This document shows positions 1 to 64,000 of a stretch of 64,000 nucleotides of DNA, one piece after another. This stretch comes from Mobula hypostoma. Its lineage: Eukaryota. Location of the stretch: NCBI RefSeq assembly GCF_963921235.1, contig NC_086097.1, positions 1,922,001-1,986,000 on the forward strand. Direction: 5' to 3'. The translations under genes were made by a program, and so were the position numbers. Below the pieces are notes generated by a model, which was given only the letters and a program-made list of their open reading frames with translations, ran no database searches and was not told the origin of the DNA. How positions within the stretch are numbered: position 1 is the first letter of the stretch; each line of letters opens with the position of its first letter.

Positions 1-1100
1 AACTTTGCACCAAACTCCCTAAACTCTCTTTGCAAGACCTCCTCCTTCTTCCTATCTACGTCATTGGTCCCTACATGGACCACGACATCTGGCTGCTCAC
101 CCTCCCTCCTGAGAATACTGAGAACTCGATCCGAGATATCGCGGACCCTAGCACCAGGGAGGCAACAGACCATCCGGGATTCTCGATCTCTCCCATAGAA
201 CCTCTCATCTGTCCCCTAACTATCGAATCCCCTGTCACTACTACTCTTCTTTTTTCCCTCCTTCCCTTCTGAGCTGAGGATCCCATCTCAGAGCCAGAGA
301 CGCAACCACTGCAACTTGTCCCTGGTAGGTTGTCCCCACCAACAGAATCCAAAATGGTATACTTATTATTGATGGGAACGGCCACAGGGGTGCTCTGCTC
401 ATTCTGTCTATTCCCCTTCCCTCTCCTGACAGTCACCCAGCTACCTGCCTCCTGACTTTTACGGGTGACTGTCTCCCTGCAACTCCTGTCTGCCTCTGCC
501 TCCCGAATGATCCGAAGTTCATCCAGCTCCAGCTCCAGTACCCTAACTCAGTTTGTCAGGAGCTGCAGCTGGATGCACTTTTTACAGGTGTAGTCATCAG
601 AGACAATTGTGCTCACCCTGACTTCCCACATACTGCAATCAGAGCACTCGACTGCCCTAACTGCTGCCTCCATTTCCTACTCCTAAGGTAATTAGAGTAA
701 TTAAAGCAACTTACCCAGCCTTACCTCACTGGGAGCAGGTTCATCCTCAGCCTCTGCTCGCCAAAGCCTCAAAGCTCCACTCCTACCCTGAGCCACTCAC
801 ACACTGGCCACTCCTCTTCAGTTACCCCTCCTTTTATTTGTCCCTGCCAATTATCTCCAGTACTCACTCCCTCTAATCAACTAATCAACACTCTGTTTAA
901 CCCTTCAGTTGCCCTCCGCACTTCTTTTAAATCACACTCACCTCAGCTCCTCAGCTGTTTCCCAGCACTCAGCGCTCTCCCCAGCCCCTCGCTCCTCGTC
1001 CTGCTGTGACAGTCCCGCGATCACACTGTCCCGAACCCTTCGCTCCTCCCCCTGCCGCGACGGTCCTGTGATCACACTGTCCTGAGTCCCCACTCTGCGC
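1..1100 (-). mobile_element. CR1 LINE 5' region and degenerate ORF1 (zinc finger plus SGNH esterase-like)
   Basis: From ATG at ~673: MEAAVRAVECSDCSMWE..DDYTCKKC, then VVVTGDSIVRG; contains stops; runs off the window start. Confidence 0.8.
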
Positions 1101-1480
1101 TCCTTTCATTATGTATTGCAATATACTGCTGCCACAAAACTACACATTTCTCGAATTAATGGAGTGGTGGTGCATTTTCAATAGCCTCATTCTGCTCTTA
1201 TGATGGCAGAATGTAGTATAATAAGACTCTTGGCAGTGTGGAGGATCAGAGGGATCTTGGGGTCCGAGTCCATAGGAGCTGCGCAGGTTGACTCTGTGGT
1301 TAAGAAGGCGTACGGTGCATTGACCTTCATCAACCATGGGACTGAATTTAGGAGTCGAGAGGTAGACGCAGGGAGTGGGGGCGTAGGGGGCGATGTAGGG
1401 TATAGGGGCGATTTTAGGGAAGACATGGGGAGTAGGGAAGTGGGGGTGATGCAAGGAGTAGGGGAGTGGGGGAAATGCAG

Positions 1481-3052
1481 GGAGTTATTAAAATACATTA
1501 GAATGGATAAGTCCCCGGGGCCTGACAGAATATTCCCCAGGCTGCTCCACGAGGCGAGAGAAGAGATTGCTGAGCCTCTGGCTAGGATCTTTACGTCCTC
1601 GTTGTCCACGGGAATGGTACCGGAGGATTGGAGGGAGGTGAATGTTGTCCCCTTGTTCAAAAAAGGTAGTAGGGATAGTCCAGGTAATTATAGACAAGTG
1701 AGCCTTACGTCTGTGGTGGGAAAGCTGTTGGAAAAGATTCTTAGAGATAGAATCTCTGGGCATTTAGAGAATCATGGTCTGATCAGGGACAGTCAGCGTG
1801 GCTTTGTGAAGGGCAGATCGTGTCTAACGAGCCTGATAGAGTTCTTTGAGGAGGTGACCAGGCATATAGATGAGGGTAGTGCAGTGGATGTGATCTACAT
1901 GGATTTTAGTAAGGCATTTGACAAGGTTCCACACGGTAGGCTTATTCAGAAAGTCAGGAGGCATGGGATCCAGGGAAATTTGGCCAGGTGGATTCAGAAT
2001 TGGCTTGCCTGCAGAAGGCAGAGGGTCGTGGTGGAGGGAGTACATTCGAATTGGAGGATTGTGACTAGTGGTGTCCCACAAGGATTGGTTCTGGGACCTC
2101 TACTTTTTGTGATTTTTATTAACAACCTGGATGTGGGGATTGAAGGATGGGTTGGCAAGTTTGCAGATGACACAAAGGTTGGTGGTGGTGTGGATAGTGT
2201 AGAGGATTGTCGAAGATTGCAGAGAGACATTGATAGGATGCAGAAGTGGGCTGAGAAGTGGCAGATGGAGTTCAACCCAGAGAAGTGTGAGGTGGTACAC
2301 TTTGGAAGGACAAACTCCAAAGCAGAGTACAAAGTAAATGGCAGGATACTTGGTAGTGTGGAGGAGCAGAGGGATCTCGGGGTACCTGTCCACAGATCCC
2401 TGAAAGTTGCCTCACAGGTAGATAGGGTAGTTAAGAAAGCTTATGGGGTGTTAGCTTTCATAAGTCGAGGGATAGAGTTTAAGAGTTGTGATGTAATGAT
2501 GCAGCTCTATAAAACTCTGGCTAGGCCGCACTTGGAGTACTGTGTCCAGTTCTGGTAGCCTCACTATAGGAAGGATGTGGAAGCATTGGAAAGGGTACAG
2601 AGGAGATTTACCAGGATGCTGCCTGGTTTAGAGAGTATGGATTATGATCAGAGATTAAGGGAGCTAGGGCTTTACTCTTTGGAGAGAAGGAGGATGAGAG
2701 GAGACATGATAGAGGTGTACAAGATATTAAGAGGAATAGATAGAGTGGATAGCCAGCGCCTCTTCCCCAGGGCACCACTGCTCAATACAAGAGGATATGG
2801 CTTTAAGGTAAGGGGTGGGAAGTTCAAGGGGGATATTAGAGGAAGGTTTTTTACTCAGAAAGTGGTTGGTGCGTGGAATGCACTGCCTGAGTCAGTGGTG
2901 GAGGCAGATACACTGGTGAAGTTTAAGAGACTACTAGACAGGTATATGGAGGAATTTAAAGTGGGGGGTTATATGGGAGGCAGGGTTTGAGGGTCGGCAC
3001 AACATTGTGGGCTGAAGTGCCTGTAATGTGCTGTACCATTCTATGTTCTATG
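1481..3052 (+). mobile_element. 5'-truncated CR1 LINE (RT to 3' tail)
   Basis: KSPGPD, DFSKAFDKV, GVPQG, FADD, RPHLEYCVQFW; premature TAG at 2556; ttctatgttctatg tail. Confidence 0.93.
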
Positions 3053-3613
3053 TGGGGGCAACGTGAGGAGTGTGGGCGACATGGGGAGTGGGGGAATAGG
3101 TGCGATGCGGGGAGTAGGGGCGACGGGGAGTGGGGGAAACGCGGAAAGTGGCTGCGACATGAGGAGTAGTGGTGTGGGGGCGATGTGGGGAGTGGGTTTG
3201 ATGCAGGAAGTGGGGGGAAACGCGGTGAGTAGGGGGTGACGTGAGGCCTAAGCAAATTCCTGACTGATTTCCAGAACCAGGGGTTGTACGTACAAGGAAA
3301 AGTTGGAATTTTTCTGACACTCGTTCCAATAGACAGCCTGAGCGACAATAAGTAGAGAAGGTATTAAACTGATGAGGGTTATATTAATTATTCCTAAGTG
3401 AACTCAAATACAGCAATGAGGGAAGTTAAATTTGAAAGGATTAAACAAGTAAGAGAAGCCAAAGATCTCAAGAGCCATGATATTTTGTTTTACAATAGTC
3501 CTTTAATTTGGAAATTTGCGCAAAAAACATTGCATTATTCCAGATGCAGTTGGTTGGGGTGAACAGCCTCTGTGATCTGTACTTTCATGTCATGGTAATT
3601 TTTGTGTTTATAG

Positions 3614-3833
3614 AGTTAAATAAATCCAGGAAACAGATTGAGAAATGGAATACGGAAAACTGGAAGACAGACAGGATCAGCCGGGAGCTGCGCTCTCAGG
3701 TGGACGACCTGAACGAGGTGCTGAGCGCCAAGGACTCTCAGCTGGCAGTGCTGAAAGTGAGGCTGGAAGAGGCAGATCAGCTGCTGAAGACGCGCACTGA
3801 AGTGATAGACGTGCTGCAGAGTGAGAAGAACAG
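3614..3833 (+). CDS. GOLGA5: Golgin-84 (GOLGA5) coding exon, first in window (ELNKSRKQIEKWN...LQSEKNR)
   Basis: tag|...AG|gt boundaries, 220 bp; translation matches the golgin-84 coiled coil (QVDDL..AKDSQLAVLKVRL.EADQLL) as recalled from the human protein. Confidence 0.95.
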
Positions 3834-4180
3834 GTAGCAATGACTCTGCTGGCATGCATGCTGTTCATTAGATAAAGTTTATTCCATAAAGCTTCCAAAA
3901 GGCACTGAATTTGGATGAGAAACAGACTGAAAAAAAGATTTTAACACTTGTTCCTTTCATGAGATTTTTATTTATTTCATGGCGTTTTTGAAAGGAAAAA
4001 CATGCAGCTCTTCATTTATAACATTTAGTGAAATCAAGGATGCAGTTCACAGTGAGGGCCCTTGTTGCTCAGAGCTGACCATGGATATTGTTCTTAGCTG
4101 TCTAAATATGCAAGCCTGGGCAGGACGATGTGGAGAGCAGCTTCCTAACTTTTGAGCTCAGTGTCTCAACTCATAAAGGT

Positions 4181-4476
4181 CAGCCTGCCGTATACCTTCT
4201 TAATAACCCCATCAGCCTGCCGTATACCTTCTTAATAACCCCATCAGCCTGCCGTATACCTTCTTAATCACCCCATCAGCCTGCCGTATACCTTCTTAAT
4301 AACCCTATCAGCCCACCGTATACCTTCTTAATCACCCTATCAGCCCACCGTATACCTTCTTAATCACCCCATCGGCCTGCTGTATACCTTCTTAATCACC
4401 CCATCAGCCTGCTGTATACCTTCTTAATCACCCTATCAGCCTGCCGTATACCTTCTTAATCACCCTATCAGCCTGC
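4181..4476. repeat. 32-bp minisatellite, about 9 copies
   Basis: Unit CAGCCTGCCGTATACCTTCTTAATCACCCCAT; continues into minus-strand CR1 sequence to ~4590. Confidence 0.9.
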
Positions 4477-4659
4477 ATTGCCACTTTTAGAAAGTTAAGA
4501 ACTTGGACCTCATCAAGACTGTTAAGGGTCTTGTCCTTAACAGTGTACTGTCTCTTTACATTTGACCTGCCAAGGTGCAACACTTCACGTCTGGCTGGGT
4601 AGCACGATGGTTAGCTTAGCCCTTCACAGTACCAGTGACCCAGGTTCAATTCCTGGTGC

Positions 4660-5056
4660 AAAAGAGCAGTGCATGCAAGACTATCCAAGAATCTCACAGA
4701 ACTAGAAGCCTTTTGCAAGGAAGAATGGATGAAAATCCCCCAAACGAGAATTGAAAGACTCTTAGCTGGCTACAAGAAGCATTTACAAGCTGTGATACTT
4801 GCCAAAGGGTGGGGGGGGGGGGGTGTTACTAAGTACTGCCATGCAGGGTGCCCAAAATTTACCTCAGTCCCTTTTCCTTTTTTGTTATTTTGAAACTGTA
4901 AAAGATGGGAATAAAAAAGCTTTTTGCTTAAACTATTAAAGAAATGTGTCATCTTTAATTTTATGCCTTTTGGAAATCAGTTCATCTTTTACTCGCTTAG
5001 CTATTCACAGTAACAGAAATTTTGACCAGGGGTGCCCAAACTTTTGCATGCCACTG
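4660..5056 (+). mobile_element. Tc1-family transposon right end (transposase C-terminus plus IR/DR-type TIR)
   Basis: NLTELEAFCKEEWMKIP..LQAVILAKG; direct repeat GGGTGCCCAAA at ~4846 and ~5030; ends CACTG|TA. Confidence 0.85.
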
Positions 5057-6268
5057 TACATCTTGAAATCCTTTTTCTTTGCAACCATCCACGAAAACAG
5101 AGGGGTGCCCCAAAGAATGAATGACAGTTAAATGTTAGAACCCAAAGTTCCCGCAGCTCTCCCCTCCCATGTTAAACAGCAGCAAGCAACAATCTCCCCT
5201 CCCCCCACCATCGGCAAAAAAAGCATCAGCATTGCCACCAAGCACTCAAGCATGAGCAAAGCAACAGCAAAGACAGAGACTTGCAGTTATCCCAAAGACT
5301 TAGCGTTTCACCCGGTATACGACATATGACAGGTTCTCTCCTTCCCTATTAAGGGAGGAAGAGGTGTCTCAATTTTCCCAGTGGGCGGGGAGACATAACA
5401 AACAACTCGCTGGTTTACAATGTTAAAAGTTCGTTACAACGCTTTTTTCGCAAAGATCCCGGGTCTCCAGGCACACAGTCGCGGATAACCTGATCCACCA
5501 AAGACACATGGGTCTCCTGTCGTGACACCGACCCTTGATCTGCCCGTCTGCAGAGCCCCGAGATCCTAGGCTTTCAAATCTGAGCCAGACTCTTAGGCCG
5601 AGCCTTTGGCGTGCCGAACAACAATGGCCAATCGTTGCAGTGTATCATGGGGGTAAAATCAAAAAGGGTGATGAATACAAGAGTGAAGGTGATATGTATA
5701 TTAGAGTTCACTACTTATGCTCAAATGTTTATGCTACTATCTGTGGTGATGTTGGTTTGCGGAATAAATGTGTTAAATTGTTGTATGCCCAAGGTACATC
5801 ATTACAAGTTAACATATTTCACATCCATTCTAATCAGTTATGTCAAAGAATGTGCTAGTTTCCTGATTTCACTTTCCTCATTAAGCTAGCATAACTGTAT
5901 AGCTCCTGTACTTCAATATCCAAAGTGTTGCCTTTTTTCCATATTTAATGTATATTACCATGTGCTGGGTTTATTGTTCCTCTTGGCATTGAGACTTTCC
6001 TCATTATGCATGCTGGAGCTTCAAGTTAATTGCCCATTTACTGGGGGTTAAGTAAGTTTTGCTGTTGACATACATCCTTGTTGATGTAATAAGGTGATTG
6101 TTAGTGCCTCTAACTGGCAGTATTAAATGGTGAGCAAATTGAAAATTCCTAAATGTTATGGAAGTGAGATAATATAGACTAATCCATGTTGTTGTGCTGT
6201 GTATTTACACATTACATCTATCAAATCCCAAGGAGAGTTTTATAGTGACACTCCTGTTTTACTGAAAG

Positions 6269-6392
6269 GATTCTGCAGGATCATAATGAAGGCAGCAGTT
6301 TGCATAACCAAGCCTACCAGACGATGCAAGAGAGGCTTCTGGATGCCGAATCAACCCTTAAAAGAGAACAAGAGAATTATGCTCAGATGCAG
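6269..6392 (+). CDS. GOLGA5: GOLGA5 exon (ILQDHNEGSSLHNQAYQTMQERLLDAESTLKREQENYAQMQ)
   Basis: aag|G...CAG|gttggt, 124 bp; completes the phase-2 Arg codon of the previous exon; not shown in the ORF track in this frame. Confidence 0.93.
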
Positions 6393-6589
6393 GTTGGTCT
6401 GAACAAAAGGTACCCAGAACGGGAAGCTGAATTCCAGTTAGGATTTAACTTGGTCTGATTTGTAATTTGCATTAAATCAGATTATGGAGCTATTTTAACT
6501 GGTTTGTTGGACGACGCACTTTCGAAGCTGCCTGGATTACAGGGCATGCGCTGTAACGTGCGGTGGGACAAACTGCTTTTCTGGAGTGG

Positions 6590-6992
6590 TGAGGGCTGGT
6601 GGGAGATTGGATAGATGTTTATATAGTTAGGAGAGGCATAGATAGAGTAGATGGACTGTATCTTTTTCCCAGGGTTGAAATGTCTAATATCAGAGGGTGT
6701 GAATTTAAGGTGAGAGGGGGTAATTTTAAAGATCTGAGGGGAAAGTTTTTCACATGGAGAGTGAATGGGTGCCTGGAATCTGCTCCCTGGGGTGGTGATA
6801 GAGGCAGTTATAGCAGAGGCATTTAAGAGGCTGTTAGATAAACACATGAAAGTGAGTAAAATGGAAGGATATTGACATTGTTGAGGCAGAAGAGATTAAG
6901 TTAGCTGGCAATTTGATTACTAATTTAATTGGTTTGGCACAACCTTGTGTGTCGAAGGACCTGTTCCTGTGCTGTACTGTTCTATGCTCTAT
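6590..6992 (+). mobile_element. Degenerate CR1 3' fragment
   Basis: GIDRVD..LFPRVE..FKVRGG..GKFFT; ttctatgctctatg tail. Confidence 0.8.
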
Positions 6993-7440
6993 GAAGCTGA
7001 AATGGACAAAAGCGTTTTTATTTTGTGTCCATTTGCTTTCCAAGCAATTAAGAGAGGAAAGATTAAATATGTAAATCCAAGCATAAAGTATGAAGACTTA
7101 TATAAGTAGTTAATTCTCATATTATTTGTGTCTGTACCTTAAGCGTCAATCGTTATATAAAAAAGCACAAAAATCACACGATGGATTTTGTTTATGTCGC
7201 ACACTTTGCTCAGCAGAATAAATACAGATTTCATTGGCTGGTGCAGTCATGCTTTCTAAAACTTGTAATGGTGACAAGTGGTATTTTATCATTATGCCAT
7301 AGCACATAGAGGCAAATGTTTTTTTTTCTTGTAACAGTTTAAAACAAACTTCATTGATTGTGATTAGGGAGAATTTGTCTGTGATGCAGAGAAGTACAAT
7401 AGGATAGAAATTTGTCCTTGGCAGCACATAGCAAAAGTAC

Positions 7441-7980
7441 CACACATCAAAGTTGCTGGTGAACGCAGCAGGCCAAGCAGCATCTCTAGGAAGAGGTGCA
7501 GTTGACGTTTCAGGCCGAGACCCTTCGTCAGGAAGTCTCTAACTTCCGCTAAGGCCCCACCTCCCCCTCGTACCCCATCTGTTACTCATTTTTATGCACA
7601 CATTCTTTCTCTCACTCTCCTTTTTCTCCCTCTGTCCCTCTGAATATACCTCTTGCCCATCCTCTGGGTCACCCACCCCCCCGTCTTTCTTCCCGGACCT
7701 CCTGTCCCATGATCCTCTCGTATCCCCTTTTGCCTATCACCTGTCCAGCTCTCGGCTCTATCCCTCCCCCTCCTGTCTTCTCCTATCATTTTGGATCTTC
7801 CCCCTCCCCCTCCAACTTTCATATCCCTTACTCACTCTTCCTTCAGTTAGTCCTGACGAAGGGTCTCGGCCTGAAACGTCGACTGCACCTCTTCCTACAG
7901 ATGCTGCTTGGCCTGCTGCGTTCACCAGCAACTTTGATGTGTGTTGCTTGAATTTCCAGCATCTGCAAAATTCCTGTTGT
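7441..7980 (+). mobile_element. Penelope-like element 3' fragment with an inverted partial repeat at its 5' end
   Basis: 12-bp TSD TAGCAAAAGTAC (7429-7440, 7981-7992); 7536-7980 nearly identical to the region downstream of the GIY-YIG ORF at ~50710-51160; 7441-7533 is an inverted copy of part of it. Confidence 0.88.
7848..7885 (+). ncRNA. Minimal type I hammerhead ribozyme motif (Penelope-associated)
   Basis: AGTC-CTGACGA-AGGgtctcggCCT-GAAAC-GTC-GACT: both core boxes, stems I and II, palindromic ACGT stem III, GUC cleavage triplet. Confidence 0.8.
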
Positions 7981-8275
7981 TAGCAAAAGTACGATCACAT
8001 TGGTTCTCCATCTCTGAAACTCAATTCCACTGGAAATCTGCAGTAGAGTACAGTTCCCAGCTGTGAATATATAGTTACCATACATAATTGAGGATGTGTT
8101 TCTAATCCTTGGACTGAAGTAGTGTACTGTCCATGACAGCTGACATGCAGAACATCTGCACTGAACCTTTCATTGTGTTTGTGGAATTCCACCAGAGTTC
8201 ACCCTTGTCCCAGTTTCACCTCTTATTTCTTTATTCTCAACTCATGATGTTTGTATCTCTCGTTTAAAATTAATA

Positions 8276-8956
8276 CAGTGGATTCCGGGTAACTGGGACA
8301 TGTTGGAACCAGTGTATGTTGGATGCCCCAATTAGATGAACTTTCATGGAAGTAGTTAAAAAGGTATAGAAAGACAAATTACCATTTAACTGAGTAACAA
8401 ATTATGTATTTAAATGAAATACAGAGCAAATTAAAACAGTACAAATAGCACTACAGTACTATAAAACTGTTATTAGTTGCAAATAGTTACCCATGGAGGA
8501 ATTCATCCAGTGTACATTGCCGTGTTCTTTTGATTGACTGTAAATAAGCAAAATCAGCGCAGATACATACCTAGGGTTGTGCTTTGGCTTGTGTCAAATA
8601 TTTTTGTGACTTCTTGGCAAGTGTCTGAAGTTTTCTAAAGTCAAAATAAAGGAATAACATTATCAAAAAATCACTATGTTTTGTATTGCAGTCCATCGGC
8701 CCAATTAGATAACGTAACACAAACGCACACAACTGATGCTATTTAAAAACTGTTCGTCCTAAACACGATGTAGAGTCTAATGACCACACAAGTGTGTGTA
8801 ACTGATGCTAGTTAGAAACTGTTCGGTCATTGTCTCCTGTCCCAATTAGGCGGTGTAGTGTCCCAAATAAACAAGGGAATCCTATTTTCTTGATTAGTTT
8901 CTGCTCTTTAAGAGTTGTCCCAAATAAACAGCTGTCCAATTAACCAGAGTCCACTG
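8276..8956. mobile_element. Non-autonomous Tc1/mariner-superfamily (pogo/Tigger-like) element
   Basis: TA|CAGTGGATTCCGGGTAACTGG ... CCAATTAACCAGAGTCCACTG|TA imperfect TIRs with TA TSD; no ORF. Confidence 0.8.
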
Positions 8957-9197
8957 TATTTTTGTTTTAATGTGTGTGACTTTATTTCTCATCTGGATGA
9001 AGAGGGCATTTGAGTGTGCTGTGCAACACAGTCAGTCATTTATGAGACTGGACAGTAAAGATGAAGTAGGTAAACGTGAGAGAGAAATTCTTATAATTGA
9101 ATGTGCTGGAAAGCTGTTATAAAGTGATACAGGCTTCTTCCCAGAATCTGTTTAGCACAGTGACTTGAACTTGCTGAAAAATCAAAAATCAAGAGCA

Positions 9198-9470
9198 AGG
9201 TTGTCACGGTAGCATAGTGGTTACTGCAATGCTGTTGCAGCTTGTGGTGTTGGAGTCTGGGATTCAGTTCCAGTGTCCTCTGTACATTCTGCCTGTGAGT
9301 GCGTGCATTTCCTTCAGGTGCTGTGGTTGCTTCCCACAGTCCAAGGACTTACCAGTTAGTAGGTCATTGTAAATTGTCTGTGATTGAGGTAGGGTTAAAT
9401 AGGTGTGTTGCTGGGGGGTAGAGCTCAGTGGGTCAGAGAGGGCTGTTCTGCACTGTATCTCTGAAGAAAA
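9198..9470 (+). mobile_element. tRNA-derived V-SINE-like element (relatives at ~4595-4660, 11345-11560, 47575-47790, 56095-56215)
   Basis: Degenerate A/B boxes, then core tttcc..ggtgct..ggtt.cttcccacagtccaa and shared tail ggtcattgtaaattgtc. Confidence 0.65.
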
Positions 9471-9497
9471 TAAAACACTTTTGTTCTTTCTGTTCAG

Positions 9498-9701
9498 AGT
9501 GAATTTGCAGCTCGCCTCAGTAAGATAGAGTGTGAGCGTCAAAGTCTCGCAGAAGCGCTGACAGCAGCTGAGAGAAAGGCGATTGAAGAGAAGAGGAGGG
9601 CAGAAGATCACCAGCAGCAGCTCAAACTTGCCAAGACCAGCCTGGATTCTGCTAAACAGGAACTGGTGGAGTACAAGCAAAAGGCCTCCCGAATCCTGCA
9701 A
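9498..9701 (+). CDS. GOLGA5: GOLGA5 exon (SEFAARLSKIECERQSLAE...YKQKASRILQ)
   Basis: ttctttctgttcag|...CAA|gtgagg, 204 bp, phase 0/0. Confidence 0.95.
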
Positions 9702-9859
9702 GTGAGGACAAAGTTATGAAGAAGTACAACAAACTTGTATATTTAGCTAAGTAATGTCAAATGGATAATTTATTATGTGGAACGTACTTTGAGCCACGAG
9801 GGTCCCAACTCAGCAATGGAGACAAATTACAGCCTATAAACATATACAACACATAATAG

Positions 9860-11190
9860 CATAACATAGAGCACTACAACATAGCAACAGGCTCTCTGCT
9901 CCACACCAAGTATTAACCTGTCTAGTCCCATCGACCTGCACCCAGGCCATAGCCCTCCAAACCCCTCCCTTCCATGTACTTCAACATAGAAAACCTACAG
10001 CACGATACAGTCCCTTCAGCCCACAAAGCTGTGCCGAACATGTCCCCACCTTAGAACTACCTAGGCTTACCCATAGCCCTCTATTTTTCTAAACTCCATG
10101 TAGCCATCCAGGAGTCTCTGAAAAGACCCTATTGTATCCACCTCCACCACAGTCACTGGCATCCCATTCCACGCGCTCACCACTCTCTGCGTAAAAAAAC
10201 TTACCCCTGATATCTACTCTGTACCTACTTCCAAGCATCTTAAAACTGTGCTCTCTCGAGTTAGCCATTTCAGCCCTGTGAAAAAGCCTCTGACTATCCA
10301 CACGATCAATGCCTCTCATCATCTTCTACACATTTGTACTAAATATTGAGATTAGCACTGCTTCCACAACTGGCAGCTTGTTCCATACTTTCACCACCCT
10401 CTAAATGACCAAGTTCCCCATGTGTTCTCCTTAAGCATTTCACCTTTCACCCTTAAACCCATGATATTTGCATTTACCCTATCTATACTCCACATAATTC
10501 TGTATACCCCTATCGAATCTCCCTCATTCTGTTATGTTTCTGTACTCCACATAATTCTGTATACCCCTATCGAATCTCCCTCATTCTGTTATGTTTCTGT
10601 ACTCCACATAATTCTGTATACCCCTATCGAATCTCCCTCATTCTGTTATGTTTCCGTACTCCACATAATTCTGTATACCCCTGTCAAATCTCCCTCATTG
10701 TGTTATGTTTCCGTACTCCACATAATTCTGTATACCCCTGTCGAATCTCCCTCATTGTGTTATGTTTCCGTACTCCACATAATTCTGTATACCCCTGTCG
10801 AATCTCCCTCATTGTGTTATGTTTCCGTACTCCACATAATTCTGTATACCCCTGTCGAATCTCCCTCATTGTGTTATGTTTCCGTACTCCACATAATTCT
10901 GTATACCCCTGTCGAATCTCCCTCATTGTGTTATGTTTCCGTACTCCACATAATTCTGTATACCCCTATCGAATCTCCCTCATTGTGTTATGTTTCCGTA
11001 CTCCACATAATTCTGTATACCCCTATCGAATCTCCCTCATTGTGTTATGTTTCCGTACTCCACATAATTCTGTATACCCCTATCGAATCTCCCTCATTCT
11101 CCTGTGTTTCAGGGAATGGAACCCTAACCCTAATCAATGTTTCCCTATAACTCAGGCCCTCAGGTCCCGACAACATCCTTGTCATTTTTT
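9860..11190 (-). mobile_element. Nested CR1 3' fragments hosting a minisatellite
   Basis: MMRGIDRVDSQRLF (10089..10322); aacatag tails. Confidence 0.75.
10484..11110. repeat. 57-bp minisatellite, about 11 copies
   Basis: Unit GTACTCCACATAATTCTGTATACCCCT(A/G)TCGAATCTCCCTCATT(C/G)TGTTATGTTTC(C/T); gives 19-aa periodic ORFs. Confidence 0.92.
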
Positions 11191-11709
11191 TTAGATGTGT
11201 AATTTGTGATGATCACTTTGGGAATAAGGAGTTAGAGTGCTCTATGGCTCGAAAGCATTGAGGTAGAGTAGAAAGTATTTAGAGAGCCTGGAATTGCTCT
11301 TGGAGAGGGTGATGAACAGTTATCCAACTAATCAAAAATCCCGATGGTTCAGCATCTGGCTCACTGCTCGGAGCATTGGAGTTTGCAGTTCAATTCTGGC
11401 ATCCCCTTTGAGAAGGCGGGTTAGCTCCCACAAGTTAAAGACGTACCAGTTAATAGGTTTGCAAATTGTCCTGTGATTAGACTGGGTTGCTGGGTGGCGC
11501 GGGTTGAAGGACCGCAAGGGTCTGTTCCACACTGCATGTCTAAATAAGTAAATAAAATTGTACCTGGCCCTCTCCGGCTTCTCTCACTGGGGCTCCCATT
11601 CCTGTGTTCCATTCAAATGACCAGATTCATTTGTGTAACATCTTCAATAAAGCTGAATTAAAAGTGAAGCATCTTACTGTCTAAAACATAGGCTAGTTCA
11701 GCACCACCG

Positions 11710-13295
11710 AAGTCCCTGGCCAGATGGTCTGCATCCCAGAATGCTTAAGGAAGTAGCCCAAGAAATAGTGGATGCATTAGTGATAATTTTTCAAAACTTG
11801 TTAGATTCTGGACTAGTTCCTGAGGATTGGAGGGTGGCTAATGTAACCCCACTTTTTAAAAAAGGAGGGAGAGAGAAATCGGGGAATTATAGACCAGTTA
11901 GCCTAACGTCGGTGGTGGGGAAAATGCTAGAGTCAGTTATCAAAGATGTGATAACAGCACATTTGGAAAGCGGTGAAATCATCGGACAAAGTCAGCATGG
12001 ATTTGTGAAAGGAAAATCATGTCTGACGAATCTCATAGAATTTTTTGAGGATGTAACTAGTAGAGTGGATAGGGGAGAACCAGTGGATGTGGTATATTTG
12101 GATTTTCAAAAGGCTTTTGACAAGGTCCCACACAGGAGATTAGTGTGCAAACTTAAAGCACACGGTATTGTGGGTAAGGTATTGATGTGGATGGAGAATT
12201 GGTTAGCAGACAGGAAGAAAAGAGTGGGAATAAACGGAACCTTTTCAGAATGGCAGGCGGTGACTAGTGGGGTACCGCAAGGCTCAGTGCTGGGACCCCA
12301 GTTGTTTACAATATATATTAATGACTTGGATGAGGGAAGTAAATGCAGCATCTCCAAGTTTGCGGAGGACACAAAGCTGGGTGGCAGTGTTAGCTGTGAG
12401 GAGGATGCTAAGAGGATGCAGAGTGACTTGGATAGGTTGGGTGAGTGGGCAAATTCATGGCAGATGCAATTTAATGTGGATAAATGTGAAGTTATCCATT
12501 TTGGTGGCAAAAATAGGAAAACAGATTATTATCTGAATGGTGGCCGATTAGGAAAAGGGGAGGTGCAACGAGACCTGGGTGTCATTATACACCAGTCATT
12601 GAAAGTGGGCATGCAGGTACAGCAGGCGGTGAAAAAGGCAAATGATATGCTGGCATTTATAGCAAGAGGATTCGAGTACAGGAGCAGGGAGGTACTACTG
12701 CAGTTGTACAAGGCCTTGGTGAGACCACACCTGGAGTATTGTGTGCAGTTTTGGTCCCCTAATCTGAGGAAAGACATCCTTGCCATAGAGGGAGTACAAA
12801 GAAGGTTCACCAGATTGATTCCTGGGATGGCAGGACTTTCATATGAAGAAAGACTGAATGAACTAGGCTTGTACTCGTTGGAATTTAGAAGATTGAGGGG
12901 GAATCTGATTGAAACGTATAAAATCCTAACGGGATTGGACAGGCTAGATGCCGGAAGATTGTTCCCGATGTTGGGGAAGTCCAGAACGAGGGGTCACAGT
13001 TTGAGGATAAAGGGGAAGCCTTTTAGGACTGTGATTAGGAAAAAATTCTTCACACAGAGAGTGGTGAATCTGTGGAATTCTCTGCCACAGGAAACAGTTG
13101 AGGCCAGTTCATTGGCTATATTTAAGAGGGAGTTAGATATGGCCCTTGTGGCTACGGGGGTCCGGGGTATGGAGGGAAGGCTGGGGCAGGGTTCTGAGTT
13201 GGATGATCAGCCATGATCATAATAAATGGCGGTGCAGGCTCGAAGGGCCGAATGGCCTACTCCACCTATTTTCTATGTTTCTATGTTTCTATGTT
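11710..13295 (+). mobile_element. 5'-truncated young CR1 LINE with an open RT frame (491 aa)
   Basis: ORF 11741..13216; catalytic motif reads FAED; (TTCTATGT)n tail. Confidence 0.93.
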
Positions 13296-13392
13296 AACAG
13301 AATGTTGCTGTTAGAGGGCAGAACTGAACAACAGCATTAGGCTCCTTTGAACTACTTTCACAGGGGGGGACACAAACTTTCATTTAAACTTT

Positions 13393-13644
13393 AAACAACA
13401 GGAATTCTGCAGATGCTGGAAATTCAAGCAACATACATCAAAGTTGCTGGTGAACGCAGCAGGCCAAGCAGCATCTATAGGAAGAGGCGCAGTCGACGTT
13501 TCAGGCTGAGACCCTTCGTCAGGACTAACTGAAGCCTTCAGTTAGTCCTGACGAAGGGTCTCGGCCTGAAACGTCGACTGCGCCTCTTCCTATAGATGCT
13601 GCTTGGCCTGCTGCGTTCACCAGCAACTTGGATGTATGTTGCTT
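13393..13644. mobile_element. Palindromic Penelope-like terminal-repeat insertion
   Basis: 109-bp inverted arms around 13535; flanking duplication TTCATTTAAACTTTAA at 13379-13394 and 13643-13658, overlapping the element ends by microhomology. Confidence 0.9.
13543..13580 (+). ncRNA. Hammerhead ribozyme motif, right arm of the palindrome (mirror copy on - at ~13490-13527)
   Basis: Same sequence as 7848-7885. Confidence 0.78.
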
Positions 13645-14544
13645 CATTTAAACTTTAATGTTTTTCACTGGTGCATTGCAATACTGGAATGTGGTCACTA
13701 GGTGGCAAGAATGAGCTTTATTTGATAGTTTTTAATTTTAATTGAGTAATTTTTGTATTTACCTTATCCCATCATGAGATGCTTTTGCAACTTCCCGGCA
13801 GAAAATGCCAATTTTAGATTAGACTCCTAAATATACAGTCAAGGTGTTTTAATTTGATATTATGTTTGAAAGGAGATTTGATAGAAGTACACAAAATTAT
13901 GAGGGGGCATAGATAGGGTAAATGCAAGCAGGTTTTTTTCCACTAAAGTTGGGTGGGACTACCCTATGGATTATGGGTTAAGGGTGAAAGGTGAAATCTT
14001 TAAAGTTCAAAGTAAGTTTATTATCACAGTACAACCCTGAGATTTGTTTTCTTGCGTACATACTCATTAATCCAAGAAAGGTAATAGAATCAGTGAAAGA
14101 CTGCACCCAACGGGAACGTGAGGGGAACTTGTTCACTTGGAGGATGTTGAGGGTGTGGAATGAGCTGCCAGCGCAGTTGGTGGTTGCAGAGTCAATTTCA
14201 ACGTTTAAGAGAAATTTGGATAGGCACATGGATTGGAGGGGTATGGAGGGCTATGGAATGGGAATAGCCAGATTAGTAGTTCAGGAAGGAAAGGCATATT
14301 TCTGTGCTGGAGTGTTCCATGACTAATGAATGGTTCACGTTGAGTAGGATGTCAAAATTGCATCAAAGAGGAGCAAGTGTAGTCCAGGTGATCCCCAGAT
14401 TACAGCTGTTTGGGTGTCAGAAATTTGCTTTAGAGTTCACAAACCACTACCCAAACTCTGCCCTTACAGTTCTGTGTGTGGAGGAAAATCATTTGTAGAC
14501 CATTTTCTTGAAAGCAATTCCCCCTCCCATAACATGGGTTTGCC

Positions 14545-15470
14545 AGTTGTTGACGAACTTGTATTGATGTGCAGTGAGGACTGAATAGACTGGTTGCATC
14601 ATGACCTGGTATGGAAACTCTAAAGCCTTTGAACAGAAAATCCTACAAAACGTACTGGATTTGGCCCAGTACCTCACGGGTAAAGCCCTCTCAACCTTTG
14701 AGCACATCTACATGAAATGCTGTCGAAGAAAAGCAGCATCCATCGTCAGAGACCCTCCCCACCCAGGCCATGCTCTTTTCTCACTGCTGCCATCAGGTAG
14801 AAGATACAGGAGCCTCAGGACACACCACCCGGTTACTATCCCACAACCATCAGGCTCTTGAACAAAAGAGGATAATGACACTCATCTATTGAGATGTTCC
14901 CACAACCAGTGATCTCACTTTAAGGCCTCTTTATCTTGTTATTTCATGCTCTCGTTTTTTATTGCGATTTATTTATGTTTGCATTTGCAGTTTGTTCTCT
15001 TCTATGGTCTTGCTCTTTCATTGATCCTGTTTACAGTTACTGTTCTATCGATTTGCTGAGTACTAAGAGGAATAGATAGAGTGGATAGTCAGCGCCTCTT
15101 CCCAGGGCACTACTGCTCAATACAAGAGGACATGGCTTTAAGGTAAGGGGTGGGAAGTTCAAGGGGGATATTAGTGGACGGTTTTTTACTCAGAGAGTGG
15201 TTGGTGCGTGGAATGCACTGCCTGAGTCAGTGGTGGAGGCAGATACACTAGTGAAGTTTGAGAGACTACTAGACAGGTATATGGAGGAATCTAAGGTGGG
15301 GGCTTATATGGGAGGCAGGGTTTGAGGGTCGGCACAACAGTGTGGGCCGAAGGGCCTGTACTGTGCTGTGCTATTCTATGTTCTATGTAAGCTCATAGGA
15401 AAAAGAATCTCAGGGTTGTCTGTGGTGACATGTATACACTGTGATAATAAATTGTACTTTGAACTTTCAA
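14545..15470 (+). mobile_element. L2/Rex-like LINE 3' fragment interrupted by a CR1 tail (15063-15387)
   Basis: HPGHALFSLLPSGRRYRSLRT motif; (tttgaac)n-like tail resumes at ~15455. Confidence 0.7.
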
Positions 15471-15583
15471 CAATGCAGGTGTCAATAGGCCTATATAAGG
15501 AATATTCATCGTTTTTCTCTGTTACCATACCAAAATTATTTAACACAAACTTGTTATCAAATCTTTATGCTGTTCTTCCACAG

Positions 15584-15754
15584 TCCAAAGAGAAACTGAT
15601 TAACAGCCTAAAGGAGGGTTCAGGGATTGAAGGTATTGAGAGCCATGCGATTAGCACACTGGAGCTGGAGGAGGTGCGGCATGAACGTGACATGCAGCGG
15701 GAAGAGATCCAGAGACTGTTGGGTCAGATCCAATCACTGAGGACAGAACTGCAG
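15584..15754 (+). CDS. GOLGA5: GOLGA5 exon (SKEKLINSLKEGSGIEG...SLRTELQ)
   Basis: ttcttccacag|...CAG|gtaggt, 171 bp; lies inside ORF 15368..15781. Confidence 0.95.
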
Positions 15755-15919
15755 GTAGGTACCTCTTGTCATCAGCTGTAAAACTCTTCCTGCTTGCTTG
15801 AGCTGTGACTGAACAAAGCACCACAAGATGGAAATGGCTCTGACAGGAAAACCTGGCATTTTGGCTCTGCGTTTCTCCATGGTGTGCTTTTTGGGTGGGA
15901 TTTTAAATGGGAGCCCAGT

Positions 15920-17250
15920 GAGTTGGGAGCAGAAATAGGCCATTCGGCCTTTCATTCTATCGTGGCTGATTTATTATTCCTCTCAACCCCATTATCCTGC
16001 CTTCTCCCCGTATCCTTTGATGCCCTGACTAACAATAAACTATCAACCTCTGCTTTATATATGCCCAGTGATTTGATCTCCACAGCTGTCTGTGGCAATG
16101 AGATTCACCACCCTCTGGCTGAAGAATTTCATATTGATAGAACACCCACACCACAGGAGTAAGCTCTTCGACCCATCAAGTCCAAGCCTAGTCCCATGGA
16201 CTTGCACCCTGACCATCGCCTTCCACACCTCTCCCATCCAAATTTCCCTTAAATGTTAAAATCAATGCGCATCCATCACTCACACTGGCTGCTTGTTCTG
16301 CAATGTCAGCACCCTCTGAGAGAAGAAGTTGCCCCTCATGTTCCCTGTAAACTCTTCACCTTTCACCCTTAACCCATGAACACTGTCTACTCTGGCTCTC
16401 TGGTTCCCATCCCCCTGCAACTCTAGTTTAACACTCCCCCCAACCCTGCCAGTGCAGCATTAGCAAACCTTCCACTGGGATATTAGTAATCTCTCTTCAG
16501 CTGAGGTGCTAACCATCTTTTCTGTACAGGTTTACAGTTCCACCTTCCCTGGAAGAGAGCCCAATGATCCAAAAATCTACAGCCCCCTCTCCTGCACCAA
16601 CTTCTTAGCTACGTGCTAAACTGTTTGATCTTCCTGTTTCCTTTTATATTCTTTTCCTCTAGAAACGAATGCTAATGTTGCATTTGGCTTCGTCACCACC
16701 AGTTCAACCTGCAAGTTAACCTTTAAGGAATCCTGCACAAGGATCCCAAAGTCCCTCTGTACCTCTGATTCTTGAACTTTCTCCCCATTCGGGAAATAGT
16801 TTACGTCTCTATTCCTTCTACCAAAGTGCATGATCAAACATCTCCCTACACTCTTTTCCATCTATCACTTTACCCTGTCTTTCAATCTGTCCAAATCTTT
16901 CTGCAGACTTCCTACTTCCTCAGCACTACCTACCTCATTCACCTTTCTTCGTATTGTCCCAACGAAGAATCGGTCCCAACACGGATCCCTGTGGATCATC
17001 TTTCTTCGTGTTGTCCCAACGAAGAATCGGTCCCAACACGGATCACTGTGGATCACCTTTCTTCGTGTTGTCCCAACGAAGAATCGGTCCCAACACGGAT
17101 CACTGTGGATCACCTTTCTTCGTGTTGGCCCAACGAAGAATCGGTCCTAACACGGATCCCTGTGGATCACCTCTCTTCGTATTGTCCCAACGAAGAATCG
17201 GTCCCAACACGGATCCCTGTGGAACACCACTAGTCACGGGCAGCTCCCTT
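15920..17250 (-). mobile_element. Mosaic of degenerate CR1 fragments
   Basis: MHFGRRN..VQDSLKVNLQV (16616..16861); GVPQG region at ~17200-17240. Confidence 0.7.
16942..17222. repeat. 57-bp minisatellite, about 5 copies
   Basis: Unit CTTTCTTCGTGTTGTCCCAACGAAGAATCGGTCCCAACACGGATC(A/C)CTGTGGATCAC. Confidence 0.9.
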
Positions 17251-17492
17251 TGTTCCCACTCTTTGCCTCATATCTGTGGTTCGACGTTTGGATGGGGTTT
17301 TAAATGGGAGCCCAGCGTTCTATTGAAAGATTGTTGGGAGACTTCCGGTAGCGCTCATGGAGTGAAGTCGCGTTCTTGACTCGCTCCATTACCTCTGAGT
17401 TTTTTCTCTCTATGGTCAGCTATACTTTAATTAACTATTAAGGCATCAATTTTTACAATACTTTGAATTAAACTGAATTCTCTGACAATTGG

Positions 17493-18392
17493 ATGATACT
17501 GAGATCGGCTATGTCTAAGAACGGGAAAGACGGCAAGGATGGTAAACCTCCGGTTAAACCGAAAGCTACGGATCTCCCTCCGACTGAATCACCGGTGACT
17601 TTGAAAGCGATATCGGAGTTAATTCAGAGGGAAATTTCAACCTCTGTTAGGGAGATGATTCGTACAGAAATTATGGGCTTTGTTAAAGACCTGATTCATA
17701 CGGAAATCTCAACTAAGTTCCAGAAAATTGCCGATTTAATTGATAAGATGCAAACATGTATTGCGGAACATCAGTCGGCTATATCTGATCTTCAAAAATC
17801 CGCGCAACAAGGTGAGCTTAAGATGGGGAAAATCGAAGAAACAATTAATGTAATGAAGAAGAAACTTGACTTTTTGACTTTTAAAAACTCTGACTTGGAA
17901 TCTAGAATGCGACGGCAGAATTTACGAATGATTGGCGTCAGGGAAGCCGTGGAAGCTAACAACCCTATGAAATATTTCTCCCAACTTTTAAAAGATGCAT
18001 TCCCTACTGTATTTCCTGACCAACCACCGCTACTGGATCGTGTTCACAGAATCCCATCATACTCGTCTAGGTCAGATAGACCTAGGCATGTTATCTTACG
18101 TTTTCATTACTTTCAAGACAAGGAGAGACTGTTTCGATTCGCTCGATCTAAAGGTTTCATTGATTTTTCGGATCTTAAGTTCCGATTTGTGGAAGATTTC
18201 AGTAAACCAATCTGGGACCAACGGGTCCGTTACAGATCCGTGATGTCGGAATTCTATAAGATGGATTTAAGACCAGCGCTGCTGTACCCTGCACGTCTAA
18301 GGATTCGCATGTTAGATGGAGCCCTTCGTTTTTTTGATTCTCCATCGGATGCCCAGAGTTATCTGGATCAACTTTCATCCTCAACATCTTAA
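17493..18392 (+). CDS. L1 ORF1p (coiled coil plus RRM/CTD)
   Basis: DLESRMRRQNLRMIG, LDRVHR, PRHVILRF, LLYPARLRI motifs typical of L1 ORF1p; start may be the ATG at 17511. Confidence 0.9.
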   Translation: MILRSAMSKNGKDGKDGKPPVKPKATDLPPTESPVTLKAISELIQREISTSVREMIRTEIMGFVKDLIHTEISTKFQKIADLIDKMQTCIAEHQSAISDLQKSAQQGELKMGKIEETINVMKKKLDFLTFKNSDLESRMRRQNLRMIGVREAVEANNPMKYFSQLLKDAFPTVFPDQPPLLDRVHRIPSYSSRSDRPRHVILRFHYFQDKERLFRFARSKGFIDFSDLKFRFVEDFSKPIWDQRVRYRSVMSEFYKMDLRPALLYPARLRIRMLDGALRFFDSPSDAQSYLDQLSSSTS

Positions 18393-19114
18393 TTGCCTTT
18401 TTTTAATTTTCTCCGTTGATCGGAGGCTGTGAATTGGTTGGTTTTAACTTTTCTGTGCCCTATTTGGGCAGAAAAGTTTACTTTCGATTTCTTAATATGG
18501 CTGCTAAACTTTCTTTTTAACTGCGTCATTTCTTTCTTTTCTCAGGGGATTCTGGGTGGTTACTTCCCTTTTGTCATCTTACGTATTTCCTGTGCGGCCT
18601 TAAATTTTGTAGTTTTTTTTAAATTTTATTCTGTTTTGCTTTTTATAATCATTTTATGTTAATAATCCTATTTTTTTTTGTTGCTGTGTCTATTCATGAG
18701 TTTGAGGTTTATTGTGGTTTTTTTTTAATATATACTTTCCGGCTTTTGTTCTGTTCTGTGTGTATTTTAATTGAGCTAACTTTTTTTTTACTTATTTTTT
18801 TACTGTTTTACAATTAGCTGATCCTTTTCATATTTATACCTTTTTTTTAGGGAGCGTATACCGGAAGTCATGGGGGTAGTTTTAGCGCTTGCTTCTTTCT
18901 GGCGGGTCTGCTTTAGATTTCGCCTTGGGGTCTTGGGGTGGGGGGTGGTGGGAGGGGCTTCACGTTTTAGTTCGTTTCTCTTTGGGCTATATACATTATT
19001 GAAGTATTGGTTGCGTCCTTTTCCCCGGTATCTTTTGTATGTTCTGTTTCCTCTCCGGGTTTGTGGGTCGCGCCTATTGTCAATCCTCCTTCTTGTGGGT
19101 TGACTTTAGGATTT

Positions 19115-22100
19115 ATGGAGTCTATTATTAATTTTGTCTCCTGGAATACTAATGGTCTTAATCATCCTATTAAAAGAAAAAAAGTTTTTAAAGTGTTCCG
19201 GAGACTTAAAGCACAAATTTTATTTTTACAAGAGACCCATGTACGGAGGGGGGACAGACTACGTTTTTTTAAATTCTGGAAGGGACAACAATTTCATTCG
19301 AACTCCAATGCTAAGATTCGAGGCGTCTCTATTTTTATAGACTCCTCAGTTACTTTTATACAACAAGATATTATCTCTGATCCGAATGGTAGATTTTTAT
19401 TGGTTAGTGGTTTACTATTTAATAAAAAAGTAGTTTTGGTTAATGTTTATGCTCCTAATATGGATTGTCCGGAATTTTATAAATCATTGTTTGATCAGTT
19501 TCCGAATTTGAACGAGTTTTCATTGATTTGGGGCGGAGATCTTAATACCTGTTTATTTCCAGCTTTGGACCGTTCGGCTCCTTTACGGACTTTACCTAAT
19601 AAATCTGCAAATTTGATTAATTTTTTCCTTTCTGATTCTGGGTCGACGGACATTTGGCGTTTTCTGCATCCTCAGGAAAAAGATTTTTCCTTCTTTTCAC
19701 ATGTTCATCATTCCTATTCAAGAATTGATTATTTTTTCATTGATTCTCGTCTCATTCCTTCAGTGATTAAATGTGATTATGATTCTATAACCATTTCGGA
19801 TCATGCTCCACTTAAGCTTTCTATTAAAATTATGGCCAATATACCAAACAATAGACAATGGCGTTTTAATTCGCTGTTGCTTCAGGACTCGGACTTTGTT
19901 AATTTTATGAATGAACAGATTGAGCTTTTTTTTACAATTAACCATACAGAAGATATTTCGGTTAACACTCTTTGGGACACTTTTAAAGCCTATATTCGGG
20001 GTCAGATTATTTCGTATTCCGTTGCTTTGAGGAAGAAACAGAAGCAGGAGGAGATGGCAATTGTGGACAAGATTAAAGAAATTGATAAGAAATATGTTAT
20101 GGCTCCTTCTGAGGAGCTATACAAACAAAGAACTGAACTTCAAATGGAACACAGTTTACTACTCTCGTCCTCGATTGTAAACCAATTAAAGAAAACAAGA
20201 AGTGATTTTTATGTTCACAGTGATAAAATTGGCAAGCTGCTGGCTAATCAATTGAAATCTAATTATGTTAAATCTCAAATCAATCAGATTTATAACCAAA
20301 ATGATCGATTGATATTGGATCATGTGGGGATTAATCAAACCTTTTGTGATTTTTATTCTTCTTTATATCAATCAGAGTCTCCTCGAGATTCTAAATATAT
20401 GAATGATTTTTTAGATAAGTTAGACTTCCCTCAGATTTCACAGGATATGTCTTCTTTATTAGATACTTCCATTACAATGGATGAGATTAAGAATGTTATT
20501 TTTTCTATGAATCTGGGGAAAGCTCCTGGCCCTGATGGGTTTACCGTTGAATTTTATAAATGTTTTGCTTCTTTATTGATTCCTTGGCTCTATAAGGTTT
20601 TTGAGGCTTCTTTGAAACTTGGTAAACTTCCGGAATCTTTTAATAGAGCATCAATTTCTTTAATACTAAAGAAGGATAAAGACCCTGCTCAATGTGCATC
20701 TTATAGACCAATATCTTTATTAAATGTTGATTCTAAAGTTTTTTCTAAGTTATTAGCAAATAGACTAGAAAAAGTACTTCCTTCTATTATTTCGGAAGAC
20801 CAAACGGGTTTTATTAAAGGTCGTTACTCTTTTTATAATATTCGTACATTGTTAAATATCGTTTATACTCCCTCACAAAATGTTCCTGAGTGTGTTATTT
20901 CTTTAGATGCCGAGAAAGCTTTTGATAGAGTAGAATGGCCTTATTTATTTAAGGTGCTTGAAATGTTTAATTTTAGCTTGAAATTTATATCCTGGATTAA
21001 ACTGTTATATCACTCCCCTGTAGCCTCGGTTCGTACTAACTCCTTAAACTCACCTTTTTTTCCTCTCTTTCGTGGTACTCGACAAGGCTGTCCTCTTAGT
21101 CCCCTATTATTTGATATTGCATTAGAACCTCTTGCAATTGCTATTCGAGAATCTTTAAATATTACTGGGATAACTCGGGGATTAAAGTCCCATAAATTAT
21201 CACTTTATGCTGATGATTTACTTTTATATATTTCTAATCCTGAGAGATCCATTCCTGCTGTTTTAGAGTTATTAGCACAATTTGGTCTTTTCTCAGGTTA
21301 TAAATTAAATCTTAGTAAGAGTGAACTTTTTCCGATTAATAAACATCTTCCCTTATATTATAAATTTCCATTTAAATTGATTAATAATTACTTTTCATAT
21401 CTTGGGATTAAAATTACTTGTAAACATAAAGATTTATTTAAGACTAACTTTTTACCATTAATAGACCATATTACTCAACTTTCATCTAAATGGTTTCCCT
21501 TATATTTAACTTTGATTGGTCGTATTAATGCAGTTAAGATGTTTTTTTTGCCAAAATTTTTATATGTGTTTCAGGCATTACCAATTTTCGTTCCTAAATC
21601 TTTTTTTGATAAAGTTGACTCTAAAATTTCTTCATTTATTTGGCAGAATAAGAATCCGAGACTGGGTAAAATACATTTACAGAAAGCTAAGAGAGATGGA
21701 GGTTTAGCATTACCTAACTTTAGATTTTATTATTGGGCTATTAATATTCGACATATGAAATTTTGGTTACTTGACCGGGACATACTATCTATTCCTAAAT
21801 GGGTAGCATTGGAATTACAATCTGTTCAGGGTTATACACTTGGTTCTATTTTAGGTTCCTCTCTTCCTTTTGATTCGAAACGCCTTAAGCAGGTCTCTAA
21901 CCCGATAGTTAAATATGCTTTGCGCATTTGGTTTCAATTCAGAAAATTTTTTGATCTTAATCAATTCGGGTTAGCGATTCCTATTTTAGGTAACATATTT
22001 TTTCCTCCCTCTTTTACGGATCGCGCTTTTCAAACTTGGAAGACTAAGGGTATTTTACGGTTTTTGGATTTATTTTTAGATGGTTCCCTTATGTCTTTTG

Positions 22101-22891
22101 AACAATTATCTAATAAATATAACTTATCAAGAATACATTTTTTTAGATATTTACAAGTTAGAAATTTCCTAAGTACTATACTTTCTTCCTTTCCAATGCT
22201 TCCTCCTATATATATTTTAGATTCGATAATTAACCTTAATCCATGTCAGAAAGGTGCATCGGCTATGATTTATAATATTATTATGAAACTTAGGAAAGCT
22301 CCATTTGATAAGATTAGGGTAGATTGGGAACAGGAATTGGGGCTTACCATTTCTGTGGATGATTGGGGGCAGATTTTACAATTAGTTAATACTTCCTCTA
22401 TTTGTGCTAAACATTCCCTAATTCAATTTAAAGTGGTTCATAGAGCACATATGTCCAAAGATAAGTTAGCGCGTTTTTACTCGCATATTAATCCTTTCTG
22501 TGATAGATGTTCGGGGCAGATAGCCTCTTTAACTCATATGTTTTGGTCTTGCCCTACTTTGGAAACTTTTTGGAGAGATATTTTCAATATTATTTCTAAG
22601 GTATTAAATATAGATATCTCTCCTCACCCTATTACTGCTATCTTTGGACTACCTAAAATTTCTAGTAATCTTTCCCCTTCAGCCCGTAGAATGATTGCAT
22701 TTCTTACTTTAATGGCGAAAAGATGTATTTTACAACATTGGAAAGAACTTAATGCTCCAACTACCTTTTTTTGGTTTTCTCAGACGATTTTATGTTTGAA
22801 TCTGGAGAAAATTAGAAGTAACCTTTATGATTCTTCATTTAAATTTGAACAGATTTGGGGACCTTTTATTCGATATTTTCATTTAATGTAA
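19115..22891 (+). CDS. L1 ORF2p: APE endonuclease, reverse transcriptase and C-terminal CCHC (1258 aa from first ATG)
   Basis: SWNTNGL, LQETH, GGDLN, SRIDY, SDH (endonuclease); GKAPGPDG, YRPISLL, GTRQGCPLSP, YADD (RT); CDRC..HMFWSC. Confidence 0.95.
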   Translation: MESIINFVSWNTNGLNHPIKRKKVFKVFRRLKAQILFLQETHVRRGDRLRFFKFWKGQQFHSNSNAKIRGVSIFIDSSVTFIQQDIISDPNGRFLLVSGLLFNKKVVLVNVYAPNMDCPEFYKSLFDQFPNLNEFSLIWGGDLNTCLFPALDRSAPLRTLPNKSANLINFFLSDSGSTDIWRFLHPQEKDFSFFSHVHHSYSRIDYFFIDSRLIPSVIKCDYDSITISDHAPLKLSIKIMANIPNNRQWRFNSLLLQDSDFVNFMNEQIELFFTINHTEDISVNTLWDTFKAYIRGQIISYSVALRKKQKQEEMAIVDKIKEIDKKYVMAPSEELYKQRTELQMEHSLLLSSSIVNQLKKTRSDFYVHSDKIGKLLANQLKSNYVKSQINQIYNQNDRLILDHVGINQTFCDFYSSLYQSESPRDSKYMNDFLDKLDFPQISQDMSSLLDTSITMDEIKNVIFSMNLGKAPGPDGFTVEFYKCFASLLIPWLYKVFEASLKLGKLPESFNRASISLILKKDKDPAQCASYRPISLLNVDSKVFSKLLANRLEKVLPSIISEDQTGFIKGRYSFYNIRTLLNIVYTPSQNVPECVISLDAEKAFDRVEWPYLFKVLEMFNFSLKFISWIKLLYHSPVASVRTNSLNSPFFPLFRGTRQGCPLSPLLFDIALEPLAIAIRESLNITGITRGLKSHKLSLYADDLLLYISNPERSIPAVLELLAQFGLFSGYKLNLSKSELFPINKHLPLYYKFPFKLINNYFSYLGIKITCKHKDLFKTNFLPLIDHITQLSSKWFPLYLTLIGRINAVKMFFLPKFLYVFQALPIFVPKSFFDKVDSKISSFIWQNKNPRLGKIHLQKAKRDGGLALPNFRFYYWAINIRHMKFWLLDRDILSIPKWVALELQSVQGYTLGSILGSSLPFDSKRLKQVSNPIVKYALRIWFQFRKFFDLNQFGLAIPILGNIFFPPSFTDRAFQTWKTKGILRFLDLFLDGSLMSFEQLSNKYNLSRIHFFRYLQVRNFLSTILSSFPMLPPIYILDSIINLNPCQKGASAMIYNIIMKLRKAPFDKIRVDWEQELGLTISVDDWGQILQLVNTSSICAKHSLIQFKVVHRAHMSKDKLARFYSHINPFCDRCSGQIASLTHMFWSCPTLETFWRDIFNIISKVLNIDISPHPITAIFGLPKISSNLSPSARRMIAFLTLMAKRCILQHWKELNAPTTFFWFSQTILCLNLEKIRSNLYDSSFKFEQIWGPFIRYFHLM

Positions 22892-23432
22892 TATTTACCC
22901 TTCTTGTTTTTTCTTCACTGTTTTAATGGAGGTCGGGATTGAGGACGTGATTTTAAGTTTAACTCTGTTTGGTTTCAAGTTAGCCCATTGCTTTGCTTTG
23001 CTTTTAGTTAGTTGCACGGTGGGTTTTTTTTTGGGTTTTTTTTTCTTTTTTTTCCATTGATATATATAAAATCTAGTATACTATTATGTTATCTTGGTTT
23101 CTTATGCTTAAATTACATTGTTTGTAGTATTTTCTTTTTGGTATTGTTATCTTTTGGAATTTTATTATACTTTAACATTGTATTAATGTTTATATGGCTT
23201 ACCTTTTTTGTATACTTACTCAATAAAAAGATTTAAAAAGAAAGAAAAGAAAAGAAAGAAAGAAAGATTGTTGGGAACTCAGGAAATTGGTGTGTTCTCA
23301 AAAAATCCCCTGTATTAACTGTGAATTGCAAAAGGGTGAAATTTGCTACTGAATTGAGTATTTCTCAGTCTACCAGTGGTCCATTGATAGTTCAGGAAGG
23401 GGCAATTATTTCAAGCTCTTCTTGATCTGGAT

Positions 23433-23637
23433 CAGCGGTCCCAACCTCGTTTATGCCCTGGACTCCTGCCGTTAACCAAAGGGTCCATCGACCCTAGGCT
23501 GGGAAGGCTGCCGTTAACCGAAGGGTCCATGGACCCTCGGCTGGGAACACTGCCGTTAACCGAAGGGTCCGTGGACCCTAGGCTGGGAACCCTGCCGTTA
23601 ACCGAAGCGTCCATGGACCCTAGGCTGGGAACCCCTG
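23433..23637. mobile_element. Small hAT (Buster-type) MITE with an internal 42-bp x4 tandem amplification
   Basis: TIRs CAGCGGTCCCAACC and GGCTGGGAACCCCTG; 8-bp TSD ATCT(G/A)GAT at 23425-23432 and 23638-23645. Confidence 0.82.
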
Positions 23638-24081
23638 ATCTAGATCCTTGTTAATTTGCCCTGGAACCTTTAAGGACTATTCTCCCTCTGTGATAAATAA
23701 AGAAGACTGATGTTAACTTTAGAATAATTAGTAAATGACAGTTTTGCCACTGTAGACCACAGTCTGACAGAAATTGTTTTAAATTTTAAAAATCCCAGTA
23801 TAGGTTATTGTACATGCATGATGTAAATATTTTGGCAAATGTAAATGCAGTTGTTAATTATCATTGCTGATTTTGATGGGTGGGGATTTATTTTGCGACA
23901 GGGGTAAATTTGTAATTATATTCCATTCTGATATGAAGCATACACTTTACGGTGAAATGATCTGAAATTGATCCCATGTAAATTTATTTAAAGAAGTCTT
24001 GTGCAATTTAGAACCCTGGAATGGTCTGTGTAATGAAGCATTGCTGACTGATTCAACTTCTACACTTGAATTTGATTTTAG

Positions 24082-24210
24082 GATACTGAGGCTCAACAGT
24101 TAGGTGAGGTAGAATCGTTCAGGGAACAAATTCAAGAACTACAAGAACAAATCCATTCACTACTGGCATCCAAAAAGGAAATGGAAGCTGAACTAGAACG
24201 TCAGAAACAG
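24082..24210 (+). CDS. GOLGA5: GOLGA5 exon (DTEAQQLGEVESFREQIQ...ELERQKQ)
   Basis: ttttag|...CAG|gtatgt, 129 bp, phase 0/0. Confidence 0.93.
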
Positions 24211-24429
24211 GTATGTGTCAAAGTAAAATCAGGTTCAAGACCAAGTTTGTTGTCATTTCACTGTACATGTATACAACAAAATGAAACAAAATTCCTCCAG
24301 GCTGTGGTGACTCACAATACGTATCACACACAGCAGATAAAACAAAATATTAACACAAATAAGTTCACACAATATAAAATGCAAAATATTAACTAGTTTT
24401 GATAAAGCTTTGATTGTGTGATGGACCAC

Positions 24430-24650
24430 AGGGGTGTGCAGATGCAGTTTGTTGGAACTCAGCAGGTCAAATGGCATCAGTGTGAGGAAGTGAATTGCTG
24501 TGGTTTTGGGTAGAAACCCTGCATAAGAGAGGGTGAAAGGCCACCTTTTCTTTGGATGTCTTGAAGCAGGGTTTTGACTCGACAAGTCGATAATCCACTC
24601 CTTATGCAAATGCTGCTCCATCTACCGAGTTGCTCCAGCAGATTATTGAG
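24430..24650. mobile_element. Old inverted pair of Penelope-type terminal repeats
   Basis: ggaactcagcaggtca...gaaaccctgcat mirrored by agggttttgactcga...gagttgctccagca; hammerhead core decayed. Confidence 0.5.
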
Positions 24651-25933
24651 CACCATCCAGTGTGCGGCCTCAGAGTGTTTCTATAAAAAGGTGAAATCAT
24701 TATTGTGAGTATCAACAAAATAAAATGGTTTCTAACTTTTTCAATGATGTGACATGTACCTAGAGGTATTTAAAACTATTAAATCATAGTTCTTTAGCAT
24801 CTCAGTAATGGGCGTAATGTTCAATGCATCGTTACATTTCTTGAATCTTGTTGAAAATGGACCTGGTAAGTCAGAAGCTGTGAACAGTTATGTGGTGGAA
24901 TGCCACGATGTTCCCCTTTTACAGAGCACCTAAGTAAATAAAGCTTACATTAAATTGATGCGTTAAAATTATTTATTTCAACGGCATAAGACATAGGAGT
25001 AGCACAAGGCCATTTGGCCCATTGGTTTGTTCTGTCATTCCATCGCAGTTGACTTGTTATCTCTCCCAACCCCATTCCTTTGCCTTCTCCCGGTAATCTT
25101 TGATGCCCTGACCAATCAAGAACCTATTAACCTCTGCTTTAAATATACCCAATCACTTGGCATGCCTGGGGCGATAAATTCCACAGACTAACCACCCTCT
25201 GGCTAAAGAAATTCCTCCTCATCTAAATGGATCTTACTCAATTCAGAGCCTGTTCCTTCTGGTCCTAGACTCCCCCTCCTGTGAGATGTGGGATTTCAGG
25301 GTATCTAACAGTCTCCCTGGTGATGGCTTCTGCAGGAATTGCACCCAAATTCAGCTCCTGACTGACAAGGCCAAGGAACTGGCGCTGGATGTACTGAGGA
25401 CCATCGTGGAGTCTTTTACCGAGGTGGTCACGCCCAGCGTGCAGGCTTCGGGTAGTAGATGGATGGTGAGCAGCCAGATGTCGTGCTGCACTTTGCCACC
25501 AGTGACAGGTAGAGAGGGGGTCCTGTGCAGTAAGTGTAGGGAACTAGGGAAGAGATTGAAGAGCAGGATGTCAAACTGGGATTACTCCCAGTGCAACGTG
25601 CTTAATCGGGGTAGGAGTAGGATGGTAGGACAGATAAATGAGTGGCTGAGGAAATGGTGCAGGGGGCAGGGGGTCAGATTTCTGGATCATTGGGATCTGT
25701 ACAAAAGGGATGGGTTGCACCTGAACCCGAGGTGGTCCAATATCCTCACAGGTAAGCTGTTTGGGAGGGTTAAAACAAATTTGGCACATGAATGGAAATC
25801 AGAGTGACAGAGCTGAGGATGGGGCAGTTGGTAAACAAGCGGAGGCAGTGTGTACTGAGACTGAGAAAGGACAGGTAGGTGGCAGCAAAATTGCAGTCGA
25901 TGGGATGAATTGAATTGTAACATGGAGGCAAAA

Positions 25934-27042
25934 CTCTCCTGTCTTTGGCATTTACCCATTCTTTGTAAACTCTATCTAGACTAATAGAACTTCCATCCAA
26001 TTGATAGCTTTTGATTCTCATTAACATATCCAAATGACATTCACCTAAATGGCTTCTCGGCTTGTTTTTGAGTTGATTCATTAGGCTAAAACCTCGCTCA
26101 CAGTCCGCACTAGACGCAAGAAAGGTTCCCCCAATGTCCATCAACTGTGTGAGGTCGCAAAACTGTTCATTTTGAAGTACAAATGCCACCATTCGAGCAA
26201 AGTTTGAAATCAGTTTGGATTTAATTTTTTCTTGCATGGAAAATTTGAAATCATTAAGCTGTCCAACTATTACAGTATTTTCAACTAGAAAATCATGATA
26301 TTTTAGACATAAGGCATTAACTTGTTTATCGCCAAATGTGAGGTCACAATCTGCAATTGCGGAGAAATCAAAAGCTGACCTTTCTTGTACCTCAACTTCA
26401 GGAAACCTTTCTTCTAAATGAACACAAAGACAACAGAGAACTTGTATCTACTGTCACGTTTTCTTCACGTTGTTGGCTTAGCAAAACTTTAACTTTGTCA
26501 CTCCACGAAACATTGTCTCCCAGATACTGCTTTATTATCTTGTTAATTTTGTCTCGTGCAAAATGAAGTGAATCAATCGGTGTCAGGCCACCCTTTTGCA
26601 GAATCTTGCACAGTGCAGCCAGTTCATCAAAGACATCACTTAAAACCTGTAAAGCAACTTTGTATGTGATGTTTATCAATTTCTTGTGACAGTATTTAGC
26701 CACAGGGTCACTTGACTGATCTTTTTCAATAAAAACTTAGTAAGTTATCTACAGGATTTGAAACCGATCTTTGTAAACTACAATATGAACACTGTCCGCC
26801 AAAGATGGCTGCCGCCGTGATGCAGCTGTACAAACCGGAACGGGAAAGGTGAGGTGACGTAAATTAGTGAGTGACGTGCATTGTGGTATTTGAAAAACTG
26901 CCTAACTAGTTAACAGAAATATTTAGCTAAAAGATTATTTTCAATAAGTATAATTATTAATTACTACGTTATTTTACCTTTTGTGCGCACATTAATTTCC
27001 TTTGTGCGCTGGTTGCACGCGCACAGCTTATAGGGAACTTAG
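25934..27042 (-). mobile_element. Internally deleted hAT transposon remnant
   Basis: hAT dimerisation motif ASSADCERGFSLMN.LK..RSHL (ORF 25770..26237) and LQVLSDVFDELAALCKILQK; TIR-like cacagcttatagggaacttag at ~27022-27042. Confidence 0.8.
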
Positions 27043-28265
27043 CCTACAAGGTATCTTTTTAGAGCAGCTTATGGTTGAGCCCTCTAGGGGGAAAGACAAT
27101 TCTGGTTTGGGTGTTATGTAATGAACCAGATTTGATTAGGGAGCTTAAGGTAAAGGAACCCTTGGGAGGCAATGATCATAAAATGATAGCATACGCCCGG
27201 CATTTTAAGAGGGAGAAGATAGAGTCAGATGTATCAGTATTACAGTGGAGTAAAGGGAATTGCTGGGGCATGAGAGGGAACCTGGCCGAAGTTGATTGTA
27301 AGGGAACACTAGCAGGAATGGTAGCTACACAGCAATGGCTGGTGTTTCTCGGGGCAACTTGGAAGATGCAGGATAGATACATATTTTAAAGGCAGGATAT
27401 GGTAACCGGGTCTTTTGAGGGCATATAATATTGCAAAAATTAGTGGGACTTCAGAGATTTGAAAAATATTTAAAAACCAACAGAAAGCAATTAATAAAGC
27501 CGTAAGGAGAGAAAAAAAAATATGATGGTAAGCTAGCTAATAGTATTGAAAAGGATACCAAAAGTCTTTCCAGATATATAAAGAGTTAAATATATATGAG
27601 AGTGGAAATGACTAACACGAGAGGACACAGTTTTAAGGTGCTTGGGAGTAGGTACAGAGGAGATATCAGACGTAAGATTTTTACGCAGAATGTGATGAGT
27701 GTGTGGAATGGGCTGCCGGCGGTGGTGGTGGAGGCGGATATGATAGGGTCTTTTAAGAGACTTCTGGATAAGTACATGGAGCTTAGAAAAATGGAGGGCT
27801 ATGGGTAACCCTAGGTAAATTCTAAAGTAAGTACATGTTTGGCACAGGATTGTAAGCTGAAGGGCCTGTAGGTTTTCTATGTTCTTTTTCTGTGATGTTG
27901 ATGAGGTAGTAATGGGGAACAAAGAAATGGTAGGCAAACTTAGTAAATAATTTGCTTTAATCTTCACTGTGGAAGTCGCCAGCGTATGCCAGAAATCCGC
28001 GAGTGTCGGGGCAAGAGTGAGAATAGCTCCTATTACCAAGCAGAAGGTGCTCGGAAAGTTGAAATGTCTGAAGTTAGATAAGTCACCTGGGCCAGATGGA
28101 CTATACTACTGGGTCTGAAAGAGGTGTCTGAAGAGATTGTGGAGGCATGAGTAATGATCTTTCATCAAGAGTCACTAGATTCTGGAATGTTTCCAGAGAA
28201 AAGTTGTGAATGTTCCTCTACTCTTTAAGAAGGGAGGGAGGAAGAAGAAAGGAAACTATAGGCCA

Positions 28266-28983
28266 AAACCAAGGAGATATCTTCCTCCTTCAAAGAAAGG
28301 GGGTTCCCTTCCTTCACCATCAATGCTGCTGTCACCTGCATCTCTTCCATTTCGCACACATCTACCCTCACGCCATCCTCCTCCCATCTCACCAGGGATA
28401 CGGTTCCTCTTTTCCTCACCTACCACCCCACCAACCTCCGCATCCAGTACGTAATTCTCTGAAACTTCCACCATCTTCAACAGGATCCCACCACCAAGCA
28501 CATCCTTCCCTCCCCTCCACTTTCTGCTTTCCTTAGGGATTGCTTCCTATGTAACTCCCTTGTCCATTCGTCCCTCCCCACTGATCTCCCTCCTGGCACT
28601 TACCCTTGCAAGCAGAACAAGTGCTACACCTGCCCCTACACCTCCTTCCTCACCACCATTCAGGGTCCCAAACAGTCCTTCCAAGAGAGGCGACACTTCA
28701 CCCGTGAGCCTGTTGGGGTCATCTACTGAATCCGGTGCTTCCTGAATATCCATGAGACCCGAGGTCGATTGGGAGTCCGTGTTGCCGAGCATCTGTGCTC
28801 CGTCCGCCAGAAAAAGCAGGATTTCCCAGTGGCCACCCATTTTCATTTCTCTTCCTGTTCCCATTTGAACATGTTCGTTCACGGCCACCTCTACTGCTGC
28901 GATGAGGCCACACTCAGGTTGGAGGAGCAGCTTTATGTTCTGTCTGGGTTGCCACCAACTTGATGGCATGAACATCGATTTCT
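28266..28983 (+). mobile_element. Older Penelope-like GIY-YIG fragment nested in CR1
   Basis: Clearly homologous to 50073-50720 but diverged and frameshifted; interrupts CR1 NYRPV, with TA(G/A)GCCA at both junctions. Confidence 0.8.
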
Positions 28984-31900
28984 TAAGCCAGTTAGACTGA
29001 CCTCAGTGGCTGGAAAGATGTTGGAGTCGATCATTAAGGATGAGGTCCCAGGGTACTTGGAGGCACATGAGAAAACAGGCCGTAGTCAGCATGGTTTCTC
29101 AAGGGAAAATCTTGCCTGACAAATCTGTTGGAATTTTTTGAGGAAATAACAGGCAGGATAGACAAAGGAGAGTCAGTAGATGTTGTTTACTTGGATTTTC
29201 AGATGGCCTTTGACAAGGTGCCACACAGGATGCTGTTAAACAAGATAAGAGCCTGTGGTTTTACAGGAAAGATTCTAGCATGGACAAATGACTGGCTGAC
29301 TCGTAGCAGGCAAAGAGTGGGAGTAAAAGGGCCTATTTTGATTGGCTTCCACTGACAAGTGGTGTTGTGCAGGGGTTGGTATTGGGACCATTTACTTTCA
29401 TGGTACATGTCAGCGATTTGGATGACAGTATTGGTGGCTTTGTGGTCAAGTTTGCAGACGATGCAAAGACAGGTGGAGGGGCAGGTAGTGTCGAGGAAGT
29501 AGAAGGCTTTGGACAGATTGGGAGACTTGATGAAGTTGCAGATGGAATACAGTGTGGGGAAGTGTATGGTCATGCACTTTAGTAGAAGGAATAAAGGCAC
29601 TGACAACTTTCTAAATGGGTAGAAAATTCAAAATTCAAAAATTAGAGATGTGAAAGGACTTGTGAGTCCTGGTGCAGGATTCCCTAAAGGTTAACTTGCA
29701 GGTTGAGTCTGTGGTGAGGAAGGCAAATGCAATGGTAGCATTCATTTTGAAAGGACTAGAATATAAATGCAAGCGTGTAGTGCTGAGGCTTCATAAGGCA
29801 TTGGTCAGACCGCACTGGGAGTATTGTGAGCAGTTTTGAGTCCCTTGCTAAGAAAATGTGCTGACATTGGAGAGGGTCCTGGGGAGATTCATGAGAATGG
29901 TTACTGGAATGAAAGGGTTAATGTATGGGGAGCATTTAGCTCTGGGCCTGTACTTGGAATTTATTATCAAGGTACATATATTCGTTGTCTTGTGGGCATA
30001 CTCTGTAAATCCAAGAAACACAGCAGAATCAATGAAGGACCATACCCAACAGCGGCCTCGTACGTTAACCATTTTGTTCCCAGAATCATTCACGCAAACC
30101 TCCTCTGGACCCTCTCTGATGCCAGCACATCTTTTGTTAGATAAGGGGCCCGAGAAAAAGGTTCCATGTATTGGCATGGATAGAGGATTGGTTAACTAAT
30201 AGAAAGCAGAGAGTTGGATACATGGGTGTTACTCTGGTTGGCAGTCAGTGGTGAGCGGTGTGCCACAGGGGTCAGTGCTGGACCCACACTATACATGATT
30301 TACATTAACGATCTGGAAAGGAGACTGAGTGTAGTGTACCTAAGTTTGCTGATGACACTAAATTGAGAAGAAAAGCAAATTATGCAGAAGTTACGGAAAG
30401 TCTGCAGAGGGATATAGATAGGTTAAGTGAGTGGGCAAGGGTCTGGCAGATAGAATACAATGTTGGTAAATGCGAGGTCAATCACTTTGGAAGGAAAAAT
30501 GAAATAGCGAATTATTATTTAAACAGTAAAAAATTGCAGCATGCTGCTGGGCAGAGGGACTTGGGAGTGCTTGTGCATGAATCACAAAAGGTTGGTTTGC
30601 AGGTGCAGCAGGCTGTCGAGAAGGCAAATGGAATGTTGGCCTTCATTGCTAGAGGGATTGAATTCAAGAGCAGGGAGGTCATGCTGCAACTATACAGGGT
30701 ACTGGTGAGGCTGCACCTGGAGTACGTTGTGCAGTTCTGGTCTCCATACTTGAGGAAAGATATACTGGCTTTGCAGGTGGTGCAGAGGAGGTTCACCAGG
30801 TTGATTTCAGAGATGAGGGGGTTAGACTATGAGGAGAGATTGAGTCACCTGGGATTAATTGCTGGAATTCAGAAGAATGGGAGGAGATCTTATAGAAACA
30901 TACAAAATTATGAAAGGGATAGATAAGGCAGAGGCAGGAAAGTTGTTTCCACTGGTCGGTGAGACTAGAACTAGGGGACATACCCTCAAGATTCGGGGTA
31001 GTAGATTTAGGACAGAGATGAGGAGGAACTGCTTTTCTCAAAGAGTGGTGAATCTGTGGAATTCTCTGCCCAATGAAGCAGTGGAGGCTACCTCAGTAAA
31101 AATATCCAAGACAAGGTTGGATAGATTTTTGCATAGTAGGGGAATTAAGGGTTATGGGGAAAAGGCAGATAGGTGGAGATGAGTCCATGGCCAGATCAGC
31201 CATGATCTTATGAATGGCAGAGCAGACTCGACAGGCGAGATGGCCTACTCCTGCTCCTGTTTCTTAAGTTCTTAACGTTCTTAAAACTGCACACAGTATT
31301 CCAAGTGTGGTATGACCAAAGCCTTTTAAGCCTCAGCGTAACGTCCTTGCATTTATAGTCTAGTGTCATTGAAACCTATTGAATATTGAAAGGCTTTGGC
31401 AGAGTGGATGTGGAGACGATGTTTCCGATTGTGGGGATGTCTACGACCAGAGGACACAGCCTCAGAATAGAGGAACGCCCATTTAGGACTGAGATGAGGA
31501 ACTTCTTTCGTTAGAGGGTGGTGAACCGTGGAATTCATTGCCACGGACAGCTGTGGAGGCCAAGTCATTGAGTATGTTTAAAGTAGAGGTTGATAGGTTC
31601 TTGATTAGCAGGGCATCAAAGGCAGGAGAATGGGGTTGAGATGGATAATAAATTGGCCCTGATGGAATGGTGGAGTAGACTCAGTGGGTCGAATGGCCTA
31701 ATTCTGGGGAAACATTCTCCCCACATCCTCTATATTGAGCCTTCCAATATTTGAAAGGGTTCAATGAGATGCCCCCTCATTCTTCTGAATTCCAGTGAAT
31801 ACAGGCCCAGAACCATCAAAAGCTTCTCGTATGTTAACCATTTCATTTCCAAAATCATTCCCGTGAACCTCCTGCTTTTCTAGACTCTGTAAGGCTTCAA

Positions 31901-32170
31901 TGTAGGTACAATAGCACATCAGGATGCTAACATTTGCAAAGGATTTTGCTTTTTAAGAATATGAACTGTGTTCTGTCAGACTATTTCATAAATATCAAAA
32001 TAGTTGACGACAATTAGCTAAGAGCTGTTTCTAATGGAGTTCATCTGTAACCACACGGAAGGATAACTACAATATTGGTGTGTGTAAATATCATCAGTCT
32101 GTGAGAGGTTAAGTTCCTGTGCATTTTTAGTAAGTAATTACTTGTATTTTTCCCTCCCTGTTGAATTCAG

Positions 32171-32269
32171 GAGTTTCAATATATAGAAGATGAACTTCAC
32201 CGTACAAAGAACACACTGCAGATGAGAGTGAAGGATCGAGAGGACGAAATTCAGAAACTCCGGAATCAG
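32171..32269 (+). CDS. GOLGA5: GOLGA5 exon (EFQYIEDELHRTKNTLQMRVKDREDEIQKLRNQ)
   Basis: ttcag|...CAG|gtagcg, 99 bp, phase 0/0. Confidence 0.95.
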
Positions 32270-32994
32270 GTAGCGCTTCAGATGATTAGTTTGTATTCAC
32301 ATGAAGTAGTTTTATTCTCTCTTTCAGAGATTCTATTGTAATGTAGTAAGTACTCTTTATTTTTGTAATGCAAGTGTGGCTGGCAAAGGCAGTATTGATA
32401 TTCCCGCCCTCATCCCCACGAGGAGCTGATTACTGCTATTGTTGATCACTGGGACATAGACTGGCAACACTGCTTGACAGAATACTCTGTCCTGGGCCAG
32501 TCTTTCACGTTTCTCCAGCTTGGTAAGATCCTTCTTCTCCCAGGGATGAGGTCTCCGGGGCTTCTGTTGGCATTTCAGTAGCTCTGGGTGTTTATGGAGT
32601 AGGGTTGCTAGCCCATGGCCAATCTGCCTCTTCTCACAGCTGGGTTGGGACTGTCTGTGGTGGATTTTCCACCAAGAACTGCAGCCGTCTGTATAATACA
32701 GGTATTCCGAAAGTACCATTAGGTAGTGGCCCAGTAATAACGAATAACAAATAAATATGCCGAGCTTGCAAGGATTGCTAAATCCTGATAAAGGGTTTTG
32801 GCCTGAAATGTTGGTTGTGTTCACTTCAGAATCAGGTTTAATAGCACTGGCATAACTCGTGAAATGGAGTTTTACAACAGCTGTACGATGCAAAGCATAA
32901 TCAACAAATTATGAATTACAATAAGATATATATTGCAGATAATTTTTTGATATATATATATATATTGAAAATGTAGTGCAAAATGAGAGCAAAA

Positions 32995-34720
32995 AATAAA
33001 TGCCAACATTGCATTTGCCTTCTTTACCACAGACTCAACCTGTGAATTAACCTTCTGAAGGTTTTGCATGAGGACGCCCAAGTCCCTCTGCACCTGATGT
33101 TTGAACCTTCTCCCCATTTAGACAATAGTCCGCACGATTGTTCCTTTGACCAAAATACATTATCATACATTTCCCAACACTCTATTCCATCTGCCACTTT
33201 TTTTGCCCATTCTTCCAATTTGTCTAAGTCCTGCTGCAATCACATTGTTTCCTCAGCACTACCTACCCCTCCACCTATCTTCATATCATCCACAAACTTT
33301 GCCACAAAGCCATCAATTCCATTATCTAAATCACTGACAAACAATGTGAAAAGGAGCAGTCCCAATACTGACCCCTGAATCACTGGCAGCCAACTAGAAA
33401 AGGCCCCTTTTATTCTCACTTGCTGCTTCCTGGCTGTCAGCCATTTCACTATCCATGCCAGTATCTTTCCTGTAAAGCCATAGGATTTTATCTTGTTAAG
33501 CAGCCTCATGTGTGGCACCTTATCAAATGCCTTCTGAAAATCCAGGTAAATGACATCCACTGCCTCTCCTTTGTCCACCCTGCTTGTTACTTCCTTAGAG
33601 AACATGTAACAGATTTGTCAGGCAAGATTTCCCTTTACAGGAACCATGCTGACTTTCACTTATTTTATCATTAGTCTCCAAGCACCTTGAAAATTCATCC
33701 TTAATAATGGACTCCCAACACTTTCCCAACCACTGAGGCTAGACTAACTGGCCTATAATGTCCTTTCTATTGCCTTCTTCCCTTCTTAAAGAGTGGAGGG
33801 ACATTTGTAATCTTCCAGTCCTCTGGGACCATGCCAGAATCCAGTGATTCTTGAAAGATCATGACCAATTCATCTGTTACCTCTTCAGCAACCTCTCTCA
33901 GGACTCTGGGATGTAGTCCATCTGGTCCAGGTGACTTATCCACCTTAAGACTTTTGAGTTGCCCAGCACTTTTTCCTTATTATCAGCAGTGACACTCACG
34001 GACCTCTGGCACACAGCTAGTGTCTTCCACAGTGAAGACAGATGTAAAGTACCCATTACATTCATCAGCCATTTCTTAGTCCCCATTACGACCTCACCAG
34101 CATCAGTAACATCCTCTGGAGGGAAAACACCGGGAATGTCCTCTGCAGAGTCATTATTGGTAGTGTCCGTTATTTAGAGTGTCACTGATGGTAACATCCT
34201 CTAGACAGTCACCGCCGGCCGTGTCCCCCCGAGGGTCGCCGTCGGCTGCGTCCCCCCGAGCATCACTGTCGGCCGTGTCCTCCGGAGGGTCACCGCTGGC
34301 AGCGCCCTCCCGAGTGTCATCATCCCTTATGAGTCGAAGATCATCCAGCTGCTGCACCAGATTCCTTACACGGTGTTCCAGATCGCCCAGCTATATGCAC
34401 TTCTGGCAGATGAGACTCTGTGGGAGAGGGTCGTTCCCCCAAGACTGCCACATCTCACATGAGAGGCACATCACCGTCTCAGGAGGCATTGTAAAAACTA
34501 ACTGCAAGCAAGCTTGTCCTCCGCCTCTTCTCGTCGAAGCCTCTCGAGTCAAAGTCTCAAAGCTCCACTCCTTCACTGGCCCACTCACTCACTGGCCACT
34601 CCACTTGAGCTATCCCTCTATTTATCTGTTTGAGCTTTTCAAAATGCTTGACCACCTGACCTCGACTGCCCAATCAGCTGCTTTCTGCTGAGTCTGAGCT
34701 ATTCAAATCTTGATTGTCTA
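32995..34720 (-). mobile_element. Degenerate CR1 RT fragment with an adjacent CR1 ORF1/5' segment
   Basis: DFQKAFDKVPH (33240..33605); MPPETVMCLSCEMWQ..CQKC ORF1 zinc finger (~34390-34490). Confidence 0.8.
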
Positions 34721-35329
34721 ATCAATGGCTTTCTGCTGATCTTCTAATGAAATATAGCCACAGCCTTGTCTTCTTTATAACTGTGTTGATATGTTGGGAC
34801 CAGGTTAGATCCTCAGAGATCTTGACACCCAAGAACTTGAAATTGCTCCCTCTCTCCACTTCTGATCCCTCTGTGAGGATTGGTGTGTGTTCCCTCTGCT
34901 CTTTGGTCTGACTGACATTGAGTGCCAGGTTGTTGCTGTGACACCACTCAGCTAACCAGTATATGCCACTCCTGTAGGCCCTCTCATCACCATCTGAGGT
35001 TCTGCCAGCAATAGTTGTATCTGCAAATTTGGTAGAAGGAATAAAAGCATTGAATATTTTCCAAATGGTGGGAAAATTCCATATTCAGAGCTGCAGAGGG
35101 ACTTGGGAGTCTTGTGGAGGCTTCCCCAAAGGTCGATTTATAGCTTGAGTTGGTGGTGAGGAAGGAATGTTAACATTCATTTGAAGCGGACTAGAATATA
35201 AAAGAAAGGATGTAATGCTGAGGCTTTATAAGGCCTTAGTCAGACCCCACTTGGTGTATTGTCAGCAGCTTAGCGTCCCTTACCTGAGAAAAGATGTGTT
35301 GGAATTGGAGAGGATCCAGAGGAGGTTCA

Positions 35330-36183
35330 TAGAGGAGGATGACGAGACAGTCTACAGAGACGAGGTCCAGCACCTGGCCGTGTGGTGTGCCAACAACAAC
35401 CTGGCCCTTAACACCCAGAAGACCAAGGAGATCATTGTGGACTTCAGGCATGCCAGGAGTCACACTCACGTCCCCATCTACATCAACGGAACTGTAGTGA
35501 AGTGTGTAGCAAGCTTCAAATTCCTTGGTGTCCACATTTCCGAAGATCTCATCTGGTCCCTGAACTCCTCCATCCTGATCAAAAAGACGCAACAGCACCC
35601 TTCTTTCCTGCAGAGTATCAAGAAAGCTCACCTCTGTCCCAGGATACCAAAGGACTTTTACCGCCGTACCATTGAGAGCATACTCACCAACTGCATCTCA
35701 GTGTGGTATGGCAATTGTCCAGTTTCGGACCACAAAGCAAACCAGCGTGAGGTGAAAACTGCCCAGCGAATTATCGACACCCAATTGCCCACCATTGAGA
35801 ACATCTACCATAAACGCTACCTGGGCAGGGTGAAAAGCATTATCAAGGATGCATCTCACCCTAACCATGGACTTTTTACTCTCCTCCCATCCGGTAGGTG
35901 CTACAGGAGCCTCCACTCCCGCACCAGCAGGCACAGGAAGAGCTTCTTCCCTGAGGCTGTGACTCTGCTGAACCTCACATCACAGCGCTAAGCAGTATTG
36001 CACCCGTATTGTACTGTCTCAGTACTTTTATATTTGTGTGCTGTAGCACTTACGTTTTATTCGCAGTTATTTTGTAAATAATACTATTCTTTGCATTTCT
36101 GGTCAGATGCTAACTGCATTTCATTGGCTTTGTATCTGTACTCGGCACAATGACAATAAACTTGAATCTAATCTAATCTAATA
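35330..36183 (+). mobile_element. L2/Rex-like LINE 3' fragment nested in a CR1 (35030-36635)
   Basis: LNTQKTKEIIVDFR, FKFLGVHISEDL.W, LLPSGRCYRS; AATAAA plus (AATCT)n tail; interrupts CR1 QRRF|RMIPG. Confidence 0.85.
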
Positions 36184-36696
36184 AGAATGATCCCAGGAAT
36201 GAAAGGGTTAACATATAAGGAGCGTTTGATGGCTCTGATGCTGTACTCGCTGGAGTTTAGAAGAATGGGGGGGGGGGGTATCTCATTGAAATCTATCGAA
36301 CAGTGAAAGGTCTAGATAGAGTGAATGTGGAGAGGACGTTTGTATCGTGGGAGAGGTCTAGGACAGCCTCAGAATAGAGCGGTCCATTTAGAACAGAGCT
36401 GAGGGGGAACTTCTTTAGCCAGAGGGTAGTGAATCTGTGGAATTCATTGCCACAAACAGCTGTGCAGACCAAGTAATTGAGAGTATTTAAAGTGGAGGTT
36501 GATTAGTTGAGGGATCAAAGGTTATGGGGAGAAGGCAGGTGAATGGTGTTGAGAGGGATAATAAATCAGCCATGATGGAATGGTGGAGCAGACTCGATGG
36601 GCTAAATAGCCTATTTCTGCTCCTATGTCTCATGGATAGTTTTATCAAAGAGCTGGCAGTACTGGTCTTAATTCTCTGTTACTGTTTTACCTTCAG

Positions 36697-36919
36697 CTTA
36701 CAAACAAAACTTTGAGTAGCAGCCACACGGAACTGGAGAACCGGCTGCACCAGCTGACTGAAACTCTGATCCAGAAGCAGACTATGTTAGAGGCCCTCAG
36801 TACTGAGAAGAACTCACTTTGCTTCCAGCTGGAACGTCTTGAGCAGCAACTGAAAAATAGCCAGGGCAGCAATGTTAACGGCCCTGTTATTAATGTATCA
36901 GCATTGGAAACTAACGAAG
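36697..36919 (+). CDS. GOLGA5: GOLGA5 exon (LTNKTLSSSHTELENRLHQLTETLIQKQTMLE...ETNE)
   Basis: ttttaccttcag|...GAAG|gtatgc, 223 bp, phase 0/1; strongly conserved ELENRLHQLTETLIQKQTMLE motif. Confidence 0.96.
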
Positions 36920-37160
36920 GTATGCAGGTAGTCATTGCTTTCATTTTCTTGCCTCTGGGGTTCTTGACTGGTGGGTGGCATGTTTCTTCAGATTCACATG
37001 AACTTTATTTGTCACAAGTACATCGAAACAGTGTCAAGTATTGTTTGCATCAAATCAGATCAGTGGCGATTGTGCTGGGCATCCCGTAAGTGTCGCTATG
37101 CTTCCGGCAGCAGCGTAGCGAATGTACAACGTGCGTTGGAATGTGGGAGGAAGCCAGCGA

Positions 37161-38197
37161 GATCACAGAGAGACCGTACAAAGTCCTTACAGTGCGATCA
37201 CAGAGAGACCGTACAAAGTCCTTACAGTGCGATCACAGAGAGACCGTACAAAGTCCTTACAGTGCGATCACAGAGAGACCATACAGAGTCCTTACAGTGA
37301 GATCACAGAGAGACCATACAGAGTCCTTACAGTGAGATCACAGAGAGACCGTACAAAGTCCTTACAGTGCGATCACAGAGAGACCGTACAAAGTCCTTAC
37401 AGTGCGATCACAGAGAGACCGTACAAAGTCCTTACAGTGCGATCACAGAGAGACCATACAGAGTCCTTACAGTGAGATCACAGAGAGACCGTACAAACTC
37501 CTTACAGCCTGATCACAGAGAGTCCGTACAAAGTCCTTACAGCCTGATCACAGAGAGTCCGTACAAAGTCCTTACAGCCTGATCACAGAGAGTCCGTACA
37601 AAGTCCTTACAGCCTGATCACAGAGAGTCCGTACAAAGTCCTTACAGTGAGATCACAGAGAGACCGTACAAAGTCCTTACAGCCTGATCACAGAGAGACC
37701 GTACAAAGTCCTTACAGCGCGATCACAGAGAGACCGTACAAAGTCCTCACAGTGAGATCACAGAGAGACCGTACAAACTCCTTACAGCCTGATCACAGAG
37801 AGTCCGTACAAAGTCCTTACAGCCTGATCACAGAGAGTCCGTACAAAGTCCTTACAGCCTGATCACAGAGAGACCGTACAAAGTCCTTACAGCCTGATCA
37901 CAGAGAGACCGTACAAAGTCCTTACAGCCTGATCACAGAGAGACCGTACAAAGTCCTGACAGCTTGATCACAGAGAGACCATACAAAGTCCTTACAGCGC
38001 GATCACAGAGAGACCGTACAAAGTTCTTACAGTGCGATCACAGAGAGACCGTACAGAGTCCTGACAGCCTGATCACAGAGAGACCATATAAAGTCCTTAC
38101 AGCGCGATCACAGAGAGACCGTACAAAGTTCTTACAGTGCGATCACAGAGAGACCGTACAAGGTCCTTACGGACTGATCACAGAGAGACCACACAAA
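37161..38197. repeat. 35-bp minisatellite, about 29 copies
   Basis: Unit GATCACAGAGAGACCGTACAAAGTCCTTACAG(TGC/TGA/CCT/CGC); embedded in a minus-strand V-SINE-like element (~37120-38270). Confidence 0.93.
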
Positions 38198-38827
38198 CGG
38201 CAGGAACTAAATCCCAGTTTGGCGATCACTGGTACTGTGAAGTGTTACACTATTAGCTATACAACCGTGCCAACCCTAAAGTTAATATTAAACCCTTAGT
38301 TTGAGTTAATTTACTTGCAAGGCGAGCATCTGTAATTGAATTCACTGAAGTTAAATTTACTATTGTATTTCTATCACACAGCATGGATGATTATGACAGC
38401 AGAAAAGAAGTTACAAAAAAACCGATAAAATGATAGTAATGTAGCCCAAGTCCCGGAGTGTCATGGCCTGTGGATTGATGGTGTGTGGGATGTTGTCCTG
38501 GGGCCACGTTTCTGCAAGAATGAGCCCACATAAGTTCCTCATCCTGTGTAAGAGCAGCTGCAGACAAAGGCTGTCCAGCTTGTCTTGCACCGAGCTGACA
38601 CTGGGGAGCAGCACCAGCATTTCACCCCCACAGGACATCAAAGCTGCATTGTGTTGGTGACTCAGGGTGGGTGGCCTGTTGTACTGGTGCACTGTGCAGT
38701 TAATCAATGATCCCCCTTGGTCCACGGAGATCTCACTCACATTTCCATTCAGTTTTGCTTTCTTTAAAAAAGACACAAATGTCTGAATTGCTGAAATATT
38801 TTAATGAATAAGTTGTACTTGAACTAG

Positions 38828-38930
38828 GTGCTCGTTTGAGAAGCGTCCCGGTTCTTTTTGGTGAACCAGATGGTTCAGTAGGAATGTATGGGAAAGTTCG
38901 CAAAGCTGCAAACACAATTGATCGATTCAG
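38828..38930 (+). CDS. GOLGA5: GOLGA5 exon (GARLRSVPVLFGEPDGSVGMYGKVRKAANTIDRFS)
   Basis: ctag|...AG|gtaagt, 103 bp, phase 1/2. Confidence 0.94.
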
Positions 38931-39098
38931 GTAAGTGTCTGCTGCTAACTATTTGTTCTAACATTTCTTTACTGAATCCGCAGTAATTGTGTACTTTTTG
39001 TGCACATTTGATTGGAACTTTATATTTCATAAGGTGATTTAATGTTTTATTTTCATTTTATTGATGGCATTCGAAATAACACCTCATGTCTTTCACAG

Positions 39099-39162
39099 CA
39101 TCCGGTTAGGAATTTTTCTGAGGAGATATCCAATCGCAAGGGTATTTGTAATTATTTATATG
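39099..39162 (+). CDS. GOLGA5: GOLGA5 exon (IRLGIFLRRYPIARVFVIIYM)
   Basis: tctttcacag|...ATG|gtgagt, 64 bp, phase 2/0; start of the transmembrane segment. Confidence 0.96.
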
Positions 39163-39338
39163 GTGAGTTTATTCTTTTACCAGTTACAATTTATGACTGA
39201 AGTATTATAGTATGTCATAGTGCTTAGGGTTTGACTTAGCTTAAAGCGTCTACTGGAATTAGTGGTCTCTGCCAGGCCGATGAGTTAATAGCACCACGGA
39301 AAACCTTTAATACCACACTGAGTTCAGACCTGTGTTTC

Positions 39339-39888
39339 CAACTGCTCTGTCTACACTGAACCGGGGGGGGGGGGGGTCACACAACTGCTCTGTCTACACT
39401 GAACCGGGGGGGGGTGACACAACAACTGTTCTGTCTACACTGAACCGGGGGGGGGGTCACACAACTGCTCTGTCTACACTGAACCGGGGGGGGGGGGTGA
39501 CACAACAACTGTTCTGTCTACACTGAACCGGGGGGGGTGACACAACAACTGCTCTGTCTACACTGAACCGGGGGGGGGGGGTGACACAACAACTGCTCTG
39601 TCTACACTGAACTGGGGGGGGGGGTCACACAACAACTGCTCTGTCTTTACTGAACCGGCGGGGGGGTCACACAACAACTGCTCTGTCTACACTGAACCGG
39701 GGGCGGGGGGGGGTCACACAACTGCTCTGTCTACACTGAACCGGGGGGGGGGGGTGACACAACAACTGTTCTGTCTACACTGAACCGGGGGCGGGCAGGG
39801 GGGGTCACACAACTGCTCTGTCTACACTGAACCGGGGGGGGGGGTCACACAACTGCTCTGTCTACACTGAACCGGGGGGGTCACACAA
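39339..39888. repeat. ~38-46-bp minisatellite with a variable poly-G tract, about 13 copies
   Basis: Unit ACAACTGCTCTGTCTACACTGAACC(G)nT(C/G)ACAC. Confidence 0.92.
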
Positions 39889-41074
39889 CCACAAATGTTC
39901 CAACTACACCGAACTCTTCATCGATGTTCCTGCTGCTGATGTCACACTGAATGAAATGGAGATTGAAAAATCTGATCTGAAAATGCAGCTGCATAAACCA
40001 CAGGCTGATGTGTTCACCCTCGGTGTTGGCTCCCAAGAAGTCTGAAGGATTCCCGTCAGGCCGTGTTGTGTCAACTCTCTTCATGGTCTGTCTGTCTGAG
40101 TGAATGATGAGTTATTCTCTTGAGCTGCTGACTGAAGGCAAAGATGAGAGTGAGATAAATTCTAAATACTCTTTATAAATATCACTCTTTTATTGCAGTC
40201 TTGCTAAGCCGAGGGTTAGAACATAGAGCATCGAACAGTCCAGCACAGAAACAAGCCCCTCGGCCCAACCAAACAACTTAATTAGTGATCAAATGGCCAA
40301 TTAAACTGATCCCTTCTGCCTACACAATCTCGATATCCCTCCATTTCCCTCACGTTCATGTACCTATCTAAACATCTCTTAAAAGCCTCTGTGTATCTGC
40401 CTCTACCCCACCCCGGCAGTGTATTCCAGGCACCTCACTACTCTCCGTTTGTAAAAACATTACTCCTCAGATCTCCTTTGAGGTTACCCTCTCTGACCTT
40501 TAATGCATGCCCTCTGATATTATAACTTTTTAGCCTGGGAAAAAAAGTACTGTCTGTCTACTCTCTGCCTTTCATAATCTTTTAAACTTCCATCAAATCT
40601 TCCCTCAGCCTGTTAGTAGCTATATGTCCATTCTGGTCTCTGTTTCCCAGCATTCTGCACTGAAGGACACGGGAAATGAGGTTGTCCTGCACAGCAACAT
40701 TTCGGCATAGCTGCACAGGTGTAGTCTGTTATTAGTTATAAATTGACAAGTGTTTGAAACTGGGGAATTCAATACTAATGATCCTGAAGTGCTGTGATAT
40801 TATATTGTTCAGCGTACCAACACACAATGCTCTGGAATTCATTACTGAGGAAGGTACAACTGGTGAGAGAAGTTCTGTTTGTCTCCACGTTTGGACAGTT
40901 GAGTGTGAGGAAGGATAAAGTCTGTTCTGACTAAAATCTACCCTGCCGATTACCTGCTCATTGCAGACAGGTTCAGTCACTTTTTGTTTGGACTCACAGT
41001 GCTGGCTACTAACTTAAAGGAAAAAAATGTGAGTTTAAATCTGTATTAAAATCACAATACAGAACTCAATTTAG

Positions 41075-42955
41075 ACCATCAGGCCATAAGACATAAGAGC
41101 AGAATTAGGCCATACAACCCATTGAGTCTGCCCCGCCATTCCATCACGGCTGATCCTGGATCCCACTCAACCCCACACACCTGCCTTCTCGCCATATCCT
41201 TTAATGCCCTGACCGATCAGGAAACTAACAACTTCCACCTTAAATATACCCATGGACTTGGCCTCCATTGCAGTCTGTGGCAGAGCGTTTCATAGATTTA
41301 CTACTCTGGCTAAAAAAATTCCTCCATACCTCTGTTATAAAGGGTCACCCCTCAATTTTGAGGCTGTGCCCTCTAGTTCTGGATATCCCCACCATAGGAA
41401 ACATCATCTCCACATCCACCCTATCTAGACCTTTCAACATTCAGTAGGTTTCAGTGAGATCTCCCCATAGTCTTTTAAATTCCAATGAGTACAGGCCCAA
41501 AGCTGCCAAATGCTCCTCATATGTTAACCCTTCATTCCTGGAATCATCCTTGTGAACCTCCTCTGGACTCTGCAATGACAACACATCCTTTCTAAGATAT
41601 GGGGTCCACAACTGTTGACAATACTCCCAAGTGAGGCCTGACTTGTGTCTTATAAAGGCTCAGCATTATCTCCTTGTTTTTATATTCTATTCCCCTTGAA
41701 ATAAATTCCAACGTTGCATTTGCCTTCTTTACCACAGACTCAACCTGTAAATTAACCTTCTGGGAGTCTTGCACGAGGACTCTCTCTGCACCTCTGATGT
41801 TTGAACCTTCTCCCCATTTAGACAATAGTCCGCACAGTTGTTTCTTTTACCAAAATGCATTACCATACATTTCCCAATGCTGTATTCCACCTGCCACATT
41901 TTTGCCCATTCTTCCAGTTTGTCTAAATTCTGCTGCAATCACATTGCTTCCTCAGCACTACCTACCCCTCCAACTATCTTCGTATCATCTGCAAACTTTG
42001 CCACAAAGCCCTCAATTCCATTATCTAAATCATTTACAAACAATGTGAAAAGTAGTGGTCCTAATACTGACCCCTGAGGAACACCACTAGTCACTGGCAG
42101 CCAACCAGAAAAGGACCCTTTTATTCCCAATCATTGCTTCCTGCCTGTCAGCCATTCCTCTATCCATGCCAGTATCTAAGATAGGATTTTATCTTGTTAA
42201 GCAGCCTCATGAGTGGCACCTTATCAAACGCCTTCTGAAAATCCAAGTAAATGACATCCACTGACTCTCCTTTGTCCACCCTGCTTGTTACTTCCTTGAA
42301 GAACTCTAACAGATTTGACAGGCAAGATTTCCCTCTACAGGAACCATGCTGACTTTGGCTTATTTTGTCATTAGTCTCTAACTACCTCAAAAGCTCATCG
42401 TTAATAATAGACTTTCTCAACCTCTGAGGTTAGGCTAACTGGCCTATAATTACCTTTCTTTTATCTTCCTCCCTCCTTAAAGAGTGGAGTGACATTTACA
42501 ATCTTCCAGTCCTCTGGGACCATGCCAGAATCAAGTGATTCTTGAAAGATCATGACCAAGGCATCCGTTATCTCTTCAGCAACCTCTCTCAAGACTTGGC
42601 CCAGCTGACTTATCCACCTTACCATCTTTCAGTTTGCCTAGCACTTTTTCCTATGTAATAGCAATGGCACTCACTCCTGCTCCCTGACACTGATGAACCT
42701 CTGACACACTACTAGTGTCCTCCACAGTGAAGCCAGATGCAAAATACCCAGTAAGTTCATTGGCCATTTCTTTGTCCCCCATTACTACCTCACCAGCATC
42801 ATTTCCCAGTGGTCCAATATCAAATCTCACCTTCTTTTTACTCTTGATATAACTGTAAAAACTTTTGGTATCCTGCTTTATATTATTGGCTAAACTGCCC
42901 TCACATTTCATCTTTTCCCTTCTCATAGCTCTCTTAATGCTTTTTGCTGGATTTT
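41075..42955 (-). mobile_element. Degenerate CR1 LINE in the last GOLGA5 intron
   Basis: GVPQGSVLGPLLF, FADD (41939..42130); KSFYSYIKSK (42651..42926). Confidence 0.88.
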
Positions 42956-43144
42956 ATATGGGCCTGTTGGGTTTGACACAGCTACAGGGTGTGAATGGTG
43001 AAGAGGCCCACTAATAAATCCTGCAGCCCAAACTACTGAAAACTGATTGTTAGTGAAACTCTCTGATTTTCTCAAAATCATAGAGTAGATGCTTCTCTCA
43101 ACATTTCCTTACCCTGTTTGGTTAAAAGATTATTTCTCTTGTAG

Positions 43145-43231
43145 GTGCTGCTGCACTTGTGGGTGATGATAGTGCTCCTGACTTACACCCCGGAGATCCA
43201 CCATGGTTCCTCACAACCGGGCGGCAAGTGA
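43145..43231 (+). CDS. GOLGA5: GOLGA5 terminal coding exon (VLLHLWVMIVLLTYTPEIHHGSSQPGGK*)
   Basis: tttctcttgtag| acceptor; TM helix with the golgin-84 LHLWV motif; TGA at 43229-43231. Confidence 0.96.
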   Translation: MLLHLWVMIVLLTYTPEIHHGSSQPGGK

Positions 43232-43487
43232 GAAGAAATGGATATGGACCCATCAGAGAGGGATTTGGGTTGCTCTGTACACACATAACTATACCAACAT
43301 GTCGATGCAAATTGCAGAACCAGTTAACTATTGGCTTTAATCACCAAATCAGTAGTTTCAGAGTTTTAATTTTCAGCCTCTTATCTTGGCATTTTCACAA
43401 TCGCCATACACATTAGAATCTGTACATATATAGTGGTTATGTAGTTATACTGAGGGACAGAAACAACTTGATTGTGCAATATCTTTT

Positions 43488-43493
43488 AATAAA
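43488..43493 (+). promoter_or_regulatory. Candidate GOLGA5 polyadenylation signal
   Basis: First AATAAA after the stop (about 260 nt downstream), followed by GT/T-rich sequence (tgttgtttctt). Confidence 0.6.
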
Positions 43494-43611
43494 CTCATTC
43501 CAAAAATGTTGTTTCTTAAATATATGTTCAACATTATTCCATAATACAGGAATGAGAAAAGGTGGCACATGTCAATGTCATTAGGTTCTGTTCTGTAATC
43601 TGACCTGAATA

Positions 43612-45870
43612 GACCATAAGGCCATAAGGCCATAAGATATAGGAGCATAAGCAGGCCATTTGGCCCATCGAGTCTGCTCCACCATTCAATCATGGGCTGA
43701 TCCAATTTCTCCAGTCATCCCCACTCCCCTGCCTTCTCCCCATACTCTTTGATGCCCTGACTAATCAACAACCTATCTGTCTCTGCCTTAAATACAGCCA
43801 ATGACTTGGCCTCCACAGCTGCTCATGCAACAAATTCCACAGATTTACCACCCTATGACTAAAGTAATTTCTCTGCATCTCAGTTCCAAATGGACGTTCT
43901 TCAATCCTGAAGTCGTGCTCTCTTGTCCTAGAATCCCCTACCATGGGAAATAACTTTGCTGATCTGTTCAGGCCTTTTAACATTCGGAATGTCTCATTCT
44001 GAACTCCAGGGAATACAGTCCAGGAGCTGCCAGACATTCCTCATACGGTAACCCTTTCATTCCTGGAATCATTCTCGTGAATCTTCTCTGAACCATCATT
44101 CTCATGAATCTTCTCTGAACCCTCTCCAATGTCAGTATATCTTTTCTAAAATAAGGAGCCCAAAGCTGCACACAATACTCCAAGTGTGGTCTCACGAGTG
44201 TCTTATAGAGCCTCAACATCACATCCCTGCTCTTATATTCTATACCTCTAGAAATGAATGCCAACATTGCATTTGCCGCCTTCACCACTGACTCAACTTG
44301 GAGGTTAACTTTTAGGGTATCCTGCACAAGGATACGCAAGTCCCTTTGCATCTCTGCATTTTGAATTCTCTCCCCATCTAAATAATAGTCTGCCTGTTTA
44401 TTTCTTCCACCAAAGTGCATGACCATACACTTTCCAACATTTTATTTCATTTGCCACTTCTTTGCTCATTCCCCTAAACCAGGGGTCCCCAACCTTTTTT
44501 GCACCGCGGACCGGTTTATTAATGACAATATTCTTGCGGACCAGCTGACCGGGTGGGGGTAGGGTTGCCAACGTACAAGAGTAGCAGTCAAATACATTGT
44601 GTTTACCTCAGAAAGACTACAATGACCATGAAGCCTTGCGCGGGCACCTGTGTGCACATGCGTGCCGTGTACGTGCCGATTTTTTTTCTACAAGTCGTTT
44701 TTGGCGATTCTGTTCAGTGAAACTACTCTATATAGGCTGTGTATCATATTCCTGCTTTTACTATATGTTAGTGTTGTTTTTGGTTTTATGTGTTATTTGC
44801 TATGATTTGGTAGGTTATTTTTTGGGTCTGGGAACGCTCAAAAACCGTTCGCATATACAAACGTCTGTAAATTAAGGGTAATTGCTTCTTCATTTGACGC
44901 CATTTCATTTTACGAATAGTTTCATAGGAACGCTGTACCTTAGCGAGGGAAATATGGGACAACGGCGGTCCCGTATGGGACAAACCAATTTCGCCCAATA
45001 TACGGGATGTCCCGGCTAATACGGGACAGTTGGCAACCCTGGTTGGGGTGGGTGGTGGTGTTAATCATGACCGGAATATAGGTGTTAAGTCACTTATAAG
45101 TGGCTAATACACTCAATTTTGTTTTAAAAGGGTTTATCTAACGAATTCAATATTAAACACACAGCGCATATTTTCCTTGCATGAATATAGTGATAAGTCA
45201 ATTATAAGTCACTTATAAGTCAATAGCATCATAACATTTTAAGTAACGTTTGGATATTAAATACACAGCACATATTTTCCCCGTATGAACATGTAAAATC
45301 ATTGCAACACACCAATATAGCTGAATCAGTGGGAGCCCTGGGCTTGTTTTCCTGCAACAAGACGGTCCTATCGAGGGGTGATGGGAGACAGCGATACTCG
45401 AAGGGGGTTCCTTATGTCCAGTCTATTCCACAATTTAGTTTTTGTTGTATTCATTGCAGAGATATGTTGGAAATGGAAGCAACGTTTTCAGTGCTTTCGT
45501 GGCTATCTCAGGATATTCAGCCTTGACTTTGATCCAGAATGCCGGCAGAGATGTTATGTCAAACATACTTTTCAGCCTGCCATCATTTGCAAGCTCGAGG
45601 AGTTGATCTCCTTCCCGCGCTGACATGGATGACACGTGTGTTCAAGTTCAACAGTGGGCATGACAAGGAATGAGGAAAGGTGCAGCTGACTCATATTGCC
45701 AAATCATATCATTTCCTCGCGGCCCGGTGGTTGGGGATCACTGCCCTAAACTGTCTGTCTCTCTGCAGGCTCTCTGTTTCCTCAACACTACCCGCATCTC
45801 CACCTATCTTTGTATCATCGGCAAATTTAGTCACAATTCCATTAATCCCATAGTCCAAATCGTAGACATA
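43612..45870 (-). mobile_element. CR1 3' fragment split by a Buster element
   Basis: RPHLEYCVQLW (43977..44426); CR1 sequence resumes at 45752. Confidence 0.82.
44480..45743 (-). mobile_element. Non-autonomous hAT/Buster (Charlie-like) transposon
   Basis: Perfect 8-bp TSD CCCTAAAC (44472-44479, 45744-45751) with central TA; TIRs CAGGGGTCCCCAACC and GGTTGGGGATCACTG; remnant FWIKVKAEYPEIATKALKTLLPFPTYLC. Confidence 0.92.
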
Positions 45871-46244
45871 TGTCTTAAGTGCAGTATTTTAACTGTTCCT
45901 TCATTAGCGAATTTCCAGGGAGAAAGGAATTGTCGACAGCATGAGGCATGCGGAAGGGCCGATCTAAAGGGGGAGCGAGGGGGGAGACAGAGGCCAGTAG
46001 ATAATAATGGATCAAAGAGCGATGATGGCCAGTTCGAGCAGGAGCAGGAGGAGAGAAGCTGTGGAATTGGAAGACGAAGGCAGGTGGATGAAAGATGAAA
46101 TCAGACGAGGGTTTAAAAAAAATGGATGTGGAAGCAAGTGGGAGAGGAAAGTCAGGTTTAATATCACCAGCTTATGTTGTGAAATTTGCTTTGTGGCAGC
46201 AGTACAGTGCAATATATAATAAAATCTATAAAGTACAATAATCA

Positions 46245-47075
46245 CCTCTCGCAGCTCTAATCTGCTAATTAAATTTGCCGACGACACTGCATTGATCGGC
46301 TCTATCTCAAACAATAACGAGGTGGCCTACAGGGAAGAAATCATCTCTCTGACACTGGTGTCAAGAAAACAACCTCTCCCTCAATGTCACAAAAACAAAG
46401 GAGCTGGTTGTGGACTACAGGAGGAATGGAGACAGGCTAACCCCTATTGATATCAATGGATCTGGGGTTGAGAAGGTGAACAGCTTTAAGTTCCTCGGCA
46501 TCCACATCACTGAGGGCCTCATGTGGTCTACACACCAACTGTGTGGTGAAAAAGACACAACAGCACCTCTTTTACCTCAGACGGTTGAAGAAGTTTGGTA
46601 TAGACCCCCAAATCCTAACAATTTCCTACAGGGGCACCATTGAGAGCATCCTGACTGGCTGTATCACTGCCTGGTATGGGAACTGTACCTCCCTCAATCG
46701 CAGGACTCTACAGAGAGTGGTGCGGACAGCCCAGCACATCTGTAATTGTGAACTTCCTGTCATTCGGGACATTTACAAAGACAGGTGAGTAAAAAGGGCC
46801 TGTAGGATCATTGGGGACCCAAGTCATCCCAACCACAATCTATTACAGCTGCTACCATCTGGGAAACGGTACCGCAGCATAAAAGCCAGGACCAACAGGC
46901 TCCGAGACAGCTTCTTCCACCAGGCCATCAGACTGATTAATTCACGCTGATCTGAGTGTACTCTATATTACATTGACTGTTCTATCTATTATAAATTATT
47001 ATAAATTACTATGATTGCTCATTGCACATTTAGATGGAGACGTAATGTAAAAATTTTTACTCATGTATGTGAAGG
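46245..47075 (+). mobile_element. L2/Rex-like LINE 3' fragment
   Basis: KFADDT, KTKELVVDYRR, FKFLGIHITE, IESILTGCITAWYG. Confidence 0.85.
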
Positions 47076-47491
47076 ATGTAAGAAATAGAACAAGTAGTGC
47101 AAAAATGAGCAAGGAAAATGGGTGTTGTTGATGGGTTCATTGTCCATTCAGAAATCTGATAGTGGAGGGGAAGAAATGGTTCCTGAAATGTTGCGTGTGT
47201 GTTGTCAGGCTCCTGTACCTCCTCCTCAATGGTTGCAGAGAGAAGAGGGCACGTCCTGGGTGATAAGTTGATACAAGTGCTCGAGCCTGAGCAGTAAGGA
47301 AGGTGATAATGGGAACCGTAAAGGGAAGGTGGACCCAGAAGGGGGAGGAGATGAGGACCAGAGTCAGGAAGGGGACAGAAATGGCTGATGGGGGGGGGGG
47401 GGGTCGGAACGCATTGTAAGAAATGGAACAAAAGATGGGAGGTGGATTGCAGAGATAGAGAGGAAAACACCAGGGAGGGAGTTACCTGTAA

Positions 47492-47564
47492 GCCCAGGTA
47501 GCTCAGTCAGTGGAGCGTGAGCTGTTTAATTTCAGAGTTGTGCGTTTGAGCACTAAGTTGGATA
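47492..47564 (+). pseudogene. tRNA-Lys(CTT)-derived pseudogene
   Basis: GCCCAGGTAGCTCAGTCAGTGGAGCGTGAGCTGTTTAATTTCAGAGTTGTGCGTTTGAGCACTAAGTTGG aligns over its length to vertebrate tRNA-Lys-CTT as recalled; stems and B box broken. Confidence 0.75.
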
Positions 47565-50072
47565 AGGTGTTTTCTTGGAGTGCCATGGTAGTGTAGCAGT
47601 TAGCCTGAGAGTATTACAGCTCAGGACTTCAAAGTTCAATTCCAACATCCTCCGTAAGCAAGTTTGTACGCTCCTTCCCACGAGTGCCTGGGATTTCTCC
47701 GGGGGCTCTGGTTTCCTCCCCCAGTCCCAAGGCGTGCTGGTTAGCAGGTTAATTAGTAGGTTAGTAAGTTAATTAGGTTAGTAGGTTGTTGGGGAGATTT
47801 TAAACTAATATGGCAGGGGAATGGGAACCCACACAGAAAAGAAGAGGGAAGTGATGCAGAGACCAAAGCTAGAGTTAGTGTAGAAAAAAGTAAGAGTAGA
47901 GAGCATAAAAGTAAAAAGCAAAAATCACATAGGTCACTAAATTCTAAAAGGACGATGAGTATAAGGGCAGTTTATCTAAATGCCCGTAGTATTAGAAACA
48001 AGGTTAGTGAACCTGTGGCACAGATCAGTACCAAGGCATATGATTTAGTGGCCATTACAGAAACCTGGTTGCAAGGTGGAGATGACTGGGAATTAAATAT
48101 CCAAGGGTATCAGGTAACACGGAAAGATAGGCAGGAAGGCAGAGGAGGTGGGGTGGCGCTCTTGATTAGGGATGAGATCATGGCGATTGTGAGAGACGAT
48201 ATAAGATCTACGGAGCAGAATGTTGAGTCCACCTGGGTAGAGATTAAGAATAGTAAAGGGAAAAAAAATCACTGGTGGGTGTTGTCTACAGGGCACCTAA
48301 TAAAAATATTGCAGTGGCAGAGGCAATTAACCAAGAAATAACTGAGGCTTGTAGGAACGGAACGGCAGTTGTCGTGGGGGATTTTAACTTCCACATAGAT
48401 TGGCTGAATCCGGTTGGTCAAGGAAGTCTTGAGGAGGACTTCGTAGAATGCATCCGTGATGGTTTTCCTGAGCAGCATGTTAGTGAACCTACAAGGGGAA
48501 ATGCTATCTTAGATCTAGTCCTGTGCAATGAGACAGGTAAGATTAACGATCTTGTAGTCAGGGACCCTCTTGGAAAGAGCGATCATAGTATGACTGAAAT
48601 TTGCAAACAGGTGGAGGATGAAATAGTTAGATCTAAAACCAGTGTATCATGCTTGAACAAGGGAGACTCCAACAGGATGAGGGAGGAGTTGGCTAATGTG
48701 GATTGGGAGCACAGGCTATTTGGTAGGACAGTTGAGGAACATGTTAGGGATAAATTTGACCCAGTGAGGAAGATAAAGAATGGTAGGGTGAAGGAACCAT
48801 GGGTGACAAGTGAGGTGAAAAATCTAGTCAGGAGGAAGAAGGCAGCATACATGAGGTTTAGGAAGCAAGGATCAGATGGGTCTATTGAGGAACATAGGGT
48901 AGCAAGAAAGGAGCTTAAGAAGGGGCTGAGGAGAGTAAGAAGGGGTCATGAGAAGACCTTGGCAAGTAGGGTAAAGGAAAACCCCAAGGCATTCTTCAAT
49001 TATGTGAAGAAAAAAGGGATGACAGGAGTGAAGGTAGGACTGATTAGAGATAAAGGTGGGAAGATGTGCCTGGAGGCTGTGGAAGTGAGCGAGGTCCTCA
49101 ATGAATACTTCTCTTTGGTATTCACCAATGAGAGGGAACTTGATGATGGTGAGGACAATATGAGTAAGGTTGATAATCTGGAGTATGTTGATATTAAGAG
49201 AGAGGAGGTGTTGGAGTTGTTAAAATACATTAGGACGGATAAGTCCCCGAGACCTGACGGAATATTCTCCAGGCTGCTCCATGAGGCGAGGGTAGAGATT
49301 GCTGAGCCTCTGGCTAGGATCTTTATGTCCTCATTGTCCACGGGAATGGTACCGGAGGATTGGAGGGAGGTGAATGTTGTCCCCTTGTTCAAAAATGGTA
49401 GTAGGGATAGTCCGGATAATTATAGACCAGTGAGCCTTACGTCTGTGGTGGGAAAACTGTTGGAAAAGATTCTTAGAGATAGGATCTCTGGGCATTTAGA
49501 GAATCATGGTCTGATCAGGGACAGTCAGCATGACTTTGTGAAGGGCAGATCGTGTCTTAACAAGCCTGATAGAGTTCTTTGAGGAGGTGACCAGGCATAT
49601 AGATGAGGGTAGTGCAGTGGATGTGATCTATATGGATTTTAGTAAGGCATTTGACAAGTTTCCACACAGTAGGCTTATTCAGAAAGTCAGAAGACATGGG
49701 ATCCAGCGAAGTTTGGCCAGGTGGATTCAGAATTGGCTTGCCTGCAGAAGGCAGAAAGTCGTGGTGGGGGGAGTACATTTGGATTGGAGAGTTGTGACTA
49801 GTGGTGTCCCACAAGGATCGGTTCTGGGACCTCTACTTTTCGTGATTTTTATTAACGACCTGGATGTGGGGGTAGAAGGGTGGGTTGGCAAGTTTACAGA
49901 CAACACAAAGGTTGGTGGTGTTGTAGATAGTGTAGAGGATTGTCAAAGATTGCAGAGAGACATTGATAGGATGCAGAAGTGGGCTGAGAAGTGGCAAATG
50001 GAGTTCAACCCGGAGAAGTGTGAGGTGGTACACTTTGGAAGGATAAACTCCAAAGCAGAGTACAAAGTAAAT

Positions 50073-51163
50073 CTGCTGTCACTCCATCCTCCCGCCACCC
50101 CACTAGGAATAGGGTTCCCCTGGTCCTCACCTACCACCCCACCAGCCTCCGGGTCCAACATATTATTCTCCGTAACTTCCGCCACCTCCAATGGGATCCC
50201 ACCACTAAGCACATCTTTCCCTCCCCCCCCCTGCATCCGCAGGGATCGCTCCCTACACAACTCCCTTGTCCATTCGTCCCCCCCATCCCTCCCCACTGAT
50301 CTCCCTCCTGGCACTTATCCGTGTAAGCGGAACAAGTGCTACACACGCCCTTACACTTCCTCCCTTACCACCATTCAGGGCCCCAAACAGTCCTTCCAGG
50401 TGAGGCAACACTTCACCTGTGAGTCGACTGGGGTGATATACTGCGTCCGGTGCTCCCGATGTGGCCTTTTATATATTAGCGAGACCCGACGCAGACTGGG
50501 AGACCGCTTTGCTGAACATCTACGCTCTGTCCGCCAGAGAAAGCAGGATCTCCCAGTGGCCACACATTTTAATTCCACATCCCATTCCCATTCTGACATG
50601 TCTATCCACGGCCTCCTCTACTGTAAAGATGAAGCCACACTCAGGTTGGAGGAACAACGCCTTATATTCCGTCTGGGTAGCCTCCAACCTGATGACATGA
50701 ACATCGACTTCTCTAACTTCCGCTAAGGCCCCACCTCCCCCTCGTACCCCATCTGTTACTCATTTTTATGCACACATTCTTTCTCTCACTCTCCTTTTTC
50801 TCCCTCTGACCCTCTGAATACACCTCTTGCCCATCCTCTGGGTCCCTCCCCCCCTTGTCTTTCTTCCCGGACCTCCTGTCCCATGATCCTCTCGTATCCC
50901 CTTTTGCTTATCACCTGTCCAGCTCTTGGCTCCATCCCTTCCCGTCCTGTCTTCTCCTATCATTTTGGATCTCCCCCTCCCCCTCCCCCTCCAACTTTCA
51001 AATCCCTTACTCACTCTTCCTTCAGTTAGTCCTGACGAAGGGTCTCGGCCTGAAACGTCGACTGCACCTCTTCTTACAGATGCTGCTTGGCCTGCTGCGT
51101 TCACCAGCAATTTTGATGTGTGTTGCTTGAATTTCCAGCATCTGCAGAATTCCTGTTGTTTGC
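50073..51163 (+). mobile_element. 5'-truncated Penelope-like element (GIY-YIG endonuclease end plus 3' repeat) nested in CR1
   Basis: PCKRNKC..HFTCESTGVIYCVRCSRCGLLYISETRRRLGDRFAEH; TSD GTACAAA(G/A)TAAAT at 50060-50072 and 51164-51176. Confidence 0.9.
51027..51064 (+). ncRNA. Hammerhead ribozyme motif downstream of the GIY-YIG ORF
   Basis: Same core; sense to the Penelope ORF, about 300 nt after its stop. Confidence 0.8.
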
Positions 51164-53012
51164 GTACAAAATAAATGGCAGGATACTTGGTAGTGTGGAG
51201 GAGCAGAGGGATCTCGGGGTACATGTCCACAGATCCCTGAAAGTTGCCTCACAGGTAGATAGGGTAGTTAAGAAAGCTTATGGAGTGTTAGCTTTCATAA
51301 GTCTAGGGATAGAGTTTAAGAGTTGCGATGTAATGATGCAGCTCTGTAAAACTCTGGTTAGGCCACACTTGGAGTACTGTGTCCAGTTCTGGTCGCCTCA
51401 CTATAGGAAGGATGTGGAAGCATTGGAAAGGGTACAGAGGAGATTTACCAGGATTTGCCTGGTTTGGAGAGTATGCATTATGATCAGAGATTAAGGGAGC
51501 TAGGGCTTTACTCTCTGGAGAGAAGGAGGATGAGAGGAGACATGATAGAGGTATACAAGATAATAAGAGGAATAGATAGAGTGGATAGCCAGCGCCTCTT
51601 CCCCAGGGCACCACTGCTCAATACAAGAGGACATGGCTTTGAGGTAAGGGGTGGGAATTTCAAGGGGGATATTAGAGGAAGGTTTTTTACTCAGAGAGTG
51701 GTTGGTGCGTGGAATGCACTGCCTGAGTCAGTGGTGGAGGCAGATACACTAGTGAAGTTTAAGAGACTACTAGACAGGTATATGGAGGAATTTAAGGTGG
51801 GGTGTTATTTGGGAGGCAGGGTTTGAGGGTCAGCACAACATTGTGGGCTGATGGGCCTGTACTGTTCTATGTTCTGTGTTCTTTAAAAGTGGAATACTCT
51901 TGAAGAGATTTTTCGCAGTGCTCAACAAAAGTATATTCCAGTCAAAAGTAAGGATAGTAAGTGGGGAGAGCCAGCCCTGGATAACTAAGGATATAAAAGA
52001 TAGTATCAAATTAAAAGCTCATGTGTACAAAGTCGCAAAGAGTAGTGGGAGACTGGAGGATTGGGAGAACTTTAAAAAGCAACAAGAGAACAACGAAACA
52101 AGAAATAAGGAAGGGGAAGATAGAGTTTGAAAGTAAATTAGCCCAAAATATAAAAACGGATAGCAAAAGTTTTTATAAATATATAAAGCGGAAAAGGGTG
52201 GCTAAAGTTAACGTAGGTCCCTTGGAAGACGAGAAGGGAGATTGATATTGGGTGATAAGGAAGTGGCTGAGGCATAAAATGGCTATTTTGTGTTGGTCTT
52301 CACGGTGGAGGACACGTCTAATATGCCAAAGAATGATGTTATGGATGAAATGGGAGGTGAGCACCACGATAAAATGAGCGAACTAGAGGGCCTGAAGGTA
52401 GATAAGTCCCCTGGTCCTGATGGGTTGCATCCCAGGGTACTGAAGGAATTGGCAGAGGTTATAATACCATAGAACCATAGAAACTACAGCACAGAAACAG
52501 GCCTTTTGGCCCTTCTTGGCTGTGCCGAACCATTTTCTGCCTAGTCCCGCTGACCTGCACACGGACCATATCCCTCCATACACCTCCCATCCATGTATCT
52601 GTCCAATTTATTCTTGAATGTTAAAAAAGAACCCGCATTTACCACCTCGTCTGGCAGCTCATTCCATACTCCCACCACTCTCTGTGTGAAGAAGCCCCCC
52701 CCAGTGTTCCCTTTAAACTTTTCCCCCCTCACCCTTAACCCATGTCCTCTGGTTTTTTTCTCCCCTTGCCTCAGTGGAAAAAGCCTGCTTGCATTCACTC
52801 TATCTGTACCCATCATAACTTTATATACCTCTATCAAATCTCCCCTCATTCTTCTACACTCCAGGGAATAAAGTCCTAACCTATTCAACCTTTCTCTGTA
52901 ACTGAGTTTCTCAAGTCCCAGCAACATCCTTGTAAACCTTCTCTGCACTCTTTCAACTTTATTTATATCCTTCCTGTAATTTGGTGACCAAAACTGAACA
53001 CAATACTCCAGA

Positions 53013-53159
53013 AACAACAGGAATTCTGCAGATGCTGGAAATTCAAGCAACACACATCAAAGTTGCTGGTGAACGCAGCAGGCCAAGCAGCATCTATAGG
53101 AAGAGGCGCAGTCGACGTTTCAGGCCGAGACCCTTCGTCAGGACTAACTGAAGGAAGAG
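53013..53159 (-). mobile_element. 147-bp Penelope-like 3' terminal insertion nested in CR1
   Basis: 11-bp TSD AATACTCCAGA at 53002-53012 and 53160-53170; splits the CR1 LEYCVQFW motif. Confidence 0.9.
53109..53146 (-). ncRNA. Hammerhead ribozyme motif
   Basis: Reverse complement of the same core. Confidence 0.78.
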
Positions 53160-56100
53160 AATACTCCAGATTTGGCCTCACCAATGCCTTATACAACCTC
53201 ATCATAACATTCCAGCTCTTATACTCAATACTTCGATTAATAAAGGCCAATGTACCAAAAGCTCTCTTTACGACCCTATCTACCTGTGACGACACTTTTA
53301 GGGAATTTTGTATCTGTATTCCCAGATCCCTCTGTTCCACTGCACTCCTCAGTGCCTTACCATTAACCCTGTATGTTCTACGTTGGTTTGTCCTTCCAAC
53401 GTGCAATACCTCACACTTGTCAGTATTAAACTCCATCTGCCATTTTTCAGCCCATTTTTCCAGCTGGTCCAAGTCCCTCTGCAGGCTCTGAAAACCTTCC
53501 TCACTGTCTACTACACCTCCAATCTTTGTATCATCAGCAAACTTGCTGATCCAATTTACCACATTATCATCCAGACCATTGATATAGATGACAAATAACA
53601 ATGGACCCAGCACTGATCCCTGTGGCACACCGCTAGTCACAGGCCTCCACTCAGAGAAGCAATTCTCTACCACCACTCTCTGGCGTCTTCCATCGAGCCA
53701 ATGTCTAATCCAATTTACCACCTCTCCATGTATACCTAGCGACTGAATTTTCCTAACTAACCTCCCATGCGACACCTTGTCAAAGGCCTTACTGAAGTCC
53801 ATGTAGACAATATCCACTGCCTTCCCTTCATCCACTTTCCTGGTAACCTCCTCGAAAAACTCCAACAGATTGGTCAAACATGACCTACCACACACAAAAC
53901 CATGTTGACTCTCCCTAATAAGTCCCTGTCTATCCAAATGCTTGTAGAGATTTTGTCTCTTAGTACTCCCTCCAATAACTTACCTACTACCGACGTTAAA
54001 CTCACCGGCCTATAATTTCCCGGATTACTTTTCGATCCTATTTTAAACAGCGGAACAACATGAGCCACTCTCCAATCCTCCGGCACTTCACCCGTAGACA
54101 GCGACATTTTAAATATTTCTGCCAGGGCCCCCGCAATTTCAACACTAGTCTCCTTCAAGGTCCGAGGGAACACCCTGTCAGGTCCCGGGGATTTAACCAC
54201 TTTAATTTTCCTCAAGACAGCAAGCACGTCCTCCTTTTCAACCTGTACAGTTTCCATGGTCTCACTACTTGATTCCCTCAATTCCATAGATTTCATGCCA
54301 GCTTCCTTAGTAAATACAGACGCAAAAAACCTATTTAAGATCTCCCCCATTTCCTTTGGTTCCGCACAAAGCTGACCACTCTGGTCTTCAAGAGGACCAA
54401 TTTTATCCCTTACAATCCTTTTGCTCTTAATATACTTGTAAAAGCTCTTTGGATTATCCTTCACTTTGACTGCCAAGGCAACCTCATGTCTTTTTGCCCT
54501 CCCTATTTCTTTCTTATGTATTTTCTTGCACTTCTTATACTCCTCAAGCACCTGATTTACCCCCTGTGTCCTATACATTTCATACAACTCCCTCTTTTTC
54601 TTTATCAGAGTTGCAATATCCCTTGAGAACCAAGGTTCCTTATTCCTATTCAATTTTCCTTTAATCCTGACAGGAACATACAAACTCTGCACTCTCAAAA
54701 TTTCCCCTTTGAAGGCTTCCCACCTACCAATCACACCTTTGCCAGAGAACAACCTGTCCCAATCCACGCTTTTTAGATCCTTTCTCATTTCTTCAAATTT
54801 GGCCTTCTTCCAGTTCAAAACCTCAACCCTAGGACCAGATCTATCCTTGTCCATGATCAAATTGAAACTAATGGTGTTATGATCACTGGAACCAAAGTGC
54901 CAAAGTAGATACGTTGGTAATCATTTATCAAAACTCTCCAGACTCTGGGCAGGTCCCGGCGGATTGGAAGACAGTAAATGTCACGTCACTTTTTAAAAAA
55001 GGATGTAAGCAAAAGATGGGCAACTATAGGCCAGTTAGTTTAACATCTGTAGTCGGGAAAATGCTTGAAGCTGTCATTAAGGAAGAAGTAGCAAAATATT
55101 TAGAAAAGAGTAGTTCCATTAGACAGACGCAGCATGGATTCAGAAAGGACAGGTCCTGTTTGACAAACTTACTGAAGTTCTTTGAGGACATAATGAGTGC
55201 AGTGGATAGAGGGAAACAGGTGGATGTCGTATACTTGGATTTCCAGAAGGCTTTCGACAAGGTGCCACACAAGAGACTTATAAATAAGATACGGATGCAT
55301 GGAGTCGGAGGAAGTGTATTGGCATGGATAGTGAATTGGTTAACCAACAGAAGGCAGAGAGTTGGTATAAATGGGTGTTTCTCCGGTTGGCAGTCAGTGG
55401 TGAGTGGGGTGCTGCAGGGGTCGGTGCTGGGCCCGCAGCTGTTTACCATTTACACTGATGATTTGGAAGAGGGGACTGAGTGTAGCGTAGCAAAATTTGC
55501 TGATGACACTAAACTGAGTGGAAAAGCAAATTGTACAGAGGATGTGAAGAGTCTACAGAGGGATATAGATAGGTTAAGCGAGTGAGCCAAGGTCTGGCAG
55601 ATGGAATATAATGTTGGTAAATGCGAGATCATCCACTTTGGGAGGAATATTAGAAGAACAGATTATTATTTAAATGGTGAAAGATTGCAGCATGCTGTTG
55701 TGCAGAGGGACTTGAGAGTGCTTGTCCATGAATCGCAAAAAGTTGTCTTGCAGGTACAACAGGTTATTAAGAAGGCAAATGGAATGTTGGCCTTCATTGC
55801 TAGAGGGATTGAATTTAAGATCAGGGAGGTCATGCTGCAACTATACAGGGTACTGGTGAGGTCGCACCTGGAGTACTGTGTGCAGTTCTGGTCTCCATAC
55901 TTGAGGAAGGATATACTGGCTTTGGAGGCAGTGCAGAGGAGGTTCACCAGGTTGATTCCAGAGATGAAGGGGTTAACTTATGAGGAGAGATTGAGTCGCC
56001 TGGAACTATACTGTCTGGAATTCAGAAGAATGAGAGGGGATCTTATAGAAACATACAACATTTTGAAAGGGATAGATAAGATAGAAGTAGATGTTCTTAT

Positions 56101-56407
56101 GTTAATTGGTCATTGTAAATTGTCCTGTGATTAGGCCAGGGTTAAATAGGTGGGTTGCTGGGTGGCAAGGCCTGGTGGGCCGGAGAGGCCTCATCACTAA
56201 GTAAATAACAAATTCAATGTTCATACCATTGGGTTGTACACTGCCCCGGTGGAGTATGAGGTGGTGCCTCACCCTGGCAGTGGAGGAGACCAAAGGCTGT
56301 TAGGTCAGTGTGGAGAAACAAAGTTGAAATGAAGCATGCCTGGGAACTCGGGCTGGGCATTCCAGACAGTGCACGCTGCAACTTGCTCTCACTAGAAGCG
56401 ATCACAT

Positions 56408-57792
56408 CATAGAAACATAGAAACATAGAAAATAGGTGCAGGAGTAGGCCATTCGGCCCTTCGAGCCTGCACCGCCATTTATTATGATCATGGCTGATCA
56501 TCCAACTCAGAACCCAGCCTTCCCTCCATACCCCCTGACCCCTGTAGCCATAAGGGCCATATCTAACTTCCTTTTAAACATAGCTAATGAACTGGCCTCA
56601 ACAGTTTGCTGTGGCAGAGAATTCCACAGATTCACCACTCTCTGTGTGAAGAAGTTTTTCCTAACCTCGGTCCTAAAAGGCTTCCCCTCTATCCTCAAAC
56701 TGTGACCCCTCGTTCTAGACCTCCCCAACATCGGGAACAATCTTCCCGCATCTAGCCTGTCCAATCCCTTTAGGATCTTATACGTTTCAATCAGATCCCC
56801 CCTCAATCTTCTAAATTCCAACGAGTACAAGCCCAGTTCATCCAGTCTTTCTTCATATGAAAGACCTGCCATCCCAGGAATCAATCTGGTGAACCTTCTT
56901 TGTACTCCCTCTATGGCAAAGATGTCTTTCCTCAGATTAGGGGACCAAAACTGCACACAATACTCCAGGTGTGGTCTCACCAAGGCCTTGTACAACTGCA
57001 GTAGTACCTCCCTGCTCCTGTACTCGAATCCTCTCGCTATAAATGCCAGCATACCGTTCGCCTTTTTCACCGCCTGCTGTACCTGCATGCCCACTTTCAA
57101 TGACTGGTGTATAATGACACCCAGGTCTCGTTGCACCTCCCCTTTTCCTAATCGGCCACCATTCAGATAATAATCTGTTTTCCTATTTTTGCCACCAAAG
57201 TGGATAACTTCACATTTATCCACATTAAATTGCATCTGCCATGAGTTTGCCCACTCACCCAACCTATCCAAGTCACCCTGCATCCTCTTAGCATCCTCCT
57301 CACTGCTAACACTGCCACCCAGCTTTGTGTCATCCGCAAACTTGGAGATGCTGCATTTAATTCCCTCATCCAAGTCATTAATATATATTGTAAACAACTG
57401 GGGTCCCAGCACTGAGCCTTGCGGTACCCCACTAGTCACCGCCTGCCATTCTGAAAAGGTCCCGTTTATTCCTACTCTTTGCTTCCTGTCTGCTAACCAA
57501 TTCTCCACCCACACCAATACCTTACCCCCAATACCGTGTGCTTTAAGTTTGCACACTAATCTCCTATGTGGGACCTTGTCAAAAGCCTTTTGAAAATCCA
57601 AATATACCACATCCACTGGTTCTCCCCTATCCACTCTACTAGTTACATCCTCAAAAAATTCTATGAGATTCGTCAGACATGATTTTCCTTTCACAAATCC
57701 ATGCTGACTTTGTCCGATCGTTTCACCGCTTTCCAAATGTGCTGTTATCACATCCTTGATAACTGACTCCAGCAGTTTCCCCACCACCGACA
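56408..57792 (-). mobile_element. 5'-truncated young CR1, same family as 11710-13295
   Basis: Open 428-aa RT frame with FADD; (CATAGAAA)n tail. Confidence 0.93.
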
Positions 57793-58789
57793 TCAGGAGT
57801 GCTAAATCCAGTGAGGATGTACAGATGGTTAGTTTAAATCAAAAATGCTGGCAAAACTCATCAGGTCAGGCAGTTTCTGCGGAAAGAGGAATGGATTTTG
57901 TGTCTCCAGCCTTCATTAGGAAAGTCTTCCTGTCATTGCTAGCAATTTAATCACAAACAAGAGAAAATCTGCAGATCCTGGAAATCTAAGCAACACACAC
58001 AAAGTGCTGGAGGAACTCTACAGGCCAGGCAGCGTATAAGGAAAAGAGCACAGTCGATGGTTTAGGCTTGCTGAGTTTTTCAGCATTTTGTGCCCATTGT
58101 TCGTCATTTCATGTTCCTGTGCTCACAGCTGTCCTCACGTGGGCAATGACGGTACTACTGTTGGATTCACAGCTGTGTGCATGTCCTTCCCCAGATTCCA
58201 GTGGGCTCCAATTTTACACTGATGTGTAATCTGAAAAATACACAAAAACACTCAGTGTGGTAACCATGCCTCCACCTAATAACGTTAAAGACACTTAAGA
58301 CTGGTAAGAAAGAACAATTGCCAAAAGTGGAGATAATCAGTATCCAGTTTACTATCACTGGCATATGTCATGAAGTTTGTTTTGTGATAGCAGCACACTG
58401 TAATACATAAAAACTATAAATACATAAATACAAAATTAGTGCAAAAAGAGAGCAAAAGAAAATTTTGTCTAAGTTTCCCTTGCCCATTCATCCGATGCCT
58501 CCAACCACATAACCATATAACAATTACAGCACGGAAAAAGGCCATCTCGGTCCTTCTCGTCCGTGCCGAATCTTCCCCTTCACAAAATATTTAATAATTT
58601 TCTGCTGTCATTGTCTCTATTATCTTTGACTAGATTTATTTTTAATCATTTGGTTTTTTATACGTTTGTAAATCTGGTACAACTTCCTCAATATCTGCTG
58701 GACATTTTAAAAAATCTTCCTTTTTGCAGTTCTCCTGCACTAATTAAACATAATTCCACTGTGTAACAGTTTAGTGAGTCAGTACAGAA

Positions 58790-61700
58790 TCCACAGAGAG
58801 GCCATACAATACAGCAACAATTAGTGAGAAGCTTTTAAACACCAACAGAAGGCAACAGAAAAAGACATTAAAAAGGTTAAAATAGAATACAGAAGTAAGC
58901 CAGCCAATAGTATTAAAGAGGATACTGGAAGTTTCTTCAGATAAATAAAGTGTAAAAGAGAGGCAAGAGTAAGACGACAAGACATAGGAGCAGAACGAGG
59001 CCATTCAGCCCATTGAATTTTCTCTGCCATTCCATCATGGCTGCTCCCAGATCCCACTAGCCCCATACACCTGCCTTCTTGCCGTGTCCTTTGATGCCCT
59101 GACTGACCAGGAAATGATCAACTTCTGCCTTAAATATTCTCACAGACTTGGCCTCCACCACAGTCTGTGGCAGAGCGTTCCACAGATTCACTACTCTTTG
59201 GCTAAAAAAAATCCTCCTTACCTCGTTCTAAAGGATTGCTACCTCAACTCTGAGGCTGTGCCCTCTACTTCAGGACACATGGGGCAGATGTAGGGAGGAT
59301 GTTTCCTATCTGGTCCTTTCAAAATTTGGTAGGTTTCAATGAGACCCCCCCCCACATTCTTCTAAATTCCAGTGAGTACAGACCCAAAGCTGCCAAATGC
59401 TCCTCATATGTTAACCCCTTAATTCCTGGAATCATCCTCGTGAAATTCCTCTGGACTCTCTCCAATGACATCACATCCTTTCTGAGATGAGATGGGGCCT
59501 AAAACTGTTGACAATACTCCCGAGCGGTGTCTCAGAAAGGCAGCGTCCATTATTAAGGACCTCCAGCACCCAGGGCATGCCCTTTTCTCACTGCTACCAT
59601 CAGGTAGGAGATACAGAAGCCTGAAGGCACACACTCAGTGATTCAGGAACAGCTTCTTCCCCTCTGCCATCCAATTCCTAAATGAACATTGAACCCGTGA
59701 ACACTACCTCACTTTTTAAATATATATTTTTCTGCTTTTGCACAATTTAAATCTATTCAATATATGTATACTGTAATTTATTCATTTATTATTTTTTTCT
59801 TCTATATTATGTATTGCATTGAACTGCTGCTGCTAAGTTAACACATTTCACGTTGTGCCGATGATAATAAACCTGATTCTGATTCTGAAGTGCAGCCTGA
59901 CTGGTGTCTTATAAAGCCTCAGCATTATCTCCTTGATTTTATATTCTATTCTCCTTGAAATAAATGCTAGCATTGCATTTGCCTTCTTTATCCGGACTTG
60001 ACCTGTAAATTAGCCTTCTGAGAGTCTTAGACGAGGACTCCTAAGTCCCTCTGCACCTCTGCTGTTTGAACCATTTAGAGACTCCTGGACAGGTACATGG
60101 AGCTCAGAAAAATAGAGGGCTATGGGTATCCCTACGTAATTTCTAAGGTAGGGACATGTTCGGAACAGCTTTGTGGGCTGAAGGGCCTGTATTGTGCTGT
60201 AGGTTTTCAATGTTTCTATGTGACTTGTGCTTCTCCCTCTCAAATTGCAGTATGAATTTAGTCATATTATGATCACTGCCTCCTAAGGGTTCCTTTACAT
60301 TAAGCCCCCTAATAAGATCTGGGTTATTACACAACACCCAATCTAAGATGGTCTTTCCCAGAGTAGGCTCAAGCACAAACTGCTCTAAAAAGCCATCTCA
60401 TAGGCATTCAACAAATTCCCTCTCTTGCGATCCGACACCAACCTGATTTTCCCAATCCCCTTGCATGTTGAAATTCCACATTACAATTGCGTCATTACCC
60501 TTATTACAGGCCTTTTCCAGCTCCCTTTTCAATCTCAACCCCACATCTTGGCTACCAGTTGGAGGCCTATATATGATTCCCATAATAGTTTTTTTATCCT
60601 TCCAACTTCTTAACTCCACCCACAAAGATTCAACATTCTCCGACCTTATGTCATCTCTTTCTAAAGATCTATTTCCATCTGTTGCCAACAGAGCCACAGG
60701 AGCACCTATGCCTTCCTCCCTGTCCTTTCTATACGAAGTATATCCTTTGATGTTAAACTCCCAGTGATGCAGTTCGCCAGAGACCTCTCTCCTGGGCTGG
60801 TCCTGTGGCTTCCCCTTTGACTGTACAACTTCAGAGTTCAAAGTAAATTTATTATCAAAGTACATATATGTCACCATATACATAGAAACATAGAAATATA
60901 CAGCACAATACAGGCCCTTCGGCCCACAAAGCTGTGCCGAACATGTCCCCACCTTAGAACTACCTAGGCTTTACCCATAGCCCTCTATTTTTCTAAGCTT
61001 CATGTAGCCATCCAGGAGTCTCTTAAAAGACCCTATCGTTTCAAGTCAAGTCAAGTCACTTTTATTGTCATTTCAACCATAACTGCTGGTACAGTACACA
61101 GTAAAAACGAGACAACGTTTTTCAGGACCATGGTGCTATGTGAAACAATCCAAAAACTACACTGAACTATGTAAAACAACACAAAAACTGCACAAGACTA
61201 CAGACCTACCCAGGACTGCATAAAGTACACAAAAATCCTGCCTCCACCACCATTGCCGGCAGCCCATTCCACACTCTCACCACTCTCCGCGTAAAAAACT
61301 TACCCCTGATATCTCCTCTGTACCTGCTTCCAAGCACCTTAAAACTATGTCCTCTCATGCTAGCCATTTCAGCCCTGGGAAAAAGCCTCTGACTATCCAC
61401 AGGATCAATGCCTCTCATCATCTTATACACCTCTATTAGGTCACCTCTCAACCTCCGTCACTCCAAGGAAAAAAGGCCGAGTTCACTCAGCCTATTCTGA
61501 TAAGGCATTCTCCCCAATCCAGGCACCATCCTTGTAAATCTCCTCTGCACCCTTTCTACGGTTTCCAAGTCCTTCCTGTAGTGAGGCAACCAGAACTGAG
61601 CATAGTCCTCCAAGTGGGGTCTGACCAGGGTTCTATACAGCTGTGACATTACCTCTCAGCTCTTAAACTCAATCCCACAGTTGATGAAGGCCAATGCACC

Positions 61701-62540
61701 GTATACCTTCTTAACCACAGAGTCAACCTGTGCAGCTGCTTTGAGAGTCCTATGGACTCAGGCCCCAAGATCCCTCTGATCCTCCACACTGCCAAGAGTC
61801 TTACCATTAATATTCTATTCTGCCATCATATTTGACCTACCAAAATGAACCACCTCACACTTATCTGAGTTGAACTCCATCTGCCTCTGAGATTCATTTT
61901 CTTGCAGGCATACTCAATAAATCCATAGAATAATAACCATAACAGGATCAATGAAAGACCACCCAACTTGGGTGTTCAACCAGAATGCAAAAATCAACAA
62001 GCTGTGCAAATACAAAAAGAAAGAAATAATAACAATAAGTAAACATCAAGAATGTGACGAAGAGTCTTTGAAATTGAGTCCACAGGTTGTGGGAACATTT
62101 CAATGATGGGGCAAGTGAAGCTGAATGAATGTATCCCCGTTTGTTCAAGAGGCTGATGGCTGAGGGTTGATAACTGTTCCTGAACCTGATAGCGTGAGTC
62201 CTGAAGGTCTGTGCCTTCTCCCTGATGGTAGTGTTGAGAAGACAGCATGTCCTGGGTGGTGGGGTCCCTGATGATAGATGCTGATTTCCAATGACAACGC
62301 TCTGTGTAGGTGTGCTGAATGGTGGGGAGGGCATTATCTGCGATGGACTGGGCTGTATCTACTACTTTTTGTAGGATTTTCTGTTGAAGGGCGTTGGTGT
62401 TTCCATACCAGGCCATGATGCAGCCAGTCAATACACTCTCCACTGCACATGGATAGAAGTTTGTCAAAGTTTGAGATGTCATGCTGATTCTCTGCAAACT
62501 CTCAAAGAAGTAGAGGTGCTTTCTTCATAATTGCACTTAG
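58790..62540 (-). mobile_element. Cluster of degenerate CR1 and L2/Rex-like fragments
   Basis: CR1 endonuclease (60143..60376, 60398..60770), CR1 tails (61206..61649), L2-like inserts at ~59521-59888 (+) and ~61890-62540 (-). Confidence 0.75.
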
Positions 62541-64000
62541 ACCATCAGACAAAGGAGCAGAAGTCGGCCATTCGGCCCATCGAGTCTGCTCCGCCATTTT
62601 ATCATGAGCTGATTCATTCTCCCATTTAGTCCCACTCCCCCGCCTTCTCACCATAACCTTTGATGCCCTGGCTACTCAGATACCTATCAATCTCTGCCTT
62701 AAATACACCCAATGACTTGACCTCCACTGCTGCCCATGGCAACAAATTCCACAGATTCACCACCCTCTGGCTAAAAATTTCTTTGCATCTCTGTTCTGAA
62801 TGGGCGCCCTTCAATCCTAAAGTCATGTCCTCTCGAACTAGACTCCCCCATCATGGGAAACAACTTTGCCACATCCACTCTGTCCATGCCTTTCAACATT
62901 CGAAATGTTTCTATGAGGTCTCCCCTCATTCTTCTAAACTCCAAGGAATACAGTCCAAGAGTGGACAAACGTTCCTCATATGTTAACCCTCTCATTCCCA
63001 GAATCATTCCAGTGAATCTTCTCTGTACCCTCTCCAACGTCAGCACATCCTTTCTTAAATAAGGAGAACAAAACTGCCCACAGTACTCCAAGTGAGGTCT
63101 CACCAGCACCTTATAGAGCCTCAACATCACATCCCTGCTCCTATACTCTATTCCTCTAGAAATGAATGCCAACATTGCATTCACCTTCTTCACCACCGTC
63201 TCAACCTGGAGGTTAACCTTAAGGGTATCCTGTACGAGGACTCCCAAGTCCTGTTGCATCTCAGAACTTTGAATTCTCTCCCCATTTAAATAATAGTCTG
63301 CCCATTTATTCCTTCTACTAAAGTGCATAACCATATAATTTCCAACATTGTATTTCATTTGCCACTTCTTTGGCCGTTCTCCCAATCTATCCAAGTTTCT
63401 CTGCAGACTCTCTGTTTCCTCAGCACTACCAGCCCCTCCACCTATCTTTGTATCATCAGCAAACTTAGCCACAAAGCCATCTATTCCATAATCCAAATCG
63501 TTGATGTACAATGTAAAAAGAAGTGGCCCCAACACAGATCCCTGTGGAACACCACTGGTAACCGGCAGCCAACCAGAATAGGATCCCTTTATTCCCACTC
63601 TCTGTTTCCTGCCAATCAGCCAGCGCTCTATCCACGTATGTAACTTTCCCGTAATTCCATGGGCTCCTATCTTGTTAAGTAGCCTCATGTGTGGCACCTT
63701 GTCAAAGGCCTTCTGAAAATCCAAATATACAACATCCACTACATCTTCCTTGTCTAGCCTACTTGTAATTTCCTCAAAACATTGCAATAGGTTTGTCAGG
63801 AAGGATTTTCCTTTAAGGAATCCATGCTGAGTTCTGCCTATCTTGTCATATGCCTTCAAGTACTCTGTAATCTCATCCTTGACAATCGACTCCAACAACT
63901 TCCCAACCACCGATGTCAAGCTAACAGGTCTATAATTTCCTTTTTACTTCCTTGCCCCCTTCTTAAATAGCGGAGTGACATTTGCAATCTCTCAGTCCTC
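62540..64000 (-). mobile_element. CR1 LINE RT and 3' end, running off the window
   Basis: 382-aa ORF 62771..63919 with DFQKAFDKVPH, GVPQGSVLGP, FADD. Confidence 0.92.

Follow-up and report, generated by a model that had tools for sequence, protein, structure and literature searches.

Truncated copies of a probable Neptune-type Penelope-like element with minimal hammerhead motifs in and beyond the GOLGA5 gene of Mobula hypostoma

Insertions and coding remains at the GOLGA5 locus

The window, i.e., the whole stretch of 64,000 nt of Mobula hypostoma DNA that was analyzed, contains coding stretches of GOLGA5 and four insertions of a Penelope-like element (PLE), designated A to D (Table 1). A and B are located in introns of GOLGA5, and C and D lie 7-10 kb past its last coding exon. 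All four are flanked by genuine TSDs of 11-16 bp, their targets are AT-rich, and the empty sites of C and D align without gaps to sibling CR1 copies; an RVT_1 match at 49542-50060 is part of the CR1 target, not of the PLE. No full-length element is present within the 64,000-nt window. The six arms of A-D share 94.4-98.6% pairwise identity, in agreement with the near-identity claimed in the original prediction. Its further claim of recent activity is borne out by this low divergence only in a relative sense, as A-D differ by about 1% per copy in a lineage which is probably slow-evolving. The PLE family is huge and age-layered, a feature overlooked at first, together with the two inverted two-armed insertions showing a tail offset and the intronic position of A and B.

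TABLE 1. Features of the window discussed in the text, with positions counted from its first nucleotide.
Feature	Position	Strand	Remarks
GOLGA5 (golgin-84), host gene	3613..43228	+	nine coding stretches, residues 270-743
Insertion A	7441..7980		inverted arm at 7441-7533 (-); direct arm, truncated at its 5' end, at 7536-7980 (+) with last ORF codons, 3' UTR, hammerhead and tail; GOLGA5 intron
TSD of A, left	7429..7440	+	12 bp, identical to 7981-7992
TSD of A, right	7981..7992	+	12 bp
Hammerhead core without 5' arm of stem I (A)	7499..7533	-	G1.1 changed to A
Complete minimal hammerhead (A)	7848..7885	+	predicted cut 3' of 7880
Insertion B	13395..13642		two arms inverted head to head: 13395-13534 (-) with full tail, 13536-13642 (+) with 3' end about 35 nt shorter; GOLGA5 intron
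TSD of B	13379-13394 / 13643-13658		16 bp, 16/16 match
Complete minimal hammerhead (B)	13490..13527	-	loop II with one change; cut predicted at 13495
Complete minimal hammerhead (B)	13543..13580	+	predicted cut 3' of 13575
Decayed head-to-head pair of end fragments	24452..24643		very decayed; nhmmer E 0.0009 and 0.008
Older relative	28262..28983	+	GIY-YIG fragment with linker, 78% identical to C at the DNA level; stops and frameshifts, without 3' end
Insertion C	50073..51163	+	1.1-kb 5'-truncated PLE within CR1 RT
TSD of C	50060-50072 / 51164-51176		13 bp, 1 mismatch (12/13)
Broken PLE ORF end (C)	50073..50726	+	linker, CX4CXXC finger, GIY-YIG with CCHH
Predicted competing hairpin (C)	51013..51043	+	-10.5 kcal/mol, z -1.97; pairs CUGA and start of stem II
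Complete minimal hammerhead (C)	51027..51064	+	predicted cut 3' of C17 (51059)
PLE 'tail' (C)	51123..51161	+	on direct arms; missing from inverted arms of A and B
Insertion D	53013..53159	-	147-bp solo end fragment within CR1
TSD of D	53002-53012 / 53160-53170		11 bp, 11/11 match
Complete minimal hammerhead (D)	53109..53146	-	predicted cut at 53114
Older end fragment	57954..58067	-	76%, decayed hammerhead

The Penelope-like identity proposed originally is supported by the ORF fragment of insertion C, which is 92% identical to an M. hypostoma RT-EN protein (P0003) containing YIDD and both Zn-finger motifs. The fragment is damaged by a frameshift near 50230, a change of YIG to YIS and replacement of the last finger Cys by Arg. 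The linker finger (CX2-5CxxC) reads CKRNKCYTC in P0003 and CKQNKCYTC in the older relative at 28262-28983. In C and its relatives, the GIY-YIG domain is of the CCHH type, its GIY and YIG boxes flanking a CxxC and two His residues being present; the Pfam GIY-YIG match of C is weak (E 0.033), that of another relative (P0008) at cut-off. An RT lies upstream in the same ORF in P0003 (YIDD) and P0008 (RVT_1, E 9e-5), and is missing from the truncated copies in the window. As judged from these motifs only, the element may be assigned to the Neptune clade, the linker finger being common to Nematis.

Hammerhead motifs and their conservation

A 25-nt hammerhead core is matched six times in the window at up to three mismatches (five exact, one with a single mismatch), the C3 residues lying at 7853, 13548 and 51032 on the plus and at 7531, 13522 and 53141 on the minus strand. 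None of 100 dinucleotide shuffles contained any match, with 0 expected, and these values, the distinct flanks and the TSDs led us to reject chance or an assembly artefact as origin of A-D. A structural descriptor, suggested earlier as a check, recovered five complete motifs, compared to one match in total over 20 approximate shuffles. The motif at 51027-51064 consists of a 5-bp stem I (UAGUC/GACUG), CUGACGA, a bulged A, stem II (GGGU/GCCU with a G10.1-U11.1 wobble and loop CUCG), GAA and a palindromic ACGU. The CUGANGA and GAAA boxes and a UH cleavage triplet are those of a minimal type I hammerhead, and all six motifs share the ACGU palindrome replacing helix III and the bulged A between 9 and 10.1. 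On the sequence level, they are thus confirmed as minimal type I hammerhead-ribozyme motifs in the PLE end repeat (pLTR), with the dimer-type architecture anticipated in the original prediction. Each of the six has the G10.1-U11.1 wobble. Its minus-strand spans of 13490-13527 and 53109-53146 are exact, and 7880 and 51059 are correct as predicted cut sites. The starts given at 7848, 13543 and 51027 apply to the U of the 5-bp stem I, with the AGTC named there starting one base later, and the copy described as lacking stem I at about 7497-7533 lacks its 5' arm, begins at 7499 and also carries the G1.1 change. As stated before, the motif of C follows a GIY-YIG ORF, whose frame ends 305 nt before C3. 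A candidate splice acceptor was noted at 51078-51079. The covariance search, also suggested earlier, gave no gathering-level Rfam match in the whole window; in 50500-53500, three weak unrelated matches were the only ones, with none to a hammerhead at E<=10, and this silence may be explained by the missing helix III.

The family was compared in thousands of contigs from four sequencing runs, in which depths do not equal copy numbers, none of the runs listed for the family being recorded as RNA. Among the variants listed, changes inside the motif comprise N7, loop II, U11.1>C (21-77% of depth in the four runs) and CpG sites (2-23%), plus two stem I positions changed in single runs each, and the high-share differences sit in the motif flanks. 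A T>A change at 51063, reaching 35% of depth in one run, would break a stem I pair unless compensated, and CpG decay strikes the catalytic G12 and the ACGU palindrome across copies. Loose ends at the two outer limits of stem I (51028 and 51064) were among those listed in all four runs. Related subfamilies diverge immediately outside the motif, and in the core-versus-flank comparison proposed earlier the motif is the more conserved part between subfamilies. Because the changes listed inside it are limited mainly to the free position 7, loop II, the compatible U11.1>C exchange and CpG sites, the ribozyme appears to be conserved in the source elements, while the inserted copies decay.

The catalytic bases C3, U4, G5, A6, G8, A9, G12, A13, A14, A15.1 and U16.1 are unchanged from the ray to distant relatives. 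There, the core was found downstream of the ORF in 10 of 27 loci with a loose pattern (within 900 nt) and in five with the strict descriptor; the 17 related loci without a core within 900 nt include some which are too short, distant or decayed. The stems are 94.8% paired, with two-sided changes in six of seven pairs and a score reached by none of 500 shuffles, in a test that is partly circular, since the set was picked for the core and six of the eight outside motifs had passed a descriptor requiring pairing. The one-sided U11.1/C11.1 exchange was seen independently in the run contigs. Viral contigs gave no match to the core, and none of 62 candidate stretches from them was a relative; a degenerate tail pattern matched viral contigs 45 times, which was dismissed as chance, the best blast E being 0.073 and the pattern missing even young copies.

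Origin of the copies and possible roles of the motif

A and B are head-to-head inverted pairs with the known PLE 'tail' signature. Their inverted arms end at about 51122 and 51126-51128 (C coordinates), 33-39 nt before the ends of the direct arms, and loose ends at 51127 and 51161-62 are among those listed for the run contigs. Such a one-sided tail offset is known from inverted PLE insertions in the described cases (PMC11167929, PMC8557442, PMC3846280). In our best explanation, which we consider very probable, A-D are dead-on-arrival, 5'-truncated passenger copies of a very abundant Neptune-type PLE whose pLTR hammerhead is kept in source elements. A tandem source element would be transcribed, as suggested by the literature, and its RT-endonuclease would introduce nicks into the two strands of AT-rich DNA at a spacing of 11-16 bp and begin reverse transcription from two internal positions of the RNA some 35 nt from each other, both as shown for the anole PLE. 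One-ended events would yield solo arms (C and D) and two-ended events inverted pairs in which a single arm has the tail (A and B), in each case with TSDs, which is the pattern observed here. The template RNA was presumably uncleaved, as cut site and core are contained in each of the six arms. The conservation of the source-element motif is consistent with a slow dimer- or protein-assisted ribozyme processing tandem transcripts, whereas the copies in the window would be passengers under neutral decay. Speaking against this explanation, the active dimer (-11.5 kcal/mol) lies far above the cofold minimum of -30.3, in a model ignoring tertiary contacts; folding energies do not decide on dimer cleavage.

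The motif of the source elements might instead be kept for a non-catalytic role, e.g., as RT-binding fold, promoter or splice signal, with the G10.1-U11.1 version no longer cleaving. We regard this as unlikely. In its favor, the data reported for Anolis include unimpaired in vitro insertion by catalytic mutants and a lack of RNA-seq reads ending at the cut site (PMC11167929), and Naiads are described as thriving without canonical hammerheads (PMC8557442). Moreover, C11.1 occurs in all eight aligned outside motifs versus U11.1 in the ray family, and no arm in the window starts at the cut site, nor is there a start peak at 51060 among the run ends listed. However, G-U still pairs, and the invariance of the catalytic bases as far as distant relatives would hardly be expected unless the chemistry were under selection.

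Four of the six arms begin at 51014, 51019, 51020 and 51030 (C coordinates), 2-18 nt upstream of the core, an interval covered by the predicted hairpin at 51013-51043. The pLTR might represent an RNA switch, in which this hairpin would keep the hammerhead off in the template RNA and stop or turn the reverse transcriptase, so that arms would begin at such positions; we consider this idea improbable. Given the very many near-identical copies of the family, genome-wide 5' ends (51014-51030 versus 51060) would then provide a fossil assay of the frequency of PLE hammerhead cutting in vivo.

That the inserted copies, whether as monomers or as trans-dimers, are themselves active ribozymes cutting host transcripts (e.g., GOLGA5 pre-mRNA) is very improbable. 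Core and stems are intact in five motifs, two are sense-oriented in GOLGA5 introns, the family is abundant enough to provide partners, and the anole PLE hammerhead is reported to cleave once the protein of the element is added (PMC11167929). Against this, A and B fold into hairpins of 93 and 107 bp burying both motifs, monomer folds tie core bases into alternative helices, and the G12 and palindrome positions are decaying. The active fold was never obtained from single-sequence folding (z -0.26 to 0.69; z -1.24), which lends no support. For a single Schistosoma min-HHR, cleavage is described as undetectable, and for dimers as low (PMC4209133). Within A-D, no insertion contains a direct tandem pair of motifs; a direct pLTR pair was found only in a distant relative (L048, a full pLTR-ORF-pLTR unit). 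None of the four truncated copies is thus arranged for self-cutting, and with the hairpins, the broken ORF and the CpG decay in the core, the suggestion that their ribozyme may still work is not supported.

The view that the short inserts B and D form a non-autonomous family of their own (retrozyme or SINE-like), based on a separate RNA unit, is hardly credible: four arms do start within 17 nt, and vertebrate non-LTR retrozymes are reported to derive from PLE pLTRs (bioRxiv 10.64898/2026.07.22.740005), but retrozymes are defined by tandem units, the 5' ends vary between copies, and the arms match the end of C, the copy with the ORF fragment, at 94-99% identity. A retrozyme or SINE identity was rejected for lack of tandem units and of a fixed 5' end.

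Relation to known elements

The element is of a known kind, described in 2014, and the ray family represents a further member; our literature search, which covered sources other than Repbase, Dfam and most subscription papers, retrieved no description of it. With its very high copy number, low divergence and countable insertion ends, this vertebrate PLE family may help to decide on cutting by PLE hammerheads in vivo, and its G10.1-U11.1 pair offers a natural variant for assays. For the host, the intronic inverted copies add long double-stranded RNA to the pre-mRNA.

Min-HHRs in pLTRs of metazoan PLEs were reported by Cervera and De la Pena (2014; PMC4209133), including Xena, Poseidon and Neptune PLEs of fishes; no shark or skate name was found in supplement file 2 of that study. 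As described there, the ray motifs have a type I core without helix III, palindromic positions 15.2-16.2, an unpaired base between 9 and 10.1, a stem I of 4-5 bp and a pLTR location, and occur mostly as dispersed single copies. They differ by the near-identity of their copies, a feature known from D. virilis, and by a short stem II (4 bp) closed by G10.1-U11.1 instead of the G-C pair, which is highly but not absolutely conserved. The non-LTR retrozymes, reported in one chondrichthyan genome, likewise are PLE-derived and contain a type I hammerhead, but their hammerhead-bearing tandem units are not present in the ray window (bioRxiv 10.64898/2026.07.22.740005).

With the Neptune-clade EN+ PLEs as described by Craig et al. 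(2021; PMC8557442), the ray family shares the C-terminal GIY-YIG with CCHH, the CX2-5CxxC linker finger, 5' truncation, an adjacent inverted copy and a 30-40 bp tail at one end, whereas its targets are AT-rich but not microsatellites. The Penelope of Adineta vaga shows a similar inverted pLTR with tail and TSD and palindromic head-to-head junctions, with a 31-bp tail and TSDs of 8-10 bp (Arkhipova et al., 2013; PMC3846280), compared to TSDs of 11-16 bp and much shorter inserts in the ray. Finally, Poseidon PAc of Anolis belongs to another clade, described as lacking the linker finger, and its ORF starts inside stem II, while the ray copies in the window contain no ORF start; like the ray family, it has AT-rich targets and a pLTR hammerhead, and, as presumed for the ray, its tail is delimited by two internal RT start sites and its template is unprocessed RNA (Frangieh et al., 2024; PMC11167929).

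Hammerhead motifs, insertions and host region

The 25-nt hammerhead core, belonging to a minimal type I hammerhead with a palindrome in place of helix III, matches six times in the window and not once in 100 shuffles. Five of the six motifs are complete, comprising stem I (UAGUC/GACUG), CUGACGA, a bulged A, stem II (GGGU/GCCU) with loop CUCG, GAA, the palindrome ACGU and, in the hammerhead numbering scheme, C17. Rfam did not detect the motif. The original prediction of a Penelope-like element (PLE) family with a hammerhead motif is a correct catch of an already known kind; its motif coordinates and predicted cut sites were off by at most one or two bases.

Self-alignment and a search for target-site duplications (TSDs; AT content 64-88%) delimited four insertions, A and B inside GOLGA5 introns and C and D past the last coding exon. 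With C or D cut out together with one TSD, the joined flanks align without gaps to sibling copies of CR1, at 97.6% identity over 167 nt for C and 73% over 171 nt for D. The arms end in the coordinates of copy C at 51159-51161 if direct and at ~51122 and 51126-51128 if inverted, and this offset of 33-39 nt is the PLE tail. Loose ends among the rows listed lie at 51127 (one run) and 51161-51162 in the aligned contigs, which also contain several opposite-strand joints at 51117-51124. Much of the window consists of CR1 copies. One GOLGA5 exon is 99% identical to GOLGA5 of Mobula birostris, and a weak tenth match at 22355 was rejected as spurious.

Features of the window
Feature	Position	Strand	Description
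Insertion A	7441-7980		inverted 93-nt arm, then 445-nt direct arm; 12-bp TSD
Insertion B	13395-13642		head-to-head pair, arms 140 + 107 nt; 16-bp TSD
Insertion C	50073-51163		1.1-kb truncated copy; 13-bp TSD, 1 mismatch
Insertion D	53013-53159		147-nt solo end; 11-bp TSD
Incomplete sixth motif	7499-7533	-	stem I 5' arm missing
Older layers, same element kind	28262-28983; 57954-58067; 24452-24643
Older layers, weak matches	57837-57920; 32780-32817
GOLGA5 (golgin-84) coding exons	3613-43228	+	residues 270-743; nine coding stretches
L1-type element	17472-22891	+	apparently intact, in GOLGA5 intron; ORF1 306 aa (Transposase_22); ORF2 frame open over 1306 aa (APE endonuclease, RT, zf-RVT)
CR1 RT copies	11902-13167; 56532-57797	+; -	96% identical, inverted, 43 kb apart; long open frame in each
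Minisatellites	4116-4537		unit 32 nt
	10372-11226; 16882-17285		unit 57 nt
	37015-38300		unit 35 nt
	39325-39925		unit ~42 nt

Coding capacity and motif conservation

The ORF fragment of C shares 92% identity with a protein of Mobula hypostoma that has RT (YIDD) and GIY-YIG domains, and has relatives in Hypanus and sharks (20 matches among 397 candidates). The frame in C is broken by a frameshift near 50230, a change of YIG to YIS and the loss of one finger Cys. The ray PLE ORF contains a CX4CXXC linker finger and a CCHH motif, features of Neptune/Nematis PLEs in PMC8557442, and from these motifs alone the element would be of the Neptune type. Several shark and ray gene models at NCBI that include this ORF (P0005, P0006, P0012, P0015) bear the names mucin-2, DIPK1C, RTP3-like or CHID1 and are probably annotation artefacts.

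Contigs of 4 of the 24 runs listed were aligned to 50960-51163, all records being contigs. With thousands of records from each run (3,908 to 19,844), the family has a very high abundance in four organisms. Loose ends at 51028 and 51064, the outer edges of stem I, recur in all four runs, which means that the 37-nt motif is common to other subfamilies that diverge outside it. Among 40 of the 62 rows, where depth does not equal copy number and contig matching is biased toward conserved pieces, positions in the flanks frequently vary in 20-99% of depth. Within the motif, N7 varies in 8-19% and loop II in 1-13%; U11.1>C, yielding a canonical G-C pair, reaches 21-77%, CpG transitions at G12 (the general base in hammerhead catalysis), C15.2, G16.2, C17 and G1.1 2-23%, and stem I changes, each in a single run, 8.7% (51062) and 35% (51063). 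We read this as selection for the motif that would act on source elements, with inserted copies decaying neutrally.

Of the 27 metagenome loci that contain a related ORF, five match a strict descriptor and ten carry the two hammerhead boxes within 900 nt past the ORF match. One contig (L048, 269-3513) holds a complete Neptune-type PLE with a 936-aa open frame between two pseudo-LTRs (pLTRs, the PLE end repeats), both containing a minimal hammerhead with palindrome ATAT. In four distant relatives (L066, L067, L068, L072) both boxes follow the ORF, and the bulged A-G that begins stem II is absent. When 5 motifs of the window are aligned with 8 from elsewhere, all catalytic bases are kept and the stems covary, with 94.8% paired and a score reached by 0 of 500 shuffles. 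This test is partly circular because the motifs were picked for their core.

Cleavage capacity

A single Schistosoma motif of this type showed no cleavage and dimers low activity, according to Cervera and De la Peña (PMC4209133). None of the four insertions contains two motifs in direct tandem, and A and B are predicted to form hairpins of 93 and 107 bp on either strand. The predicted active dimer has -11.5 kcal/mol (-16.7 with C11.1) versus -30.3 for the best cofold, a comparison that ignores tertiary contacts and does not decide the matter. All six arms cross the predicted cut site, indicating that the reverse-transcription templates were uncut. Four arm 5' ends, from three of five independent events, fall at 51014-51030, an interval within a predicted hairpin pairing CUGA; no 5' start peak occurs at 51060 among the loose-end rows listed.

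An initiator-like TCAGTT is located at 51022-51027. At 51066-51082 (+), ~20 nt past the predicted cut site, a pyrimidine tract precedes AG|ATG, an arrangement also present in the loose-end consensus of another subfamily; it may represent the acceptor site of an intron in the PLE 5' UTR.

Age and relation to known elements

Arm identities range from 94.4 to 98.6% overall. Paired arms agree at 91/93 and 105/107 bases and TSD pairs at 51/52, giving a divergence of ~1% per copy; the CR1 host copy of C is 97.6% identical to its sibling. If the value for another species, the epaulette shark, is applied (7e-10 per base per generation; PMC10587355), 1% would correspond to ~1.4e7 generations, which RT errors and CpG decay make an overestimate. 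Low divergence does not establish that the family is active today.

Literature searches turned up no published description of the ray family, which may be listed in Repbase, Dfam, supplement file 1 of PMC4209133 or bioRxiv supplements. As judged by its motifs, the element is a Neptune-type PLE whose pLTR carries a minimal hammerhead, a known kind. Frangieh et al. (PMC11167929) showed nicking and extension of both strands by an anole PLE, which begins reverse transcription at two internal sites flanking the tail; an uncut template is common to that system and the ray arms. PLEs described in PMC8557442 and PMC3846280 likewise combine an inverted arm, a tail and a TSD, as in the ray insertions.

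Follow-up and report, generated by a model that had tools for sequence, protein, structure and literature searches.

We analysed a 64,000-nt window of the Mobula hypostoma genome (contig NC_086097.1; positions count from its first base), which carries a palindromic insertion at 13379-13658 in an intron of a GOLGA5-like gene. The gene's name rests on the Pfam family Golgin_A5, which matched 6 of the 11 open reading frames (ORFs) scanned, all on the + strand and in profile order, including both ORFs that flank the insertion (upstream E 1.5e-05, alone below the Pfam cut-off; downstream E 1.5e-19). With Golgin_A5 exons on both sides, the location in a GOLGA5 intron proposed in a preliminary description of this DNA holds; the insertion sits 3.7 kb from the splice donor and 1.9 kb from the acceptor. 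Arm starts are given throughout in an element coordinate, X = 13536, and the element is a Penelope-like retrotransposon (PLE) whose hammerhead-bearing 3' end is the pLTR. The features are as follows.

7429-7992, no strand assigned: second insertion of the same family and layout, with a 12-nt duplication, ~5.4 kb upstream of the palindrome
9702-15583, + strand: host intron of the GOLGA5-like gene, 5,882 nt, with GT/AG ends, between exons 9498-9701 and 15584-15754
13379-13394, + strand: left copy of the target-site duplication, 16 nt, its last 2 nt also matching the element 3' end
13395-13425, - strand: PLE tail, left arm only, 31 nt (up to 35 with ambiguous bases)
13426-13534, - strand: left arm, the 5'-truncated pLTR piece of the tailed copy, starting at X
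13490-13527, - strand: minimal type I hammerhead, antisense in the host pre-mRNA (motif scan), with a loop II change at 13507
13535-13644, + strand: right arm, the tail-less inverted pLTR piece, 110 nt, its last 2 nt common to the duplication
13543-13580, + strand: minimal type I hammerhead, sense in the host pre-mRNA (motif scan, compared with PMC4209133)
13643-13658, + strand: right copy of the target-site duplication, identical to the left one over all 16 nt
50072-51161, + strand: longest family copy in the window, with a broken C-terminal ORF, linker Zn-finger and GIY-YIG
53002-53170, - strand: solo tailed pLTR piece (53013-53159), starting at X-6, with an 11-nt duplication

Two inverted repeats of 109 nt, 13426-13534 and 13536-13644, form the arms. 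They have exactly two mismatches, as the preliminary description had counted, at position pairs 13440/13630 and 13507/13563. Among the four inverted-repeat pairs in the window (at least 25 nt, arms within 300 nt), this is the only one above 78%. The same description placed a single base between the arms; the base, C13535, is there, but it is the element's own next base, templated rather than a spacer, so the right arm comprises 110 nt (13535-13644) and its join to the left arm is blunt. In the alignment, the left arm covers X to X+139/141, the 3' end of the element on the - strand, and the right arm spans X-1 to X+106/108 on the + strand; the arm starts lie 1 nt apart, at the 5' edge of the ribozyme. 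The element's tail extends the left arm by 31-35 nt (13393/5-13425/7), and the right arm has none. The central junction shows no native loop, no added letters and no microhomology. Each arm carries one private change, with no compensating change in the other. Two further early claims were borne out: the 16-bp flanking duplication is a perfect repeat (13379-13394 and 13643-13658), and the variant ACATAC occurs in both arms and in none of the five other window copies aligned. When RNA of 13379-13658 was folded computationally, as that description had advised, it gave a hairpin of -226.8 kcal/mol (z = -30.7), a stability reached by 0 of 200 shuffles. An Rfam match to mir-2766 (36.5 bits, gathering threshold 60) was rejected as a reflection of this hairpin.

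Each arm contains one hammerhead motif. In the sense copy, helix I pairs 13543-47 with 13576-80, helix II pairs 13556-59 with 13564-67, the core occupies 13548-54 and 13568-71, helix III is loop-less and palindromic, and standard hammerhead numbering predicts a cut between 13575 and 13576. This cut (13575/6) lies 40 nt from the palindrome's centre, and we rejected the idea that the centre is the cut site. The conserved core, 5-bp helix I, extra base before helix II and palindromic 15.2-16.2 of minimal hammerheads are all present, but a G-U wobble stands in the locus copy in place of G10.1-C11.1; C occupies 13567 in 19-25% of the summed family depth. The minimal hammerheads described for metazoan PLEs have the same core, unpaired base before helix II, 5-bp helix I and loop-less helix III, and the locus differs from them in its 4-bp helix II and its G-U at 10.1-11.1 (PMC4209133). 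Opposite-strand pairs also occur in Schistosoma, where they are 100-700 bp apart (PMC4209133); at the locus only ~15 nt separate them. Rfam hammerhead models gave no match at gathering threshold in the whole window, and no hammerhead family was among the ten Rfam matches at E up to 10 in 13300-13750. An unconstrained fold of the sense motif yielded no active fold (z 0.03), which is expected of a motif that needs a dimer and is neutral evidence. In a Schistosoma example, the minimal hammerhead was inactive as a monomer and weakly active as a dimer (PMC4209133), and PMC6765202 agrees. A 21-nt ribozyme pattern had no match in viral contigs, and two metagenome-contig loci that matched it were set aside as chance matches of only 21-22 nt. 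That the locus holds two back-to-back hammerheads, as first described, is true of the DNA; because the motifs lie on opposite strands, any RNA from the insert carries only one sense copy.

Six other places in the window, among them the right arm, match the left arm together with 31 further bases, and these copies identify the family. The 50072-51161 copy ends at the same 3' end as the palindrome arms. It begins with a broken ORF that stops at 50726; 293 nt rich in pyrimidines come next, followed by hammerhead and tail. Its ORF (50112-50723) encodes a GIY-YIG with two cysteines between GIY and YIG (CCHH motif); the palindromic insert itself contains no ORF. The Pfam GIY-YIG match is weak in this copy (E 0.057), and in the 91% homologue P0001 it reaches E 4.6e-4; in the best three Atlas rows (score 0.96-0.97), GIY-YIG is found on 13%, 56% and 13% of members. 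Longer homologues past E 1e-20 numbered 9 among 1,186 candidates, and seven of the nine were ray proteins of 73-91% identity. Three of the four homologues that were rescanned match GIY-YIG and one, P0009, also RVT_1, all below curated Pfam cut-offs. P0009, 44% identical across 79% of the query, carries RVT_1 (E 9.9e-5) followed by a C-terminal GIY-YIG, and P0001 has a YIDD motif upstream of the GIY-YIG endonuclease. A reverse transcriptase (RT) N-terminal to the endonuclease is found in these two homologues and not in the window, which holds no full-length PLE copy. The linker Zn-finger, CX2-5CxxC, is intact in P0001 and in the copy at 28368-28983, and its last Cys is changed in the 50072 copy. 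That 28368-28983 copy (+ strand) is an older, broken PLE endonuclease region, 78% identical to the one at 50072. The ray models P0003, P0004 and P0007, named as isoforms of mucin-2, divergent protein kinase domain 1C and chitinase domain protein 1, include the PLE endonuclease region, through exonisation or annotation error.

A linker Zn-finger combined with such GIY-YIG features characterizes Neptune and Nematis PLEs (PMC8557442). We are therefore nearly certain that the unit is an insertion of a Neptune/Nematis-type Penelope-like retrotransposon, and the linker Zn-finger and endonuclease features suggest Neptune or Nematis as its clade. By endonuclease, layout, tail and duplication it belongs to the endonuclease-bearing (EN+) PLEs. 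The palindrome is the 3' end (pLTR) of the element, present as two head-to-head 5'-truncated pieces with a tail on one side only. In the part of one ray-genome preprint that was accessible, Penelope is mentioned nowhere.

This structure is a known product of the PLE class, ordinary except for its unusual symmetry. PLEs are laid out with an inverted 5'-truncated copy by the 5' end and a 30-40-bp tail that is often at one end only (PMC8557442); Adineta PLEs have a 31-bp tail, palindromes at inverted junctions and a usual head-to-head arrangement (PMC3846280); and Penelope of D. virilis has inverted terminal repeats and a 34-bp repeat (PMC2377424). The locus shares with EN+ PLEs (Adineta Pen2a, Pen2 and Pen3, and D. 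virilis Penelope) the head-to-head truncated copy, the one-end tail and the duplication, as well as a palindrome at the inverted junction and a pLTR hammerhead (PMC3846280, PMC2377424, PMC8557442). It differs from them in that the ORF is wholly lost, the arms start 1 nt apart and the whole insert is palindromic. Its arms measure 109 bp, compared with 18 and 38 bp at Adineta pLTR 5' ends, and duplications in the two inverted-arm insertions of the window measure 12-16 bp, compared with 8-10 bp in the Adineta cases (PMC3846280). The Anolis Poseidon element PAc likewise has a tail of ~30-40 nt, an AT-rich target and a pLTR hammerhead (PMC11167929). It belongs to a different clade, Penelope/Poseidon, which has no linker Zn-finger (PMC8557442), and the accessible part of the PAc study leaves inverted arms unexplained (PMC11167929). 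The literature, as far as it was accessible, still calls the origin of the PLE inverted-arm structure undefined.

Non-LTR retrozymes are likewise short, non-coding and PLE-related, with a type I hammerhead (bioRxiv 10.64898/2026.07.22.740005). As described there, they form direct tandem repeats with a ribozyme per unit, whereas the locus is an inverted pair without a sense partner in cis. We rejected a retrozyme identity because the arms are inverted and not in direct tandem; the 23 array rows of the window include no tandem array within 13379-13658. In L1 twin priming, a second nick primes synthesis and a non-overlapping upstream part becomes inverted at the 5' end; the locus differs in holding the same 110 nt twice. 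Inverted-Alu pairs resemble the locus in that inverted repeat copies give intronic dsRNA.

The window contains a second insertion with the same layout. At 7429-7992, a tail-less inverted arm (7441-7533) is followed by two extra letters and a tailed arm (7536-7980, tail 37 nt); these arms start at X+10 and X-305, 315 nt apart, without microhomology. Lying one intron upstream of the palindrome, it is predicted to fold into a 99-bp duplex that closes a loop of ~317 nt. An inverted arm with a one-sided tail is thus present in two of the four well-preserved window insertions (13379-13658 and 7429-7992), and four of the six well-preserved window arms start between X-6 and X+10.

We compared these arms with other copies of the family in Logan contigs of 4 of 24 sequencing runs: X1 and X2 (organism A, one sample, possibly the one behind the window's assembly), X5 (organism B) and X9 (organism A, its run type guessed as RNA). 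Summed contig depth was not taken as copy number. Because the reference is a palindrome, the head-to-head junction of another copy reads as a skip from the left arm to the right arm; arm starts far upstream of X are invisible in the resulting joint tables. One table (table 5; best 15 of 873) gave 9 head-to-head joints after 6 joins between a LINE-like tail and the PLE tail were dropped, and another (table 5c; best 12 of 551) gave 7, one with duplicate coordinates, after 5 of other kinds were set aside. In 13 of the 15 distinct head-to-head joints among these best-listed rows, one arm starts at X+5 to X+23, and the starts of the other arm spread from X+30 to X+119. Against a uniform null this clustering has p ~1e-5, a rough value since the rows were chosen by depth, are non-independent and perhaps include other subfamilies. 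None of the 15 listed joints has exactly the centre seen at the locus, although a copy with the same centre would show no joint; one is nearly symmetric (starts X+65 and X+71) and is the only one of the 15 with starts within 6 nt of each other. The depth at 13535 (1,367 in X1 compared with ~20 on the flanks) was considered as a sign of a shared centre and discarded, as loose-ended contigs suffice to produce it. Inverted joins near the ribozyme edge are thus routine, and we regard the palindrome as their symmetric extreme.

As the likelier origin of the palindrome, we propose end-to-end joining of two cDNAs, one primed at each nick in the target. The RT/GIY-YIG protein would place a nick in each strand of an AT-rich target, with 12-16 nt between them, and each nick would prime one cDNA. 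Synthesis from an outer RT start site would give the tailed arm and synthesis from an inner start site the tail-less arm; both cDNAs would stop at the ribozyme's 5' edge, 1 nt apart, and joining of their 3' ends would leave a head-to-head palindrome between the duplicated target ends. In an anole PLE, the protein nicks AT-rich DNA on both strands and extends each of them, and the tail is the stretch between two RT start sites (PMC11167929); we infer that such two-nick priming may apply to the palindrome junction. In the accessible text of mostly open-access papers, we found neither a two-nick account of PLE inversions nor the wording 'twin priming' for them. Joining of two cDNAs would account for the one-sided tail, the single duplication, the fairly fixed short arm and the variable long arm. 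The clustering of 13 of the 15 listed joints on one arm, with the other arm spread, is what separately ending cDNAs would leave, and the central junction, with neither a native loop nor an added letter nor microhomology, is consistent with it. Several observations sit less easily with this reading: only one of the 15 listed joints has starts within 6 nt, the tail-less arm at X-1 lies 6 nt upstream of the start cluster, no centre-spanning contig is among the matches listed, and the in vitro data come from a Poseidon element of another clade (PMC11167929).

It is possible, though distinctly less probable, that within the same PLE insertion the first arm served by fold-back or self-priming as template for the second, and that resolution by the endonuclease left the tail. 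Arm starts that coincide within 1 nt are more directly explained by such self-copying than by two cDNAs, and PMC3846280 favours self-priming for the junction palindromes that it describes. Microhomology of 2-4 nt, present at 8 of the 9 head-to-head joints listed in table 5, fits fold-back priming equally well, and the deepest listed head-to-head joint (13494 to 13550, depth 289 in X1) falls on a natural 4-nt inverted match inside the ribozyme. Against self-priming, a fold-back requires a native stem as primer and at least 3 nt of loop, neither of which the central junction has; a small natural stem at the centre, which we considered as the primer, would have left its native 8-nt loop, and this is absent. 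The insertion at 7429-7992, with starts 315 nt apart, two extra letters and no microhomology, also fits poorly, and a separate reason would be needed for the copy stopping 31-37 nt short of the target. The ACATAC that both arms share would fit fold-back, but it is not supported as specific evidence of it. The consensus C at 13434 accounts for 81% of summed depth in X1, 80% in X2, 97% in X5 and 88% in X9, so that non-C letters, which the contigs leave unresolved, make up ~19% in organism A and 2.6% in organism B. ACATAC may be a variant of the donor or of a young subfamily in organism A rather than a private error, and for this reason it does not by itself show fold-back. The early proposal of a fold-back or template switch at the ribozyme's 5' edge was right about the edge; pure fold-back, with no loop or microhomology at the centre, persists only as the rival to joining of two cDNAs.

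The arm ends may bear on the RNA that served as template. At the ribozyme's 5' edge lies an acceptor-like site with branch-like motifs at X-11 and X-7; AG is absent from X-98 to X+3, and AGs end at X+5 and X+9. Of the window arms, one starts right after the second AG (X+10) and one a base past the putative branch A (X-6). In the window this acceptor-like site lies at 51009-51029 and 7830-7850 (+ strand), and in the 7.8-kb copy it is sense to the host gene. Each of the five non-head-to-head joints listed in table 5c departs from the sense strand no more than 5 nt from the predicted cut, at 13570-13580, and four of them come back to the ribozyme's 5' edge; such joints could stem from cut RNA ends or from divergence among subfamilies. 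One possible reading of the deepest head-to-head joint also has it start at the predicted cut. The 3' end of the D. virilis Penelope intron maps to helix I (PMC4209133). It is conceivable, if rather doubtful, that ray PLE insertions record RNA ends; a 5' pLTR, spliced or processed, would then be the template of the inverted arm, and the ribozyme would cut in vivo. However, the stretch is 79.5% pyrimidine as background, no strong splice donor occurs within 420 nt upstream of the acceptor-like site, depth decided which of more than 1,400 rows were considered, older subfamilies diverge near the same places, and both palindrome arms start upstream of the AGs. For the anole PLE, ribozyme cutting was unneeded in vitro and, in the accessible part of that study, no RNA-seq reads end at the cut (PMC11167929). 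We treat the clustering of arm ends at the ribozyme edge, the acceptor-like site and the cut as leads rather than results. If true, the RNA-end reading would help to settle the way in which PLEs generate inverted pLTRs. Such junctions across ray genomes could discriminate two-nick priming from self-priming and show whether ribozyme-cut RNA is the template.

Because the host gene is on the + strand, the right arm provides the sense ribozyme in the pre-mRNA, and because the antisense arm is transcribed first, the sense ribozyme would be zipped into the duplex. The 109-bp duplex should form in the pre-mRNA and leave the ribozyme inactive: stem I has a computed probability of 0.11 when the arm stands alone and of 0.0 within the whole insert, a model result that agrees with the masking proposed earlier. 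Any read-through RNA would make the antisense arm first in this way, and masking may explain why such inserts are tolerated in introns; the duplex could also feed silencing RNAs against the family. In Adineta, antisense small RNAs against PLEs are mostly piRNA-sized (PMC3846280), so silencing of such families need not involve Dicer. Editing of the hairpin by ADAR is plausible by analogy. Depth in X9 is 0 in the unique-flank bins 13320-13367 and 13656-13847, which, in a single run of guessed RNA type, is uninformative on expression. A>G rows mix paralogues and were left out of account as a sign of editing. The DNA hairpin, at a computed -144.7 kcal/mol and 52.5% GC, makes a cruciform possible, without thereby implying extrusion.

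Long intronic duplexes are ADAR substrates in vertebrates, and with a 109-bp duplex of about -227 kcal/mol inside the host intron, one could propose that the host has retained the hairpin to regulate GOLGA5, as dsRNA that is edited or diced. We consider this very improbable, because the neighbouring intron holds a similar 99-bp duplex, so that this one is not special, and because the site is empty in organism B (see below), whose flanks differ by only 5/339 nt. The distance from the splice sites (1.9-3.7 kb) and the pattern of one private change per arm with no compensating change also speak against a host role. We regard the insertion as dead and young, and a host role as unlikely. The locus in itself matters little, since PLE stubs are very numerous and a close relative lacks this one; its value is as a clean, dated example, with a known empty site, of the PLE inverted-arm product.

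The reads also bear on whether the insertion is correctly assembled and arose once. In both X1 and X2, contigs with 0 differences cover the left outer junction (13278-13414/5) and the right outer junction (13615-13895). Since both junctions are present, with the element in opposite orientation, a single-arm artefact, which the preliminary description had asked to be checked, is excluded and the two arms are real. Among the 32 matches listed, out of more than 205,942, no contig spans the centre, and none of the matches listed for X1 and X2 is an empty-site contig. As X1 and X2 may derive from the assembled sample, the centre might in principle be an assembly collapse of a longer, asymmetric inverted insertion, but we think this highly unlikely given the two error-free outer junctions in opposite orientation, the two sites at which the arms differ (the one at 13630 inside a confirmed contig) and the 1-nt offset at the junction, which a mirror artefact would not need.

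Organism B carries the empty site. An X5 contig (record 19) runs from 13278-13369 directly into 13643-13900 with 10 letters between, where 9 were expected, at a site that adjoins a G run, and it contains a single 16-mer. An empty site with one 16-mer indicates one recent insertion, and one duplication brackets both arms, in line with the one-insertion origin first suggested. Two independent insertions, or later gene conversion, might be entertained for so abundant a family (75,835-82,626 contigs per organism A run, another repeat included), but are largely refuted, to the point of being barely credible, by the one duplication around both arms, the empty site with neither arm and the tail on one arm only. 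The flanks in organism B differ from the window at 5/339 nt (1.5%), plus indels, and the arms differ from each other at 2/109 (1.8%, 95% range 0.2-6.5%), from which we take the insertion to be young. At 13434, 13467 and 13488, organism A seems to carry the letters of the locus more often than organism B (the other letter at 13488 makes up 62% of summed depth in organism A and 98% in organism B), hinting at a young subfamily burst in organism A.

Several other features of the window were recorded. An apparently intact L1-clade LINE occupies 17472-22888 (+ strand) in a GOLGA5 intron, within a low-GC block, and has stop-free frames of 306 aa (Transposase_22, E 9e-10) and 1,306 aa (endonuclease, RVT_1 and zf-RVT). 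A LINE-like 3' fragment at 11902-13295, putatively of CR1/L2 type, has an 8-nt tandem tail, ends 84 nt before the target-site duplication and is 95.8% like 56408-57797; in reads, tails of that LINE are joined directly to the PLE tail (at least 6 rows). Two unrelated minisatellites, at 10486-11098 and 16939-17228, both have a 57-nt period, and further arrays lie at 4180-4476, 23465-23634, 37155-38197 and 39339-39895.
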